Of a stretch of DNA of 64,000 bases, positions 1-64,000 are shown piece by piece. The stretch spans positions 32,001 to 96,000 of the IMG/VR virus record IMGVR_UViG_3300038299_000184; one strand, given 5' to 3'. The stretch's first letter is position 1, and each line of letters starts with the position of its first letter. The notes under the pieces are model-generated. The model was given only the letters and a program-made list of their open reading frames with translations. It was not told where the DNA came from and ran no database searches. This DNA comes from a virus. The position numbers were made by a program, and so were the translations under genes.

Positions 1-4
1 TAAT

Positions 5-808
5 ATGTTCAAACGACTAATTACAATCATCAAAGGTCTATTACTAGGTCTCCTCGGTAAAGCTGAAGCGATAAACCCTAAAGCACTTCTAGAAGTGGAG
101 GAGGAGAAACTTCGTGACACCATCCAAAAATTCAACGATCAAATCGCCTCCCATAAGGGTAAGGTCATTCAAGCTGAAGGTAAATTGGATACACTCAAGA
201 AGAGTGCTGCGGGTCTTGATAGTAAAATCAAGACATTCATAAAGATGAAAAAGATGGATCTTGCGGGTGGGTGTGTTTCGAAACTTAAAATCGTCAATAA
301 ATCCATTGTGGATCTTGAGGAGTTTATCGAAACCGCTGATGATATCTATGAAAATCTTCTAGCCGAACGTAAATTTGGTGTGGAGACAGCAAGGACTAAC
401 CTCTATGAAATCGGTAAGAGCATTGATGAAGCAGAACTCCATGAGAGTATGGCCGAGATCAAAGAGATGTCAGCAGGTTTCACTGATCAGTTGAGTAACT
501 CTGGATTAAGTCGCCTCAAGGAACAAGTTGAAGAAACGGCTGCATTGGCTAAAGGACGAGTGGAGGTAGCCACTGACTTGGCTGAATCCGAAGACCTTAC
601 AACTTCTAGGGAATTCTGTGAAGCACAGGCTAGTAACGATCTAGCAGCCTACATGGCTGAACAGGGTATTGAAGCACCTACTCCAGTAACAACCCCTGTA
701 GAAACTCTGGTAGAATCACTAACAGTACCTACAGCCCCTGTTAGTACGATGGGTCCTGATACATCATCCGATTCCAGTTACTCCCGTAGTGATACATCAA
801 CTGACTAA
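5..808 (+). CDS. pspA: PspA/IM30 (phage shock protein A) family coiled-coil protein
   Basis: MFKRL..IIKG..L.KAE..NP.ALLE N-terminus and long coiled coil typical of PspA/IM30; low-complexity P/T/S tail. Confidence 0.75.
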   Translation: MFKRLITIIKGLLLGLLGKAEAINPKALLEVEEEKLRDTIQKFNDQIASHKGKVIQAEGKLDTLKKSAAGLDSKIKTFIKMKKMDLAGGCVSKLKIVNKSIVDLEEFIETADDIYENLLAERKFGVETARTNLYEIGKSIDEAELHESMAEIKEMSAGFTDQLSNSGLSRLKEQVEETAALAKGRVEVATDLAESEDLTTSREFCEAQASNDLAAYMAEQGIEAPTPVTTPVETLVESLTVPTAPVSTMGPDTSSDSSYSRSDTSTD

Positions 809-821
809 TAGTCTTAATTTT

Positions 822-854
822 AAAAGGGTGTCGTAGAAATACGACACCCTTTTT
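822..854. terminator. Intrinsic terminator, potentially bidirectional
   Basis: AAAAGGGTGTCGTA-GAAA-TACGACACCCTTTTT perfect hairpin with A/T tracts, just after the pspA stop. Confidence 0.85.
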
Positions 855-856
855 GT

Positions 857-884
857 TTGACAAATTCCATAAGTGGTCTAGAAT
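857..884 (+). promoter_or_regulatory. Sigma70-type promoter
   Basis: TTGACA-N16-TAGAAT, 7 nt before ATG 892. Confidence 0.6.
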
Positions 885-891
885 ATGGGTC

Positions 892-1863
892 ATGATAGAT
901 ATACAATCAATCCGTGGGTTAGTACCACCAAATAAGAAGATCCGTTTTGTGGGTCTAGGCTGTGGTATGTACATTCCTCAGCTACTAATGGGGGCAGGTA
1001 GTTCAAGATGGCTACACTCTATCACCATCCCATACGCCAAGGAAGCCACTGAGGAACTATGCACCAAGAACGACTCTAAATTTGTATCTAAAGATCGCCT
1101 AGAGGATCTTATGGATAGCTTACCAGTGGTGGGTCACGATATCATAACAATCGCTGTAACTGCAAGTCTAGCCTTTGAAGGACAGCGCGAGGGTAGGATT
1201 AATAAATTCCTTATGCTTATTGAACATAATGGTGAAAGATTTTTTAAGGATATTGAGTTCTCTGGTATAAGGAGATTTACCAACACCAGAAAATTACAGG
1301 AGAAATCAATATGTCAATCAATCACAACATACTTTAGAGATAAGAGATCTGTCATTTATGCAGGAAGCTTCAACCCTATGCATGACGGACATGTTGAAAT
1401 ATGTCAACACATAAGAGACGCTAACATTACCTCACACCCTTTTGTGGTTCAACTAAGTTCAACACACCCAGAAAAGGGTACCACCCCACAAGAAGAACTG
1501 GATATTAGGGTTGCTGATGTTAGATCAAATTTTTATCGTGTATGTCTTGATTATTACGATATTGAAATTGTTGAAGCCCCTTACTATGCAAGCAAGTATG
1601 CATTATGGAAAGAGAGTTCATCACCAACAGAGTTTCTAACACTAGTGGTCGGGCATGATGTATGGGATCGTTATAAAAAGGGGTTCATTAAAAAACTTGG
1701 GGATAAGGATGATGTAGAATTTCTAGTAGTTGATCGTGGGAATAAAACACCATTTAATGATTCAGATCTTCTTGACATTATGAACCCACTGTCATACGCT
1801 CATGAAATGAAGAACGCGCACTTGAGTTCTACACAAATCAGAAACCAAACTAAATCAGAATGA
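892..1863 (+). CDS. CinA/PncC-like domain fused to HIGH-family NMN/NaMN adenylyltransferase (NMNAT)
   Basis: C-terminal half has YAGSFNPMHDGH (HxGH), VVGHD, VVDRG, LSSTQIR (NadD/NadM-like). N-terminal half has GAGSS..PY..FVS..IAVTA, resembling the CinA C-terminal fold. Start moved from 853. Confidence 0.75.
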   Translation: MIDIQSIRGLVPPNKKIRFVGLGCGMYIPQLLMGAGSSRWLHSITIPYAKEATEELCTKNDSKFVSKDRLEDLMDSLPVVGHDIITIAVTASLAFEGQREGRINKFLMLIEHNGERFFKDIEFSGIRRFTNTRKLQEKSICQSITTYFRDKRSVIYAGSFNPMHDGHVEICQHIRDANITSHPFVVQLSSTHPEKGTTPQEELDIRVADVRSNFYRVCLDYYDIEIVEAPYYASKYALWKESSSPTEFLTLVVGHDVWDRYKKGFIKKLGDKDDVEFLVVDRGNKTPFNDSDLLDIMNPLSYAHEMKNAHLSSTQIRNQTKSE

Positions 1864-2411
1864 GCGATATTGAAAACTACCCAGCAGAGGTAACCCAAGG
1901 ACCTACATTTAACAACGTACCAAATAAATCATACCAAACCACTTGTGGTAAGACCATCTGGGCATCACGTTCAGTATGTGTGTGTATCAAAGTAGTTCTT
2001 CGGGATGATGTTGGTACACCATACGTTCTTATCACAAAACGTGGTAAAGCTGTTTCCAATGAAGGTAGGTGGTGTCTCCCTTGTGGTTACATCGATTTTA
2101 ATGAAACTATCATTGAAGCGGCACAGCGCGAACTCTATGAGGAGACTGGTATCTATGTACCAACCTCGGAACTCAAAGAGTATGAAGTAATGGATACCCC
2201 TTCAAGGGATTCCCTACAGAATGTCACACACCACTTCTTGTTAGATCTCACAGTACCCGACCCAGAAGGTGTACTCCGTGGTGTTAATAAATTCATCGAA
2301 GAGGGTAAGACTAACGATGAGTCCACAGAGGCAGCTTTAGTTACTAAGCTTAATTATAAAGATTATGTTTATGCCTTCAACCACTCACAACGAGTTACCC
2401 CTACAGATTAA
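1860..2411 (+). CDS. Nudix hydrolase (ADP-ribose pyrophosphatase-like)
   Basis: Nudix box GYIDFNETIIEAAQRELYEETGI; W.LPCG and AFNH motifs; overlaps the NMNAT stop (ATGA). Confidence 0.88.
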   Translation: MSDIENYPAEVTQGPTFNNVPNKSYQTTCGKTIWASRSVCVCIKVVLRDDVGTPYVLITKRGKAVSNEGRWCLPCGYIDFNETIIEAAQRELYEETGIYVPTSELKEYEVMDTPSRDSLQNVTHHFLLDLTVPDPEGVLRGVNKFIEEGKTNDESTEAALVTKLNYKDYVYAFNHSQRVTPTD

Positions 2412-2424
2412 AGTGTAAGTTTAT

Positions 2425-2458
2425 AAAAAAGGGACACCACAGTGGTGTCCCTTTTTTT
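2425..2458. terminator. Bidirectional intrinsic terminator between convergent Nudix and portal genes
   Basis: AAAAAAGGGACACCAC-A-GTGGTGTCCCTTTTTTT. Confidence 0.85.
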
Positions 2459-2470
2459 GTGTAATTATTT

Positions 2471-4537
2471 CTAAGCCGTTGGTTCTCCCTCTTCGGGTTC
2501 CTCGACAGGTGCTTCACCTTCTGGTACTTCCTCAGCACCTTCTGGTGCTTCGTCCACAGGGGCTTCCTCAGCACCTTCAAGATCATCCAAGCCTTCATCA
2601 CCACCGAATTCTGGGGTGCCGCCTTCTAGACCATCTCCCATGTCCCCACCAAGTGCTGAACCACCACCCATATCACCACCGACACCAGCTTCAGCAGCCG
2701 CATCAGCTCTGAACTCTGGACCATTTTCAAGAACTTGTGTAATTTCCCAAGTTTTCTTAGCTTCCATCTTTCTCCATGCAAGGTGTTTCTTGATATCGTC
2801 ATCGGACATACCGAGATGTTCCTTGGCTAATAGATACACTGAGAAGAACTGGCTTGAAGCCATGCTGTTAAAGTTGTTCCATTTAAGGTCAAACTGTTGC
2901 TGCTCTCTTAGTGCTAGGAAAGTTGTTGGTAGGCTGAATAATATTTCAATATCAAATTCTCTAATCTCATACTGATCCCAGTAACTTAAACCCAATTCAT
3001 GAAGTAACTTCTCGCGCTCCTCGGGTTTGCACGATGGACGTAGGTTGTTCTTATAATAATCGAGTTCAACCAATTGTAAGTGTTGTTCAAAAATGGTTAC
3101 ATTAGATGGTTTAAGTTGTGTACCATTCTTAGTGTTCTCTGTTACCAGACGCGATTTACAACTTTCATTGTGTAATTTAATACCTTTCAACTTCAAGTGT
3201 GTAATAACACATTTCTTAAGAGCAGATGCAAATCTCTTTTGTACTGCAATAACACGTTCAGCGAACGCAAGCTCTTGCATAGTGATAGTCTGGCCATCAG
3301 ATTGTGCAGAGTCTGGGTTGAGTCGTGTAATAGGCACATGCATATCTTCATACACTTTCTGGTGGAAGTAATCTAACATACCATTAAATCCGCTACCGAA
3401 AGCTTGACTACCTGCAACTCTGGTAACACTAGCACCCTTACCGTCTTTATCGATAGGCACATAAAAATCTTCAGTGATTGAGATAGGGTCGAACTTGTCA
3501 AGTATATTACCTTTACCATCTGTACCTTTTTTCTTCTTAATACCATTAATGAAGTTTCTCATATAGTTACCCTTATCAGAATTAGACATATCACCAGTAG
3601 GTATCTGCCATAATAACCTTTCGGGACCGTTAGCAACCGCATTCATAACAATAGCCTCCTCAATAAGTGATAACTTCTTCTGGGCATCTTGACCCTTAAC
3701 GATGTATGGTATAACGACTTGATGATTACCTAAAGCCTCGTAGTCACCACTATTACAATATGTAACTTGGGAACTAGCCATCGGGATAGCATCATAAGTA
3801 GCAGTAGATTGTTGCATACGGTTAGAACGCTCGGTATATTTATTAAAGTTGGAGTTACTAGGTTTACGAAGTACGAAAGCCTCAATTTCTTCGTTGAAGT
3901 GGTTTCTATAAATTGGTTCGATAGTCTCTGGTGGTATAGACTTAACCCCTAATATACCTAGCTCTGGTTGCAGTATGGAGAACACATTCTCGAATGCAAG
4001 CTCACCAGTGGTGAGAAATTCTTTAAAGTAGTTTTGCCCACGGTCATCAAACTTGAAATAGTCTAGTACTTTAGCGATCTCTTTGTTTACGATCTCTTTA
4101 ATCTCTTCGTCGTAGTCACCCTTCAGTTTACCCACAACAGGCTCTTGCTTATCATGTGAAGCCATACATGAGATAGCTAGTTCGTGAATACATGACTCAA
4201 GTTTCTCCTGTTTGGCTAAATCTCTATAGTCATTGGTTCTGGTGAATTTGTTATCAGCCAAGCTGAATTGTAGTTGTTCACGGAATGATGGACTAGCCCA
4301 GTGTCCTAAAATGCCACCCCCGCCGTTCTTATCAGTTATCCAATCTGGTTTGATTGTAGATACTGATAACCTATCAGTTTCGCGCTCTCTAGTGTCACCA
4401 ACCCTATTCATTACACTAGCTCGGTGTATAGCTTTGTTAAGCTCCAGCTCTTGCTCTGCTTTAAGATTTTGTGTGTCTAATTGGTTGTTAGGTTCCTCAC
4501 CTCTAAGCCAATTCATTGGATTTAACATATTTCCCAT
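2471..4537 (-). CDS. gp20: T4-like portal vertex protein gp20
   Basis: YRDLA, KLSLIEEAIV....PER, EDFYVP, LDYFHQKVYEDMHVPITRL, ITMQELAF..RV..VQKRF motifs of T4 gp20; acidic G/E tail. Start at TAATTA-N5-ATG. Confidence 0.88.
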   Translation of the reverse strand: MGNMLNPMNWLRGEEPNNQLDTQNLKAEQELELNKAIHRASVMNRVGDTRERETDRLSVSTIKPDWITDKNGGGGILGHWASPSFREQLQFSLADNKFTRTNDYRDLAKQEKLESCIHELAISCMASHDKQEPVVGKLKGDYDEEIKEIVNKEIAKVLDYFKFDDRGQNYFKEFLTTGELAFENVFSILQPELGILGVKSIPPETIEPIYRNHFNEEIEAFVLRKPSNSNFNKYTERSNRMQQSTATYDAIPMASSQVTYCNSGDYEALGNHQVVIPYIVKGQDAQKKLSLIEEAIVMNAVANGPERLLWQIPTGDMSNSDKGNYMRNFINGIKKKKGTDGKGNILDKFDPISITEDFYVPIDKDGKGASVTRVAGSQAFGSGFNGMLDYFHQKVYEDMHVPITRLNPDSAQSDGQTITMQELAFAERVIAVQKRFASALKKCVITHLKLKGIKLHNESCKSRLVTENTKNGTQLKPSNVTIFEQHLQLVELDYYKNNLRPSCKPEEREKLLHELGLSYWDQYEIREFDIEILFSLPTTFLALREQQQFDLKWNNFNSMASSQFFSVYLLAKEHLGMSDDDIKKHLAWRKMEAKKTWEITQVLENGPEFRADAAAEAGVGGDMGGGSALGGDMGDGLEGGTPEFGGDEGLDDLEGAEEAPVDEAPEGAEEVPEGEAPVEEPEEGEPTA

Positions 4538-4591
4538 ATGCATAATTAGACTAAAGTGCGTAAAAGACAAGAACATTGCATAATTAAATAC

Positions 4592-5290
4592 ATGTCCAAC
4601 AAATACAAACTTCTTTACGGTAACGCAACTGAAGAAACATATAAGTCACTAGATGTCGTAACTGAGCAGTCTAACAAAGACCAACCCAAGGCAATGTACC
4701 TAGAAGGTGTGTATGGAGAGGCAGGGAAGCTCAACAAGAATGGTCGTGTTTATGACTTCGATGATGCTCTTAAGGATATCGATAGATATAACAACGAGAT
4801 TATCAAATCAAATCGTGCATATAACGAACTAAATCACCCATCTACGCCAGATATCGATCTAGAGAGAGCATGTGATAGAACTGTATCACTTAGAATGGAG
4901 AGTGATGGTACAATTATTGGTCGTTCTCTTGTTATGGATACACCAATGGGTAGAATCCAAAAGGCATTAATAGAGTCTGGTGGTTCTGTTGGTAAATCAT
5001 CCCGTGCTATGGGACAGATTGCTGAGAAGAACCATAGAGGTGACGCATGTAACTATGTTAATGGTGTTCACTACGTTTGTTTTGACTCTGTACAAGACCC
5101 TTCAGTGGGTCGTGCCCTGCCAGACGCCCTACTTGAACAACGAGAGTGGATCATTGGTGAAAACGGTGGATTCCTAGCACAACCACTCGACGATTTCCGT
5201 TCATCACTCGATAATATACCTAAAGTTAAAAGAGATATGTATATCGCTGAACAGTATATCAAGTTCATTAATGCTATTGGTAGAGTTTAA
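4592..5290 (+). CDS. gp21: T4-like prohead protease gp21
   Basis: YLEGVY..A...NKNGRVY, ELNHP, DTPMGRI...L, GKSSRAMG, DSVQDPS motifs. Confidence 0.92.
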   Translation: MSNKYKLLYGNATEETYKSLDVVTEQSNKDQPKAMYLEGVYGEAGKLNKNGRVYDFDDALKDIDRYNNEIIKSNRAYNELNHPSTPDIDLERACDRTVSLRMESDGTIIGRSLVMDTPMGRIQKALIESGGSVGKSSRAMGQIAEKNHRGDACNYVNGVHYVCFDSVQDPSVGRALPDALLEQREWIIGENGGFLAQPLDDFRSSLDNIPKVKRDMYIAEQYIKFINAIGRV

Positions 5291-6378
5291 ATAATTTCTA
5301 AACAACTAAGACTGGTAGGTGTGCATCCTTCGAGCACATCACCAGTCTTAAATATACCACAATGGCGATTGACGACACCAATCTCTACATTAGCAGCACT
5401 TAATTCGTCAGGTATAGTTATAATCATCTGGGTGTCATCGATAACCTGCCAATCTTCGAGTACATAAGCTTGGAATTCTGGGAATTCTGCACTCAATGTT
5501 TCACTCAAACAGAACGGGTTCCATGCTGATGTAGGTATTGAATAACCATCACATGGTGTTAGGAATACCCCATCTAAATCTTCGAATATACTACCATCCA
5601 CAATAACACTCTTACCACCACTAACACAAGGTGGTTTAAATCCTTTGATTGTTGGTAGTCCATTAATTGTGTATGTGTCGGCAACAACCATTTCAGACGA
5701 ATCATCATCAAAGTGGCAATTCAAATCTTGATCTATACCGATATTGTATACTATCTTCTTGATGACACCATCTCTATTAGGTTGCTCTCTGAATATCCAA
5801 CTTTCAACAGTCATACCCATATCAGCGATATAACGAATTTTATCCTCTGAACTAGTGTCTTGGGGATATGTCGTGCTGAAGTTACCATCCCAAGTGACCT
5901 TAGATCTGATCTCTTTACCTGTGTATGGCTCTTTCCATGAGATGTATATATATGGATTGAATACACTAAGGTAGTGTGCAATTATCTCCTCCATATCACT
6001 ACCTTTAGTAGTAACAATCTTTATATTGAAATTTACATCAATTGGTGTTGGTTTGTAATACTTTATCAAACCATCCTCACCAGTGTATTGCTCACTATAC
6101 ATAGTCTCGCGCTTTCCTTCGTTACGATTCACGTTGAGGGACATGCCCGACATAGTGACTGATATGACAGGGAGTTGTATTTGTCCATTGATTTGTATAG
6201 CCTCATGGATCTGACGAGTTTTGTGGCCATACTTAAGAGGGACTGCAATAGTTTGTGCAATAGTATCACGTTTACCTTTATCAGTATAGTTGTACCTATT
6301 TATCTTAACGCCATTAAGTGCTGATAGGAGGTGGAGCTTAACATGGGTTATTTCTCCATTACTGGGTTGGTGATTCAT
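5287..6378 (-). CDS. gp15: T4-like tail sheath stabiliser/completion protein gp15 with C-terminal extension
   Basis: IAVPLKYG..K, LPVISV..., PTPIDVNFNI.I, MEEIIAHYL..FNP motifs; extra ~140-aa beta-rich C-terminus. Confidence 0.7.
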   Translation of the reverse strand: MNHQPSNGEITHVKLHLLSALNGVKINRYNYTDKGKRDTIAQTIAVPLKYGHKTRQIHEAIQINGQIQLPVISVTMSGMSLNVNRNEGKRETMYSEQYTGEDGLIKYYKPTPIDVNFNIKIVTTKGSDMEEIIAHYLSVFNPYIYISWKEPYTGKEIRSKVTWDGNFSTTYPQDTSSEDKIRYIADMGMTVESWIFREQPNRDGVIKKIVYNIGIDQDLNCHFDDDSSEMVVADTYTINGLPTIKGFKPPCVSGGKSVIVDGSIFEDLDGVFLTPCDGYSIPTSAWNPFCLSETLSAEFPEFQAYVLEDWQVIDDTQMIITIPDELSAANVEIGVVNRHCGIFKTGDVLEGCTPTSLSCLEII

Positions 6379-6410
6379 ACTTTTAATTATCTCGTCACTA
6401 ATTAATAACG

Positions 6411-7184
6411 ATGGCAACTCCTCAAACATTTAACCCACTAGATAGCAACTCCTCAACTCTTGGTAATAGTTTTGACCCATTAAAGGGGGTAGGTGGTAAT
6501 ACGAATGCGGTTCAAGCATTATTAGGTTGTGATCAAACCGTTGGGACTAGGGCTTTAATGGAGGGGTTAGCAAATGAGGCAAACGAACTTTATGGCTTGG
6601 ATCTATATTACTATCGCCAAGATTACAACCCTAAGCTTGCACACCCATTATACGGTGACCAAACAGCCCCATTCCTCGGACCTTATCTAATAAAGGCTTA
6701 TGTGAACGTGAACAGTGATACTAGTCTATTATCACAGTTTGGTATTGAAAGTACTAACGATATAGACTTACAGATATCATACGAAGAGTGGAATAGTGTA
6801 TTTGGTGTTGTATCACCACAGGCTGGTGACAAGTTCGAAATCAAAGATTTGCTATGTAATAGACCAAGTGGATTTGTTAGAGCAATCTTCCAAGTGGTGT
6901 CACAGGGTGACTCTGACTTGTTCGAAGCTTCCAAGCGTTGGTTTATATCTGGACAGAGAAGCGACTTTACATGGTTGCCTAATGAGCCTAAAGAAGAGGG
7001 TGGTCAAATGGTACACAGTGATAGTATTGCTGGTATGCTTGATACACTAACACAACTGGGTGAAGAGGGTAACAGTGATAAGAACGCTCTGGATAGAAGC
7101 GTTGATGATGTCGCAGCATCGGATCTGAAAAATCCTAATGATGATGTATACGGTGGATTCTATATCGATGAAAATGATTTATAA
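6411..7184 (+). CDS. gp14: T4-like neck protein gp14
   Basis: L..EA.ELYG.DLYY.R...LYGD, LSQFGIES.NDIDL.IS, PQAGD motifs. Confidence 0.75.
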   Translation: MATPQTFNPLDSNSSTLGNSFDPLKGVGGNTNAVQALLGCDQTVGTRALMEGLANEANELYGLDLYYYRQDYNPKLAHPLYGDQTAPFLGPYLIKAYVNVNSDTSLLSQFGIESTNDIDLQISYEEWNSVFGVVSPQAGDKFEIKDLLCNRPSGFVRAIFQVVSQGDSDLFEASKRWFISGQRSDFTWLPNEPKEEGGQMVHSDSIAGMLDTLTQLGEEGNSDKNALDRSVDDVAASDLKNPNDDVYGGFYIDENDL

Positions 7185-7592
7185 TCAATCCAAGGGCGAG
7201 GTTTTCATTATATGGGCTAAGGGCTTCCTAGAGGATTCTATAAACCCACCATCCATAGAACATATATCATCTATAACCCGTGGTGTATCGGGCGAGAAGT
7301 GGTCTACATAGTTAGGCTGTTTGACTAGGGCACTCCATATGATATTAGCCGCACTAGGCGTAGCTAAACGTTTCTCGTGCCACAGGTGCCACTTGATGTC
7401 TCTACAAATGAGGTGTCGCTTCCACTTGGGTAACACCATTTTAATAGTGGTCTTGACCATATCATTATACTCGGTGTTACTACACCCCAACTCTGGGTGG
7501 TCTTCATTCTGAATCAAATTTTCATCACAGAATTGGATCATGCTCTCCACAATCTCATCTATTATCTTTGATTTACACACCGTCTTAACCAC
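7185..7592 (-). CDS. Hypothetical protein
   Basis: 135-aa ORF filling the gap; upstream TTGACT-N16-TAAGAT-N5-GTG. Confidence 0.6.
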   Translation of the reverse strand: MVKTVCKSKIIDEIVESMIQFCDENLIQNEDHPELGCSNTEYNDMVKTTIKMVLPKWKRHLICRDIKWHLWHEKRLATPSAANIIWSALVKQPNYVDHFSPDTPRVIDDICSMDGGFIESSRKPLAHIMKTSPLD

Positions 7593-7645
7593 ACACTATC
7601 TTACATTAAAGGTTGTAAAAGTCAATACTATAAATAAATATTACC

Positions 7646-8080
7646 ATGGACGATTTAGGACACTGGACTACCGAGCTTGACATACCCGATTATTTCTTTG
7701 GATTTCTTTATAGGATTACTAACACCACTAATGGCAGGATGTATCTGGGCAAGAAGCAAGCCAAGACCATGAAGAAGTTTCCACCACTTAAGGGTAAGAA
7801 ACGTGCTAGGCGTATTGAGAAGGATACTGACTGGAAGAAATATACGGGTTCTAGTAACTACCTCAATGAGGACATTGAAAAGTTTGGTAAGGACAAGTTC
7901 TCATTTGAGATCGTTAGATTTGGTGATTCCAAATCTGAGTTAGCATATCTTGAGACATACTATATCATGGTACTACATGCAGTTATCAAAGAAGAATACT
8001 ACAATGGTATTGTGAACATTAGAATAGGTGGCAATTGTAAACTCAATATCGACGATATTGACAATCTACCGACAATCTGA
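7646..8080 (+). CDS. Short GIY-YIG family nuclease
   Basis: GFLYRITNTTNGRMYLGKK, DWKKYTGSS, FSFEI...E..Y....YYN; TAAATA-N5-ATG. Confidence 0.75.
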   Translation: MDDLGHWTTELDIPDYFFGFLYRITNTTNGRMYLGKKQAKTMKKFPPLKGKKRARRIEKDTDWKKYTGSSNYLNEDIEKFGKDKFSFEIVRFGDSKSELAYLETYYIMVLHAVIKEEYYNGIVNIRIGGNCKLNIDDIDNLPTI

Positions 8081-8266
8081 TCATTTGCGTTGTTTCTTAC
8101 GCTTAGACCGTTTTTTCTTTTTGAACATAGGTTTAACTCTCCTAGCATCACCCCTTGCATATGAGTCATCGTTAGTACGACCATCTTCAATACGAGGACT
8201 ATTTTGACCACCTAATATAGCGGTGTCCATAATCTCATTAATCACCTTCTGAAATTTACTTTCCAT
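8081..8266 (-). CDS. Small late protein with basic C-terminus
   Basis: 61 aa; MESKFQKVINE N-terminus; DSYARGDARR; TAATTA-N5-ATG. Confidence 0.65.
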   Translation of the reverse strand: MESKFQKVINEIMDTAILGGQNSPRIEDGRTNDDSYARGDARRVKPMFKKKKRSKRKKQRK

Positions 8267-8301
8267 GTGATTAATTAGTCCCTCGAAGTATAATTAAGTA
8301 C

Positions 8302-8625
8302 ATGTCTCAAGAACAGCCTCAAAGTACCAGACCAGAGCTAAATTGGTGGAGTAGGATTATACAAAACCAGTTGGCTACTATAATCGCACTTATATTCATG
8401 TGTGGTGGTCTATATGTTAAGATAGGTGTCATGGAGGAAAACCTTCATGAGATGAAGGAGGAGCTTAAACTTGTTAGACAGTTAGATAAAGCAAATGAAT
8501 TGTTAAAGATTCGGGTTAATAATCTGGAAGAGTTTAAAAGATCGGTTGAACAATGGAAAAGGGATGAGGCTATGAGGAAACTTGACGAGGCCCTTAGGGA
8601 AAATGGTGGGTCTAAAAACGAGTAG
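8302..8625 (+). CDS. Small single-TM coiled-coil late protein (possibly lysis-related)
   Basis: Hydrophobic LATIIALIFMCGGLYV followed by coiled coil; TAATTA-N5-ATG. Confidence 0.55.
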   Translation: MSQEQPQSTRPELNWWSRIIQNQLATIIALIFMCGGLYVKIGVMEENLHEMKEELKLVRQLDKANELLKIRVNNLEEFKRSVEQWKRDEAMRKLDEALRENGGSKNE

Positions 8626-8682
8626 TTTTACTTATTTTACACATTTTATCATTTTTACACAACAACAGACCTAATTAAAAAC

Positions 8683-9561
8683 ATGGAAGATAAATTCTTT
8701 AAAGATGTATTTGGAGACCAAGAGGGTGTTCTAAGTGAAAGTGCTCAAGGATTGGTTCTTGAAGCATTCAATAAGAAGGTGGACGAATTAACAACTGAGC
8801 GAGTTGATTTAGCACTTGAAGCTCAAGATATCGAACATAAGGATATGCTTCAAATCATTGTTGAAAAATACCAGAACAAAATTGACACTGAGAAGGCACA
8901 ACTTACAGAACAGATCGATGAAGATCATGCTAAGGTGGTAGAGGAAACTTTCGCCAAGTTGGAGGCAGACCGTGTTAATAAAATGGTACAGGTTAAAGAC
9001 CACTACGAAACACAATTGAACGAAGGAGTTTCGACACATGTTTCCACTCTAGTAGAGGGTGTTGACGCTTACCTCAACTCATTCCTTGATAAACACATCC
9101 CAGCAGACATGATCAAAGAGTCTGCTAAGAAGGATTATAGCAAGGATCTTCTTAAGAAAATTTCAAAGATTGTTACCATCGACGAATCAGTATCCACGGA
9201 CATCCGTGAGGGTATGATCGATGCCAATAAAACAATCACAGAACAGAAGCAGGAAATCGAAGGTCTCAAACGTGAGAAACTTCTTTCCGAAAAACTTACC
9301 AACCTCCCGATCCTTGAACAACAGTTCATCCGTGAGAGCTTTAAAGGTAAAACTGTAGACCATATCGGAAGGAATTTCGATTTTGTTCGCACATTATTCT
9401 CTGAGGGCGTTGCTGCACAGCAGACTTCGTCCCAAAATGTTGATCGTCCAATTGAGGTAGTCCTAGAGTCTACTAAGGTTAGCGAAGAAGGAGAGGTCAC
9501 TATCAACCCTGCGATGGCGGGATGGGTAGATTCAGTCGCAAACACAGGAATTTACGACTAA
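8683..9561 (+). CDS. gp22: T4-like prohead core scaffold protein gp22
   Basis: Acidic coiled coil directly upstream of the capsid gene; LSE...LEAF..KV and LVEGVDAYL motifs. Confidence 0.8.
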   Translation: MEDKFFKDVFGDQEGVLSESAQGLVLEAFNKKVDELTTERVDLALEAQDIEHKDMLQIIVEKYQNKIDTEKAQLTEQIDEDHAKVVEETFAKLEADRVNKMVQVKDHYETQLNEGVSTHVSTLVEGVDAYLNSFLDKHIPADMIKESAKKDYSKDLLKKISKIVTIDESVSTDIREGMIDANKTITEQKQEIEGLKREKLLSEKLTNLPILEQQFIRESFKGKTVDHIGRNFDFVRTLFSEGVAAQQTSSQNVDRPIEVVLESTKVSEEGEVTINPAMAGWVDSVANTGIYD

Positions 9562-9596
9562 GTTAGATAATTACTAACAACTATAATATATTTATT

Positions 9597-11096
9597 ATGA
9601 AACACGAAACACAATACATCGAAGAAGGTCGCCAAGCGTCACTTCTCCAGCGTTGGAAGCCTCTCTTGGAAGCTAAGGATGGGCAACTTGCCCCACTTAA
9701 AACTAAGGCGAAAGCTACAATGACCGCTATACTGTTAGAAAACCAGTATAACTACATGAAGCAGAACCCAGAGGTTTACGGACGAGTTCCAGAACTTGCT
9801 ACCGAATCCCTTTCCACCCAAGGTGGTACATTCACTGGTTACGGTGACGGTACTACAATTTCACCTGTTAACGGTGATCTAGGTAATTCTGTAAACCCTA
9901 CTAACAACGACTTTTACGCTAAAGGTGACTCACGTCTCCCTAACGTAATCATGCCGATGATCCGTAGAACATTCCCAGAACTACTTGCAAACGAAATCGT
10001 TGGTGTTCAGCCAATGAGCGGTCCAGTAGGTATGGCTTTTGCTCTTCGTTTCAAGTATGACGGAGAAAACCTTGCTGACTTCACCCCAGACGGTGGTAAC
10101 ACTGCAAACGGCGCAGCACCAGCTACTCGTTCATTCGGACAAGAAGCAGGTTATAACTACCTTAACACACAACACACAGGTGTTTCAAGTGCTAATCTTG
10201 GTGGTGACCAGAACCCAGTTCTTAGTGCCGCAGCACCATTTGCAATCCCAGCGATTGACCAAGGTGTTGCTAACCTACTCAAGAACCTTGAGTGTTCTAC
10301 AGCTCTTCCACAAATGTCCATGGGCATTGAGAAGACAGCAGTTGAAGCTGGTTCACGTAAACTTGCTCTTAAGTACTCACTTGAGCTTGAGCAAGACCTT
10401 AAGAATATGCACGGTATCTCTGTGGATGACGAAATGACATCTATGATGTCTTACGAGATCCAAGCTGAAATTGACCGTGAGATTCTTATCCGTATGCTTA
10501 ACATCGCCCTAAACGGTGGTGCTGGTCGCGGTTGGTCTACATGGACACCTGCTAACGCAGATGGTCGTTGGAGCGCAGAGCGTGCGGTTAACCTCTGGCA
10601 GCACATCCGTGTGCAAGCTCGTTTAGTATCACTTCGTAACAGACGTGGTGCAGCTAACTTCGCAGTAGTTACTCCATATGCAGCAGCTATCCTCGAAACA
10701 CTCCCGAACTTCAAGAGTTTCACAGTTGACGGAAACGTTGATCAGCAGGTTGGTAACAGCCGTGCAGGTACTCTTGGAAACATCAAGGTGTTTGTTGATA
10801 CTCGTTCAGAGTCACAATACCAGTCTGGACATCGTGCAGACCGTGTTGACTACATTCTCCTTGGTTACAAAGGAACTGAAGCATGGGATTCTGGCCTAAT
10901 TTACCTACCATACATCCCAGTTATGGTGCAGCGTACAATGGGTCCAAACGACTTCTCACCACGTATTGGCCTTGCAACTCGTTATGCGATTGCAGCTAAC
11001 CTTCACGGTGCTGAGAACTACTACCACGTAATCATCCTTAAGGATCTTACGACTGAGTTCGACGTTGCTGCTTCTGATAAGAAGTTCATGTGGTAA
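9597..11096 (+). CDS. gp23: T4-like major capsid protein gp23
   Basis: KWKPLLE-like, AILLENQ, MIRRTFPELLANEIVGVQPMSGPVG..FALR, SRKL...YSLELEQDLK.MHG, EIDREI, YLPYIP, FSPRIG..TRY. Confidence 0.97.
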   Translation: MKHETQYIEEGRQASLLQRWKPLLEAKDGQLAPLKTKAKATMTAILLENQYNYMKQNPEVYGRVPELATESLSTQGGTFTGYGDGTTISPVNGDLGNSVNPTNNDFYAKGDSRLPNVIMPMIRRTFPELLANEIVGVQPMSGPVGMAFALRFKYDGENLADFTPDGGNTANGAAPATRSFGQEAGYNYLNTQHTGVSSANLGGDQNPVLSAAAPFAIPAIDQGVANLLKNLECSTALPQMSMGIEKTAVEAGSRKLALKYSLELEQDLKNMHGISVDDEMTSMMSYEIQAEIDREILIRMLNIALNGGAGRGWSTWTPANADGRWSAERAVNLWQHIRVQARLVSLRNRRGAANFAVVTPYAAAILETLPNFKSFTVDGNVDQQVGNSRAGTLGNIKVFVDTRSESQYQSGHRADRVDYILLGYKGTEAWDSGLIYLPYIPVMVQRTMGPNDFSPRIGLATRYAIAANLHGAENYYHVIILKDLTTEFDVAASDKKFMW

Positions 11097-11141
11097 GTTG
11101 ATAGACACCCAAGTGGTGTCACCAACAACACATAAAAATTT

Positions 11142-11172
11142 AAAGGCTAACACTTCGGTGTTAGCCTTTTTT
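11142..11172 (+). terminator. Intrinsic terminator after the capsid gene
   Basis: AAAGGCTAACAC-TTCG-GTGTTAGCCTTTTTT. Confidence 0.9.
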
Positions 11173-11208
11173 ATTGACTTATAAGGTATAAAATGTATAA
11201 TTATGATT

Positions 11209-12672
11209 ATGGCTCAACGAACATTAACAACAGAGGAATTTAATAGAAGGGTAATTAGTAAACATGGTGATAAATTTGATTTATCTAAAGTGACCTACAC
11301 AGGTATGAGAGAGTGTGTGGAGGTAACCTGTAATGGTTGTAAACATAATTATAATACTAAGGCTAGGGTGTTACTAGATTCTAATTGCCCACAGTGCGCT
11401 CGAAATAGCCTAAAGAGTAGAGGGGGTTTAGAACATTTTATAGATCGTTCCAAAACACAACATGGTGATAAATATGGTTATGGAAAAGTGGTGTATAAAA
11501 ATAACGCCACACCAGTGCTTATCACATGCCCACACCACGGTGATTTTACACAATTACCTACTGTGCATTACAGATCTGGGTGCCCTACCTGTGGTAGGGA
11601 TAAGAACTTTTATGGTAAGAAGAAATTTAGTGTTATAGCAACCGATTTACATAAAGGTAAATACACATATGATAATGTCGATTACATAGGGTCTACTACT
11701 AAGATCGATATAACCTGTGATAAGCACGGTGATTTCAAACAAATGCCCTGTAGACACCTACAGGGGGAGGGGTGTCCAAAGTGTGCTTGTAGTAATACTT
11801 CATCCAAAGGTCAATTAGAGATATTTGATTATATTAAATCTATTACAGATACACCAATAGAATTAAACGTGTCCAACCTAATAGGTAGGAAACATTTGGA
11901 TATTTATTTACCAGAACTGAAAATAGCAATCGAATACAATGGTATTTATTGGCACTCAGAAAATGGTGGGGCATCTAAAACTATGAACTATCATCTAGAT
12001 AAATATAAAGCGTGTGAAAAATTAGGTATTAGGTTGATACAGATTACAGATGCTGAGTGGGTTCAGAAATCTGATAAGTTGAAAGGTTTGATAAACACCA
12101 TGTTACGATTAAACACGGTAAATGTCTTTGCACGAAAAACAAAGGTTGTTGAATTAGATGCAGTGGTGTCCAAGAACTTCCAGAATAAATATCACCTACA
12201 AGGCTCCCATGGTGCAAGATATCATTACGGGTTGGAATTAGATGGTGAGGTTGTATGTGTCATGACATTTTCCAAATGTAGGTTTGGAAATAAGTATGAT
12301 TGGGAATTAGTTAGGTACGTGGTTAAGGACGGATACAGTGTGGTGGGTGGTGCTAGTAAATTATTTAAACACTTTATAAGATCGTATGAAGGAACCGTGG
12401 TGTCATATTCTGATAATAGGTTTTTCACTGGCGGTATGTATAGTAAGTTAGGGTTTGAATATTCGCATGAGTCGAAACCAAACTATCACTATTTTATGGG
12501 TTATAATTTACCTAAAGTAAAAATGGAATCCAGAAACAAATACCAGAAACATAAACTATCAAAAGTGTTAGAAACTTTTGACCCACAGCTATCAGAGAAG
12601 GTTAACATGTTTAATAACGGGTTTGATAGAATTTGGGATTGTGGTAATAAGGTATGGGTTTATACACCTTAA
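11209..12672 (+). CDS. Free-standing Hef-like homing endonuclease (zinc-ribbon repeats plus PD-(D/E)xK nuclease)
   Basis: Three H.DKY.Y..V.Y...V.I.C..H......GCP.C repeats; LDIYLPELKIAIEYNGIYWHS; C-terminal GGASKLF..SYSD.R..IWDCG domain. Confidence 0.8.
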   Translation: MAQRTLTTEEFNRRVISKHGDKFDLSKVTYTGMRECVEVTCNGCKHNYNTKARVLLDSNCPQCARNSLKSRGGLEHFIDRSKTQHGDKYGYGKVVYKNNATPVLITCPHHGDFTQLPTVHYRSGCPTCGRDKNFYGKKKFSVIATDLHKGKYTYDNVDYIGSTTKIDITCDKHGDFKQMPCRHLQGEGCPKCACSNTSSKGQLEIFDYIKSITDTPIELNVSNLIGRKHLDIYLPELKIAIEYNGIYWHSENGGASKTMNYHLDKYKACEKLGIRLIQITDAEWVQKSDKLKGLINTMLRLNTVNVFARKTKVVELDAVVSKNFQNKYHLQGSHGARYHYGLELDGEVVCVMTFSKCRFGNKYDWELVRYVVKDGYSVVGGASKLFKHFIRSYEGTVVSYSDNRFFTGGMYSKLGFEYSHESKPNYHYFMGYNLPKVKMESRNKYQKHKLSKVLETFDPQLSEKVNMFNNGFDRIWDCGNKVWVYTP

Positions 12673-12711
12673 ATTATATTGCCTTTTTTAAAGGTGTGTA
12701 TAATTACATTT

Positions 12712-13158
12712 GTGAGATATAAAGAGTTTCAAACAAATTTAGTTAATGAATGTGATATAAGTGTATTCTCCTTTATGGGGGACACTATGACATTAGAGGA
12801 ATCACGAACATCGTGTATTGATATGTTGAACTCGCCTTATGTATTAGATCTTGTGGAAACCATTGACTTTGTTATAAAACCTTCTGAAACTATATCAGTA
12901 GTAACAGGTGATAAACGTAGAAAGAATGTAGGATCTACTAGCGAATGTATAATATTACCCAAAGGATATAGAAACAGTGCTATGCTGTGTCATGAGGTCG
13001 CCCACACACTAACTCTGGACAGCATGGAACGACCACCTGTCGCATTCCATGGACAGGAATTTTGTTATATTTACATAAACCTATTGAGAAGGTTTATGGG
13101 TGATGACTTTGCACAAACGCTTATTGACGAGTACGTGTTTCAAGGTGTAGAGTTTTAA
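12712..13158 (+). CDS. HExxH zinc metallopeptidase-like (SprT-like) late protein
   Basis: LCHEVAH...FHGQEF; start GTG placed by TAATTA-CATTT-GTG, giving MRYKEFQTNLVNE. Confidence 0.6.
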   Translation: MRYKEFQTNLVNECDISVFSFMGDTMTLEESRTSCIDMLNSPYVLDLVETIDFVIKPSETISVVTGDKRRKNVGSTSECIILPKGYRNSAMLCHEVAHTLTLDSMERPPVAFHGQEFCYIYINLLRRFMGDDFAQTLIDEYVFQGVEF

Positions 13159-13685
13159 TCCTTAACTGCCTCATCAACAATATCGACCACATTACCTGCT
13201 TCGATATCCTTCATTCGTTTAATAAATTCATCGGGACTACCCACGAAGGTGTTATTATTCTGGGTAAGGTTTTTAACATTTGATAAAGCCTTACCTTCAT
13301 TCTTCTTATCCTCAATGGCTAGTCGGTGCTCTTGTTGAGTAGCCATCTTACGTTGATCAATTTCTTCCTTAAGTTTTAGGTTACGTCTAGTTTCAATAAA
13401 CTTAAGTGCTTTAATGGTGTTGTCAGTAGACTGTGCGAAACCCATCATAGTTCCCTCATAGTTATCACCAGACTTAATACGTGTGCTCAATTCATGAGCA
13501 ACCTCACCACAACTCTCTAGGAGCATAGCAACACCAGCCATTAGGCGGTTTTCAAAATCCTCTTCAGCAATCGGCGCTAGTTGTACAATGTCTTCTTTGG
13601 CTTTGGTGCCAAAATTAACATCACAACTTTCCTCTAGTTCGTCCATGAACCCCTTCAAATCATCCTCTCCATCTTCTCTTGACAT
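13155..13685 (-). CDS. gp16: Terminase small subunit gp16-like
   Basis: Helical protein ending QNNNTFVGSPDEFIKRMK, like the NN..FVGST.EL motif of T4-like gp16. Confidence 0.6.
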   Translation of the reverse strand: MSREDGEDDLKGFMDELEESCDVNFGTKAKEDIVQLAPIAEEDFENRLMAGVAMLLESCGEVAHELSTRIKSGDNYEGTMMGFAQSTDNTIKALKFIETRRNLKLKEEIDQRKMATQQEHRLAIEDKKNEGKALSNVKNLTQNNNTFVGSPDEFIKRMKDIEAGNVVDIVDEAVKD

Positions 13686-13717
13686 AATCGTTTATTTGAA
13701 TATAATTATACACCAAC

Positions 13718-14158
13718 ATGGCTAATCACAAGAAAAACATCATATTCCTAGATTTCGATGGGGTTATTAGGGTACAAATGAAAGAGGGTCACCAGATTGA
13801 CAAGTTTGAGTTCTGTCCAGATCGTGTAAATACACTAGCAGCTATATGTAAAATGTTCGATGCTAAGATCGTATTGAGTACCGACTGGCGACAACACCCG
13901 AAAGTATTCGATTTTATACCTAGATTAATACCCTATATACATGAAGATTCTAAAACATTGGTTAAGGGTCATAGGTGGGAAGAGGTGTTTGATTGGTTAT
14001 CGTCCCATCCAGACACCGACAACTATGCGATTCTAGAGGATTTGGATGTACACTTCGAGGATGCACCCCAGATGATGAAGGATAGGATTGTGTGGTGTGA
14101 TTCCGTGACGGGTATTGATAAGGAAGGTTTTGCCAAATTGACTGACCTGCTAATCTAG
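13718..14158 (+). CDS. HAD-family phosphatase (RNA-repair 'Swiss Army knife' HAD-like)
   Basis: IIFLDFDGVI, IVLSTDWR, R.EEV..WL, YAILED, TGI. Confidence 0.8.
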   Translation: MANHKKNIIFLDFDGVIRVQMKEGHQIDKFEFCPDRVNTLAAICKMFDAKIVLSTDWRQHPKVFDFIPRLIPYIHEDSKTLVKGHRWEEVFDWLSSHPDTDNYAILEDLDVHFEDAPQMMKDRIVWCDSVTGIDKEGFAKLTDLLI

Positions 14159-14194
14159 TATTGACCACATCGGAATTTATAGTAAGGTACACAC

Positions 14195-14347
14195 ATGGCT
14201 AAATTAACTATCGACGAAACTGAAAAGAAGTTGACCGAATTGGGTTCAGAGTGTGTAGGCGAACCCAATAACAAAGTTGCTAGGGCGCGACTCATGAAAA
14301 ATATCAATACCTTACTCGATGAGTGGAAAATACAAAAGGGTGCCTAG
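14195..14347 (+). CDS. 50-aa hypothetical protein (below ORF-track cutoff)
   Basis: MAKLTIDETEKK...KGA*; TTGACC-N16-TAAGGT-N6-ATG. Confidence 0.55.
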   Translation: MAKLTIDETEKKLTELGSECVGEPNNKVARARLMKNINTLLDEWKIQKGA

Positions 14348-14437
14348 GCAAACAATAATAAGAATTCTGAAATATTATAAACCCTATCTTGACAAACCAT
14401 AGTAAACCTCTACAATAGCGACACCACTAAATAAATT

Positions 14438-15910
14438 ATGAAATTTATATTACCACTCCAGACAGACCAGTACAAGATGAATGGTCACTTCCGCATGTTA
14501 CCAGATGACGTTGAAACTGTTTATTCATACATGGAAGCCCGTAATGGTGCTGCATATGATGCAACTACATTCTTCGGTCTCCAGTACTACATCAAACGTT
14601 ATCTCCTTCCAGTTATTACTAAGGAAGATTTAGACTTCGCTGAGAAGTTCGCTAAACAGACGAACTTCCACGACAAACCTTTCAACCGCGAAGGTTGGGA
14701 TTACATCGTGAACGAACTTGGTGGTAAGCTACCTATTCGTATCAAAGCAGTTAAAGAAGGCACCACAGTTCCTACGGGTAATGTTTTGATGACCATCGAG
14801 AACACTGATGATAAGTGTGCATGGTTGACTAACTATATCGAAACACTGCTCATGAAGTTGTGGTACCCGCTCACAGTGGCATACCGTAGTAATCAGACAT
14901 CTGAATATCTTATGCAGGGGTTTGATGAATCATCTGACATGCCACGAGAGGTTGCTAAACACCTATACATAGATTTTGGATATCGTGGCGTGACTTCTGA
15001 AGAGCAAGCCGCTATCGGTGGCGCTGCACACATTCTATCTAACTATGGTAGTGATACAAATGCAGGCACACTTCTTCTACACGAATATTACAACAACAAT
15101 GTTTGGGGTGATGTTGGAGAACTTAACTATGGCGTTCCAGCGAGTGAACACAGCATTGGTACAGCCAAGGGTGTTGATGGTGAGTTTGAATATTACCTCA
15201 AAATGCTTCAAGAATTCCCAGACGGACTACTTTCAATTGTTGCGGATTCTTACAACGTGGAACGCTTCGTTACAGAATATACCAAAGAAATGAAACCAGT
15301 TATTCTAGAGCGTTGGATGATGGGTAAGGGAGAGTTGAATAGAACAATTCTCCGTCCAGATAGTGATCGATTTGAGGGTGATACACCCTCTAAACAGATT
15401 ATATGGTTCCATGAAGAACTCGACAAGATTTTTGGACACACTGTGAACAGTAAGGGTAAGAAAGTTCTACATCCCGCAATTGGTGTGATATATTCAGACG
15501 GTATCAGCGACACTGATATTAAAAATATTATTACCGATCTAATCGATGCGGGTTGGTCTGTTGAGAACTTGGCACTTGGTCAAGGTGGTGGGTTGCTTAA
15601 TGCAGGTGATAATAATACTCGTGACACAAATCGTTTTGCTATCAAGTGTTCTGCACAGAAACAAGGTGGTAAGTGGGTTGATATTCAGAAAGATCCATTG
15701 GATAAAACCAAAAAGTCTAAGTCTGGTCGCTTGATGCTATTCAAAGACAGTAAAGGTAATTACACCACATTAAAACATGATGCACTCCCAAGTTCTATTT
15801 ATGTTGGTGTGGATAAAATGTTGAAAGACGAACTAGTAACAGTATTCGAGAATGGTGAATTGTTAGTCGAATACACTGTACAAGATGTACGAGATCAGTT
15901 AGCATTATAG
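14438..15910 (+). CDS. nadV: Nicotinamide phosphoribosyltransferase (NAMPT/NadV)
   Basis: TDQYK..H, FFGLQY, LPIRIKAVKEGT, IETLL..LWYP.TVA, DFGYRG, PASEHS, SIVADSY, RPDS, RDT..FAIK, KDP...KKSKSGR. Confidence 0.95.
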   Translation: MKFILPLQTDQYKMNGHFRMLPDDVETVYSYMEARNGAAYDATTFFGLQYYIKRYLLPVITKEDLDFAEKFAKQTNFHDKPFNREGWDYIVNELGGKLPIRIKAVKEGTTVPTGNVLMTIENTDDKCAWLTNYIETLLMKLWYPLTVAYRSNQTSEYLMQGFDESSDMPREVAKHLYIDFGYRGVTSEEQAAIGGAAHILSNYGSDTNAGTLLLHEYYNNNVWGDVGELNYGVPASEHSIGTAKGVDGEFEYYLKMLQEFPDGLLSIVADSYNVERFVTEYTKEMKPVILERWMMGKGELNRTILRPDSDRFEGDTPSKQIIWFHEELDKIFGHTVNSKGKKVLHPAIGVIYSDGISDTDIKNIITDLIDAGWSVENLALGQGGGLLNAGDNNTRDTNRFAIKCSAQKQGGKWVDIQKDPLDKTKKSKSGRLMLFKDSKGNYTTLKHDALPSSIYVGVDKMLKDELVTVFENGELLVEYTVQDVRDQLAL

Positions 15911-15911
15911 A

Positions 15912-16754
15912 ATGAAAATTTGTCTGATAAACGACACCACCAGTTGTCATGCTGGTAGCAGTAAGGTAATGGATAACATTAGAAGTTACCTTACTGCTCA
16001 TGAGATCATATATACCGTCCCAGTGATTGATCGTAAATTTATCGACGAATGTGATTTAGTTGTGGTGAATGCTGAAGGTAGTATCCACCACAACTCCCCG
16101 TGGGGTATCACAATTCTTCGCGTGTTAGCATACGCACAACTTAAAGGCAAGAAAACATATCTACTCAATGCACTCTATGAGAAGATGGATAGTAGATTTA
16201 ATCACATTATTGCTGGTTGTGATGTTGTTATGGCTAGGGAGTTATACAGTGCTCAAGTACTAACACAACTAAACCCCAACACCGAATTATTTCCCGACTT
16301 CTGTGTACTCAACCCAGTAGTTGTGGATGGTATTAGGGGTATTAATGGTGGTATTTATAAAACCCAAACACACCATGCAGCAGTGTATAGGAATTGCTTC
16401 CAAACTCTAAATTATGACAACTGTTCTATAGGTAAGAAATACTCATTCGATCAGTATGTTGCCACATATAAGAACATCGATATCCTTCTAACAGGTCAAC
16501 ACCACGCAGTATATGCTGCTATGTTAGCTGGCACACCATTCATTCCAACATTCGGTAATTCACATAATATAGAATCATTCCTTGACTGGATGGAAATTCC
16601 TGTTATGATGTGTGCTACACCAAAACAAGTTAAAGATGAAATTGTCATGATTGAAGGAGGGTTTTATAAAAACCGTTTTGAAAAGGCACAATCGAAACTA
16701 ATGTCATTGACAAACAAACTCGACATAAGACTAAAGGAAATATTTGATGTTTAA
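15912..16754 (+). CDS. Polysaccharide pyruvyl transferase-like protein
   Basis: NDT...HAG, VVVNAEGSIHH, ARE..S, PD, TGQHHA..AA..AGTPF...NSH.IE. Confidence 0.7.
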   Translation: MKICLINDTTSCHAGSSKVMDNIRSYLTAHEIIYTVPVIDRKFIDECDLVVVNAEGSIHHNSPWGITILRVLAYAQLKGKKTYLLNALYEKMDSRFNHIIAGCDVVMARELYSAQVLTQLNPNTELFPDFCVLNPVVVDGIRGINGGIYKTQTHHAAVYRNCFQTLNYDNCSIGKKYSFDQYVATYKNIDILLTGQHHAVYAAMLAGTPFIPTFGNSHNIESFLDWMEIPVMMCATPKQVKDEIVMIEGGFYKNRFEKAQSKLMSLTNKLDIRLKEIFDV

Positions 16755-17301
16755 AGAAAACTATTGTGTTGTGGGTAACGCACCCTCAGAGGTTGGTAAA
16801 GGAAATGGAGAAATTATTGATGCTTGTGAGCAAATATTTCGTTTTAACAATTTCGTTACCTCTGATGACTACCAAAACGATTATGGATTATCCACAACAC
16901 ACTGGGTCACGACATTTGCAAGAGATATTAAACCTAAACTACAACCATACCAAGTGGTGTGCCCCCTACCACTTCACATACCCAAATATCTAAAACGCTA
17001 TTCATACACAAACGTAGATAAATTAAGAGGTCATCTAGGAACCGCAGAATTTATACCCGTAGAATACTTCGAAGAATTACTAACAATCGTTCCAAACCCT
17101 AGTACAGGCATTTCACTCTTGTTCTGGATGTGGAAGGAGTTGGGTACATTGGACGAAGACCGAGTCAAGGGGTTCACATTCTTTGACAAGTCCCAGAAGC
17201 ACCACTATTTTGACGAGCATAAAGCTTGTATGCATAAAGGTGATCTGGAGAAGGCACTATACCTCAAAATGATCAATGGAGATACCACAAAAATATTATG
17301 A
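16747..17301 (+). CDS. Glycosyltransferase family 29 (sialyltransferase-like)
   Basis: Sialylmotif L-like CVVGNA....G.G..IDA...IFRFN...DYG..TT; S-like PSTG; HHYFD; VS-like H....E. Confidence 0.75.
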   Translation: MFKENYCVVGNAPSEVGKGNGEIIDACEQIFRFNNFVTSDDYQNDYGLSTTHWVTTFARDIKPKLQPYQVVCPLPLHIPKYLKRYSYTNVDKLRGHLGTAEFIPVEYFEELLTIVPNPSTGISLLFWMWKELGTLDEDRVKGFTFFDKSQKHHYFDEHKACMHKGDLEKALYLKMINGDTTKIL

Positions 17302-17503
17302 CCCTAAAACCTTCGAACCACTACTATGTCCGTGGTGTGAGTGTGATAATCTAGGGGAGGTTGTTACTGACACTATTGATTATACACCCTGTGAGAAGGA
17401 TATTATCTGCACAAATTGTGAAAGGGTTGTTAGTGCGTGGGCTTATGGTCATTACGACATAGAAGCATTTATAAACGTAGACAAAGGTAAAAAATATGAT
17501 TAA
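17276..17503 (+). CDS. Small zinc-ribbon protein
   Basis: CPWC...CTNC, WAYG. Confidence 0.6.
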   Translation: MEIPQKYYDPKTFEPLLCPWCECDNLGEVVTDTIDYTPCEKDIICTNCERVVSAWAYGHYDIEAFINVDKGKKYD

Positions 17504-17681
17504 TACAATAATAAAGCTAGTATGTGTACTAACGGTGTGTATGTTATACACATCTTGTAAGGATAATATAGATACACTACAAACCCTTCATTATGAGGGA
17601 CACTTATTCATATTATATGATGGTGGTTCATATGCTGGTGGTATTATCCACCACCCCAACTGTTGTAAGGACAACGAATAA
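17496..17681 (+). CDS. Small putative lipoprotein
   Basis: Hydrophobic N-terminus ending YTSC; YEGH and IIHHPNC motifs. Confidence 0.5.
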   Translation: MINTIIKLVCVLTVCMLYTSCKDNIDTLQTLHYEGHLFILYDGGSYAGGIIHHPNCCKDNE

Positions 17682-17684
17682 ACG

Positions 17685-18161
17685 ATGAAACATGAAATTA
17701 CAGTTACAGGCACTATCCGTGAAGACGCAACGGGTGTTCGTATTGTGTTTTCTGAAGATCTACACAAGCTACTAAACTGGCACCTACTAAAGGCTACTGG
17801 TAAGGTTATGATCACACCACTTTATGGTTCTAAGATCAGCCTATACAACCCTAACGCACATTCTATTGAGCCAGACAGAAGGGCTATGAGGAGATTGAAT
17901 GGAAAACGTGTGAACGTAGTCCTAGATATATCTAAAGCTCGCCTACGGCAGTCTGTGAAGGGTTACTGGGTATATTTCCTACAGGTAGATTGCCCAGTCG
18001 TTAACGATATCATCGAACAACTTGGTGTCGGGGATAACTTCTATGGTATGCACCAACCACACACTTCTATTGCTAATGGTAAGTACTTTACACAAGGTAT
18101 GCGCTACACTGTAGAGGACGGCTTCAAGCCTGTTGGAAAAATAAAGAAGAAAGGTCGTTGA
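17685..18161 (+). CDS. Hypothetical protein, possible degenerate 2H phosphoesterase
   Basis: PHTSIANG resembles the second HxS/T motif; the first appears as GSKIS (His lost). Confidence 0.35.
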   Translation: MKHEITVTGTIREDATGVRIVFSEDLHKLLNWHLLKATGKVMITPLYGSKISLYNPNAHSIEPDRRAMRRLNGKRVNVVLDISKARLRQSVKGYWVYFLQVDCPVVNDIIEQLGVGDNFYGMHQPHTSIANGKYFTQGMRYTVEDGFKPVGKIKKKGR

Positions 18162-18194
18162 CTTTATTCTGCGGTTGTGTATGTTTCTAGGCAC

Positions 18195-18890
18195 ATGAAT
18201 AAATTACTTAAATTCCCAAAAGCACAGTTCCCAAAACTTGTGTTCCTCTCTGATATGCACTACACACATGACCGTGAATTCCTTTGGGGTGATCGAGGTT
18301 TTTCTAGTGTTGAAGAGCACGATGCATTTCTAATCGAAAACTGGCATAAGCACATCGATGAAGACACAGTTGTTTTCAATCTTGGTGACGTTGTATTTCG
18401 TGATCCAGATGCAAAGAAGTTCGAGTTCATCTCCAATCTTCCATGCAAGTCTCACTACATGCTTTTTGGGAACCATAATTCGGGATCTAAAGAGGTGTAC
18501 AAGGCTAAGGTAAAATCAATCCTTGGTGACCAGATGGGTGAAGATTTCGAACTGTACCCAGTGCCTCACAACAACGTGATTTTCTGCGGCGAAGATCTAG
18601 TTATTCGTGTTGGTAAGAAGGAGATTCATATGAGCCACTTCCCTAAACGTATATGGGATCACATGGCGGGGTATGGTAAAAGCATACACCTCAGTGGTCA
18701 TAGCCACGGCAGCGATGAGGAGCGCAATGTTGCATCCACTAAGGGTAGATGTCTTGATGTAGGTGTCGAGAATGCATTGAAACATTCTGGCAACATCTTC
18801 TTCACCTATGATGAAATTATTGATATCATGGAGACAAAGGTTGTTCAACAACTTGACCACCACGATGAAAATACCGCACCATCTAGGTAA
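18195..18890 (+). CDS. Calcineurin-like metallophosphoesterase
   Basis: SDMH..H, NLGD, GNHN, SHFP, GHSH, DVGVE motifs. Confidence 0.9.
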   Translation: MNKLLKFPKAQFPKLVFLSDMHYTHDREFLWGDRGFSSVEEHDAFLIENWHKHIDEDTVVFNLGDVVFRDPDAKKFEFISNLPCKSHYMLFGNHNSGSKEVYKAKVKSILGDQMGEDFELYPVPHNNVIFCGEDLVIRVGKKEIHMSHFPKRIWDHMAGYGKSIHLSGHSHGSDEERNVASTKGRCLDVGVENALKHSGNIFFTYDEIIDIMETKVVQQLDHHDENTAPSR

Positions 18891-20001
18891 CGCATATTAA
18901 CGATTTCTCAAACTTTCTAGGTAAGTAGTTTGAGAAATCGTCGGTGTATACATATTCTTGTATAAGTCGTAGATTATTCAATCCTGTAACTCTAATGATA
19001 GAGTGTCTGTGATTTCCTTGTACCCTATTGATTACACTATATTTGATATCCAATTTATCGAACATACTACATATTGGAGACCAGTCATATTCATAAGCCG
19101 CACATATAGAGAATTGTCTTGTAGTATACTTTTGATTCCAGTACCAGCACCCATCAGCATCTATAAGCCCCAGTAAGAACGTATTATACATATTTGGTGG
19201 TATATTATTAAGTATACCACCACACCCAACGCTACTTTTTAATTGGTAATCATTATCACACAGAAATTTATTGAAACTAAAATCGGTTATAGTTATACAT
19301 ACCTGCCGTTTCCTATTAGACCTTTGGCGTTCATAACTGCTATAAGACAAACCCTCTAAATCTAATATATTAAATAAGTGGGGGGCATCAGCCGCAACAA
19401 TTTCAATTTTCGAGTATGTACAAGAACGAGCGTTTTTATGTTCATACATATACCCGTCACCCCAAATAAATCCTAATAAATAACATATATTAGAGTTCAA
19501 TAATGGTGGTGTATATACAGGGTGTGTGTAATTATCAACCCTCTTACACTTTTTAAATTCTTTAGACATTTTAACCCCGAGTTTACCAGCCTTTGCCGAT
19601 ATCTGGCCAATTGTAAACCCGTTCAATTTATCAACACAACCCTCAGCACCTATTTGAGGGTAATGTTCCTTTATGATAGTTACATCAGATTTAGAAAAGG
19701 ATGCAAATCCTCTAGTTAGCCCCAAACTGTTAGCCTTCTTTCCTATCTGTGAAACACTATGTAGGGGTAGTAGCTGTGAACAACCTTGAGAACCTAGTGT
19801 TTGGTAAAACTCCTGTAAAATGTTAATATCGCCATCTGAAAACACCTCCTCTGTATCCCTGTATAACCCCATCTTAACAACCTTCTTTCTAATTTGTGAT
19901 AATGACAAATGTGGTAGTAGCTCCACACACCCACCAGCACCCATTGTTGGGTAGTTTTTGGTTAGAGTATCTTTATCATGTTGGGTATAGGTATATCTCA
20001 T
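18883..20001 (-). CDS. Free-standing LAGLIDADG homing endonuclease with N-terminal helical repeats
   Basis: Two motifs YLLGFIWGDG and FLLGLIDADG; three N-terminal D..I..E.Y...G..GC...L......QI..KA..LG repeats; TAATTA-N5-ATG. Confidence 0.88.
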   Translation of the reverse strand: MRYTYTQHDKDTLTKNYPTMGAGGCVELLPHLSLSQIRKKVVKMGLYRDTEEVFSDGDINILQEFYQTLGSQGCSQLLPLHSVSQIGKKANSLGLTRGFASFSKSDVTIIKEHYPQIGAEGCVDKLNGFTIGQISAKAGKLGVKMSKEFKKCKRVDNYTHPVYTPPLLNSNICYLLGFIWGDGYMYEHKNARSCTYSKIEIVAADAPHLFNILDLEGLSYSSYERQRSNRKRQVCITITDFSFNKFLCDNDYQLKSSVGCGGILNNIPPNMYNTFLLGLIDADGCWYWNQKYTTRQFSICAAYEYDWSPICSMFDKLDIKYSVINRVQGNHRHSIIRVTGLNNLRLIQEYVYTDDFSNYLPRKFEKSLICVT

Positions 20002-20120
20002 AAGAGTAATTAGTAACTTTGTGGCACTATACAAGAAATAACGTAAAATAGTTATTTACATTATTTCAGTTTATGGCATGGTTACAACAACATACAGAAC
20101 AACTTCAATCTCACGATAAT

Positions 20121-20375
20121 ATGAATACAGATACTAAGTCACAAATCAACAACACCCTAAAGCAGCTAGACTACCAAGTATACCGCTTGATGGGTGATCG
20201 ACATAAGCAATACAGGCAGGACTTTATGACTTTAATCACGGGTAATAAACTACCTAAAGCCAAGTGCGGTATTAATGCACTAGAATATGCTCTTATCGAA
20301 CTAGCTGGTATTGATGTACTCGCGATTAGTAAGTTCGAGATCCCAGAGAAATTAAAGAACCACTTCAACCAATAA
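20121..20375 (+). CDS. Hypothetical protein
   Basis: ORF upstream of the RNA ligase; start uncertain (ORF track 20073). Confidence 0.55.
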   Translation: MNTDTKSQINNTLKQLDYQVYRLMGDRHKQYRQDFMTLITGNKLPKAKCGINALEYALIELAGIDVLAISKFEIPEKLKNHFNQ

Positions 20376-20379
20376 ATTT

Positions 20380-21540
20380 ATGTACCATTCAATCACCAAG
20401 TTTAATACTACTGAGGGTAATCTAGACTTTGACAGACTCGTCAAAGAACTACAGGACAACGTAGATCTAGGATTCATCAATATGAAGACTAAGGGCGACC
20501 TAACTCTTTATGATTATTCCAAGAGCTGTACATATGAGCGAGCATGGAACGATGCTACTCGTATCGCTCGTGGTCTGGTTCTGGACATCCCTAACAAAGA
20601 AGTTGTGGCTCTTCCTTTCGAGAAGTTCTACAACCAAGGGGATGAACACGAACTCAATGGTCTCGAACTTGGTGATTTTTGTAAAGGAGGTTTCTTCGAA
20701 AAGATGGATGGATCTTGTGTCATCATTTACTTCTATAATGGGGAGTGGTGTGTTAACACCCGTGGCTCATTCGACTCTGATCAAGCTATCAAGGGTAAGG
20801 AATTACTTGACTCACAAATCGATACACAGCTCCTTATGAAGGGTGTAACATACATTTGTGAAGTAATTTATAAAGATAACAAAATTGTTGTAAATTACGG
20901 TGATCGCGAAGGTCTGGTACTCACTGGTAAATATTACTCTAAAGGTGATAGTGATATCTTCCACTTTGGTGAGGAATGTCTAACTGACCCACAATGTGTT
21001 AAAATTTTCTGTGAACTATTAGGGTTTCAACAACCACAAGTTCACTACTTCGGAAGTATTGAACAAGCGAAAGCTGCAACTGATTCGTTCACCAAGGATG
21101 AAGAAGGTTTTGTATACCGCTCTGGTAACGGAGTCCGTGTTAAGATCAAGGGTGATGAGTACTGTCGAGTTCATGGTTTGATCTCATATCATACACCACT
21201 GTTTCTATGGCGTGAATTCGTAGAGGGGGGTCACCAAGGTTGTCAAGAACGTAAGAAGGATATCCCAGAGGAATTATGGGATGAATTAGAAGAATGGCTT
21301 GACATCTTCGAGAAAAACCACCAGTATGTAGTTGAACAGGTTAAGGAACAGGCTAAAATCTTCGCACATCTGAGCAACAAAGAATTAGGTCTTGAAATGT
21401 CTGATATTAAACAGACTCACAAAGGTCTATTCTTCTCGCTCCGAAATGACAAACAATTCGGTACAATCAACTCCACGTCACACAGAACAATCTGTAACAT
21501 GTTCGAACCAACCAACAACACCATTAAGGAGTTATACTAA
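20380..21540 (+). CDS. rnlA: RNA ligase 1 (T4 Rnl1 family)
   Basis: ARGLV....VALPFEKFYN, EKMDGS (motif I), NTRGSF, EEGFV, RVKIK..EY...H. Confidence 0.9.
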   Translation: MYHSITKFNTTEGNLDFDRLVKELQDNVDLGFINMKTKGDLTLYDYSKSCTYERAWNDATRIARGLVLDIPNKEVVALPFEKFYNQGDEHELNGLELGDFCKGGFFEKMDGSCVIIYFYNGEWCVNTRGSFDSDQAIKGKELLDSQIDTQLLMKGVTYICEVIYKDNKIVVNYGDREGLVLTGKYYSKGDSDIFHFGEECLTDPQCVKIFCELLGFQQPQVHYFGSIEQAKAATDSFTKDEEGFVYRSGNGVRVKIKGDEYCRVHGLISYHTPLFLWREFVEGGHQGCQERKKDIPEELWDELEEWLDIFEKNHQYVVEQVKEQAKIFAHLSNKELGLEMSDIKQTHKGLFFSLRNDKQFGTINSTSHRTICNMFEPTNNTIKELY

Positions 21541-21541
21541 A

Positions 21542-21724
21542 ATGAAAACAAAATCGATAAGACCTAAGAGGTCACTCAAAGCCAAGTTAAAGAATATATG
21601 GGAGACATTCCTTATGTTTTCAATTACCGCAATATTATGTCTGGTATGTGCCACCTTAATAATTTTACCAGTATGCTGGTTTGTGCTCAAGGTATGGGCG
21701 GTATGTAAATACATCTTCAGTTAA
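21542..21724 (+). CDS. Small membrane protein
   Basis: Basic N-terminus plus long hydrophobic stretch. Confidence 0.55.
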   Translation: MKTKSIRPKRSLKAKLKNIWETFLMFSITAILCLVCATLIILPVCWFVLKVWAVCKYIFS

Positions 21725-21727
21725 ATC

Positions 21728-22084
21728 ATGGAATATTATATTACACTACTGTTTCTATTGTTCGCAGGACATGCTCTTGCGGATTACCCACTACAAGGTG
21801 ACTTCATTGGCAAGTTCAAGAGTCGTCATGCGCCTAATCCATTTCCAGACGAATGCCACCCGTGGCTGGCACTATTGTGTGCCCACTGTCTGATACATGC
21901 AGGGGTGGTATACCTTCTAACAAAAAACCTATGGCTTGCATTAATTGAGCTAGTTCTACACTTCCTCATCGATCTAGCTAAGAATGAGAAGTTTATCAAC
22001 TTCAATATGGATCAGAGCCTACACTTCTTTTGTAAGTTCTCATACGTAGCGGCATTAGCATACATCGGATTTTTCAACCAATAA
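21728..22084 (+). CDS. DUF3307-like membrane protein
   Basis: GHALADYPLQ, AHCLIH, HFLID..K, DQSLH. Confidence 0.8.
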   Translation: MEYYITLLFLLFAGHALADYPLQGDFIGKFKSRHAPNPFPDECHPWLALLCAHCLIHAGVVYLLTKNLWLALIELVLHFLIDLAKNEKFINFNMDQSLHFFCKFSYVAALAYIGFFNQ

Positions 22085-22133
22085 TATTATGAGATTAGGG
22101 TGATAGGATGATTCTACCACCCTAATTATATAC

Positions 22134-22868
22134 ATGAATATATTTTATGTATATGTGTATCTAGACCAGAGGTGTAAAGGGGTGTGGGAATATGGTGATA
22201 TGGTATTTAAACACCAACCATTTTATATTGGTAAAGGATCTGTCGATAGGATGACTAAACACCTAACACCAAGCATCATGAAGCAAAATAGGTTGAAGTA
22301 TAGTAAGATGAAGAGTATTATGAACGAATTGGGTGAATATCCATTACATTACAAAGTTGCAGAGAATTTGACAGAGTGTGAGGCATTCGAAATGGAGATT
22401 GATATGATATCACATTTCGAATGTAAACTAGCGGGTGGTATATTGACAAATTTGGACATGGGCGGTACGGGTGGCTCTAAAAGACAGGATATATATGAAT
22501 ACACTATGGATGGTGTGTTAATTAACAAGTGGTGTTCCCTTACTGAAATACGGCATGAATATAGTGACACTATAGGTGATGGTGTGGGTAATATAAGCAC
22601 TGCTATAAAAAGGGGTGGGTCTGCGTATGATCGTATTTGGTCTTACACCAAATTAGATAATGTAGGTAAAAATATAAAATACCAGATGCCTATAAAATAT
22701 GAAAACATTAAAATGGTTGACATAATAACAAAGGAAGTTATAATGGTTTACGAAAGTGCCCGCCACGCACAAGAGGATTTGGGGTTTGTCAAATCATCAG
22801 TTGGTAAAATTATAGATTGTATAAATGAAAAAACAAAAACAGCGTATGGGTACAAATGGGAGTTATGA
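22134..22868 (+). CDS. Free-standing GIY-YIG homing endonuclease with NUMOD1-like DNA-binding repeats
   Basis: FYVYVYLD...PFYIGKG..DR, LTNL..GG.G, C-terminal KTAYGYKW. Confidence 0.85.
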   Translation: MNIFYVYVYLDQRCKGVWEYGDMVFKHQPFYIGKGSVDRMTKHLTPSIMKQNRLKYSKMKSIMNELGEYPLHYKVAENLTECEAFEMEIDMISHFECKLAGGILTNLDMGGTGGSKRQDIYEYTMDGVLINKWCSLTEIRHEYSDTIGDGVGNISTAIKRGGSAYDRIWSYTKLDNVGKNIKYQMPIKYENIKMVDIITKEVIMVYESARHAQEDLGFVKSSVGKIIDCINEKTKTAYGYKWEL

Positions 22869-23658
22869 CGATTTTAGTGTGAGGATGAAATGGTTCGAAA
22901 AGAATAACATTAACAACGTTTTTCCGAATGGAGTTCCTATCATTGCACGGATCGACGGTAGATCATTTTCTAAGTTCACCAAGGGGCTTAGGCGACCTTA
23001 TGACGAGGATATGTCTAAGTGTATGCAAGAAACCACAAGACACCTTGTGGAGCACACAGGGGCATGTCTTGGCTACACCCAGTCGGATGAAATCTCGCTA
23101 GTTTGGTACAACACCAATTATAAGTCCGAGATCTGGTTCGGTGGTAAGATGCAGAAGATGGTTTCACAACTAGCGGCTCAAGCCACACTAGCATTCTATC
23201 GACAAGCTGTTGACCGTCTACCAGAGGGTTATGCAGAGAAGTTACCAACATTCGATGCACGAGTGTGGTGGGTTCCATCATTGGGTGAAGCTTGTAATGC
23301 TGTACTATGGCGTGTTCGTGATGCGGTTAAGAATTCTGTTGCTATGGCTGCACACGACAACTTCAGTACCAAACAACTTCACAAGAAGAATGGTAATGAG
23401 ATGCAGGAAATGTTATTCTCTGAGAAAGGTATCAACTGGAACGATTACCCAGCATTCTTTAAACGTGGTGTGTTCTATCGACGAATCAAAACCCAGAAGG
23501 CATTGACCGATCTGGAGTTGGAAGAACTACCGCCATTACACCACGCCCGACTAAACCCAGAACTGTTAGTGGAGAGGTCTTCAGTGGTTTATGACGATAC
23601 AGACTTCTCTAAGGTTGAGGATAAAGTTAAATTTCTTTTAGGTGTTGACAATGATTAG
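22846..23658 (+). CDS. thg1: tRNA(His) guanylyltransferase Thg1-like protein
   Basis: RMK.FE, IARIDGRSFSKFT, GYTQSDEISL, FGGK.QK, FDAR, WR..DA.KNS, GINWND.P...KRG; start ambiguous (22825/22846/22886). Confidence 0.92.
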   Translation: MGTNGSYDDFSVRMKWFEKNNINNVFPNGVPIIARIDGRSFSKFTKGLRRPYDEDMSKCMQETTRHLVEHTGACLGYTQSDEISLVWYNTNYKSEIWFGGKMQKMVSQLAAQATLAFYRQAVDRLPEGYAEKLPTFDARVWWVPSLGEACNAVLWRVRDAVKNSVAMAAHDNFSTKQLHKKNGNEMQEMLFSEKGINWNDYPAFFKRGVFYRRIKTQKALTDLELEELPPLHHARLNPELLVERSSVVYDDTDFSKVEDKVKFLLGVDND

Positions 23659-23682
23659 AAATCTGATTAAGTTACCCATCTA

Positions 23683-24036
23683 ATGGAAAACGAATATACA
23701 GAAACTAAACCGACCCTATACGCAAAGAGGGATTTAGAGGAACTTGGTGGGCATTACCTAAAGCATCTGAATGCTATGACCTCAGAGCAACTACATTCAA
23801 AATCCGATATTGCAGCAGAACTAGCCGCAAGGGATGTCGTGATTGAGGATCTGACCCCCGCCAGCACTACACAAGCAACTACATCCGATGACTACACCGA
23901 GGACGATAAACTATCCAACGATATCGAAATGATTTTGTCGAATTATAGGTATGCACTCGATCTTTATGGTGAACTAGATTGGGACAAACGCGAAGCATTT
24001 GTGAATAAAATTAAAGCACTAATCAAAAAAAAATAA
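23683..24036 (+). CDS. Hypothetical protein
   Basis: 117-aa ORF with LHSKSDIAAELA motif and upstream TTGACA. Confidence 0.6.
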   Translation: MENEYTETKPTLYAKRDLEELGGHYLKHLNAMTSEQLHSKSDIAAELAARDVVIEDLTPASTTQATTSDDYTEDDKLSNDIEMILSNYRYALDLYGELDWDKREAFVNKIKALIKKK

Positions 24037-24039
24037 ATT

Positions 24040-25101
24040 ATGGAACAAGCAACAATTCAAGAGATCCTAGAGATCAACGAACACCCTAATGCAGATGCAC
24101 TCGAACTGGCAACAATTCTTGGCTGGCAAGTAGTGATCAAAAAGGATCAATTCAAAGTAGGTGATAAAGTGGTGTACGTAGGACTCGATTCTATTCTACC
24201 ACCACACGAAGCATTCGAATTCCTAGCCAAACAGAAGTACCGCATCAAGACGGCTAAACTCCGTGGTGAGATGTCCTATGGTATTGTGTTCAGTATGGGT
24301 ACATTGATTAATGTCGCTATTGAGCAATATCGTAGAGACCATCTCATATCTTTAGATGTACCAGTGGGTCATGATTTCGACCACATCAACATTGGTGATG
24401 ATGTCACCGAGGTTATGGGTGTTAAGAAGTACGAGAAGCCTGTTCCTAAGTGTCAAGATGCTAAAGGTGGTTTCCCTACCACAATTCTTCGCAAGACTGA
24501 TGAGGAGCGTGTACAGAACATTCCACACATCCTTGACGAGATTGGTGACCGTGAGATCTACATCACTGTAAAGGCTGATGGTAGCTCACTAACAGTTCTT
24601 AAGGTGGATGATGAACTGTCAGTATGTTCCCGTAACCTGCTACTGAAGGAGCCAGAAAGTATCCATTCAGCTTCCAACTTCTGGGCTGTTACATATAAGT
24701 ATGGTTTGGATGAAATCCCTAGTGGTTACTATGTACAGGCAGAACTTATCGGACCTAGCATCCAAAGCAACCCACATGGTGTTGATAGTTTGGAGATTCG
24801 TGTATTCAACGTAGGAATCATTCGTAAGGGTAACACACAGTTGCCATTGGATTATGATGACATGGTCACTTTCTGTAACTACCACAACCTTCCTATGACT
24901 GAACTTGTATATCGTGGTAAGAAGAACTTCGAGACTATTGATGACCTTGAGGAGATTGCCAATGCTGTTAGATACGAGAACGGTAAGATCGGTGAAGGCG
25001 TTGTTATCCGCTACACTGAATCCGAAGATGATTTCAAGATGCAAAAACCCTTAAGTTTCAAGATGATTAGCCCTAAGTATGCATTGAAGCATGGTGAATA
25101 A
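24040..25101 (+). CDS. RNA ligase, DRB0094/Rnl5 family
   Basis: N-terminal HPNADALELA...GWQVV OB domain, KLRG..SYG, KTDEERVQN, KADGSS, CSRN, AELIGP.IQ.N, EGVV, SFKMIS..Y. Confidence 0.9.
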   Translation: MEQATIQEILEINEHPNADALELATILGWQVVIKKDQFKVGDKVVYVGLDSILPPHEAFEFLAKQKYRIKTAKLRGEMSYGIVFSMGTLINVAIEQYRRDHLISLDVPVGHDFDHINIGDDVTEVMGVKKYEKPVPKCQDAKGGFPTTILRKTDEERVQNIPHILDEIGDREIYITVKADGSSLTVLKVDDELSVCSRNLLLKEPESIHSASNFWAVTYKYGLDEIPSGYYVQAELIGPSIQSNPHGVDSLEIRVFNVGIIRKGNTQLPLDYDDMVTFCNYHNLPMTELVYRGKKNFETIDDLEEIANAVRYENGKIGEGVVIRYTESEDDFKMQKPLSFKMISPKYALKHGE

Positions 25102-25375
25102 TATATTAACAATTTACTTAATTGGGTGTGGTGCAGCATTTCTGGTGTATCTCATTGGGACTATTTTTGATGACAGAAAATATTGGAATATCACAATCGG
25201 TAAACTATTAGGGGAGATATTACCATCACTCGTGGCATCATTATTCAGTTGGGTATTTTTTATACTTTACTTCGCTTATATTATAGCTGAACATATAAAA
25301 CCTTTAATTAAAAAACTACAGAAGTTAAAATGTCTCGATATTGTTATATTTAAACAGAAGAAATCCGATGAATGA
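25091..25375 (+). CDS. Hypothetical membrane protein
   Basis: Two hydrophobic segments. Confidence 0.55.
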   Translation: MVNNILTIYLIGCGAAFLVYLIGTIFDDRKYWNITIGKLLGEILPSLVASLFSWVFFILYFAYIIAEHIKPLIKKLQKLKCLDIVIFKQKKSDE

Positions 25376-25641
25376 AAGACCCGAACCACGAGCGTAATTT
25401 AGTTGACAAGAAGTTCTTAGAGGACTATCTTGATGCATACGAGCGCGGCTTCACACTACAAGTGAGAAGCAGTGGTTTGTGGTTTGATCTAGAAACACGA
25501 GGGTATATTTACGTCAGCTATGTGGCTGACATTTTCAACGGGAATAGTAAAGAGTGGTGCCTAATGACACCAATTGGTAAATTCTTCAGAAACAATATTC
25601 GAATCAAATTTGACGAGGTTGATATCCTCAATGAAATATAA
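25372..25641 (+). CDS. Hypothetical protein
   Basis: Tightly packed ORF in operon. Confidence 0.5.
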   Translation: MKDPNHERNLVDKKFLEDYLDAYERGFTLQVRSSGLWFDLETRGYIYVSYVADIFNGNSKEWCLMTPIGKFFRNNIRIKFDEVDILNEI

Positions 25642-26048
25642 TGCATAAATTACTACAAGAGTTGTTCCCTAAAGGGTTCACCAGCGAAACGCCAGACCCA
25701 GATTGGAATAATGGTGACTGTAACTTTCAAACTTACTACTATGATAGGTTCTCAAAGGGTAAGGCATTAGTGGTATGTGTTACTGAGGAATTTGGTGTGT
25801 ACCAAGTTAGTGTAGATAACCTAGATGTATACAACAAATCGTCACAATGTCCTATCCATTTTATACTCACAGAGGAGCAGACTGTGCTTAAGAACGCTAT
25901 CCGTAAAGTTCTACCAAAGGCTATTAAATACCTAGGAACTAAAGAAGGTGCTAGACATAGTAACACAGATTGGTATAATGCAAATTACTTCGACGAGGTA
26001 CTTAGTTCCGACTATATGCACCACCAGAGAAATAAATTATTTAAATAA
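25641..26048 (+). CDS. Hypothetical protein
   Basis: Tightly packed ORF in operon. Confidence 0.55.
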   Translation: MHKLLQELFPKGFTSETPDPDWNNGDCNFQTYYYDRFSKGKALVVCVTEEFGVYQVSVDNLDVYNKSSQCPIHFILTEEQTVLKNAIRKVLPKAIKYLGTKEGARHSNTDWYNANYFDEVLSSDYMHHQRNKLFK

Positions 26049-26051
26049 ATT

Positions 26052-26774
26052 ATGAAATTTTTAATGAAATATGTAGGGGGTTCACAGCTCTATGGTTTAA
26101 ATACCCCAGAATCGGATGTAGACTGGCGTGGTGTTTATCTCAACACCGACCCAGAAAAGATCCTACGGTTTACTGTAGATGAATCTATCAGTACCACTGG
26201 TGGTGATGACGGTAAGGATGACGAGGTCTACTTCGAGCTGTGGCGTTACTTCGATATCCTTCGTAAGACTAACACACAAGCTGTCGAATCACTATTCGTA
26301 AGCCGTGACAAGTTTACAGTGCTTGACCCTATCATGGATCAAATCATCGACAACCCTAGCCAGTTTATCAACTCGGCAAAGCTTGTCGCATCCACCAAGG
26401 GGTATTCATACGGTGAATATCGACTTGCTATGGGTGAAAGAACTGGTAGACTCGGTGGATCACGTAAGGCACAACTTGACAAGTATGGTTTCAGTCCTAA
26501 GAACGTCTGTCAGATGATCCGTCTGTCAAGAGGTCTCCAGTTCTTCCAAGATACTGGAGTATTCCCTCTAGACCTTAAAGACCATCTACCAGAAGTGTGG
26601 GAGCTTGCATATGAAGTAAAGACACAACCTTCGAACTTTACAGTTGACCAAATCGATAAAATCTGCCTAGAATGCTTAGACCAAGTAAATAAAGTTGAAG
26701 ATCAACTAGGATGGACATTTGATACTAACACCGCTGTTGATATCATGAGGTCTGTATATAAAGAATATTTATAA
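26052..26774 (+). CDS. Pol-beta superfamily nucleotidyltransferase (RlaP/YcgL, T4 NrdC.11-like)
   Basis: GGSQLYGLNTPESDVDWRGVY; N...VE.LF; KYGF..K....IRL. Confidence 0.85.
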   Translation: MKFLMKYVGGSQLYGLNTPESDVDWRGVYLNTDPEKILRFTVDESISTTGGDDGKDDEVYFELWRYFDILRKTNTQAVESLFVSRDKFTVLDPIMDQIIDNPSQFINSAKLVASTKGYSYGEYRLAMGERTGRLGGSRKAQLDKYGFSPKNVCQMIRLSRGLQFFQDTGVFPLDLKDHLPEVWELAYEVKTQPSNFTVDQIDKICLECLDQVNKVEDQLGWTFDTNTAVDIMRSVYKEYL

Positions 26775-26775
26775 T

Positions 26776-27552
26776 ATGAAAATAGAACAACATAAGGGAC
26801 TGGATTTACCCGAATATAAAGAGAGCTTTTTCGAAAGGGTCTCTAGTAGTATCAGTAAGAAGTTTATAGTGACCGCTAAACGTGGTAGTAACTTTAAAGA
26901 TTATGAACAATTGTCACCCAATGACAGGGAGTTCCTAGGGTTATATAAAACCCCTTATGCATATGAATTCGATTCAGGTGATGAATCTTTATTCACAGGC
27001 AGGAGTCCATATAAAGATTTCTGGAAACATAATTATCCTGTTCAGTATTTCTTCCGTGATAATGTTAGATATTTCTTCCTTCATATTAAGTGGTCTATCG
27101 AGCGTAAGTATCGCAAACTTAAAAAGGTTTTCAAGAATGAGAATCATCGACACAACAACCTAATACCAAGAGAGTATGAGGATGATACATCCCTGTACGC
27201 CACTGTAATCTTTAAGATGTTTAAGAACTTTGAGAAAGAGTTCGAGCAGGGTCATGTTGACTGGGATTCCATGGAACACACTAGTGACTTCAAGAAGTGG
27301 TACAAGAAGACTAAGTGGCGTATTGAAGTGGTTCTACCTTATATACAAAAGCGAGATGGTGCAACATTTGAACCAATTCGCAACACTAAGAAGGCTGACT
27401 GGGCTGAGATACCCGAAGGTAAGGAAGGTATTTATCGTACCAAATTCCACTACCATTATAGATTCTCTCACTACTGGGAGGCTGTAGAGCTGAACATGGA
27501 GACTAAGATTCTAAAAGAAATCATCGAAAAGCGACAAATGTTCTGGACATAA
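26776..27552 (+). CDS. Hypothetical protein
   Basis: 258-aa aromatic-rich ORF ending R..FWT. Confidence 0.6.
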   Translation: MKIEQHKGLDLPEYKESFFERVSSSISKKFIVTAKRGSNFKDYEQLSPNDREFLGLYKTPYAYEFDSGDESLFTGRSPYKDFWKHNYPVQYFFRDNVRYFFLHIKWSIERKYRKLKKVFKNENHRHNNLIPREYEDDTSLYATVIFKMFKNFEKEFEQGHVDWDSMEHTSDFKKWYKKTKWRIEVVLPYIQKRDGATFEPIRNTKKADWAEIPEGKEGIYRTKFHYHYRFSHYWEAVELNMETKILKEIIEKRQMFWT

Positions 27553-27579
27553 CCCAGAAGTGGTGTACACATATAAATC

Positions 27580-28002
27580 ATGACAGGTAAAACAGTAACA
27601 ATCATTCGCGGAGTCTCTGGCTCTGGTAAATCAACTTTCGCAACATTCCTCAAGATGTTGGCGTGTAACGAAACCCGCATCTGCTGTGCTGATGATTATT
27701 TCATCAACGACGAAACAGGTGTGTATGAATTCGACGTAACCAAACTGGGTGCCGCTCACGGTGCGTGTCGATTCAAGTTCAGCAACCTTATCACTGATGG
27801 CGTACCTCACATCATCGTAAACAACACCTCGACTAAGGTTAAGGAGTTCAAGGACTACGCCAAGGAAGCCGAAGATAACGGCTACAGGGTTCACGTAATT
27901 TGCATGGAGAACTTCCATGGTGGTGAGAACGTCCATGGAGTACCAGACGAAGTTCTGTTCAACCAGACCAAAAACCTTAAGAATAGCTTCAAACCTCTCT
28001 AA
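27580..28002 (+). CDS. P-loop kinase (AAA_33/polynucleotide kinase-like)
   Basis: IIRGVSGSGKST, ADDYF, AH..C, IIVNNT, NVHGVP. Confidence 0.85.
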   Translation: MTGKTVTIIRGVSGSGKSTFATFLKMLACNETRICCADDYFINDETGVYEFDVTKLGAAHGACRFKFSNLITDGVPHIIVNNTSTKVKEFKDYAKEAEDNGYRVHVICMENFHGGENVHGVPDEVLFNQTKNLKNSFKPL

Positions 28003-28006
28003 CATA

Positions 28007-28306
28007 ATGAAAAAACTATTATTAGTAGTAATGTGTCTATCACTAGTTTCCTGCAATTACTTCGTCTTCTGGAAGGAAGAGATGGAGGTTATCGAAGAGA
28101 TGGATATGAAGCATGTCGGGTTTATAGGTGAGGATAGAATTGTTATAGACCACAAGGGTGAATATTATACGTACAGGCACATTATGGATAATGGTAATGG
28201 TGTATACAAGTTTTTAGTTCATGTTAGTGAAAGGGAACCAGCATATAATGTTTATTCACATAGGCCCACTCCTGCTCCAGCTCTGACGAAATTAATCAAC
28301 GAGTGA
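28007..28306 (+). CDS. Putative lipoprotein
   Basis: MKKLLLVVMCLSLVSC lipobox-like signal. Confidence 0.6.
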   Translation: MKKLLLVVMCLSLVSCNYFVFWKEEMEVIEEMDMKHVGFIGEDRIVIDHKGEYYTYRHIMDNGNGVYKFLVHVSEREPAYNVYSHRPTPAPALTKLINE

Positions 28307-28430
28307 AATACATCTGATCCATAGGAAGCGGTTGTTGGAATATGGAAATAGTTCGGTGGCTACCAATACCCAGTAAAACTGAAATTACTCAAACCCGACA
28401 AGGGGGTGGAAAGCCCTGTAATATACAACA

Positions 28431-28775
28431 CTAAAAGTGACAATCCAGATCCACGATGACGGTCTTTAAATCATCATCTTTCACAGATCTCCTAAATAAC
28501 CTCTTTAGGAATTTAGGGGATTTGTCGTATACATACAGACCCAACCGAAGGCGATGAACCAATCTACAGGGAACTTTCTTAGAGTGGAGGTCATGGTGGA
28601 ATAAAGCCCTTGCACCATCTATATCCAAATGTAGGCATTGCATACGAGCATCGTGCCTATACCCACACCAGTCAATATCATCCATTACGGACTGACCATA
28701 TTTTTTGATTATGCGTTTCCTCTCGAAAGATGGCAAGCTTGCACCATCGGATTTTATTTTATACATACCCATCAT
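28431..28775 (-). CDS. Hypothetical protein with a phospholipase A2-like C..HD motif
   Basis: DIDWCGYRHDARM; divergent from 28790 around one shared TAATTA. Confidence 0.4.
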   Translation of the reverse strand: MMGMYKIKSDGASLPSFERKRIIKKYGQSVMDDIDWCGYRHDARMQCLHLDIDGARALFHHDLHSKKVPCRLVHRLRLGLYVYDKSPKFLKRLFRRSVKDDDLKTVIVDLDCHF

Positions 28776-28789
28776 TGATAATTATATCT

Positions 28790-29281
28790 ATGGGTAAGTT
28801 CGATGATGCAGTTGGTGAGATTTTGTTTCTTTGTGAGAAGAAGCGTAAGCGCAAGACCACAACTAAGAGTAAGGTCGATAAGAAGTCACAAACTAATAGG
28901 AAGACCCGTGCCAAGAATGTTGAGATTTCTGGACACAAGTCTAAGATTATTTCATCAAGTGGTGTTTCTCGCCACACCGCTGAAGCCTCTAGTAAGGAGA
29001 AGTCCGAATCTAAAATTCATAAGTGTAGGGTTGACATCGTTAAAACCACTGGTAAGATAGATGACGCATCGTGTTCATGTAGTGATTACCAATCCCGATT
29101 CAGATACTACCGTAATAAGGAAGGTGTCGGGGCATGGGATACCATTACACCAATCAAGAGCATCTTCGACCCACACACTAAAGAGAAGCCAGAGATTATG
29201 AACCCTGATGGTGCTGGCTACATGTGTAAGCACTTAATAGCGTTCATAACTTATATAGATAATGTCAACAAAGGAACATAA
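28790..29281 (+). CDS. SWIM zinc-finger late protein
   Basis: CSCSDY...MCKHL SWIM motif; MGKFDDAVGE N-terminus; TAATTA-N5-ATG. Confidence 0.7.
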   Translation: MGKFDDAVGEILFLCEKKRKRKTTTKSKVDKKSQTNRKTRAKNVEISGHKSKIISSSGVSRHTAEASSKEKSESKIHKCRVDIVKTTGKIDDASCSCSDYQSRFRYYRNKEGVGAWDTITPIKSIFDPHTKEKPEIMNPDGAGYMCKHLIAFITYIDNVNKGT

Positions 29282-29603
29282 ATGGGTACGTGGTATCGAT
29301 TTCGACAGGCACAATAGAAGCACATTCTATTGTACAGAATGTGCTGCATTATGTCTTACCAGTGAACAGGAATATAAGTCTCTTTTAGACCAGAAAGGTT
29401 GTACAAAAGCTAATAGTGATTTTGACGAGTTGTATTTTATAAAATCTAATGTAGAGAGGGGTAAGTGGGTTATGCTTTCCACTTGTATGACTATAACTGG
29501 GTCATGGGATCTAGCATCCACATATACAAGGAAGGGATACCCCGATGTATCAGTGTTTGATAGTTCAGATATAGAGGTTGACTTTACACCATATATTCAG
29601 TAA
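29262..29603 (+). CDS. Hypothetical protein
   Basis: 113-aa ORF with H.W and CTEC. Confidence 0.5.
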   Translation: MSTKEHKWVRGIDFDRHNRSTFYCTECAALCLTSEQEYKSLLDQKGCTKANSDFDELYFIKSNVERGKWVMLSTCMTITGSWDLASTYTRKGYPDVSVFDSSDIEVDFTPYIQ

Positions 29604-29608
29604 TTTAA

Positions 29609-30517
29609 ATGGTGAGCAGATTCCTTAACACTCGTCTATTATATGTACCTTCACTCAAGCGGTGTGTTAGGTTTAATGAGTTCCGTAACGAACACCTACT
29701 AGCCCTTTACAGAACTACTGATTCCCTGCCAGACTCTATATGTGCCCAGTGGGATATTATTGAGAATTGTATTGTGGATACCGATATAAATGTGGCTGAT
29801 TTAACACTGATTGATGTCTTATTCATATTCCTTGCATGGCGAGTGAATTGTGTTGGCGAGGAATTGGTGTATGGTAATGGTATCGATGATGTTATAGATG
29901 TCACTGAGTGGTTTGGTATATTGGAGGGTGTGGCTAATACAACATTCAAACACACCATGATTTTAGAGGTGAGTGGACTCACTCTGAATTTAGATCTACC
30001 GACATTGAAGGATGATATGGAGATGCAGCGAGTTTTCATGATGGGTGGTAAAGGTTACGATAATCGTGTCAGAGAAAATGCTGCAAGACATACTATTTGC
30101 TCATTAAGATCTGTGAATGACACACCCCTTGAGAGTTACTACGACAAGGAGAGGCTGTTCAACAGCCTACCACCCAAAGACGGTGCGGCCATTTTAAAGC
30201 ACACTACTGAGCAGTTGTATGATGTAATGGACGGTGTTGATATTAACCTAGGGTTGGATAATACAAATGTCAAGTTTGCTTTGGATCTAATACCAGTTCT
30301 CGTGAAGTTTATTTTCTCTGGTAACCCAGAGAGTATTTTACAGGAAAGTCTCTATATATCAAAGAAGTGTAACATAGGTTATGACGATTTTATGAAAATG
30401 TCTCCAATGGATAGTAAACATTTTATTGACTATATGGAGAAAGCGGGTAATGATAATGGCGAACAAGGTAGTGAAGGTGTGGAAGACCTAACCGACGACT
30501 ACTTTAAACAAGTTTAA
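29609..30517 (+). CDS. Baseplate hub assembly protein (gp26-like, with gp51-like C-terminus)
   Basis: VPS....RF..F...H, IIENCI.....LTLIDV.FIFL..R...VGE resembles T4 gp26; YDDFMKMSP.D...FI resembles gp51. Confidence 0.6.
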   Translation: MVSRFLNTRLLYVPSLKRCVRFNEFRNEHLLALYRTTDSLPDSICAQWDIIENCIVDTDINVADLTLIDVLFIFLAWRVNCVGEELVYGNGIDDVIDVTEWFGILEGVANTTFKHTMILEVSGLTLNLDLPTLKDDMEMQRVFMMGGKGYDNRVRENAARHTICSLRSVNDTPLESYYDKERLFNSLPPKDGAAILKHTTEQLYDVMDGVDINLGLDNTNVKFALDLIPVLVKFIFSGNPESILQESLYISKKCNIGYDDFMKMSPMDSKHFIDYMEKAGNDNGEQGSEGVEDLTDDYFKQV

Positions 30518-30518
30518 T

Positions 30519-31793
30519 ATGGGAGATAATAAAAATAAGAAATGTGATCTTTGTAATGAAGATGATTCAAGCGTCAATATCGCACAAGTTTCAACAGACC
30601 CCAGTGTCGTAATTTGTGAGGTGTGTGCAAGGAAAATTAACAATTACTTTATCGAGAAGCGTATCAAAGAGAAGGGTGGTATAATCAGCGATCTACCAGA
30701 TACTGAGGATCTATTCCCCTACGAAATTTCTGAAAAGTTGAGTAACTACATCATTGGCCAAGAAATTGCTAAAGAGAAACTATCAGTTGCGGTGTACAAC
30801 CACTACCTTCGTATTCAAGATGTCGAGGACGGTGAGGAAATGGATAAATCCAACATCCTAGCATTTGGACCTACAGGAACTGGTAAGACACTACTTGCTA
30901 AGACACTTGCTAAGATTCTAGACGTACCGTTTGTGGTCGCAGATGCCACCACAGTGACCGAGGCAGGTTATGTAGGTGAAGATGTCGAGAATATCGTACT
31001 AAAGCTCCTACGGGAGGCTGACGGTGATGTTGAGAAGGCTGAACGTGGCATCATCTATATTGACGAGATCGATAAGATTGGTTCAAAGAATGGTAGTACT
31101 TCAATTACTCGTGACGTATCGGGTGAAGGTGTTCAACAGGCTTTGCTTAAGATTATCGAAGGTACTGAATGTAATGTACCCGAAGGAGGTGGTCGTAAGC
31201 ATCCAAATCAGAATTACATCACAATCGATACATCCAAAATTCTTTTCATCTGTGGCGGTGCATTCGTAGGTCTTGATAAGATCATCGAGAAACGTCTCAC
31301 AGACAAATGTGAAACAGCCAACACCCGATTAGGGTTTGGTGCCGAAATGACCAGAGCGGGTTCTGTTGATCCCCTTAAAGGAATTGATAATATTTATGAA
31401 TATGCAGAACCAGCAGACATGTATAAGTTCGGACTCATTCCAGAATTCATCGGGCGACTCCCCGTATTCTGCCCTTTGAAAGAACTCACTCGTGATGATC
31501 TTATACGTATCATCACAGAGCCGTCCAATAACATCCTCACACAGTTCGAGAAGATCTTCACCAAGAGTAATATTGACATGAAGATTTCACCATCTGCCAT
31601 GGAAGCAATTGCTGATGAAGCCATCTTGAAGAAGACAGGGGCACGAGGGTTGCGTAGTATCTTTGAGCGTGTTTTCCACAACATCATTTACAACATTCAT
31701 GAGTACGTCAATGCTGATTCCATTACCATCACTAAGAACACCGTTATGAAGGGCGCAAAGCCTCGTATTAAATACCCTAAAAAGGTAGGTTAG
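30519..31793 (+). CDS. clpX: ATP-dependent Clp protease ATPase subunit ClpX
   Basis: C4 zinc domain, IIGQE.AK..LSVAVYNHY, GPTGTGKT, TEAGYVGEDVEN, IDEIDKI, RDVSGEGVQQALLK, GGRKHP, LGF loop, GARGLR. Confidence 0.97.
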   Translation: MGDNKNKKCDLCNEDDSSVNIAQVSTDPSVVICEVCARKINNYFIEKRIKEKGGIISDLPDTEDLFPYEISEKLSNYIIGQEIAKEKLSVAVYNHYLRIQDVEDGEEMDKSNILAFGPTGTGKTLLAKTLAKILDVPFVVADATTVTEAGYVGEDVENIVLKLLREADGDVEKAERGIIYIDEIDKIGSKNGSTSITRDVSGEGVQQALLKIIEGTECNVPEGGGRKHPNQNYITIDTSKILFICGGAFVGLDKIIEKRLTDKCETANTRLGFGAEMTRAGSVDPLKGIDNIYEYAEPADMYKFGLIPEFIGRLPVFCPLKELTRDDLIRIITEPSNNILTQFEKIFTKSNIDMKISPSAMEAIADEAILKKTGARGLRSIFERVFHNIIYNIHEYVNADSITITKNTVMKGAKPRIKYPKKVG

Positions 31794-31830
31794 TGTTTGA
31801 CACACCACGTTAGTCATGTTATCGTCTTGT

Positions 31831-32601
31831 ATGAATTTATTACTAGGTGATATACATGGCAACGTCAAAGTTCTCTTGAAGTATATACACAGGGAATATG
31901 CCAAAGGCGGTACGATATACCAGATAGGGGATTTCGGTGTGTTTGATCTGGATGATCCGTATACCGAGGCAATCACTGAGGAGGATTTGGATGACATCAA
32001 CGACAAACTTGTTAAACATGATACACAACTTCGTGTAATCCGTGGTAATCACGATAATCCAAAATACTGGGTGAACTTAACTTGGCGTAACTCCATCAAT
32101 AAACGTTGGTCTAACATCGAGTTCTTACCAGACTACCACGTTGAGAAAATTGGTGATATGGTATGTATGTTTATTGGTGGTGCTGTATCAGTTGATCGTC
32201 AACGCAGAATGAAAGACCACGATTGGTGGGAAGACGAGGTTGTAACTACACCACCACTTGGGGTAGAAAGCTTACCACTGGTTGATGTGGTTATTGCCCA
32301 CAATTGCCCATCATTCTTCAACCTTGGCTGTGACTCCGATTCTGTGGGTCACTGGGCTGTGGGTGATGACGAGTTGGTGGCTGATCTAACAACCGAACGC
32401 GAACTGATAGATGAAGTGTTCTACCAAGTCAAACCAAGTCGCTGGTTCTCGGGACACTTCCACAATCATATGGTTGGTGAGTATGGAGATTGTAACTATC
32501 GATGCATCAACATCAACGAACTATATTCACTAGATGAATTAATACCCTTCAAGAATCGGTACGTTGATCTCAAAACCCCGCCACTAGATTTACTGAAATG
32601 A
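31831..32601 (+). CDS. Calcineurin-like metallophosphoesterase
   Basis: GDIHG, GDFG, GNHD, GGAVSVD, HNCP, GHFH. Confidence 0.88.
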   Translation: MNLLLGDIHGNVKVLLKYIHREYAKGGTIYQIGDFGVFDLDDPYTEAITEEDLDDINDKLVKHDTQLRVIRGNHDNPKYWVNLTWRNSINKRWSNIEFLPDYHVEKIGDMVCMFIGGAVSVDRQRRMKDHDWWEDEVVTTPPLGVESLPLVDVVIAHNCPSFFNLGCDSDSVGHWAVGDDELVADLTTERELIDEVFYQVKPSRWFSGHFHNHMVGEYGDCNYRCININELYSLDELIPFKNRYVDLKTPPLDLLK

Positions 32602-32747
32602 AATCTAAAAAACTAAATAAGATGTTGAAGAGTGGTGAAATATTCGAAAAGGGTGTATTATGGGATGTACGCAAATGGAGAAAATGGTTAGTTAAAAAAC
32701 GCACCTGTAGATTTCAGAAACATAAAGGTAATACTGAAGAATAAATT

Positions 32748-32933
32748 ATGGAAAAACCAACAGTAATAATGACACTCGAATCACAGTCTAATGACTGGTT
32801 TGTAGGTACTATCAAACATGAGAATGGTGATAATATAGGACAGCATACCTCCAGCTCCTTATGGTGGTTGGAAAGTGATTTGAAAAATAAATTGGATGAT
32901 GTTGATAAATATAACATCGTAAAAAACTTTTAA
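32748..32933 (+). CDS. Hypothetical protein
   Basis: 61-aa ORF in operon. Confidence 0.5.
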   Translation: MEKPTVIMTLESQSNDWFVGTIKHENGDNIGQHTSSSLWWLESDLKNKLDDVDKYNIVKNF

Positions 32934-32937
32934 TATT

Positions 32938-33630
32938 ATGAGTGATATAAAACCAAGAAGACGCAGCAAGCGAGCAGAATTACGAGCAGAATTAGAATAT
33001 CCTCTCCTATCCGAGGAGAGTGATCGATACTTCGGTTATTTCATGAAGGAACAACTTTGGGAATACCAAAAGGATATAGCTTTAGGTTATACAGGTTATG
33101 GTGTTTCTTTTATGGCGTTTCTTGAACTCGGCTGGGGTCTCGTGGGTGCTGGTTTATCCACTTGGGAAGATACCGAGGGTCAGTTCAAACGCTGGAAGGA
33201 GCTACGGAAACAACCCTCTAACAGAATTGCTAGAACCTATGAACGTGCTATGGAAATTAAGGAGGAGAGGGATTGGGATCGTATATATGTGCTTGTGGAT
33301 CTTCACGGCACTGTACTAGAACCAAACTACGAAGGGCTGGCTACTGAGTTCTACCCGCACTCCAAGTGTGTCCTTAAACACTTCTCGGATCGTAAGGACA
33401 TTATTCTTATCATGTGGACATGTAGTACCGAGGAAGACCGTACAGCATACAATGAAATGTTTGCTAAGGAAGGTATCAATTTTGATTACATCAATGAGAA
33501 CCCAGAAGTTAAGGGTAAACTCAATTGGGGTGACTTCGATAGCAAAATGTATGCGAACCTCGTGTTAGATGATAAGTGCGGCTTCACTTGGCAAGAAGAT
33601 TGGGTAGCTTTACGGGAGTATTTAATATAA
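32938..33630 (+). CDS. HAD-superfamily protein
   Basis: VLVDLHGTV, LIMWTC, FDYINENP, K.YA.LVLDDK. Confidence 0.75.
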   Translation: MSDIKPRRRSKRAELRAELEYPLLSEESDRYFGYFMKEQLWEYQKDIALGYTGYGVSFMAFLELGWGLVGAGLSTWEDTEGQFKRWKELRKQPSNRIARTYERAMEIKEERDWDRIYVLVDLHGTVLEPNYEGLATEFYPHSKCVLKHFSDRKDIILIMWTCSTEEDRTAYNEMFAKEGINFDYINENPEVKGKLNWGDFDSKMYANLVLDDKCGFTWQEDWVALREYLI

Positions 33631-33667
33631 CCAGCTTTATCGACCATCATTAAGTATAAATATAAAC

Positions 33668-34468
33668 ATGGACAACAAATTCTATGTTTATATTTATCTA
33701 GATCCTAGATATGATGGGGTATTTAAATATGGTGATTACACCTTTGATTATAGACCTTTCTATGTGGGAAAGGGGTGTGGTAGTAGGGATGTTTCTCATA
33801 TATATGAAGCTGAAAATCATAAAAACATTAACCGACATAAATGTATATTGATTAGAAAAATCTTAAAAGAATCCACCCCCATAGTCTTAAGGGTGTGTGA
33901 TAATATGACAGACGCTGATGCATTGGAATTAGAATCTGTCCTTATAAAACTCATAGGTAGAAAATGTGATGGGGGTATTCTGACTAACCATGGAGAATGT
34001 GGTCGAGTAATGAGTGGTGTAGCACATCCATTATATGGTAAGAAAAGATCAGAGGAAACCAAGGAGAAGATCCGCAACACTTTGAAGGGTAGACCACTAT
34101 CAGAAGAAACCAAGAAGAAATTAAGTTTAAAATCTAAAGGTGTTGGTAAGACTAAAGAACATGCTGAAAATATAAGTAAGGGTAAGAAAGGAATTGCAAC
34201 CGTTAAACACACAGATGCAACTAAGGAGCTTATAGCTGCATCACAACGAGGCATATTACACCATTCATCAAAGACTTATACATTCATAAAACCTAATGGT
34301 GTACATGTTATAATTCATAGTAATCTACATGATTACCTTAATGATAATAATTTACCATTACAGGTTGCTAGAGAGTGGATAAATAAAGGGAGGATACCAC
34401 CACCTGTAAGAAACTTCAAAGGTGCTAGGGCTAATATAACAGGGTGGGAAATTATAAGACATGATTAA
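33668..34468 (+). CDS. Free-standing GIY-YIG homing endonuclease with NUMOD3 repeats
   Basis: FYVYIYLDPR...PFYVGKG...R; GILTN; SEETKEKI and SEETKKKLS NUMOD3 repeats; TAAATA-N5-ATG. Confidence 0.88.
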   Translation: MDNKFYVYIYLDPRYDGVFKYGDYTFDYRPFYVGKGCGSRDVSHIYEAENHKNINRHKCILIRKILKESTPIVLRVCDNMTDADALELESVLIKLIGRKCDGGILTNHGECGRVMSGVAHPLYGKKRSEETKEKIRNTLKGRPLSEETKKKLSLKSKGVGKTKEHAENISKGKKGIATVKHTDATKELIAASQRGILHHSSKTYTFIKPNGVHVIIHSNLHDYLNDNNLPLQVAREWINKGRIPPPVRNFKGARANITGWEIIRHD

Positions 34469-34510
34469 GTTTAATGTTGTAAATATGTGTAAGTTATGTA
34501 TCATAATAAT

Positions 34511-34732
34511 ATGACTCACGAAGAACATAGAACACGTAAAATTTTGAGCACACCAGAACCTAGAACCTTCTTTATAGCAAACGGGAGTGTTGTTGAAGAT
34601 CCATGGACTGAGTGGGAAGTTGGTGAATGTGGTAGTAGACGCAGAGTGTGTATAACTATATCTAAGGAGCTTGCACAAGAAGTTGCTGATGCACTAACAG
34701 CATTTTACACACCTAAAACTGGTACTATCTAA
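34511..34732 (+). CDS. Hypothetical protein
   Basis: ORF with its own TTGTAA-N16-TATCAT-N6-ATG promoter. Confidence 0.55.
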   Translation: MTHEEHRTRKILSTPEPRTFFIANGSVVEDPWTEWEVGECGSRRRVCITISKELAQEVADALTAFYTPKTGTI

Positions 34733-34774
34733 ATTAGTAGTTGACCAAACCACCGTGGTGTGTATAATGATGAC

Positions 34775-35086
34775 ATGCACCTACATAAAGATCATAACGG
34801 TTGGCAATCTCCTAGAGAACTAACACAACCCGCCTACTTCACACAAGATAGTGATACAGAGGTAGAACCTAGCCCACCCTTTAAATTCAAAGTGGGTGAA
34901 ACTTATGAGACACAAGGTGGTGATAAAGTACAAGTACTTAGCCGAACTCAAAATGGTGTAGGTTATGAATGTTTGGTCTGTGATGACGGTGTTCACAGGT
35001 ACGACAGGAGTACCTCTTCGACGGATGCGGGGCGAGTTACAGGAACAGCCCATGATTACTCACATCCAAATAACTTCAAGCGGTAG
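34775..35086 (+). CDS. Hypothetical protein
   Basis: TTGACC-N16-TATAAT-N6-ATG; FKVGETY.T.GG motif. Confidence 0.6.
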   Translation: MHLHKDHNGWQSPRELTQPAYFTQDSDTEVEPSPPFKFKVGETYETQGGDKVQVLSRTQNGVGYECLVCDDGVHRYDRSTSSTDAGRVTGTAHDYSHPNNFKR

Positions 35087-35108
35087 ACTAACAAACAAAA
35101 TAATACAT

Positions 35109-35618
35109 ATGGATAAAAATTATATTCCGATAGCATTCAAAGCCCAGATATCTATAAACGAGGTTTGGGTATACGACGAAGAGGCGGGAACTCGTAACAC
35201 TAGACACGAAGTATTGTTAGAGCTGGGTGATCCCCACCTGTCACATACCCAGTTGTTCGAAGCACCACATAAGGGTAGGAAGGGTTTTAAAGAAATACCT
35301 TCCGACTGGAAGTATGGGGGTCTTATTGATGTACATACTTATAAATTCTATACAGAGTCCCGCCCAAGTGACATAGTGGTGGGTAACTTCATGAAGGCAG
35401 TGAAAAAGGTTGTCAAAGGTCTGTACCTTATCGAACAACATTACCACTTCTTGAATAGGACGTTCCCAGATCGTCAATTCAATCTCAATAGCGTCACACT
35501 GGAATGTGTGGATGAATACGTGTTCAAATCTGATAGTGGCTACCTATACCACACTCAACATATTGATGATCATATCTACTTTAAAGGTAGGGGTGTCCGA
35601 ATCAGTCATGAAAATTAA
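35109..35618 (+). CDS. Hypothetical protein
   Basis: 169-aa ORF. Confidence 0.55.
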   Translation: MDKNYIPIAFKAQISINEVWVYDEEAGTRNTRHEVLLELGDPHLSHTQLFEAPHKGRKGFKEIPSDWKYGGLIDVHTYKFYTESRPSDIVVGNFMKAVKKVVKGLYLIEQHYHFLNRTFPDRQFNLNSVTLECVDEYVFKSDSGYLYHTQHIDDHIYFKGRGVRISHEN

Positions 35619-35826
35619 AACAATAACCAGCCAGCACCGCAGAGACTTCTCCGCAATTTTAGAATGTGAGCATTGTGGACACACTCAAGAATTAAATAGT
35701 GGGTACGACGATGACAACTACCACAGGAATGTTATACCCAAATTTAAATGTGGTGAGTGTGGTAAACCAGCTCCAGAGAACTACAGACCACTAACCACCA
35801 AATACGATGCGAATCAAATAGTTTAA
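35608..35826 (+). CDS. Small zinc-ribbon protein
   Basis: RRDF.A..ECEHCG...GYDD..YH..VIP..KC.ECG. Confidence 0.7.
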   Translation: MKIKTITSQHRRDFSAILECEHCGHTQELNSGYDDDNYHRNVIPKFKCGECGKPAPENYRPLTTKYDANQIV

Positions 35827-35880
35827 ATACCCCTACTAGAACCAAGCCTGTACAGATATGTACGGGCTTGAGGTGGTGAA

Positions 35881-36138
35881 ATGAATAAACTAATTAAACT
35901 AATCGTAGTAGCAATCGCCATCACATCAATCTCATGCACTGACGCAACTCGTGCTAAAATCGGTGGGTATGGTGGTGAACATAAAGTGGAGTTGTATAAT
36001 GGTGGTAAGCTGGTGCGTGAATGGGTATCTAGTGGTAAGGTACAGTCTGAAGAAACTTCGGATGGATACTACTTTAACGACAAGGCAACGGGCAAGTTGG
36101 TAGAGGTGTCTGGTGACGTAGTTATCACAAGAATGTAA
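35881..36138 (+). CDS. Putative lipoprotein
   Basis: Signal ending SISC; TDATRAK..GYG. Confidence 0.65.
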   Translation: MNKLIKLIVVAIAITSISCTDATRAKIGGYGGEHKVELYNGGKLVREWVSSGKVQSEETSDGYYFNDKATGKLVEVSGDVVITRM

Positions 36139-36190
36139 TAAAGTTACGTTTAGGTGTTGACACCACTGTGGTATTTTGTATTGTTCACCC

Positions 36191-36790
36191 ATGACAGCAA
36201 CCAACATCATCCAGTTCCCTACTAAGTTCACAGGTACAGAACACTCAGTAGCTACAGCAACTGTTGAACCTAAAAAGGTTTCCACAAACCCTTACAAGGA
36301 TCTTTGCACAAGGGGTAGTGCTGCACTACTTCGAAAGAAGCTCAAGGAAGCTGGTTACAATTCTCGTAAGGTGTCTGTGAAAACCGATTTCTACTCAATG
36401 GGTAGTAGCATCAATGCTACCGTCCGTGATGCTAGTGTTGATGACAAGATCGTAGAGACGCTATGTAAAGAAGCTGAGTGTATCTCATACTGTGATTCTT
36501 CTGGTGAGATCCTTGGTGGTGGTAACACTTTCGTCAAATTCTACGTGACTGATGAAGTTACGACTGAACGTAGTGCCAAGTATTTGGTTATCGCTGAAGA
36601 GATCGTGGTTAAGTTGAACGAACTACACACTGAAGTGGTGTACGATGATACCATGTCCTTTAGACGCACATCACCTTACGATGTGTCTATCGAATACTCA
36701 GACCTATCTGGTCGTAACCTTTACCTCCCACAATCTGAACATGCGGCAGCGACAATTGCCAACATGATCTATAAACACAATGCAAACTAA
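36191..36790 (+). CDS. Hypothetical protein (LPD29-like motif)
   Basis: AA..LRKKLK...KVSVK...YSMGSSI; own TTGACA-N16-TATTGT promoter. Confidence 0.5.
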   Translation: MTATNIIQFPTKFTGTEHSVATATVEPKKVSTNPYKDLCTRGSAALLRKKLKEAGYNSRKVSVKTDFYSMGSSINATVRDASVDDKIVETLCKEAECISYCDSSGEILGGGNTFVKFYVTDEVTTERSAKYLVIAEEIVVKLNELHTEVVYDDTMSFRRTSPYDVSIEYSDLSGRNLYLPQSEHAAATIANMIYKHNAN

Positions 36791-36983
36791 AAAAGATTCT
36801 TTCAAAGAAGCAAGCGTGAACACCACCATTGGGCTGGTGATATCGTTTGCTAGTACTAGCGTAATCATGCCAATGTTTGGATATGATTACGATGCAGCCA
36901 AATTCGGGATGATGACAATATGCTTCACACTGGTATCAGTGGTTAGAACCTACATCATCAGACGCTACTTCAATAAAAAATAA
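36780..36983 (+). CDS. Small two-TM membrane protein
   Basis: MQTKKDSFKEA..NT.IG...FT.VS.VR.Y.IRRYFN. Confidence 0.65.
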   Translation: MQTKKDSFKEASVNTTIGLVISFASTSVIMPMFGYDYDAAKFGMMTICFTLVSVVRTYIIRRYFNKK

Positions 36984-37495
36984 TGAATAAAGAACAGATA
37001 CACAAGGGTTCCACAGAACTAAATTCCGAAACACCAGATTTAAGCTATGGACAGTCTGTATGGACTTTTTGTAGGGGGTTGGACAGGGATTTGGCATACC
37101 TTTTGGATAGTGATAGCATTTTTTATATAACCGATGGTGACGTGGATCAACCAGAATTGATTGATCTATTCATAAATAAATTTCTAAAAGAATATAATTC
37201 CAAACATAAAACACTCACCAATAGAATAACCAATAGTAGTGGGGTGGTATTAATACCTATCGAGGATATGTTTGGGGGTCGCAATGGTACTACTCCTAAT
37301 CTAACAAACCAGAGAGCCGCTCCTAGAAGTGATTTTGATGGGGGAAACCCACATTGGTTTAGACCAGCTTGGGATGAAGAACGCAACACCGCTGTGTGGT
37401 ATATGATAGATGATCCAGATTTTATTTACGATTACTGCATTCCAGTATTCGATCACAACTGGGTAATTGAAAATATTGAAATAAATGTTGACTAA
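36983..37495 (+). CDS. Hypothetical protein
   Basis: 170-aa ORF. Confidence 0.55.
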   Translation: MNKEQIHKGSTELNSETPDLSYGQSVWTFCRGLDRDLAYLLDSDSIFYITDGDVDQPELIDLFINKFLKEYNSKHKTLTNRITNSSGVVLIPIEDMFGGRNGTTPNLTNQRAAPRSDFDGGNPHWFRPAWDEERNTAVWYMIDDPDFIYDYCIPVFDHNWVIENIEINVD

Positions 37496-37521
37496 TACTC
37501 AGCGGTGTGTATGATCCCTAT

Positions 37522-37845
37522 ATGAAAACAGACGAAGCAATTGAACGCATGGAACAGTGTGGGGAAGTAATAGATCTAGTGGTTAAGTCACAGAATTATC
37601 TACAACCAAAACTTCACGGTATGCCTAGGATTCTTAGATCGCTCCTGATCACAGGTAGAGAAGTTGTAGCTTTAGAAACACCTAGCTCAACTATCTTAGA
37701 TGGTGTTGCAGCGTTCATTACTTGTGTTGAGCGTGAGGTAAATGGTAATATATACATCTGGACACTAAACCCAGATTTCTTCGAATCCGATTACTACGCT
37801 GGTTACAGGAACAAGGTTACTCAACCTTTGTGTTTATCATACTAA
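37522..37845 (+). CDS. Hypothetical protein
   Basis: TTGACT-N16-TATGAT-N6-ATG. Confidence 0.55.
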   Translation: MKTDEAIERMEQCGEVIDLVVKSQNYLQPKLHGMPRILRSLLITGREVVALETPSSTILDGVAAFITCVEREVNGNIYIWTLNPDFFESDYYAGYRNKVTQPLCLSY

Positions 37846-37916
37846 CAGGGTTTTTCATCATCGAAATTTAGAGAAATAGGTATTGACCTAATCACAATTT
37901 AATATATAACCAAACT

Positions 37917-38453
37917 ATGCCAGCTAAAAATTTCATGGAGTCACACACATCCTTTACTAAGGAAGAGGTGTTAAAGGCACTCGACTATATCGGTGAATCA
38001 ACATGCCCATCAAAAGAGATCAATGTGTATGCTAACGGTCTTCTGAACGAACTCCTTGTATGTGGATTCATCTTTGAGGCACCTTTCGAAGGGATCACTA
38101 GGTGGTTTCTCACAGTGAGGGGTAGTAACCTCCTAAAGCATTGTACACCACCTATGACTCAATCTATGGAGGATGAAAGTTTCAAGAATCACAAGACCGC
38201 TGAGATGACCGACTGGCTCCAGAGAACTACTGACTATAGTGAGCACAATATTAGAAATATCACATACAAGCTCGTAGAATATTCTACGAAATTGGAGTTT
38301 GCTGACACATTCCGAGTTGCTGACGTAAGCCGACCAGAGGAGGTTGTTAAGTACATGGAGATTCGCACTGGCGGTTGTTGCGGGTTTGAAGAAAATCTTG
38401 TGAGTGGGTATGATGGCGAACTTTACCTAGTGGGGTGTAACTATGGACACTAA
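37917..38453 (+). CDS. Hypothetical protein
   Basis: TTGACC-N16-TATAAC-N6-ATG; C-terminal GCCG...GCNYGH motif. Confidence 0.6.
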   Translation: MPAKNFMESHTSFTKEEVLKALDYIGESTCPSKEINVYANGLLNELLVCGFIFEAPFEGITRWFLTVRGSNLLKHCTPPMTQSMEDESFKNHKTAEMTDWLQRTTDYSEHNIRNITYKLVEYSTKLEFADTFRVADVSRPEEVVKYMEIRTGGCCGFEENLVSGYDGELYLVGCNYGH

Positions 38454-38694
38454 AACCCTCCAAGTACTACAAGGGCTTAAAGGCTTAATGGATTTAGCCA
38501 AACTACATAATTGCACCTCCAAATATAATGGAGAGATTATCCAGATCATTGCCGATGACGGATACTATTGGGATGGTGGGCAAACCCACACCAAAACTTA
38601 CCTAGTAGGTAAAGACACCAACTCTGAAGAGCTAATTGAAGTGATTCAATTTGTTATAGAAGATTTAAAAGAAGCACAACCAACAAAACAATAA
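38443..38694 (+). CDS. Hypothetical protein
   Basis: 83-aa ORF in operon. Confidence 0.5.
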   Translation: MDTKTLQVLQGLKGLMDLAKLHNCTSKYNGEIIQIIADDGYYWDGGQTHTKTYLVGKDTNSEELIEVIQFVIEDLKEAQPTKQ

Positions 38695-38695
38695 T

Positions 38696-38908
38696 ATGGA
38701 TGATGTAGATTTAGGAGAAATTTTCACAGACATTGATTTCAGTGGTCTAACACCTTCGGGTGGTAGGGGTAGAAACCCTGTGTGTGTCCCAATTACATTA
38801 GTAGTGGTTACACTGCTAATAATCGGTGGTATAGTCTGGCACTTTAACTCGCAACCAGATGTTAACACCAATGAACAACTTTCAGAACAAGCTGAAACAA
38901 CAAAATAA
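38696..38908 (+). CDS. Small single-TM protein
   Basis: ITLVVVTLLIIGGIVW. Confidence 0.55.
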   Translation: MDDVDLGEIFTDIDFSGLTPSGGRGRNPVCVPITLVVVTLLIIGGIVWHFNSQPDVNTNEQLSEQAETTK

Positions 38909-38913
38909 TAAAT

Positions 38914-39636
38914 ATGAACACAATTAAGTGGAATAAAAAGACGGTAGCAGTGAAAGCTGTATTTGAAGCAAATAAAGATGAACTCAGTGATCACGGTATT
39001 CCAAACCGTCCTAAGTTTGAGAAAATTTGTAAGGCACACAAGTGTCGTAATATGGCTGATATCGAACAATGGTACGAGAATCTTCTTATCAGCCGTGGCC
39101 ACGAACATGATGGTTATTACTACTACACCGCTAAGGCAATGAAGGAAGCTAAACTTGCGTCTAAAACGGTTGCTACACGAACTGTTGTTAAGCCCAACAA
39201 ACCACCAGTTTTCTGGAATGGTAAGCAATACAAAAACGTCAACACATTACAAAAAAGTAAGAATGGTGTTAACCGTGATACTTATATTAAGTATACAGCT
39301 CTTGGTATCAACACCACTAAAGGTGTGAAGGAACACCAACGTAAAGCTGCTGTCGCTCGACGCTCAAATCTCGTATGGAATGGTAAGACATATTCTGATA
39401 TTTATGTTGCCGCCAAGAAACTAGGTGTTTCACTAGCAACGGTTGAATACCGCAAGAGTAAGGGTTATACTAAAGACACTGACATGCTTCGTGCTTCGTG
39501 CTACGGTATCACTGTAGAATTTAAAGGTAAGCGTTATGGTACAATCTCTGATGCGGTTGTCCGTAATGCATCCAAGTTCTCGGCTTGTCACATTCGTAAG
39601 AACTCTAAGTTCATTAAGCACAACCGAAATGCTTAA
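38914..39636 (+). CDS. Basic protein with three NUMOD1/HTH-like DNA-binding repeats
   Basis: WNGKQY, WNGKTY.DI..AAKKLGVS..TV, FKGKRY.TISDA repeats. Confidence 0.55.
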   Translation: MNTIKWNKKTVAVKAVFEANKDELSDHGIPNRPKFEKICKAHKCRNMADIEQWYENLLISRGHEHDGYYYYTAKAMKEAKLASKTVATRTVVKPNKPPVFWNGKQYKNVNTLQKSKNGVNRDTYIKYTALGINTTKGVKEHQRKAAVARRSNLVWNGKTYSDIYVAAKKLGVSLATVEYRKSKGYTKDTDMLRASCYGITVEFKGKRYGTISDAVVRNASKFSACHIRKNSKFIKHNRNA

Positions 39637-39671
39637 TTTCTGGTAACGAAGATTGCTTCGCTACCAAATTC

Positions 39672-39702
39672 AAACACCACTCATTTTATGGGTGGTGTTT
39701 TT
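39672..39702 (+). terminator. Intrinsic terminator
   Basis: AAACACCACTCA-TTTTA-TGGGTGGTGTTTTT, preceded by a second hairpin at ~39642-39665. Confidence 0.7.
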
Positions 39703-39756
39703 AGGTATAACTAATAATCTACTTTACATAGGGTAGAAACTATATACAATACTAAC

Positions 39757-39976
39757 ATGGCTGAGACCTTCAAAGAGCAAAAACCTATAAGGTAGAAATG
39801 GTGTGTGACACCTGTAAAAAGGTAAAATGTTACCAACAGGTCACGTACTTCTCTCATCACCTGCCCAGTATGTCCATGAGTGTGATGAGTGTGCATACAC
39901 CACACAGTATCTAGAAACATACCCATACACAAAAACTATAGACGTAGAATTGAGCAACCCACTTTCCAATAAATAA
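39757..39976 (+). pseudogene. Zinc-ribbon protein gene broken by two single-base frameshifts
   Basis: Adding one A to each of two A5 runs (39779-39783, 39816-39820) restores MAETFKEQKTYKVEMVCDTCKKGKMLPTG..LLSSPAQYVHECDEC...YP. Confidence 0.65.
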
Positions 39977-39977
39977 T

Positions 39978-40538
39978 ATGACAATACCAACAGTAATCGA
40001 CGCAGACGGCAGAGGCTGGGACATCTATTCCCGACTTCTCAAAGACCGAATCATTGTGATCGGCACAAACTTCAACGATGCTATGGCATCAAGCATTATA
40101 GCACAACTGTTACTACTACAGGCAGAAGATCCCAAGAAGGATATCCACATTTATATAAACTCTGGTGGCGGCTCGGTCACTGCTGGTCTTGCAATCTTTG
40201 ACACCATTAATATGATGTCCTGTGATGTTAACACGTACTGTATGGGTATGTGTGCATCTATGGCAACCGTGATTCTTAGTGCGGGTACTAAGGGTAAGCG
40301 CAACATCCTTAAGAATGCCCATACCATGGTACACCAAGTGTCTGGTGGTGCCCAAGGTACCGCCGCAGATGTAGAACGCACTGTGGAGTTCATGTATAGC
40401 CTTAGAAAGCGTCTCAATGTAATCCTAGCCAATAGTACAGGTAATACCGTCAAGCAGATGGAGAAATATTGTGACCGTGATTACTATATGTCTGCTGAAG
40501 AATCCGTAGAGTTTGGTTTAGTCGATAACATCCTTTAA
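39978..40538 (+). CDS. clpP: ATP-dependent Clp protease proteolytic subunit ClpP
   Basis: DIYSRLLKDRII, YINS.GGSVTAGLAI.DT, CASM (Ser), MVHQ (His), DRDYYMSAEE..EFGLVD. Confidence 0.97.
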   Translation: MTIPTVIDADGRGWDIYSRLLKDRIIVIGTNFNDAMASSIIAQLLLLQAEDPKKDIHIYINSGGGSVTAGLAIFDTINMMSCDVNTYCMGMCASMATVILSAGTKGKRNILKNAHTMVHQVSGGAQGTAADVERTVEFMYSLRKRLNVILANSTGNTVKQMEKYCDRDYYMSAEESVEFGLVDNIL

Positions 40539-40650
40539 TTATGCCATATAAAAAACCACTAAAATTTGTATTGGTTCGTAAGCTTGTTAGACCGAAAGGT
40601 AACTTACAACCAGCGGTGTATGAATTTGTAATGGAGGTCGAAAGCTGATC

Positions 40651-40908
40651 ATGAAATTGGTGTTAGTCAGTTGGTTCCGATATGTATTTTTACAGACCAC
40701 TGACATAAAGATAGGTAGTGAGTATCACGAACTTGAAGCGTGGTTGAAGCGGAAGAGAAAGCTCATACCTCCATCAACATGGGTAATAAGGGAAGTGGTT
40801 ACAAACGATTGGGGAGTGACTTTTATAAAGGTCATGAGGGAAGACCGTTGTATATACACATTCAAACTAAAAACATTCAATTCAATATTTGTAAAGAAAA
40901 GTCGTTGA
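40651..40908 (+). CDS. Hypothetical protein
   Basis: 85-aa ORF. Confidence 0.45.
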   Translation: MKLVLVSWFRYVFLQTTDIKIGSEYHELEAWLKRKRKLIPPSTWVIREVVTNDWGVTFIKVMREDRCIYTFKLKTFNSIFVKKSR

Positions 40909-40938
40909 CACCACTGAATAAATCTGTATAGTCATCTC

Positions 40939-41439
40939 ATGCGACAAAACATTATAGACCAACTCAAACAAGGGGTGTCACCAGACCTAATTGCTGGTGA
41001 TATCTTTGAGGGTATTGGATTACTAAATACTATAGGCACGACCAAAGTACCTATGCCAGAGCCTGCCCAAGATATGTTTAAGGAAACTCAACTATACTAT
41101 GGGGATGCTGGTTACACAACCTTAAGGACTCGTGTGACACCTACACAGGAATTGGTTCATACCAAATTCAGGGGTGATAAAAATAAGTCAGTTACATCCA
41201 CAACTGGTCACGCAGACACCATTAGTGTCTTTATAGAATTTGACGGTGACACACCAGTATCCATTACACTCAACCCAAATGTTGGTGGTAAGGAATACAA
41301 AGTATCTAAATCTATTATGGGTCACGACACCCTACACATTGTCAGTAACAATACTGGCATTATAACCATTACCGAATGTATGGTCAAAGCCATGCACCAC
41401 CAAGACTTAAGCACAACACTTATTACACTCGATGTCTAA
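40939..41439 (+). CDS. Hypothetical protein
   Basis: TTGACA-N16-TATAGT-N6-ATG. Confidence 0.6.
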   Translation: MRQNIIDQLKQGVSPDLIAGDIFEGIGLLNTIGTTKVPMPEPAQDMFKETQLYYGDAGYTTLRTRVTPTQELVHTKFRGDKNKSVTSTTGHADTISVFIEFDGDTPVSITLNPNVGGKEYKVSKSIMGHDTLHIVSNNTGIITITECMVKAMHHQDLSTTLITLDV

Positions 41440-41497
41440 ATCACGACCAACACTATTTCTCGACTTCAACGGAGTCATCATGGATTTTAATGATTGA
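41432..41497 (+). pseudogene. Truncated remnant of a HAD phosphatase gene
   Basis: MSKSRPTLFLDFNGVIMDFND* reproduces HAD motif I (compare IIFLDFDGVI at 13718) and then stops. Confidence 0.5.
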
Positions 41498-41527
41498 CAA
41501 AATGTGTAGCACTAACAATTAAATAAT

Positions 41528-41815
41528 ATGTCAGATATAAATACAGATGGCTGGAAAGATGGTGACAAAGTTACCATCACTCGTGGCTGTTACGCTGGTC
41601 ACACCGCAACCATATTGAGTAAAGGTTGGAAAGGTTGGGATCACCGTGCATGGCGACTGGACATACACTACTGGGATAATATCGATGGTGATATACCCCA
41701 TTTTAACAAGTACACAAAGGTGCGTACAATTTTAGAAACTAACCACTTCACCGATGGGTGGATGGAAGAAGAACACAGATTACAACTTTATAAATTATGG
41801 AACAAACAACAATGA
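41528..41815 (+). CDS. Hypothetical protein with KOW-like motif
   Basis: GDKVTITRG.YAGHTATI. Confidence 0.55.
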   Translation: MSDINTDGWKDGDKVTITRGCYAGHTATILSKGWKGWDHRAWRLDIHYWDNIDGDIPHFNKYTKVRTILETNHFTDGWMEEEHRLQLYKLWNKQQ

Positions 41816-41973
41816 CATCAGTAGTATTATTCGCAGCAGCCGTATAACTAATCATGTGGTCGGTATTGTTAGAAACTCTCAACTTTAGGAGTGCCTTATT
41901 ATTCAAAGTGTTCCCTATTATTACAGGCGTGTTCTGTTTGATTAGTGGACTTCATATGATAGGACAACTTTAA
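41812..41973 (+). pseudogene. Small membrane-protein gene with in-frame TAA
   Basis: MTSVVLFAAAV*LIMWSVLL...FPIITGVFCLISGLHMIGQL*; stop at 41845-41847 falls inside a hydrophobic helix. Confidence 0.5.
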
Positions 41974-41988
41974 CGAAAAACAATTACA

Positions 41989-42402
41989 ATGGGATTAAAC
42001 GAAAAACGCGAACTAAGAATGTACTCACTGGTATTATACCAATTGTCGGGTATTCAAGCAGGTATTCAATCGGGCCACTCTAACGATGAATATGCGAACT
42101 GTTCAGAAGGTGATGAGTACGACAGATATATCGATTGGAGAGAAAATCACAAGACTGTTATGGTAATGAATGGGGGATCTAGTGATATCCTCGCACAAAC
42201 AGTTGAGGAGTTGAGAACCCTTGGTATTCAAGTGGTCGGATTTCTAGAGCCAGATCTCTATGGTCAATACACATCATTTTCTTTCCTATTGGATGAGCGA
42301 TACTTCAAAGAGTTGGACATGGAAGAGCGCGTTAAGCTGTCTGGTGAAGATCATGTTGTACGAAACATTGTGTCTAAGCTCAGATTCCATGGAGGTCGCT
42401 AA
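41989..42402 (+). CDS. Peptidyl-tRNA hydrolase 2 (PTH2)-like protein
   Basis: MY.LV..QLSGIQAGIQ.GH, W...HKT..V.NGG, F.EPDL....T. Confidence 0.65.
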   Translation: MGLNEKRELRMYSLVLYQLSGIQAGIQSGHSNDEYANCSEGDEYDRYIDWRENHKTVMVMNGGSSDILAQTVEELRTLGIQVVGFLEPDLYGQYTSFSFLLDERYFKELDMEERVKLSGEDHVVRNIVSKLRFHGGR

Positions 42403-42463
42403 TTAAAGAATATAATATAATTAACTTGACAGTTACCGCTAAAATCGTATAACCAATTTATCA

Positions 42464-43087
42464 ATGAGCCAATTCAAAACAGTAATCGAAACAATCGAAG
42501 AGATGGTACACTATCCTAGTTCGAAAATGGTATATCAGAAGGACAACAAGTTCACTGATATCAGCATCGCCAATATCGAGCGTATGAACGTGCTCCACAA
42601 GAATGATGAATATATCTTCGTACACCGTGGTGTCTCTGGATATGTTTTCAGTCTCATGGATATCGATGAGGTGCGCGGTAACGATAAAGCGGTACAGGAA
42701 GTTAAACCAGTACTCCACGTCCACCTACGCCCATCTGTGGGCGGTTTTAAGCAAGCTCACAACCTTCGTATCCGAGAGGATCACTCTGGTAACAACCTTG
42801 CTAAGGTTTGGTACATGAATTACATCAACCAGATCGAACCAATTGTTAGCGATAAGGATCACCTCGAAGGCGGTTATCGTTTGTGGAAATCTTTCATCGA
42901 TACTGCAAGCCGATCAGCCGAATACGAAATCAAAATGGTTGACACCAATGATGGTTCAGTTCTTATGGACTCTGTTACTAACGAAGTACCCGATGATCAG
43001 ATCTGGTCTGAACATACTAAGGAGAACAAAGACCAAAGTAAATCTAACATCGTTCTGGTGTTCGGTAAGAAAGGTTTCTCGGTATGA
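42464..43087 (+). CDS. Hypothetical protein, GNAT-like C-terminal half
   Basis: IREDHSGNNLAKVWY...IVSD..H.EGGYRLW resembles GNAT motifs A/B; MSQFKTVIETIEE N-terminus. Confidence 0.5.
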   Translation: MSQFKTVIETIEEMVHYPSSKMVYQKDNKFTDISIANIERMNVLHKNDEYIFVHRGVSGYVFSLMDIDEVRGNDKAVQEVKPVLHVHLRPSVGGFKQAHNLRIREDHSGNNLAKVWYMNYINQIEPIVSDKDHLEGGYRLWKSFIDTASRSAEYEIKMVDTNDGSVLMDSVTNEVPDDQIWSEHTKENKDQSKSNIVLVFGKKGFSV

Positions 43088-43485
43088 TTAGTAAATGGTG
43101 GATTGAGAGATGTTTTAAGAAGCGTCTGTGGAAAAAATATAAAAACGGTGAATGTACTGATGTGGCTGTGGTTGTAAGTGATACTGAAGATACCCCTACC
43201 ACATTTGAAACAAACACCATTAGAATCCAATTCAATATTGGCGCGGTAGAGTATAAAGTATCGTATACAAAAATTGTGTTTATGGGCATTATGGAAAATT
43301 ATAAAGTTGTGGTGAATAAACCCGATGGGTTTCATCATAGTATGGGATGTTCGGAATCTTACTTTAGAAAATTCCAAACAAACACCCCACAAAGGATTGC
43401 TGATAGAGCTGCTGAAAAGGAGCGTAAAGATACTAGAGTTATTAAGACTAAAGAAGATCTCATAGAGTTGGGTAAATTGCCTTAA
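43084..43485 (+). CDS. Hypothetical protein
   Basis: 133-aa ORF. Confidence 0.5.
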   Translation: MISKWWIERCFKKRLWKKYKNGECTDVAVVVSDTEDTPTTFETNTIRIQFNIGAVEYKVSYTKIVFMGIMENYKVVVNKPDGFHHSMGCSESYFRKFQTNTPQRIADRAAEKERKDTRVIKTKEDLIELGKLP

Positions 43486-43534
43486 CAACCAAATTAGTGG
43501 TTGACATTATTAACTCAAGTGGTAGAACTACTAC

Positions 43535-44710
43535 ATGACTGACATCAAACAACAGGCAATCGATATTGCTAAAATTTTAATTGACCACGGCTACACAGCA
43601 TACCTCGCTGGTGGCTGTGTCCGTGACTCCATCCTAGGTAAGGAACCAAAAGATTATGACATCGCCACAGAAGCCACACCAGACCAAATCCTCGAACTTT
43701 TCCCGAACGCTGACACCATTGGTGCTCACTTTGGTGTTATCATGGTCAAGGATCAAGGAGAGATGTTTGAGATTGCAACCTTTAGAACTGACGGTTCTTA
43801 TAGTGATAATCGCAGACCAGATTCGGTAGAATTTACAAATGCTGAAGAGGACTGCAAGCGCAGAGACTTTACTATCAATGGTATTTTCGAAGATCCTGTT
43901 ACAGGTGAATTGATCGACTACGTTGGTGGTGTACAGGATCTGAAGGACGGTATCCTTCGGTGTATCGGCAATCCTAGTGATCGTTTCCAAGAGGACGCAC
44001 TCAGAATGCTTAGGGCTGTTAGATTCGCAACTAAGTTAGATTTCCTTATCGAGTCTAGCACTATGGATGCACTGATCAAACACAAAGGACTCATCGAGAG
44101 TGTATCAGTGGAGCGCATCAATACTGAGCTGGTTAAGATTATCGATAACGATAACTGTTACAAGGGTGTGTGGCTACTTTCACACACTGGTATTCTAGAC
44201 GGGTTCTTGAAGATTGATTTACAGATTCGTAGATCCTTCATTAATATGCAAGAGCCTATCAGACTTGAAACTAAACTTGCTATCTTGTTTAATAGCCGTA
44301 AGAATGTTGATGAGGTTCTACAGTCACTAAAGTTCCCTAAGAATACAATCAACAAGGTTCTGAATATTCTTGAAGCACCAGATTTGATTTACAAGCTCCC
44401 ACATATGCCACTACACTGGAGAAAGCGTTTTTACGCATCCAAACACTCTTTAGCACAGATTGAATTTTATCAATGTGCTCATGAGAGTTTAGGTCTATCC
44501 AAAGCGGCTCTAATCTATACTGAAAGATTTCGTGAACGGCTCGACACACTCATTCTACCAAAACCTTTAGTGGATGGTAATGATCTACTTGCAAAGGGTT
44601 ATAAAGCGGGTAAGGAGTTCTCAGTAATTCTAACAAAACTTTACAACTTACAACTTGATGGTCTCCTTACAACTAAGGACGAAGCCATTGGCTGGTTGGA
44701 TGTATTATAG
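43535..44710 (+). CDS. cca: CCA-adding tRNA nucleotidyltransferase (class II)
   Basis: AGGCVRD..LG..PKDYDIAT, EIATFR.DG.Y.D.RRP, RRDFTIN, DYVGG..DL, RF.EDALRMLRAVRFA, VSVERI..EL. Confidence 0.95.
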   Translation: MTDIKQQAIDIAKILIDHGYTAYLAGGCVRDSILGKEPKDYDIATEATPDQILELFPNADTIGAHFGVIMVKDQGEMFEIATFRTDGSYSDNRRPDSVEFTNAEEDCKRRDFTINGIFEDPVTGELIDYVGGVQDLKDGILRCIGNPSDRFQEDALRMLRAVRFATKLDFLIESSTMDALIKHKGLIESVSVERINTELVKIIDNDNCYKGVWLLSHTGILDGFLKIDLQIRRSFINMQEPIRLETKLAILFNSRKNVDEVLQSLKFPKNTINKVLNILEAPDLIYKLPHMPLHWRKRFYASKHSLAQIEFYQCAHESLGLSKAALIYTERFRERLDTLILPKPLVDGNDLLAKGYKAGKEFSVILTKLYNLQLDGLLTTKDEAIGWLDVL

Positions 44711-44743
44711 TAAACACACATTTATATGATAATTAATAATACT

Positions 44744-45265
44744 ATGGAAAAGAAGGTAGAACCTACTAAGCCGTCATTAGAAGAGATCGAAGATTTCAAA
44801 AGGCGGTTGCTGATACCATGGGAGCATTGCATGAATGTTCGCCAGTCAGCCAAAAAACTTTGTCTCAGACTCATCGAGGAAGGTGAGTTTGAGCTATCCT
44901 TGAAACTGGCACAGAGGGCACAGAGTCACGACACCTCTAAGTTCTCTGGTATTGAATTTGAATACTTAACCAATAACGGTGCCGACAAGAATCAAATGAA
45001 GATGGCTGTACAGGAGCATCAAACCAATAATGACCACCACCCAGAGTATTTTACCGAAGGTATTAAAGCGATGAACTCCGAACAGATCGGTGAACTTTGC
45101 TGTGACTGGGCTAGTAGATCTAGTGAACAAGGTACCGACCTAAGAAAGTGGATTAAAGAAGAGGCTACTAAGAAGTATAATTTCACGTTGCAATCTAATG
45201 TGTATAAGAAGATTAAATATTTCGTAGACCTACTTCTCGACCCACCATTTAAAAAGTTGAACTAG
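44744..45265 (+). CDS. HD-fold protein (DUF5662-like)
   Basis: H...V, HDTSKFS..E, H...N.HHPE, E..CDW. Confidence 0.7.
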   Translation: MEKKVEPTKPSLEEIEDFKRRLLIPWEHCMNVRQSAKKLCLRLIEEGEFELSLKLAQRAQSHDTSKFSGIEFEYLTNNGADKNQMKMAVQEHQTNNDHHPEYFTEGIKAMNSEQIGELCCDWASRSSEQGTDLRKWIKEEATKKYNFTLQSNVYKKIKYFVDLLLDPPFKKLN

Positions 45266-45303
45266 GGTGTTGACATAAACTCTATTATATGTATAATAGC
45301 GAT

Positions 45304-45849
45304 ATGCAAACAACAAACGAAGCGACAGCTAGTGCAGCGGAAGGTATTGAGAACTCAGCAAATAGTGCAGGGGCTAAATGGGTAGCGGAAGCTAACCTAT
45401 TCCTCAATGATTACCTACAGAACAACCCATCACTATTCTGTGACGATCTCTGGGTTGCGGGTCTTGAACGACCTAGTTCACCACGGGCACTTGGTCACGT
45501 TATTCGCCATGCTGCCAAACTAAATTGGATCGAGGAGATTCGCCACGATAATGGTATCGTCGCCAAGCAATCCAATTCATCTAACCGACAGCTTAAGCGA
45601 GTGTGGAAGTCACTACTGTACACAGGTACTGAGGAAATTCCACCACTCCCAGAAGATGTACAGCCAGAGCTTGACCTCACCATCGTACCACAAGAAACAC
45701 CAGTGGTTGTAACACCACAATCAAATCAAAGCATTATTACATTGACGGTTCTCGGTATTGGTGCTACACTTTTATCACTGGTATCCCCAGTCGCTTGCAT
45801 CGTTGCTACGTCAGCAATCTTTGTAGCAATTCTCACCAAACTAAAATAG
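45304..45849 (+). CDS. Hypothetical protein with C-terminal membrane anchor
   Basis: TTGACA-N16-TATAAT-N6-ATG; hydrophobic C-terminus. Confidence 0.6.
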   Translation: MQTTNEATASAAEGIENSANSAGAKWVAEANLFLNDYLQNNPSLFCDDLWVAGLERPSSPRALGHVIRHAAKLNWIEEIRHDNGIVAKQSNSSNRQLKRVWKSLLYTGTEEIPPLPEDVQPELDLTIVPQETPVVVTPQSNQSIITLTVLGIGATLLSLVSPVACIVATSAIFVAILTKLK

Positions 45850-45850
45850 C

Positions 45851-46771
45851 ATGTATAAAAATATTTTTAAATCTGATAAACAACTTACCGTGGTGTCCTA
45901 TGACGCAATTTTCGGTGAGACCGTAACACCTCGTGAATTCATCCTACACCACGATGCTGATACTGATGTGTTAGCAATGGCTAAAGAATGGTTGGCAGTG
46001 CATACTGCTCAACACAGTACCCCTCGTATCCGATACACTGTTCCTCTACAAACTCTTACCGAGTTCGAGACTAAGTACACTACTAATAATATTCAGTTCT
46101 ATAATCAACTCGATTTGGATGAACTTGTAAAGGGAATCACACCAAAGGCTAAAGATACCCTTGGCAAAGCCACGCAATCGGTTAATGGTTTGTATGACAA
46201 GTTTAAACATATTTTTGATACAGCAAGTGAAAACACCCTCGTTAAAGATTTGAAGGATGCGTTAACTAAATCCAGTTGTCCTGTAGATGAAGATGTGCCA
46301 CCAGTAGATGAAGATGTGCCAGTAATCCATACATACATTCTGACAACACCACAGGGTGATAGGGAAATTAAAGCTACTGGTGTATTCGCTGACGAATTCG
46401 CAGAACAATTCACTGTTATTATTGGTGAGTGTGGTATCTCTGCCCTTGAAAGTGTCAAGGTGGTAGTAGAAGGTGGTATTAAAATCATTGCAACCACTGA
46501 AGAGGAATTTGCTGAACTAGCGGGTATTCACCACATCACACTAGTTGATGGTGATATTGATCATAATAATAAATACACAACCACCCTCGAAGCGCCAGAG
46601 TATTCTTATGACTTCGTTGTAGACTATACGCATGAAATGTTAGGAGATCGTAGACAACTAATTGCTACAAGTTTAGAGGTTGCTAAACAGCATCTTTTCA
46701 AACAAATAACACTTGGTTCCGTTGAATCAGTTAAGTTGGAGGGAACCACAGACCCACGAATCAAGGGATAA
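45851..46771 (+). CDS. Hypothetical protein
   Basis: 306 aa; internal PVDEDVP duplication. Confidence 0.6.
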   Translation: MYKNIFKSDKQLTVVSYDAIFGETVTPREFILHHDADTDVLAMAKEWLAVHTAQHSTPRIRYTVPLQTLTEFETKYTTNNIQFYNQLDLDELVKGITPKAKDTLGKATQSVNGLYDKFKHIFDTASENTLVKDLKDALTKSSCPVDEDVPPVDEDVPVIHTYILTTPQGDREIKATGVFADEFAEQFTVIIGECGISALESVKVVVEGGIKIIATTEEEFAELAGIHHITLVDGDIDHNNKYTTTLEAPEYSYDFVVDYTHEMLGDRRQLIATSLEVAKQHLFKQITLGSVESVKLEGTTDPRIKG

Positions 46772-46774
46772 TTT

Positions 46775-47023
46775 ATGAGCGATAAAACACCACCAGAAGA
46801 CGAACTCAATATCGTTGATCTGACATCTGAAAAGTCTGTTAGTGAAGTTAAAGTTGAGCCAATTAAAGTAGACAAAGACGTTTTGAACTTCTTAAAGGAG
46901 TTAGATGACGCATTCCCCGACAAAAATCTATTAGATACTGTCAAGGCATACAAGATGGTTAGAGACCAAGATACTATGCAGAGCATCCTGTCACAGATTG
47001 GTATAGGCCAACCACCTATGTAA
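46775..47023 (+). CDS. Hypothetical protein
   Basis: 82-aa ORF. Confidence 0.55.
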   Translation: MSDKTPPEDELNIVDLTSEKSVSEVKVEPIKVDKDVLNFLKELDDAFPDKNLLDTVKAYKMVRDQDTMQSILSQIGIGQPPM

Positions 47024-47042
47024 CAGGGAACCACCCTACTCA

Positions 47043-47074
47043 AGCACCAGTGAATTATCACGGGTGCTTTTTTT
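47043..47074 (+). terminator. Intrinsic terminator
   Basis: AGCACCAGTGA-ATTA-TCACGGGTGCTTTTTTT (one mismatch). Confidence 0.7.
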
Positions 47075-47132
47075 GTGGTTATTTTTATAATTATGTTATT
47101 GACATTATCACCATATCATCTAAAACCACTAC

Positions 47133-47876
47133 ATGAACATCACCAAGAGAACATTATGGATCACAATCGCGCTATTATTAGTTGCTGATGTCACATCAGT
47201 CGCATGGTTGGTAAGTCACACCCATTCTAAGGATGCTTTGATCATCGAGGCTATTCAGAGAAATAACCAAGCCATCCACGACCTTGAAACAAGGGAGTTG
47301 ATTATCGATCTACCCATTCTTTATCTAGATAATGACCCAGAGACCCCTGTACTTGTCACACCACCGCCAACACCTATTGAGTTAGTACAACCTTCTGTAG
47401 AGATTGAGGACACCACTGAGGAGGACACCACGATGTTTATCGAAGGTGTCAAACACTGGGAAGGTTTCAAATCGAAGGTATATGTTTGCTCTGGTGGTAA
47501 AACCACTATTGGTTATGGCTTCACAGGTTCAGAAGTCAAAGGGCGTATTAGTATCAGTCGTAGTGTGGCCACTAAACAATTGGTCGATGAAGTACTACCT
47601 AAACATGCTGCAAATGTTGACGAGCTTGTTACAGTACCTCTAACATATTACCAACGACTAGCACTTATCAGCTTCAGTTATAACCTAGGTCGCCAGAATC
47701 TAATCAGATTAGTGTCTGGGGAGAATCGTTTGAACAGTGGTAATTACGACAGTGTTGTACAAATTCTACCCCAATACCGTAAAGCTGGTGGTGTGGTCAG
47801 AAATGGGTTGGTATTGCGTAGGGCTTGGGAGGTTGATGTATTCCAAGGGAACTTCCACAACCAGTACGGTAATTAA
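47133..47876 (+). CDS. GH24 lysozyme with N-terminal TM anchor and Pro-rich linker
   Basis: HWEGFKSKVYVCSGGKTTIGYG (E-8-C-5-T), ALISFSYNLG, GLV.RRAWE; N-terminal LWITIALLLVA. Confidence 0.88.
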   Translation: MNITKRTLWITIALLLVADVTSVAWLVSHTHSKDALIIEAIQRNNQAIHDLETRELIIDLPILYLDNDPETPVLVTPPPTPIELVQPSVEIEDTTEEDTTMFIEGVKHWEGFKSKVYVCSGGKTTIGYGFTGSEVKGRISISRSVATKQLVDEVLPKHAANVDELVTVPLTYYQRLALISFSYNLGRQNLIRLVSGENRLNSGNYDSVVQILPQYRKAGGVVRNGLVLRRAWEVDVFQGNFHNQYGN

Positions 47877-47881
47877 GACAT

Positions 47882-47918
47882 AAAAAAAAACCCCTGTGAA
47901 TTTAATCACAGGGGTTTG
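47882..47918. terminator. Bidirectional intrinsic terminator
   Basis: A9-CCCCTGTGA-ATTTAA-TCACAGGGG-TTT between convergent genes. Confidence 0.8.
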
Positions 47919-47931
47919 TAAAATATTTAAT

Positions 47932-48960
47932 CTATCGGGAGAATACCATTCCGTATGTACCGTGCTTATCTTCGTCTAGATAGTTACCATTCTCGTCGAT
48001 ACGTGATGTAACGTTAATAGCACTACCACTACCCATATCACCAGAGTATACCTCTTTAACCTCTGTGTAACCATCTTTCTGTGTAGCATCATACTGTTCA
48101 GCAGATTTGAATGCGGTGTAACCAGCAGCACGGATAGGTTCAACAATCTGTGGGTTCTGTTTAACAAGGTAGTAACCACTTGTCAATAGATCGGCTGTGT
48201 CGTAGATCTCAATGTTAGCACCAGTCTTGTCAGTTGCGATGGCATACTTGTCACCGTTTCTCATGATAACAAAGATGAAGTCTAGATTGCGCTCACCAGT
48301 GTATGAGTCCCAGTATTGCTTATCCTGTTTGTATGAAATACACCACGATCCAGATTTACCAACATCATGACAAAGTCTCATTGAGTCTTCATAACTTTCG
48401 ATCTTGTAAACCATTAGGGATTCGTCACTGTACAACTTCTTAGAATTACCCTCTTCTGGGTCTTCGTCGATGTTGGAAGACCCACCAGCATTACGGCTAT
48501 TAGTGATCTCTTGTTTCAGTTCACTGATATTACTATATTCGAAAATGTTCTTAGTTGCTGAGTTGTCAATGATCATCTCATTAAACCCCTCAACGATGTC
48601 TACCAAATCTTCATCCAGTAATTCATAACCATAAGTGATTCTTAGTAGGTCGTATATCTTTTGAAGCTTATCAGTCCTCAACTTGAACACACCATTGCGG
48701 TTAGCATCCCTAGAGTTGGTTATAGCCTTGATCTCTTTAGGTGTTGGTGCAAGTGCCTTGGTCAGTTCATCCAAATTACCATATGTGAATATGTCCTTAT
48801 TAGTGAGTCGGTTCTTAGCAACCTCAAAACGGTTGAAGATCGGTTCGATCTCTTTATCCGTTAGGTTAGTACCAAAGGCTTTATTGAATTTCTCAATGTT
48901 GTTCTTTGTTAGTGCCGCCTCTAGAATGAAGGTCTCGTAGAAGTTCTTAAATCGTTCCAT
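47932..48960 (-). CDS. Late hypothetical protein, putative head-packaged
   Basis: MERFKNFYETFILE N-terminus; duplicated K(D/N)IF.Y.N..EL helix; SWCIS...YWDSY; TAATTA-N5-ATG. Confidence 0.65.
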   Translation of the reverse strand: MERFKNFYETFILEAALTKNNIEKFNKAFGTNLTDKEIEPIFNRFEVAKNRLTNKDIFTYGNLDELTKALAPTPKEIKAITNSRDANRNGVFKLRTDKLQKIYDLLRITYGYELLDEDLVDIVEGFNEMIIDNSATKNIFEYSNISELKQEITNSRNAGGSSNIDEDPEEGNSKKLYSDESLMVYKIESYEDSMRLCHDVGKSGSWCISYKQDKQYWDSYTGERNLDFIFVIMRNGDKYAIATDKTGANIEIYDTADLLTSGYYLVKQNPQIVEPIRAAGYTAFKSAEQYDATQKDGYTEVKEVYSGDMGSGSAINVTSRIDENGNYLDEDKHGTYGMVFSR

Positions 48961-49015
48961 ATGTTTAATTATACATTAGGTTGGTTAATATACCAATAAA
49001 ATATAATTAAACTAT

Positions 49016-49828
49016 ATGAGCACTGAGTACATCTGGTTTAAGAAGGGTAAGGAATCTAGGAGAACTGTCGATGAAGCTGGTGAGAAACCTACCTTGGAGA
49101 AACTACCCAATGGTGTGGAGATTCATACCAGATATATGAGTCCTTCACAAGAGCTTATATCTGTTGAATATAAGAAGGATGGTAAAAGGCACCGTGATGG
49201 TGACGAACCAGCGTATGTGCAGTATACAGGTAATGTAATTGATTCAGAGTCTTATTATAAGGAGGGTGTTGAACACCGCGATGGTGACAAGCCAGCTTAT
49301 ATTAAATACATGGGCGGGAAGGTAACAAGAATGACATACTACAAGAACGGTGTTAGAACTAGGGTTGGTGATAAACCATATGACACAGGGTTCTACCGTA
49401 ACGGGGATAAGCGTTTCGAGAATTATGGAAGTGGTAAGGGTCGGGGTGGTAGAACCCTCCACCGAGAGGGTGACAAACCTGCCAGTACGTACTGGAACGA
49501 AGACGGTTCCTTAAAGAGTGAAAAGTGGTACCTCAACGGGTGGACTGGGCGCGAGGGTGATAAACCCGTTTCAATCGAATACGATAGTAAAGGGAGGAAA
49601 CTGGAGGTCGTATATAAGAACAAGGATGGTGAGATACACCGCGACACCGACAACCCTTCAGTAATAGATTATCGCGGTGGTGTACTAGATGCTGTTTCCT
49701 ATTACAAGAATGGTGAGAGACACCGCGATGATGATAAGCCCTCTTATATAGAATACAAGTTTAATGGTATCGATGTAGAGTTTGTAGAATATTATAAAAA
49801 TGGTGTTGAGTACACACCAAAAAAATAG
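49016..49828 (+). CDS. STEYIWF-leader / HRDGDKPA-repeat protein 1 (MORN-variant/YwqK-like)
   Basis: Leader MSTEYIWFKKGKESRRTVDEAGEKP..EKLPNG; ~7 repeats. Confidence 0.8.
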   Translation: MSTEYIWFKKGKESRRTVDEAGEKPTLEKLPNGVEIHTRYMSPSQELISVEYKKDGKRHRDGDEPAYVQYTGNVIDSESYYKEGVEHRDGDKPAYIKYMGGKVTRMTYYKNGVRTRVGDKPYDTGFYRNGDKRFENYGSGKGRGGRTLHREGDKPASTYWNEDGSLKSEKWYLNGWTGREGDKPVSIEYDSKGRKLEVVYKNKDGEIHRDTDNPSVIDYRGGVLDAVSYYKNGERHRDDDKPSYIEYKFNGIDVEFVEYYKNGVEYTPKK

Positions 49829-50650
49829 TTATCGATTATCATCGGGGGTGTATTGATCACCTCTCCAGAAGTATAACTCTGTCTCTATAGAACCATCTTC
49901 AGCATATCTAATCTTAGCAGGTTTGTCATCAGCTCTATGGTGCTCACCATTCTGGTAATACAACTCTGCTAATACAGAACCGTCTTTATCATACTTAGTC
50001 CTAGCAGGTTTATCACCACCCCTATGAAATTCCATATCATCGTTGTAGTATGATTCCATATGCTTACCACCCGATTCATAATATTGTACAGAAGTTGGTT
50101 TATCATCTTCCCTACGAAACATGCCGAACTTATAATAGAACTCGTCCTGTATGTCAGAGCCTCCATCATAATAAACCATTATTGCTGGCTTATCACCTTC
50201 GCGGTGAAATTCGCCATCGATATGGTATCTAACATCTTTAGGTATATCAGTACCGTCTTGGTAGAATATATTTGCAGGTTTATCACCACCACGGTGTAAT
50301 TTATCGTTAGAGTAATAGAATTCCTCAGACACACCACCAGTTACTTCGTTGTATATAATCTTGGACGGTTTATCACCAACCCTGTGGAACTTGCCTTGGA
50401 TTTTGTAAACCTCTTCAGTTTTATTACCGTCGAAGTCCCACTCTGTCCAAGCGGGTCTATCACCGTCACGATGTATCACATCACTTTTGTAGTAATACTC
50501 GCCACTCATCCTACCAGTTCGCTCGTGGTAAGTGTATTTTATCTCACCACCGTTAGGTAGCTTTTTATTAAGGGGTACACGCCCTTCTGGGTCGGCAGTC
50601 CTTTTAGACTCTCTACCGTCATTGAACCAGATGTACTCCTTTTTCCTCAT
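49829..50650 (-). CDS. STEYIWF-leader / HRDGDKPA-repeat protein 2 (inverted copy)
   Basis: Leader MRKKEYIWFNDGRESKRTADPEG..P..KKLPNG; ~7 repeats. Confidence 0.8.
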   Translation of the reverse strand: MRKKEYIWFNDGRESKRTADPEGRVPLNKKLPNGGEIKYTYHERTGRMSGEYYYKSDVIHRDGDRPAWTEWDFDGNKTEEVYKIQGKFHRVGDKPSKIIYNEVTGGVSEEFYYSNDKLHRGGDKPANIFYQDGTDIPKDVRYHIDGEFHREGDKPAIMVYYDGGSDIQDEFYYKFGMFRREDDKPTSVQYYESGGKHMESYYNDDMEFHRGGDKPARTKYDKDGSVLAELYYQNGEHHRADDKPAKIRYAEDGSIETELYFWRGDQYTPDDNR

Positions 50651-50729
50651 ACATATAATTACCCACTGCGCCCGTCAGAAATCGACATAATATATTTGTT
50701 ACTGACCCACACAAGATATAATTAACTAC

Positions 50730-51365
50730 ATGTCTACTGAGTACATTTGGTTCAAGGGCGGTAAAGAATCCAAGAGAACTGCCGATCCTAAAGGTGAGAA
50801 ACCTACCCTTGTTAAATCTGGGAATGGTAGGGAAATCAAATACTCGTACCATTATGACATGGAGGCTGATTATGATCAACGAATTATTGGTGCGTCATCC
50901 GAGACACATTTACTAAATGGTGAGAAGGATAGAGAAGGTGGTAAGCCAGCATTTATTGCGTATGATGTACATGGTAAGGTATTACACAGAGCCATGTGGG
51001 AAGGTGGTGTGAAACAGTTGGTAGAGTGGTTATATGAAGATGGGGGTATATACTGGTCAAAGTATTACACTAATGGTGAATTGCACCGAGAGGGTGATAA
51101 ACCCGCCCAGATTTATTATTATTTCAGTGGTGAAATTCGAAATGAAACTTGGTATGATGTTGAAGGTGCCGAACACCGCGATGATGATAAGCCAGCATTT
51201 ATATCATATTTTAAAGACGGTAGTGTTAATCAAAAAAGATGGTATAACCATGGTAATATGCACAGGGGGGATGACCAACCTGCTGTTATAACATACGACA
51301 TTGATGGTAATGTAGAAAAAGAACTATATGTCTATGATGGTGAAGTTTACACACCACAAAAATAA
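50730..51365 (+). CDS. STEYIWF-leader / HRDGDKPA-repeat protein 3
   Basis: Leader plus ~4 repeats. Confidence 0.8.
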   Translation: MSTEYIWFKGGKESKRTADPKGEKPTLVKSGNGREIKYSYHYDMEADYDQRIIGASSETHLLNGEKDREGGKPAFIAYDVHGKVLHRAMWEGGVKQLVEWLYEDGGIYWSKYYTNGELHREGDKPAQIYYYFSGEIRNETWYDVEGAEHRDDDKPAFISYFKDGSVNQKRWYNHGNMHRGDDQPAVITYDIDGNVEKELYVYDGEVYTPQK

Positions 51366-51408
51366 TTGTTGACGAAACTATCGTGGTGTCATTAGTATAA
51401 TTACATTC

Positions 51409-52035
51409 ATGTCTACTGAGTACATTTGGTTCAAGGGTGGTAAAGAATCTAGAAGAACCGCCGACCCTGCTGGTAAGCTACCCCTAAAGGAAGAACTGTC
51501 GGGTGGTAGGGAAATCAACCACAAGTATTTCCCTAGTGGTAATATTGCAAGATCTGTGTATACAACCAAAGGTAAAAGGACAAAGTCAATTGACTATAAC
51601 ATGTTTGGTGGTAAGGTCGTAACAGAATATAGTGGTCGTTCCGCATTTGTTAAGGAAGTATTTAAAAGTGACGGAAGTCGTGTAAAAACTGAGCACTATA
51701 AGAACCTAAAGGACAAGCACCGCGATGGTGATAAACCTGCATATGTTCTGTATATACGGGATAGTAAAGGCACCGATGATGATATACAGGTTGCTGAATA
51801 TTATAAGGATGGTAAGCTTCACCGTGATGGTGACAAGCCAGCGGAAATACGAAACAATGATGACGGCTCAAAGAGGTATGAGACTTATTATCAAAATGGT
51901 AAAAAACACCGCGATGGTGACAAGCCAGCGGATTTGGTATATGAAGATGGCGTGGTCATGCTCAGTAACCAATACAAGAATGGTGTTAGAGTTGAAGGGG
52001 GTAAATATACCCATAAAAATTGGGTACCCTTCTAG
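51409..52035 (+). CDS. STEYIWF-leader / HRDGDKPA-repeat protein 4
   Basis: Leader plus 3 repeats. Confidence 0.8.
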   Translation: MSTEYIWFKGGKESRRTADPAGKLPLKEELSGGREINHKYFPSGNIARSVYTTKGKRTKSIDYNMFGGKVVTEYSGRSAFVKEVFKSDGSRVKTEHYKNLKDKHRDGDKPAYVLYIRDSKGTDDDIQVAEYYKDGKLHRDGDKPAEIRNNDDGSKRYETYYQNGKKHRDGDKPADLVYEDGVVMLSNQYKNGVRVEGGKYTHKNWVPF

Positions 52036-52047
52036 ATAATTACATTT

Positions 52048-53136
52048 ATGTCTACTGAGTACATATGGTTCAAGAATGGCAAGGAGTCCAAGAGATCTAT
52101 CGATGAGGCAGGTAAATTGATACCTCTAGAACAACTAGGTAATAACAGAAGAGTCGAACGAACTTTCAATGTCCATAATAAAGGTGTTTTAACATCGGAG
52201 AAATATTACAAGGGTGATCTACTACACCGCGATGGTGATCTACCTGCCCACACAGAGAATGATGTAGACGGTAAAGTAGAGTTCCAGACATTTATGAAGG
52301 ACGGGGCTAACCACCGTGATGGTGATAAACCCGCACATACAGAATTTGGTGTAGACGGTGAAAAAACAGTAGATTCTTATTATAAAAAAGGCGAGAAGCA
52401 CCGTGATGGTGGTAAGCCCTCATTTGTAAAATACTACAGTGGTGGTGGAACTATTTGGGTAGAGAATTATTTTGTAAATGGAGAGCATCACCGTGATGGT
52501 GATGAACCCGCAGTGGCATATTATGATCATGCTGGAAGGCCAACAATGACCGAATATTGGAAAAATGGAAAACGACACCGTGATGGTGACAAGCCAGCAC
52601 AGCTCGAACTAACCATTAATGGTGATATAAAAAAAGAGGTTTATTATAAAGACGGTAAACTACACCGCGATGGTGACAAGCCGTCTGAAACCGAATATTA
52701 CTCTGGTGGTAACGGACACATGGAAATGTTCCACAAGGAAGGTAACATGGAGACCACTCGTGAGTACCGTAGTGACGGATCTATGAAACTACTGTCCTAC
52801 TACAAGGACGACGAACCCCATAGTGTTGACGACAAACCCGCTCAGATATATTACAACACCAATGGCGATAAAGACGCTGAGGTGTGGTTCAAAGACGGTT
52901 ACGTACACCGCGATGGTGATAAGCCAGCAGAATTGGTCTTTGACCCAAGTGGTGAGTTGAAGTCAGAGGGTTACTACTTCGAAGACGAGCTACACCGCGA
53001 GGGTGATAAACCAGCCTCGATTGTTTACAATGTTGATGGCACTGTCGGTAAAGAAACTTATTATAAACACGGTGAGGAATATGATCCTAACGAAGAAGTG
53101 GAATATTCCGAAACCGAGTATGACGAGGTGGACTAG
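52048..53136 (+). CDS. STEYIWF-leader / HRDGDKPA-repeat protein 5
   Basis: Leader plus ~9 repeats; acidic tail. Confidence 0.8.
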   Translation: MSTEYIWFKNGKESKRSIDEAGKLIPLEQLGNNRRVERTFNVHNKGVLTSEKYYKGDLLHRDGDLPAHTENDVDGKVEFQTFMKDGANHRDGDKPAHTEFGVDGEKTVDSYYKKGEKHRDGGKPSFVKYYSGGGTIWVENYFVNGEHHRDGDEPAVAYYDHAGRPTMTEYWKNGKRHRDGDKPAQLELTINGDIKKEVYYKDGKLHRDGDKPSETEYYSGGNGHMEMFHKEGNMETTREYRSDGSMKLLSYYKDDEPHSVDDKPAQIYYNTNGDKDAEVWFKDGYVHRDGDKPAELVFDPSGELKSEGYYFEDELHREGDKPASIVYNVDGTVGKETYYKHGEEYDPNEEVEYSETEYDEVD

Positions 53137-53654
53137 CCGTAGCCGAGGATTCTCTTACCGTTCTCTGCCTTATGTGTGGTGTGGCTTTCATCTTTATAAA
53201 TTAGATTAAAAAGATCTGCACTGAATGGTGCTGAGGCAACAGCCTTATCTAACACCTCTTGGTTTGACAAACCTTTCAAATCTTTAGATCCTATAGTACC
53301 TTCATTAGTACCCCCAATACTACTATAGTTAACTTGGATTATAGGATTTTTAGAAGGGTTTGATTGACCATAGTTCTTATATCCGAGTTTCTCACCAGCT
53401 CTTACTTTGAAGCCGAGGTATTGTCCTGTTTTAATATACTCCATTAAGTTTCTGGAGTGTACACTGTGTTTATTACCATCCTCATCCACGACCAAACCAA
53501 ATATATCAATGTTTGGTTTGTGATCGGTGGGGGAAGTGGCATTCATAGCCACCAACTTGATAGACCCACCATCCTTGGTTTCTAGATCTTCCTCATATCT
53601 AGGATGACCATTTGTTTTTAGAATACCTTCGATAACAGTTGAAAATTTGCTCAT
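53133..53654 (-). CDS. Late hypothetical protein
   Basis: MSKFSTVIEGIL N-terminus; TAATTA-CATTT-ATG. Confidence 0.6.
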   Translation of the reverse strand: MSKFSTVIEGILKTNGHPRYEEDLETKDGGSIKLVAMNATSPTDHKPNIDIFGLVVDEDGNKHSVHSRNLMEYIKTGQYLGFKVRAGEKLGYKNYGQSNPSKNPIIQVNYSSIGGTNEGTIGSKDLKGLSNQEVLDKAVASAPFSADLFNLIYKDESHTTHKAENGKRILGYG

Positions 53655-53879
53655 AAATGTAATTAGTATAAATTGTTGAGAACACCACTGTTACTACTTC
53701 AATAACCTACAGTGGTGTTCCATTTATAAAACGCGCAACGGTTATAGAGTATTGCACATACAGTTTATCAGAATACTCTATCTTACTAGTACCGTCAACC
53801 TGCTCTAAGCGTAGTCTCATATCCTACGAGGTGTACACAGTACCACATAATGACGTGGTGTCAACGCCTAATTACATTT

Positions 53880-54455
53880 ATGTCTGACGAATACATTTGG
53901 TTTAAGAATGGTAAGGAATTTAGGAGAACTGCTGACGAAGAGGGTGATATCACAACACAGGAGAACCTACCCAATGGTATTGTTATGGAACATGTAACTA
54001 ATGGTAATGCTAGTATAAAAACATATAAAAAGAACGGCGTGTTACATCGTGATGGTGATGAACCTGCTAGAATTGTATATCGTGATGCTTATGATGTAGA
54101 CACACTAAAAAAGGTGGAATATCATAAAAGTGGGATGAGGCACCGCGATGGTGATAAACCACAATCAATAACATATGATAAATATGGTGACGTTGAGATA
54201 GAACAATACCTTGTCAATGATCAAATGCATCGTGACGGTGACAAACCTGCATACATATATTATTATGACAATGGTGATATACGCACCGAGGTTTATATCA
54301 AAAACGATGATTATCACCGTGACGGTAATAAACCCGCAATTATCAGATATGATAAAGAGGGTAATATAGAGTCAATGAGTTATTATATACACGGTGAAGA
54401 GCAAGCCAACCAGAGTGATAAGGATTTATTAGACGAGTTGGGTGTTGAACACTAA
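53880..54455 (+). CDS. STEYIWF-leader / HRDGDKPA-repeat protein 6
   Basis: MSDEYIWFKNGKEFRRTADEEG; 4 repeats; start by TAATTA-CATTT-ATG. Confidence 0.8.
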   Translation: MSDEYIWFKNGKEFRRTADEEGDITTQENLPNGIVMEHVTNGNASIKTYKKNGVLHRDGDEPARIVYRDAYDVDTLKKVEYHKSGMRHRDGDKPQSITYDKYGDVEIEQYLVNDQMHRDGDKPAYIYYYDNGDIRTEVYIKNDDYHRDGNKPAIIRYDKEGNIESMSYYIHGEEQANQSDKDLLDELGVEH

Positions 54456-54478
54456 GTACATTTACCCTAATTAAATTC

Positions 54479-55393
54479 ATGCCAAAGCGTTTCAATAGTG
54501 CAATAAATATAGTCCTACAGGAATCCAATTTCGTTTTGGATGCTGATGTTGACACCGTCATGGAATTACTACGTATCGATGACATGATCCGTGATTACAA
54601 AAGTAATCCGACCAGCATGGAGTGGTATGAAGTTTTGAATGATCAATATAATAAAACCCCTCAGTTGTCTACCATGGATTCTGAATATTTAGGTGGTGTT
54701 GATGCCCAACGTGCAAATCAAAAACTACCAGTGCAAATCAAATTGATGGGCGGGGGTAGGGGTCATGGTTACGTTGCTAACCAAAAACTTATAATGTTCA
54801 TATTACCTAGTGGTGTGGTTAAAGCACTGGGTGAATCTGGTCTGAATAACACAGCGGTTCTTTCCGAGAACCCTAGTTACAGAAAGTACTTTGATCTGGG
54901 TTATTGGAGAAGTGTAATAGCACATGAACTAACTCACTGGATGGAGGATGCAATCTATGGTGGTAAAATAACCAAGGATAATGATAGGTTTAAAAATAAG
55001 CGCGGGACACTCAACTTGAAGAAAAGCCGACAAGTGGATAAAGCTGGTGAGTTTAGATCTCAAGACAAAATAGATCAACTAGAACTCGATAAAACCGTGA
55101 CAGGTGGTATCGAAACCGAAGCGGTCATTGCACAGCTTAAACAACGCAAGAGGACGGTTGGTGCTGAGGAGTGGGATGCGATGTCTTTCAAGGATTTATA
55201 TAAACTCGACCCTATACTCAAACACTACATCGACAAAGCCCGAAATGGAACCGAGACAGGGCGTTTTGACAGGAACAAGGCTGGTCTGTCAGACAAAGAC
55301 TTTAAAGCGTATATACAGCGTTTAATCCAGAAGATGGATAGAGTTGGTATACTAGGTGCTAGTATGAGAAACCCCGTAGGCGACATTAACTAA
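54479..55393 (+). CDS. HExxH metallopeptidase-like late protein
   Basis: SVIAHELTHW with downstream E.EA; MPKRFNSAINIVLQE N-terminus. Confidence 0.55.
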   Translation: MPKRFNSAINIVLQESNFVLDADVDTVMELLRIDDMIRDYKSNPTSMEWYEVLNDQYNKTPQLSTMDSEYLGGVDAQRANQKLPVQIKLMGGGRGHGYVANQKLIMFILPSGVVKALGESGLNNTAVLSENPSYRKYFDLGYWRSVIAHELTHWMEDAIYGGKITKDNDRFKNKRGTLNLKKSRQVDKAGEFRSQDKIDQLELDKTVTGGIETEAVIAQLKQRKRTVGAEEWDAMSFKDLYKLDPILKHYIDKARNGTETGRFDRNKAGLSDKDFKAYIQRLIQKMDRVGILGASMRNPVGDIN

Positions 55394-55401
55394 TTACATT
55401 T

Positions 55402-56178
55402 ATGTCTACCGAGTATATTTGGTTTAAGAAGGGTAAGGAATCCAAGAGGACTGCTGACCCAGAAGGTAAACTACCCACTGTGGAGAACCTACCTAATGGG
55501 AGAACCGCAACATATACATACAATAATTTAATAATTGTATCCAAACACATTAAGAAGGGTGGTGAATACGATGGCGGTAATGATCCTGCTATATCTCAAT
55601 ATGATAGAAACGGTAACTTGTTAAAGGAGCAATATGTTAAGGATGATTACCACCACCGCGATGGTGGTAAGCCAGCAATAATAGGTTATAATATCAGTAC
55701 TGGCAAACCCTTCTTAGAGGAATATTATATAGATGGCAAACGCCATAGGGAAAATGATAAACCCGCAGTTGTAGAGGACTATGCAAGTAGTGGTAAACAT
55801 GAGGTGTGGTGGTTCAAAGGTACAATGCACCGCGATGGTGATAAGCCAGCAGACATATCCACCAATAATAAAGGCGTTGTGACACAAGAGACATGGTATG
55901 TTGATAATAAACAACATAGAGAGGGGGATAAACCTTCTGAGTTGCGCTATTGGGATAACGGCAATTTGAAGGTTGAGACATACACTATCCATGACGGTAT
56001 GCTACACCGCGATGGTGATAAACCCGCACAAATTATGTACAACGAGAATGGTGATAAACAGGAATCTCGATACTACGAGGTCGGAAATCGTATAAAGGTG
56101 GTAGAGCACACTAAGAAAGATCTCACAAAGTCCCAAAAGGATTTTAATGAAATCTCTGATCTGTTGAGAGATAATTAA
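55402..56178 (+). CDS. STEYIWF-leader / HRDGDKPA-repeat protein 7
   Basis: Leader plus 5-6 repeats. Confidence 0.8.
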   Translation: MSTEYIWFKKGKESKRTADPEGKLPTVENLPNGRTATYTYNNLIIVSKHIKKGGEYDGGNDPAISQYDRNGNLLKEQYVKDDYHHRDGGKPAIIGYNISTGKPFLEEYYIDGKRHRENDKPAVVEDYASSGKHEVWWFKGTMHRDGDKPADISTNNKGVVTQETWYVDNKQHREGDKPSELRYWDNGNLKVETYTIHDGMLHRDGDKPAQIMYNENGDKQESRYYEVGNRIKVVEHTKKDLTKSQKDFNEISDLLRDN

Positions 56179-56180
56179 AT

Positions 56181-56345
56181 TTACCGATCCCTATATATGC
56201 CCCACAGATCCCATGCCAAATACCCCACACCAGTAGCCTGTAGACAGAAACCAAACCAGTATAGGTTTGGGTGGTAGGTGGGTAGGATGGTACACCACGT
56301 TGGGATTGCTAGTGCTAATGCTAGTATGTATAAACGTGCTCTCAT
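56181..56345 (-). CDS. 54-aa membrane protein (below ORF-track cutoff)
   Basis: MRARLYILALALAIPTW...FGFCLQATGVGYLAWDLWGIYRDR*. Confidence 0.5.
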   Translation of the reverse strand: MRARLYILALALAIPTWCTILPTYHPNLYWFGFCLQATGVGYLAWDLWGIYRDR

Positions 56346-56509
56346 TATTTAAGAATTTTCAACCCTGTTACAATCGCACCTATAAGACCCACCATCTGCA
56401 ACCCCAAACCAATGCAGCCCAGCACGTCATAAGGTTCTGGTAACCAGACTAGTTGCCCGAGGGGTGCAATGCCCATTATTAAGAACGTGTTGAATAGTTT
56501 ATTTGTCAT
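56345..56509 (-). CDS. 54-aa membrane protein (below ORF-track cutoff)
   Basis: MTNKLFNTFLIMGIAPLG...IGLGLQMVGLIGAIVTGLKILK*; upstream TTGACA-N17-TAAGAT. Confidence 0.5.
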   Translation of the reverse strand: MTNKLFNTFLIMGIAPLGQLVWLPEPYDVLGCIGLGLQMVGLIGAIVTGLKILK

Positions 56510-56548
56510 ACGGGTAATCTTATATTATTAATACAGTGGTGTCAACAA

Positions 56549-57274
56549 CTAAAATTCCCCTGTGTGAATTACCTTGATGTTGGCGGGGTTGATAGACTTC
56601 TTAACATAGACAGCATCGAACGTTTTACCACCACTTGCCATAGGGTCATCAAACCTCTCAATACCTTCTGGTAGATCAACGTTCAAAATTACAATTTGGT
56701 CTTCATCCCAGCGACCATCATCATTACCAGAATCCACAAGCTTGTTCTTCTTATCCATAAACAGGATCTCAGTAATTGATTTAACCAATGACATGTCATC
56801 CGTGTAAAGTAGGTAGATTCTATCAGCGGGGTGGTTGAAGGTTGTGGTGGTCTCCCTTGGATTCAAACCATTCTTCTTAATCTTATTGTAGTAGGTTTTG
56901 TTGGTGATATGGTAGTACTGCCAACCGTCTTTCTTCTCGTGATTCCTGTCAGCAGTTTTAGGTTCTATTACCAAGCGGTGTTGATTAGACTTAACTACGT
57001 ACCAACCGTAAACCTCCAGCTTCTTATTCACAATATCTACGTAATCCGTCAAGTCCACATTTCTTGCAACGATAGCAAAATACTGATCATCGGGTTTCTC
57101 ATCAACAAACAATTTAATGTCGTGCTCACGCTGGAAATACCCTTTCAAGAATTTGATAGTGGTTTCCTTGGGGTATGACTTAATCAAGCCCTCCTCTAGG
57201 GTGTTGACAATATTCTCGATGGCGGTTTCACCAACCACACCAAGACTCTTTATCACATCATAAAATTTACTCAT
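56549..57274 (-). CDS. ADP-ribosyltransferase-fold (Tpt1/KptA-like) late protein
   Basis: YYHIT......IKKNGLNP, RIYL, VILNVD, DP......AVYV...I.P.NI; MSKFYDVI..LEEG N-terminus; TAATTA-N5-ATG. Confidence 0.55.
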   Translation of the reverse strand: MSKFYDVIKSLGVVGETAIENIVNTLEEGLIKSYPKETTIKFLKGYFQREHDIKLFVDEKPDDQYFAIVARNVDLTDYVDIVNKKLEVYGWYVVKSNQHRLVIEPKTADRNHEKKDGWQYYHITNKTYYNKIKKNGLNPRETTTTFNHPADRIYLLYTDDMSLVKSITEILFMDKKNKLVDSGNDDGRWDEDQIVILNVDLPEGIERFDDPMASGGKTFDAVYVKKSINPANIKVIHTGEF

Positions 57275-57373
57275 AAAGTTAATTATACACTGTGGTAACG
57301 TCCTGTCAACACCACATGGTGTTATGAATTTAAATGTTGACACATGAGAAGATCTGTGTACTTTGAGCTGCAC

Positions 57374-58744
57374 ATGAAGAAGTTAACACATGAGGGTATA
57401 CAAAAGTACTTGGATGACAACGACAGAAACATAACACTGTTAAAATATGGTGGTGGGTCAAAAGAAACGACATCCTTGTTTAAATGTGATGAGTGCTCTC
57501 ATGAGTGGACTACTAGTGTTAGAGGTATTAAAAGGTGTAAGGGGTGTGGGCAATGTGCTAAGTTGAACAGGAAGAATGGGTTAACACATGAGAGCATACA
57601 GAAGTACTTGGATGACAATGGCAGAAACATAACACTGTTGAAATACGGTGGTAAGTCAAAAGAATCGACAACCGAGTTTAAATGTGGGGAATGTTCCCAT
57701 GAGTGGACTACTAGTGTTGTTGGTATTAAAAGGAGTATTGAAAAGGGTTATGGCTGTCCTTCATGCTCTAACACATTACCCCTAACACATGAGGACATAC
57801 AACAGCATTTGGATGACAATGACAGAAATATAACACTGTTGAAATACGGTGGTCACAGTCTCTCACCGTCCGAGTTTAAATGTGTGGTGTGTTCCCATGA
57901 GTGGACTACTAGTACCAATAACATTAAAAAGGGTAACGGTTGTGCTTCCTGTTCTGGTAACGCACCACTAACATATGAGAGCATACAGAAGTACTTGGAT
58001 GACAACGACAGAAACATAACACTGTTAAAATATGGTGGTGGGTCAAAGGAAACGACAACCGAGTTTAAATGTGGGGAATGTTCCCATGAGTGGACTACTA
58101 GTGTTTTGTGTATGAAAGGTAGTATTGAAAAGGGTTATGGCTGTCCTTCATGCTCTAACACATTACCTCTAACACATGAGGACATACAACAGCATTTGGA
58201 TGACAATGACAGAAATATAACACTGTTGAAATACGGTGGTGGGGTGGCTTATACAGCCCTGTTTAAATGTGGTGAATGTTCCCATGAGTGGACTGCCCTT
58301 GCTGGTAGTGTTAAAAGAAGCACGGGGTGTCCAGCATGTGCCCAACACCAGACCGAGTCAAAGCAGTCTGCTAAGTTCCGTAAATACCTAACCGATAACA
58401 ACTACGAATTTAGAACGGAATACAGATTCCCCAGCATCAAACATAAAGCCCTACTACCGTTCGATTTCTGTGTACAGCTACAAGATAACTCAATACTCGT
58501 AGTAGAAATTGATGGAATACAACACTTTCAGCCCACCTACTTCGGTTCGGTAAAGGGTAAAACCAAGGAAGAGGTACGGGTATTAAGAGAACAAAACCTA
58601 ACCAACACCCAACACCGCGATGGTATCAAGACTAAAGGCATCGCTGACATGAAAGCTGAGGGTAAGCCAATCGACCTATTACGTATACGCTACGACGAAG
58701 ATGTAGAGGAGATATTCGAGGGGTATATCAGTGGTGTGGTATAA
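57374..58744 (+). CDS. Zinc-ribbon repeat protein with C-terminal Vsr/DUF559-like PD-(D/E)xK nuclease (homing endonuclease-like)
   Basis: Five LTHE.IQ..LDDN.RNITLLKYGG...FKC..CSHEW.....GC..C repeats; EYRF...LPFDF...VEIDGIQHF...RD..K...LLRI.Y. Confidence 0.8.
   Translation: MKKLTHEGIQKYLDDNDRNITLLKYGGGSKETTSLFKCDECSHEWTTSVRGIKRCKGCGQCAKLNRKNGLTHESIQKYLDDNGRNITLLKYGGKSKESTTEFKCGECSHEWTTSVVGIKRSIEKGYGCPSCSNTLPLTHEDIQQHLDDNDRNITLLKYGGHSLSPSEFKCVVCSHEWTTSTNNIKKGNGCASCSGNAPLTYESIQKYLDDNDRNITLLKYGGGSKETTTEFKCGECSHEWTTSVLCMKGSIEKGYGCPSCSNTLPLTHEDIQQHLDDNDRNITLLKYGGGVAYTALFKCGECSHEWTALAGSVKRSTGCPACAQHQTESKQSAKFRKYLTDNNYEFRTEYRFPSIKHKALLPFDFCVQLQDNSILVVEIDGIQHFQPTYFGSVKGKTKEEVRVLREQNLTNTQHRDGIKTKGIADMKAEGKPIDLLRIRYDEDVEEIFEGYISGVV
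57383..58345 (+). repeat. Five near-identical ~190-200-bp intragenic repeats
   Basis: Recurring TTGGATGACAAYGRCAGAAAYATAACACTGTTRAAATAYGGTGGT and CATGAGTGGACT blocks. Confidence 0.9.
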
Positions 58745-58752
58745 TTACATTT

Positions 58753-59121
58753 ATGTCTACTGAGTATATTTGGTTTAAGAAGGGTAAGGAGTCTAGGAGG
58801 ACTGTCGATCCAGAGGGTAAGAAGCCCACTATGGAAAAACTACCAAATGGTTTTCAGATCAAATACTCCTACGACGAACAGGATGGTAATTTAGCTTGGA
58901 GTATCTATTCCAAAGATGGTGTATACCAGAGCTATGGTGATAAACCAGCATCTACTGAGTATTATGCCGATGGCACGATTGAGGCTGAATACTGGGCTAA
59001 AAACGGTGAGCACCACCGCGATGATGACAAGCCAGCAATAATAGGATACCACGAAGATGGGACTATTGATTACGAGTACTACTATACCGATGGTAGTGAA
59101 TACAATTTCGTTAAGCACTAA
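58753..59121 (+). CDS. STEYIWF-leader / HRDGDKPA-repeat protein 8
   Basis: Leader plus 2 repeats. Confidence 0.8.
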   Translation: MSTEYIWFKKGKESRRTVDPEGKKPTMEKLPNGFQIKYSYDEQDGNLAWSIYSKDGVYQSYGDKPASTEYYADGTIEAEYWAKNGEHHRDDDKPAIIGYHEDGTIDYEYYYTDGSEYNFVKH

Positions 59122-59129
59122 TTAATACC

Positions 59130-59642
59130 ATGTCTACTGAGTACATATGGTTTAAGAATGGTAAGGAGTCTAAGAGGACTGCTGACGAACTTGGTAATAA
59201 ACCTACCGTGGTGAAGTTACCCAATGGTGTGGAGGTAAGATATGAATATCATAATGATGGTATATACAAGGAGGAACATTTCCAAAATGGTGAGAAGCAC
59301 CGCGATGGTGATAAACCTGCCCACATTAGTTATAACAGGGATGGGTCTTTGAGTGTTGAGGGATATTTCCAAAATGGTAAGGAACATCGTGATGGTGATA
59401 AACCCAGCTATATTGAATATCATATCAGCGGGTCTGTTCATATAGAGGGGTATTACCAAAACAATCTACCACACCGCGATGGTGATAAGCCAGCGGCAAT
59501 AACTTACTATAAAGATGGGTCTGTCGCATCCGAAGAATATTACAAGAATGGTAGGAGACACCGCGATGGTGATAAACCATCAGAGATAGGTTATAGTGCG
59601 GACGGGACTGTGGAATATAAGTACTACCAAAATGGTGAGTAG
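59130..59642 (+). CDS. STEYIWF-leader / HRDGDKPA-repeat protein 9
   Basis: Leader plus 4 repeats; TAG precedes an in-frame YTPKQ* tail. Confidence 0.8.
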   Translation: MSTEYIWFKNGKESKRTADELGNKPTVVKLPNGVEVRYEYHNDGIYKEEHFQNGEKHRDGDKPAHISYNRDGSLSVEGYFQNGKEHRDGDKPSYIEYHISGSVHIEGYYQNNLPHRDGDKPAAITYYKDGSVASEEYYKNGRRHRDGDKPSEIGYSADGTVEYKYYQNGE

Positions 59643-59668
59643 TACACGCCTAAACAATAATTACATTT

Positions 59669-60022
59669 ATGTTGATTGATCCAATAGTTGAATGGGTAAA
59701 GGATAAGATAGGTGGTGAGAATGCTCGCACCGAAATAACACTACGTGATAAAACATACGTGGTGTCCTATGCCAAACCTAGAACAGGATACGATGCCAAA
59801 TATGCAATGGCAACTGTGTATGTATCAACTGCTAATAATGAGGTATCACTAAAGCTTAACATATTCGTTAACTTGGATGACGATGTACAACTGGCTGATT
59901 ATAACAACTTGGATGATGTGGTGTCACAGGCAGCATCTAAAACTTTGGACGAGGCTCTATTTGAGATGGAGACCATCATTGCTATGGGAGACTTTAAAGT
60001 CTTCGCAGATCTATTGGTGTAA
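59669..60022 (+). CDS. Late small protein, C-terminal GDFxVFxDL family member A
   Basis: Ends MGDFKVFADLLV*; TAATTA-CATTT-ATG. Confidence 0.65.
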   Translation: MLIDPIVEWVKDKIGGENARTEITLRDKTYVVSYAKPRTGYDAKYAMATVYVSTANNEVSLKLNIFVNLDDDVQLADYNNLDDVVSQAASKTLDEALFEMETIIAMGDFKVFADLLV

Positions 60023-60041
60023 TGGGAACCTAATTAACAAC

Positions 60042-60407
60042 ATGGATATAAAATATGATGACATTGTTACATCATTCACTGCTGCTGCTGGGGGTAAGTT
60101 AAACCCACTGCATGATGCATCAAGTATTCTTGGCGAAATGGGTGATGCAGATGCAACAGCATCCGTAGAGGAAACCGAGGGAACTTTTGCCGAGGGAACT
60201 TTTGAATACTGGGCTTATATGGATTCTATTGATGCTTATATATCATTCAACAAAGTTGGGGAGATCGTGGTCAGTTATGGGGCTGAACTACAACCTATAG
60301 ATGAACACATTAGTAAAGTGTTTACCGACAATGTGGAAGCATGGAGGTTCTTCAAGGGTGTCCTCCTATTGGGTGAATTCTCAGTGTTCATGGATTTATT
60401 ATACTAA
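60042..60407 (+). CDS. Late small acidic protein, C-terminal GDFxVFxDL family member B
   Basis: Ends LGEFSVFMDLLY*; TAATTA-ACAAC-ATG. Confidence 0.65.
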   Translation: MDIKYDDIVTSFTAAAGGKLNPLHDASSILGEMGDADATASVEETEGTFAEGTFEYWAYMDSIDAYISFNKVGEIVVSYGAELQPIDEHISKVFTDNVEAWRFFKGVLLLGEFSVFMDLLY

Positions 60408-60415
60408 TTACATTT

Positions 60416-61114
60416 ATGGCTACTGAATACATTTGGTTTAAGAGGGGTAAAGAGTCCAAGAGGTCTGTTGATGAACTTGGTGAGAAACCCCTCTCTGAGA
60501 AGTTACCCAATGGTGCGGAGGTTAAATATGAATACACCCGCCGAGGTGAGCCTCTCACCAAGGGTGTTTATGTTGATGGCGAACTCCACAGTGTTGATGG
60601 AGAACCTGCATATATCCAGTACACACCAGAAGGTGACGTTGAAGGTATTGCATATTATAAAAACGGGAAGGGTCACCGTGCTGGGATTAAACCCGCGAGT
60701 ATATTATATTGGGCAGACGACACCAATAATGTATATATGCAGTATTGGTATACGGACGGGGTACTTACTAAAACCACCGAACATTGGCGGGATGGTAAAC
60801 TCATGAAAGAGATGTACCACAACTCTTTTTCAGATTACCACAGGGATGGGGACAAACCAGCAGTCACCGTATATTCGATTGATGGTACCACTAAGAACTA
60901 TGAGGAGTATTACAAGAATGGTAGGAGACACCGCGATGGTGATAAACCTGCTGGGGTGACTTACTACAATGACGGTAAAACCATATCACAGGAGATATGG
61001 ATGCACGACGATGAATGGCACCGCGAAGGTAAACCCGCGATCATAAGCTATGACCGTGATGGTAATGTAACGGATGAATCCTATTACGAAAACGGTATAG
61101 AGGTAGACCACTAA
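60416..61114 (+). CDS. STEYIWF-leader / HRDGDKPA-repeat protein 10
   Basis: MATEYIWFKRGKESKRSVDELGEKP..EKLPNG; ~5 repeats. Confidence 0.8.
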   Translation: MATEYIWFKRGKESKRSVDELGEKPLSEKLPNGAEVKYEYTRRGEPLTKGVYVDGELHSVDGEPAYIQYTPEGDVEGIAYYKNGKGHRAGIKPASILYWADDTNNVYMQYWYTDGVLTKTTEHWRDGKLMKEMYHNSFSDYHRDGDKPAVTVYSIDGTTKNYEEYYKNGRRHRDGDKPAGVTYYNDGKTISQEIWMHDDEWHREGKPAIISYDRDGNVTDESYYENGIEVDH

Positions 61115-61472
61115 TACAACGCCCATATAACCACTACATTATAATTGTACAAACACCCCGTGGTGTGGCTGACAGGGCTTCCTAATAAGTCCGAACATAT
61201 GATGTAGACGTACTGCTACACCACTGGTATTGTAGGCGTACTGCTACACGTACACTTACTAATATGCTTACCGTATAGATACGAGTACTGTTAGATACGT
61301 GGGCGGCTGCTACGGGGTGTCGTAATAATACTCCACTAGTGGCATTACCAGTGGTGTTCATCGGAACAATCCTCTGGTGTTAAAAAATACTGTTGAAAAT
61401 TTTTACTGTAGAATTTTTTGGGTGCGGGATTTCTGTAACCCATATTTTACAGTACTGATATTTGGGATTTTA

Positions 61473-61895
61473 CTATTTGATCTTATAAAACACCACATTG
61501 GGATCGATACCCTCAGTGGTGTTGTAGTAGTAATGTTTAGTAACCCCTGCAATCTGCATTGCTAATAAACGGTGATATCCATCATCCAGATATCCATCAT
61601 CCCCGTTAACTACTAATGCACCTAAATCACCACCTTCAGAAATCCTCTTTATATGGTATCCAATAGAATCACTGTCGCCCTCGTCCAAATCATCTTTGAT
61701 GGAATCCCAATGATCCGCTATATCCCTCAAAGTAATACCTGCCATTTTAGAGGCAGCGTTATGATTGAAGTGTTCGTGGACATCCATAACGTGGACATCC
61801 AAATTGACATACTGGGGTTCGCCGTAGTCATACGTGACGAGTTCGGTTTTATAGGACTCGTTAATAGTATTGATGGCACTCGTGAACTTACTCAT
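61473..61895 (-). CDS. ParB/Sulfiredoxin-like domain late protein
   Basis: ALVV.....YLDDGYHRL.A; MSKFTSAINTINE N-terminus. Confidence 0.6.
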   Translation of the reverse strand: MSKFTSAINTINESYKTELVTYDYGEPQYVNLDVHVMDVHEHFNHNAASKMAGITLRDIADHWDSIKDDLDEGDSDSIGYHIKRISEGGDLGALVVNGDDGYLDDGYHRLLAMQIAGVTKHYYYNTTEGIDPNVVFYKIK

Positions 61896-62129
61896 ACAGA
61901 CTTAATTACTACATTAGAACACCACTAATATCAATACTAAATTTCTATTGTAATTTTACCAGTGGTGTGAAACTTCTGTGTAATTTTTTTATACTGTAAA
62001 ATTTTTGGGTTACCATTTGTAATAACCCAAGTAGGGATACCCGTATTTTCATTTGTATTTTTACGGGGGTATTAAAAAGTGGTGTCACCCAAAGTGCATT
62101 GACTCCGAATAAACACACCACTTATTTCC

Positions 62130-62158
62130 ATTATATCGAAAATTCCACGACTTGTCAA
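62130..62158 (-). promoter_or_regulatory. Perfect sigma70 consensus promoter, leftward
   Basis: Minus strand TTGACA-N17-TATAAT; no immediately adjacent ORF. Confidence 0.75.
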
Positions 62159-62709
62159 ATAAATAAACACTTTATTTTCGAGGACACCTCTTTTTATTTA
62201 GTCAAGTAAAAAATACGTCATCATCAAAAATAAACATCATCGATAAAATAAGTCATCATGATAACTAAACACCACTGGTAATCAGTACTCGATCCAGTAC
62301 TCAGTGGTGTCCAGTACTATCACCGTATCAGCACACTAACAGGTACTGTATCCTTATGACCACACCACTGTAGTATTATAGGTAGCTGTTAGAGTCTGAT
62401 ACTCCTACTGTCATAAGTCATTGAGCCTTAACATAGACATCATTACGTATGTTGTATTAAGTTATACAGATGGTACTGATACTCAATGAGTTACAAGTAC
62501 ACCACTTAGTAGCTGTATTAGTACTGATACTAAGCTGTTAGAAAGTGGTGTTCACTAACAGGTACTGATTCCTTATGAGGGTATGATCTGTTAGCTTCGG
62601 GGTGTAAGTGGGGTGGTATGATAACTGTATAGTTATAGTATGATAACTGGGAGATATACCAAGTGGTGTAGTGGTGTCTGTTAGATAGTTGTTAGAGAGA
62701 ATTTAGTGT

Positions 62710-62738
62710 TTGACATGTGAATGCCTATGTGGTATAAT
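62710..62738 (+). promoter_or_regulatory. Perfect sigma70 consensus promoter, rightward into the tandem repeat
   Basis: TTGACA-N17-TATAAT; no downstream ORF on this strand. Confidence 0.75.
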
Positions 62739-62793
62739 GGAGGGGTGGAATGTGGTGTGTAATTTGTGAGGGAGAACGCTCCCTCGTAACCCA

Positions 62794-63001
62794 ACACCAC
62801 TGGTGTCAATTACATTATTAGGTTATGTTTAGTATTTTGTACACCACTGGTGTCAATTACATTATTAGGTTATGTTTAGTATTTTGTACACCACTGGTGT
62901 CAATTACATTATTAGGTTATGTTTAGTATTTTGTACACCACTGGTGTCAATTACATTATTAGGTTATGTTTAGTATTTTGTACACCACTGGTGTCAATTA
63001 C
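62794..63001. repeat. Perfect 47-bp tandem repeat, 4.4 copies
   Basis: ACACCACTGGTGTCAATTACATTATTAGGTTATGTTTAGTATTTTGT starting at 62794, 62841, 62888, 62935 and partially at 62982; each begins with the palindrome ACACCA-C-TGGTGT. Confidence 0.97.
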
Positions 63002-63227
63002 TGGAGGATTGTTCCTACAGAGAAAGGTGGTAATACTGTACTCTCCCTCCGCATTTACTAGGTATCCTACTGTACCACCACTGTAGTATGCCCAGTATCT
63101 CTACAGGTATCTCTATTATCCCTCCCTCCTTAATCTCTACTGGAGTATCTGACCTTGAGTGATACTGTAATACCTCTAGTGGTGTGCATCATACTCTTAA
63201 GTATAGGCTTGACACCACTGGAGGTTA

Positions 63228-63590
63228 CTACTGAGGATATCTAGCCATATATCCATCTTCCCACTTGAATCCATGTCTACTGTAGAACTCTAACAGTTCT
63301 TCTATTGATCCATCTATCCCTGCATCATCACCGCCCACTTCTAACTCTATTGTTACGTTGTGTGTATCTGCTAGATTAGTGAGTAGTGTGAGTGCTGTTG
63401 ATGCATGTCCTTTACCTCTATGTTCTTTGTCTACATCTATATTGGATAGTTCCACTGTGTTAGGATCTAATGTACTGAAGTCTAGATATGCCTTACCATT
63501 GTATTGGTCTCGGAACTGTTGTGTTACTGTCTTTGAAGGAGATAGTAATGATTCGTTTATAGTTGTGATGATATTGGTGAACCTGTTCAT
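63228..63590 (-). CDS. GNAT acetyltransferase-like late protein
   Basis: LSNIDVDKEHRGKGHAS.AL (motif A), L.EFYSRHGF; MNRFTNIITTINE N-terminus; TAATTA-N5-ATG. Confidence 0.8.
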   Translation of the reverse strand: MNRFTNIITTINESLLSPSKTVTQQFRDQYNGKAYLDFSTLDPNTVELSNIDVDKEHRGKGHASTALTLLTNLADTHNVTIELEVGGDDAGIDGSIEELLEFYSRHGFKWEDGYMARYPQ

Positions 63591-63615
63591 GATCTTAATT
63601 ACCTTGACACCACTG

Positions 63616-63969
63616 TTAAAATAGGTCCTTGAATACTATGAAATCCCCAAGCTTGGTTAATAATGATACCCTTAGCCAACCCTCGTCTATATCGGTATAA
63701 TGCTCGGAATCTGGAACTTCTGAGTTGTATTCATTATCCACCCCTACGAACATACCCCTACGGTCTATATCTATGGTTACCCACTCATCATCCTTAAAGG
63801 GAATGTTTAACCTCGCTTCATCAGTATTGTCGAGTTCATCGTATATATACATTTTATGTTCCCCAACCGTACCGACCTCATCGCCATCAATAGCAACATC
63901 CTCCCAGTTCGGTTGAAGTGTGCCAATAGAGCTGAACTTGCCTAATATATCCCTAATGTATTCGGTCAT
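63616..63969 (-). CDS. Late small acidic protein, C-terminal GDFxVFxDL family member C
   Basis: Ends LGDFIVFKDLF*; TAATTA-AGATC-ATG. Confidence 0.65.
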   Translation of the reverse strand: MTEYIRDILGKFSSIGTLQPNWEDVAIDGDEVGTVGEHKMYIYDELDNTDEARLNIPFKDDEWVTIDIDRRGMFVGVDNEYNSEVPDSEHYTDIDEGWLRVSLLTKLGDFIVFKDLF

Positions 63970-64000
63970 GATCTTAATTAGCTTGACACCACGGTTATTA

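Follow-up and report, generated by a model that had tools for sequence, protein, structure and literature searches.

GTGGTGT copies in the window and their surroundings

The window, a stretch of 64,000 nucleotides, comprises bases 32001-96000 of a 127,787-base virus record (IMGVR_UViG_3300038299_000184) that is 44% complete and comes from a marine T4-like phage. It contains a NUDIX gene, the genes for the portal (2471-4576), head protease (4556-5290) and major capsid protein (9597-11096) and, towards its right end, a GNAT acetyltransferase gene. The heptamer GTGGTGT, or ACACCAC on the other strand, is dispersed over this DNA in 100 exact copies, 52 on the plus and 48 on the minus strand. The following features were recorded:

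2069..63992, both strands: 100 dispersed copies of GTGGTGT/ACACCAC, from exact matches and enrichment statistics
2425..2457: hairpin AAAAAAGGGACACCAC-A-GTGGTGTCCCTTTTTTT, bidirectional and intrinsic-terminator-like, between the NUDIX gene (plus) and the portal gene (minus); -21.6 kcal/mol, z -5.5
36157..36193, plus: promoter-like TTGACACCACTG-N-TATTGT, TTGACA starting 34 nt before the ATG at 36191 (genome 68191)
39672..39700: hairpin AAACACCAC...GTGGTGTTT followed by a T-run; -16.9 kcal/mol, z -4.4
40905..40941, plus: promoter-like TTGACACCACTG-N-TATAGT, TTGACA starting 34 nt before the ATG at 40939 (genome 72939)
51351..51411, plus: ACACCAC, TTGACG, then GTGGTGT 6 nt upstream of TATAAT, with the ATG at 51409; of the class with the word at -26 to -19
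53677..53722: hairpin with a 12-bp stem GAACACCACTGT...ACAGTGGTGTTC, upstream of the minus-strand gene ending at 53654; -19.5 kcal/mol, z -4.7
58731..58755, plus: GTGGTGTGGTATAATTACATTT-ATG, the word abutting a TATAAT box 7 nt before the start codon
61160..63220: ORF-poor zone in which gene direction switches, with 24 of the 26 copies in 61160-63992, in both orientations
62794..63001: tandem array of a 47-bp unit, 4.4 copies, 100% identical, unit starting with ACACCAC
63592..63613, minus: GTGGTGTCAAGGTAATTAAGATC, then the ATG of the GNAT acetyltransferase gene 63228-63590
63971-63992: near-identical copy of the GTGGTGTCAAGGTAATTAAGATC element, upstream of gene 63616-63969

According to our own ORF calls, 67 of the window copies lay within ORFs and 33 were intergenic or at ORF edges. 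Dinucleotide-preserving shuffles of the window yielded 12.32 ± 2.82 copies with a maximum of 21, and 100 copies were reached in none of 100 shuffles. This agrees with the sequence-only reading, which had counted roughly 90 copies by eye and called the word strongly over-represented on both strands; every GTGGTGT position that it listed was present, and its base-composition estimate of about 5 was close to the recomputed value of ∼5.6. In the whole 127.8-kb record the word occurred 198 times, about one copy per 1.3 kb on each strand, compared with 11.3, 25.0, 45.2 and 70.3 copies expected from Markov models of order 0, 1, 2 and 3. It was the most over-represented 7-mer under every order tried, including the maximal-order model (146 expected, z 7.2), and its density was ∼5-9 times that in the bacterial genomes surveyed. 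Spacing was roughly Poisson and same-orientation runs were not observed (103 runs versus 99.4 ± 7.0 expected). The portal, head protease and major capsid genes contained no copy, as had been seen by eye, and likewise ORF 8683-9561; the scaffold gene named in the earlier reading was not identified by PHROGs.

The concentration previously assigned to a non-coding right end was recovered as the 26 copies in 61160-63992; it does not mark a genome end, because the window is an internal part of the record. In the ORF-poor zone the word was often found as ACACCACTGGTA or TACCAGTGGTGT, and GTACTG and CTGTTAG are other short repeated words there. The word heads each 47-bp unit of the array, as had been described; every unit carries a 13-bp palindrome, ACACCACTGGTGT, beside CAATTA and reads TTGACACCAGTGGTGT-N-TACTAA on the minus strand. 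Terminator stems made from the word, also proposed earlier, were confirmed at 2424-2462, 39664-39712 and 53672-53728 (fold z-scores -4.4 to -5.5). Five of six inverted GTGGTGT pairs tested folded as A-run/T-run hairpins, with energies from -16.9 to -21.6 kcal/mol. At L037:1905-1955 and upstream of genome positions 108554 and 124212, the hairpin was followed by TTGACA.

In sigma70-like early promoters the word also adjoins the -35 box, as TTGACACCACTG, an exact 12-mer that recurs 16 times in the genome. ACACCAC begins at -31 to -35 of the start codon in 12 genes and GTGGTGT at -19 to -26 in nine. TTGAC[AT] at -40 to -30 was recorded for 36 genes, 10 of which have TTGACACCAC. In word-bearing promoters, TTGACA at -34 is paired with a TAnnnT box. 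TTGACACCAC was located on the plus strand at 36157, 40905, 63209, 63604 and 63983, just as the sequence-only reading had it, and the minus-strand cases that it mentioned lie at 53855 and 56536. Its interpretation of these sites as abutting -35 boxes holds for the genes starting at 36191 and 40939 but not at 63604 and 63983, where the neighbouring genes run on the minus strand and the word, in the opposite orientation, precedes their start codons by 17-23 nt. The TTGACACCACTG promoters are grouped among small ORFs at 96-109 kb of the genome, in a host-takeover-like region with an ADP-ribosyltransferase, a GNAT acetyltransferase and a protein kinase. Palindromes of 13 bp with the form ACACCA-N1-TGGTGT (n = 9, five of them within the single tandem array) occupy promoter spacers and the 47-bp array, whereas the opposite inverted arrangement occurred 0 times at gap 1 and twice at gap 2. 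Close palindromes hold only ∼15 of the 198 copies.

Enrichment within genes, between genes and in relatives

Genes of the record carry 128 copies, 63 sense and 65 antisense. A synonymous-codon shuffle, which keeps every protein and therefore also all dipeptides, gave 44.6 ± 5.1 copies (largest 58, n = 300), a codon-order shuffle gave 21.2 ± 4.8, and a null in which new CCGG, CCWGG, GGCC and TCAGG sites were forbidden gave 47.2 ± 6.0; codon-pair context was preserved in none of them. Disappearance of the excess under such a null, together with an intergenic density no higher than background, had been proposed as a refutation, but the excess persisted and the density was 4.5 copies per kb between genes versus 1.13 per kb within them. 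Under the synonymous null GTGGTGT was the top 7-mer in genes (z 12.3), and all six frame/strand classes were enriched 1.8-5-fold. Twenty of its 21 one-mismatch variants had observed/expected ratios of 0.69-1.70, and the outlier GCGGTGT (3.29) was traced to a protein repeat. The word leaves a peptide bias (Trp-Cys 23 versus 7.6 expected, Thr-Pro 142 versus 82). In each genome partition its excess was 2.5-3.1-fold, which held for the 53 genes conserved with the relative too, and copies were distributed uniformly along gene bodies with almost no flanking consensus. Between genes, 63 copies were found where 3.2 were expected, and AGTGGTGT was found 43 times versus 0.9 expected; the intergenic consensus, CAGTGGTGTCAA, is longer than that of the coding copies.

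Restriction-type avoidance is evident in the phage, with CCGG and CCWGG both at 0 versus 374 and 179 expected, both strands counted. Avoidance of CCWGG and CCTGA explains the excess of CCTGT, and TCGCGGTG, which had looked like a second motif, is the antisense of the protein repeat HRDGDKP. In GGTGGTG, TGGTGA and GATGGTG a single frame dominates and the excess is only ∼1.4-1.5-fold.

For GTGGTGT itself, an artefact of the kinds behind these other words, that is of codon usage, dipeptide content, protein repeats or restriction-site avoidance, is hardly credible, being refuted by the three shuffles as far as nulls that do not preserve codon pairs reach, and disfavoured by the six enriched frames and the intergenic excess. 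The excess is a DNA-level signal and not a codon effect.

The closest relative (G001) has ∼72% nucleotide identity, and in shared regions the word is about as dense there as here (0.70 versus 0.73 per kb). Conservation between the two extends to only 8 of 28 sites, compared with 11.9% for any 7-mer (∼3.3 expected; 2.4-fold); thus, density is kept while sites turn over. The relative also has a coding excess (36 copies versus 15.1 ± 3.1 expected), but its copies favour a single frame on each strand (16 and 12 of 36), and codon-context bias may account for part of this excess. TTGACACCAC was absent from its 61.7 kb, as was TTGACACCACTG from its core region; the relative's sequence does not span the cassette-rich region. 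Relatives with capsid identity of at most 73% showed no excess of GTGGTGT, and their top words were mostly single-frame; two of them, L010 and L011, avoid CCGG, CCWGG and GGCC as this phage does. The enrichment is thus restricted to this lineage, being shared with the nearest relative only. Population contigs from four metagenome runs were at least 99% identical, their loose ends being explained by paralogues.

The only candidate host bin (G004, 2.7 Mb) was not enriched, with 465 copies versus 434 of the reversed control; its link to the phage is weak, consisting of a related capsid fragment on one 3.4-kb contig with no portal match. Among 401 Pseudomonadota genomes, in a table read by eye, none exceeded ∼0.30 copies per kb or ∼3.3 times the control.

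Possible roles of the word

The sequence-only reading had proposed a genome-wide signal, such as a Chi-like site, a binding site for a DNA-organising or replication protein, or a modification target. The DNA-level signal stood; the named functions are not told apart by the data, and the modification target gained no support. A binding site for a putative phage protein fits the fixed promoter positions.

Our leading but tentative reading, to which we give somewhat less than an even chance, treats GTGGTGT, weakly extended to CAGTGGTGT, as a lineage-specific recognition word that is maintained in many copies for a machine that processes or binds DNA. Present on both strands of the whole phage chromosome and independent of genes, it would be a collective signal for putative protein machinery acting on phage DNA, whether duplex or unwound. 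The candidates are a nuclease-helicase, an enzyme of recombination or packaging, and a DNA-binding protein with a coating or regulatory role. The logic may be analogous to that of Chi or DNA uptake sequences, where many individually weak sites act and their number is decisive. Selection or transmission bias for copy number could have placed the word wherever this was cheapest: beside the early-promoter -35 hexamer, whose TTGACA contributes ACA anyway; in the two arms of hairpin terminators; in the tandem array; and within genes, by way of synonymous and even amino-acid substitutions. Intergenic copies may double as parts of composite terminator/early-promoter cassettes of the promoter-early stem-loop (PeSL) type of T4-like phages.

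The enrichment, its independence from coding, the positions and the lineage restriction suggest a protein that reads the word and a job for that protein. If the word is such a recognition signal, a phage-encoded reader seems fairly probable and a host enzyme such as AddAB/RecBCD somewhat less so. Searches of the 44%-complete record for MotA, an AsiA domain, RecA, a RecB-type nuclease and a UvrD-type helicase found no candidate, which says little because so much of the genome lies outside the record. Also weighing against a recognition word, the fixed promoter positions and 13-bp palindromes are more what would be expected of an ordinary operator than of a scanning signal, conservation of sites exceeds background only modestly, and the nearest relative has a partly one-frame coding excess and no TTGACACCAC.

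The word could instead be an operator or half-operator of an early-promoter transcription regulator, a putative phage or host factor that would bind (CA)GTGGTGT at -31..-25 or -23..-17 of sigma70-type promoters and switch early genes off or on. The gene copies would then be incidental, for instance sites of low affinity or what is left of shuffled cassettes. Genes do not normally have an excess of regulator sites, and here the gene copies are almost three times as many as expected with proteins fixed, occur in all frames, are evenly spread and have little flank consensus. Such an operator is considered unlikely, even though it would account for the sharp word positions relative to start codons, the 16 exact TTGACACCACTG ahead of small host-takeover-like genes, the longer intergenic consensus and the palindromes in promoter spacers and array, whose opposite arrangement is absent at gap 1. 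Close palindromes hold few of the copies, and the nearest relative retains a coding excess without any TTGACACCAC in its 61.7 kb.

Less probable still is that GTGGTGT is the Chi of host RecBCD/AddAB, which the phage would accumulate on both strands so that copies stop the exonuclease from any end of a permuted genome and promote repair, on the premise that phage DNA is evidently unmodified and restriction-exposed. Host Chi is enriched in some phages, as far as the accessible text of PMC3784561 goes, and the absence of CCGG and CCWGG points to strong pressure from DNA-cutting defences. However, L010 and L011 share the site avoidance yet not the word, and the accessible part of a survey of Chi-like words in Proteobacteria (bioRxiv 10.1101/2020.08.13.249359) reports only words of the type of GCTGGTGG, the E. 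coli Chi. The short, asymmetric, G/T-rich word with its TGGTG core resembles GCTGGTGG, and its frame-independent, Poisson-like occurrence on both strands, with density kept as sites turn over, would suit Chi. The unenriched, if weakly linked, host bin and the lack of a strong excess in the 401 genomes read by eye argue against it, and it would leave the fixed promoter positions unexplained.

Very-short-patch repair shapes k-mer frequencies in enteric bacteria, and the word might be a functionless product of biased mutation, mismatch repair or gene conversion in this lineage, which would scatter copies in the same way as a recognition word. This is rather improbable, since 20 of 21 one-mismatch neighbours are neither depleted nor strongly enriched, the word has fixed promoter positions and is used in terminator stems, and its conserved sites are above background. 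Moreover, no candidate enzyme was found in the 44%-complete record. Consistent with a functionless origin are the uniform excess over gene classes, the Poisson-like scatter without polarity, the fast turnover between close relatives (20 of 28 sites not conserved) and a density that peaks at the lowest constraint and is zero in the portal, protease and capsid genes.

Comparison with known systems

PeSL cassettes in T4-like phages were reportedly the subject of work by Arbiol and co-workers in 2010 (PMC2839356). In the accessible text of Comeau et al. (2014, PMC4122927), their stems are lineage-specific. The phage studied here likewise joins an A-run/T-run hairpin to a downstream sigma70-like early promoter (e.g. 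L037:1905-1955, GTGGTGTTTTTATTTGACA) and has lineage-specific stem and promoter-flank sequence in many copies in a small-ORF region. PeSLs typically lie in variable regions and mark the edges of indels or gene swaps when closely related genomes are compared. They are intergenic, whereas the 7-bp core is also 2.8-fold enriched in genes; as 128 of 198 core copies lie inside ORFs without cassette flanks, the cassette reading covers only the intergenic third.

The dispersed cutting by the terminase of the T4-like phage IME08 is sequence-preferred, at TTGGA|G (PMC3105952, accessible part). There, too, a short word is dispersed over both strands of a T4-like genome; the enzyme preference is that of IME08, and over-representation of TTGGA|G is not claimed in that part of the source. 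Chi sites are asymmetric, G-rich words of 5-8 nt that are also over-represented in the host chromosome, usually in the orientation of replication; the helicase-nuclease that recognises them then degrades less DNA and loads RecA. Chi shares with GTGGTGT a TGGTG core, a frame-independent excess and a presumed collective effect of many sites, but the word in this phage shows no polarity, is denser between genes, is fixed at promoters and is not seen enriched in the candidate host bin or the surveyed genomes.

The stoperators of cluster A mycobacteriophages are asymmetric, number dozens of sites and overlap the -35 hexamer (TGTCAA being the reverse complement of TTGACA); they are intergenic and oriented with transcription. 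GTGGTGT is also asymmetric, overlaps the -35 hexamer and has many genome sites, but is orientation-balanced in genes, where most of its copies lie.

The DUS of Neisseria, the USS of Pasteurellaceae and cyanobacterial HIP1 are words of bacterial chromosomes that occur at about one per kb on both strands and in all frames with an effect on peptides. They form inverted pairs as terminator stems, and their density is conserved despite site turnover. DUS and USS are kept by the competence machinery and HIP1 by an unknown process; we know of no uptake-like drive in a lytic phage. Maintenance by a competence receptor is not expected for a phage, and the comparison is an analogy only. In its density of about one per kb, which is kept as sites turn over, its presence on both strands and in all frames, its trace in peptide composition and its inverted terminator pairs, GTGGTGT resembles these words.

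Abundance and distribution of GTGGTGT/ACACCAC

The heptamer GTGGTGT, counted together with its complement ACACCAC, is present in 100 copies in the window, compared to 12.3 ± 2.8 in dinucleotide shuffles (100 shuffles, maximum 21). The whole virus record (127,787 bases, 44% complete according to CheckV, which puts the entire genome at ∼290 kb, with the window at bases 32001-96000) contains 198 copies, 91 forward and 107 reverse, whereas 11.3, 25.0, 45.2 and 70.3 copies are expected at orders 0, 1, 2 and 3, respectively. GTGGTGT is the top-ranked 7-mer at each of these orders and in the maximal-order model (146.4 expected, z 7.2), and AGTGGTGT is the top 8-mer at order 0 (97 copies versus 3.4). 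The word positions listed in the sequence-only reading were all correct, as were its five TTGACACCAC sites on the plus strand and its 47-bp array, and the cluster it described at the right end was counted at 26 copies. The spacing of the copies is roughly Poisson (variance/mean 1.3-1.5) and same-orientation runs are not formed (103 orientation runs compared to 99.4 ± 7.0 expected). Slippage of a triplet repeat was rejected, as GTGGTGG is found in 52 copies versus 198 for GTGGTGT, and a primase site of the T4/T7 type was rejected because the base 3' of the word is unbiased (A 47, C 56, G 43, T 52).

The PHROG-identified genes, a capsid protein with just 33% identity to that of T4-like cyanophages (the nearest named phages) and the presence of near-identical DNA in 13 metagenome runs (seawater or marine; 13 studies) place the phage in the T4 superfamily, as a marine and very distant member. 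A megablast search of window positions 20000-28000 against GenBank phages gave no match. Besides the genes listed below, PHROG identified HNH homing endonucleases, two RNA ligases, a tRNA nucleotidyltransferase and a nicotinamide phosphoribosyltransferase.

Genes of the head and tail and homing-endonuclease-like genes (window positions unless stated)
2471-4576, minus strand: portal, PHROG match
4556-5290: head maturation protease, PHROG match
5287-6429: sheath stabiliser gene
9597-11096: major head protein, PHROG match
7646-8080, 11203-12672, 57344-58744, and 2832-4283 of L036 (another piece of the record): homing-endonuclease-like genes

The homing-endonuclease-like genes, of the HNH or treble-clef zinc finger (DUF4379/DUF723) type, are scattered between core genes, and one of them immediately follows the capsid gene. 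Sixteen tRNA genes, two of them for tRNA-His (anticodons GTG and ATG), are clustered at record positions 99-14621 (in L038, the piece to the left of the window). In the window, zero Rfam families were found at the gathering threshold.

With 210 ORFs from our own simple longest-ORF calls, covering 89% of the record, 128 copies of the word lie inside ORFs (63 sense, 65 antisense), 63 are intergenic and seven straddle ORF edges. When synonymous codons were exchanged within each gene, so that proteins and per-gene codon usage were kept and codon-pair context was not, 44.6 ± 5.1 copies were obtained in genes (maximum 58 in 300 shuffles) compared to the 128 observed; shuffling of the codon order yielded 21.2 ± 4.8. 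All six frame classes hold the word, each at 1.8- to 5-fold above the synonymous null, under which GTGGTGT ranks first among the 7-mers in genes (z 12.3). Among its one-mismatch neighbours, 20 of 21 are at 0.69-1.70 of this null, and the exception, GCGGTGT, is raised because of a protein repeat. GGTGGTG, TGGTGA and GATGGTG are mainly in one frame and ∼1.4-1.5-fold above the null. The left and right arms, the 53 relative-conserved genes and the core-span genes that lack such conservation all show the same 2.5-3.1-fold excess, and copies are evenly spread along gene bodies. The word leaves a trace in the dipeptides, with Trp-Cys found 23 times versus 7.6 expected, Cys-Trp 5 times and Thr-Pro 142 times versus 82. 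The shuffles, the six-frame excess, the neighbour test and this uniformity therefore show that the excess persists under a protein-preserving null, and it is accompanied by intergenic enrichment (4.5 copies per kb versus 1.13 per kb in genes). The observation thus withstands the refutation proposed in the sequence-only reading.

As the sequence-only reading had observed for portal, protease and capsid (zero copies in 2471-5290 and 9597-11096), some structural genes lack the word. Together with the sheath stabiliser gene and the ORF at 8683-9561, these word-free genes comprise ∼6.4 kb, for which the coding average predicts ∼7 copies; as the most constrained genes, they alone resist the word.

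A second apparent motif, TCGCGGTG/CCATCGCG, was rejected as a DNA signal, being the antisense of an HRDGDKP protein repeat. The conserved codons of this multigene family create 30 copies of TCGCGGTG, and its only Pfam match is a sub-threshold one to MORN_2.

HRDGDKP-repeat family
∼49000-61100 of the window, e.g. 49016-49828, 51409-53136, 54479-56178 and 59130-61114; also record 104-106 kb: multigene family with HRDGDKP repeats

Promoters, hairpins and the 47-bp array

Between ORFs (14.1 kb in total) the word dominates, with 63 copies versus 3.2 expected and 43 copies of AGTGGTGT versus 0.9. The consensus of the intergenic copies is longer, CAGTGGTGTCAA, while the coding copies have almost flat flanks.

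Features associated with intergenic copies (window positions unless stated)
36157-36193, 40905-40941, 58731-58755: examples of sigma70-like promoters placed near the ATG
61.1-63.2 kb: ORF-poor zone, rich in the short repeats GTACTG and CTGTTAG, including the 47-bp array
62794-63001: 47-bp tandem array of 4.4 copies, units 100% identical, the unit holding the perfect 13-bp palindrome ACACCACTGGTGT
63228-63590, minus strand: GNAT acetyltransferase
L036:878-1399, minus strand: ADP-ribosyltransferase (ART-PolyVal) domain protein
L036:13800-15626, plus strand: Ser/Thr protein kinase

TTGAC[AT] starts at -40 to -30 from the start codon in 36 of the 210 genes, in 16 of them at exactly -34, with a TAnnnT-like box (-11 to -6) ∼17 nt further downstream. 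Ten of these 36 promoters carry TTGACACCAC, mostly as TTGACACCACTG. ACACCAC begins at -31 to -35 ahead of 12 genes and, in the opposite orientation, GTGGTGT begins at -19 to -26 ahead of nine. Shine-Dalgarno sequences are absent (GGAG upstream in two of 152 genes), and TAATTA is found at -11 to -6 in 45 of 152. With this promoter geometry, transcripts would start on the ATG or beside it, which suggests that leaderless mRNAs are widespread. Immediately to the right of the window, the word-carrying promoters are grouped among small genes, including those for the ADP-ribosyltransferase domain protein, the GNAT acetyltransferase and the Ser/Thr kinase; early regions devoted to host takeover typically have such genes, and the region looks like a host-takeover module.

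Inverted pairs ACACCAC...GTGGTGT at most 45 nt apart were found 16 times, 12 of them intergenic, and five of the six pairs that were folded form A-run/T-run hairpins (-16.9 to -21.6 kcal/mol, z -4.4 to -6.4); some word hairpins are directly followed by TTGACA. The close palindrome ACACCA-N1-TGGTGT occurs nine times, five of them within the 47-bp array, and its reverse arrangement is absent at gap N1. The 100% identity between the units points to a very recent amplification of the array.

Relatives, restriction-word avoidance and host

Relatives were collected by capsid searches in IMG/VR. The nearest, G001 (61.7 kb, capsid identity 88-89%, ∼72% nucleotide identity), is syntenic to record positions 11.7-79.9 kb and contains 43 copies of the word, a density (0.70 per kb) equal to that of the aligned stretch of the present phage (0.73 per kb). 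Its genes hold 36 copies versus 15.1 ± 3.1, skewed on each strand to a single frame (16 and 12 of the 36). Of 28 aligned word sites, eight are conserved in G001, compared to 11.9% for any 7-mer window, and TTGACACCAC is absent from it. Loci with a capsid identity of 73% or less show no excess of the word (e.g. 4 vs 2.0, 2 vs 1.6 and 4 vs 2.4), and their own top words are mainly in a single frame; GTGGTGA in L011 and TACTGGT in L010, two more distant relatives, were rejected as variant motifs since they occur mostly in one frame. Equal density in G001, turnover of sites and the lack of excess at 73% capsid identity or below show that the word signal is young, lineage-specific and kept as a density rather than at fixed sites. 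Contigs of four metagenome runs covering window positions 44001-64000 are at least 99% identical and differ at three positions, which places any constraint on the word beyond the power of this comparison. Loose contig ends at 55390 and 58742 were rejected as structural variants because they match upstream regions of paralogous genes.

CCGG and CCWGG are completely absent from the record, where 374 and 179 are expected, respectively (order-1, both strands), GGCC is depleted sixfold (60 vs 380 expected) and TCAGG/CCTGA 23-fold (10 vs 230). This complete purging of CCGG and CCWGG shows that selection acts on k-mers in this lineage, and the phage DNA is therefore probably unmodified at the avoided sites. 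Avoidance does not create the word, as a synonymous shuffle barring new avoided words gave 47.2 ± 6.0 copies (maximum 58 in 25 shuffles) compared to 128. CCTGT/ACAGG is over-represented (279 vs 131 expected), yet just 1.3-fold over the synonymous null, and was rejected as a signal of its own because the avoidance of CCWGG and CCTGA accounts for it. The relatives show this avoidance in layers: CCWGG is missing from all loci with a capsid identity of at least 53%, CCGG is absent or nearly so in the closest four alone (0 in three, 2 in L010), and TCAGG is avoided in the present phage and L010, not in the nearest relative.

The sole bacterial match was a 3.4-kb contig of an Alphaproteobacteria metagenome bin, with a capsid 75% identical over 190 residues; a portal match was not found in this bin, so that the link is weak. 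In the 2.7 Mb of this bin, the word occurs 465 times and the reversed control 434 times. A comparison by eye of 401 genomes from the phylum of this bin gave a top density of ∼0.30 per kb and a top ratio to the control of ∼3.3; no conclusion rests on the single unpublished genome among them. Searches of the 44%-complete record for RecA, PDDEXK_1 and UvrD-helicase families gave zero matches, as did searches for the MotCF and AsiA families, although here the controls were silent too.

Possible functions of the word

The coding pattern points either to a role in which the number of copies counts, as for Chi or uptake sequences, or to sequence-biased repair, and the intergenic copies show that the word is also found at functionally constrained places. 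Based on these two observations we tentatively prefer, as the leading reading though short of a probable one, that the word is a recognition word selected for copy number and read by a predicted DNA-handling protein. A phage-encoded reader is ranked above a host enzyme, because only one phage lineage carries the word, it is missing from relatives that share the avoidance, and the weak host candidate is not enriched. In the T4-like phage IME08, terminase cuts with a sequence preference at a dispersed short word (PMC3105952), and by analogy putative terminase cutting at GTGGTGT would belong to the preferred class of readings. A more specific version, which we consider doubtful, is that the word is a phage-owned 'self' mark in a Chi-like, virus-owned system of self/non-self discrimination. 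An unmodified phage chromosome would be tagged with a frequent 7-mer, and a putative phage nuclease-helicase, packaging or coating protein would read it, so that phage DNA would be spared, repaired or packaged and host DNA, in which the word is 5-9 times rarer, degraded or ignored.

The best-placed alternative, an ordinary early-promoter operator, agrees with the position of the intergenic copies but is unlikely. A purely regulatory site is ruled out by coding copies that are frame-free, strand-symmetric, uniform, flank-free and turning over between relatives. Cheap placement explains part of the intergenic pattern, as the ACA of the word is supplied by the end of TTGACA and any complementary pair fits into the arms of a hairpin; another part could instead be true regulation. 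Somewhat less likely again is the Chi site of a host recombination enzyme, which the unenriched, weakly linked bin does not favor. A survey of Chi-like motifs in Proteobacteria gives in its text just five GCTGGTGG-type words (bioRxiv 10.1101/2020.08.13.249359), and its supplementary datasets may hold additional candidates; a paper on Bacteroides fragilis AddAB describes its Chi as unknown as of 2010 (PMC2887965). Functionless repair or mutation bias would fit the coding copies and is given the same low weight as host Chi. A coding artefact is hardly credible, since the word passes protein-preserving nulls.

Bacterial chromosomes are known to carry highly iterated short words that alter even the sequences of proteins (Chi, uptake sequences, HIP1). 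To our knowledge no such word is known for a lytic phage, and a literature search on GTGGTGT itself and on Chi-like over-represented phage words found no lytic-phage case. The present signal is a clean case, as it passes protein-preserving nulls, belongs to one young lineage and stands beside complete restriction-site avoidance. If a reader protein exists, it would offer a tractable route to self/host DNA discrimination in a T4-like phage without modified bases or, alternatively, to the control of exonucleases, recombination or packaging; if not, the phage would be a strong example of a viral genome shaped by sequence-biased repair. The placement of the promoters at the intergenic copies is what one would expect if the majority of early mRNAs lacked a leader. 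Their composites of hairpin and early promoter match the promoter-early stem-loop (PeSL) cassettes of T4-like phages, in which stems and promoter flanks vary by lineage (PMC4122927), and thus extend the PeSL concept to a remote marine branch of the T4 superfamily.
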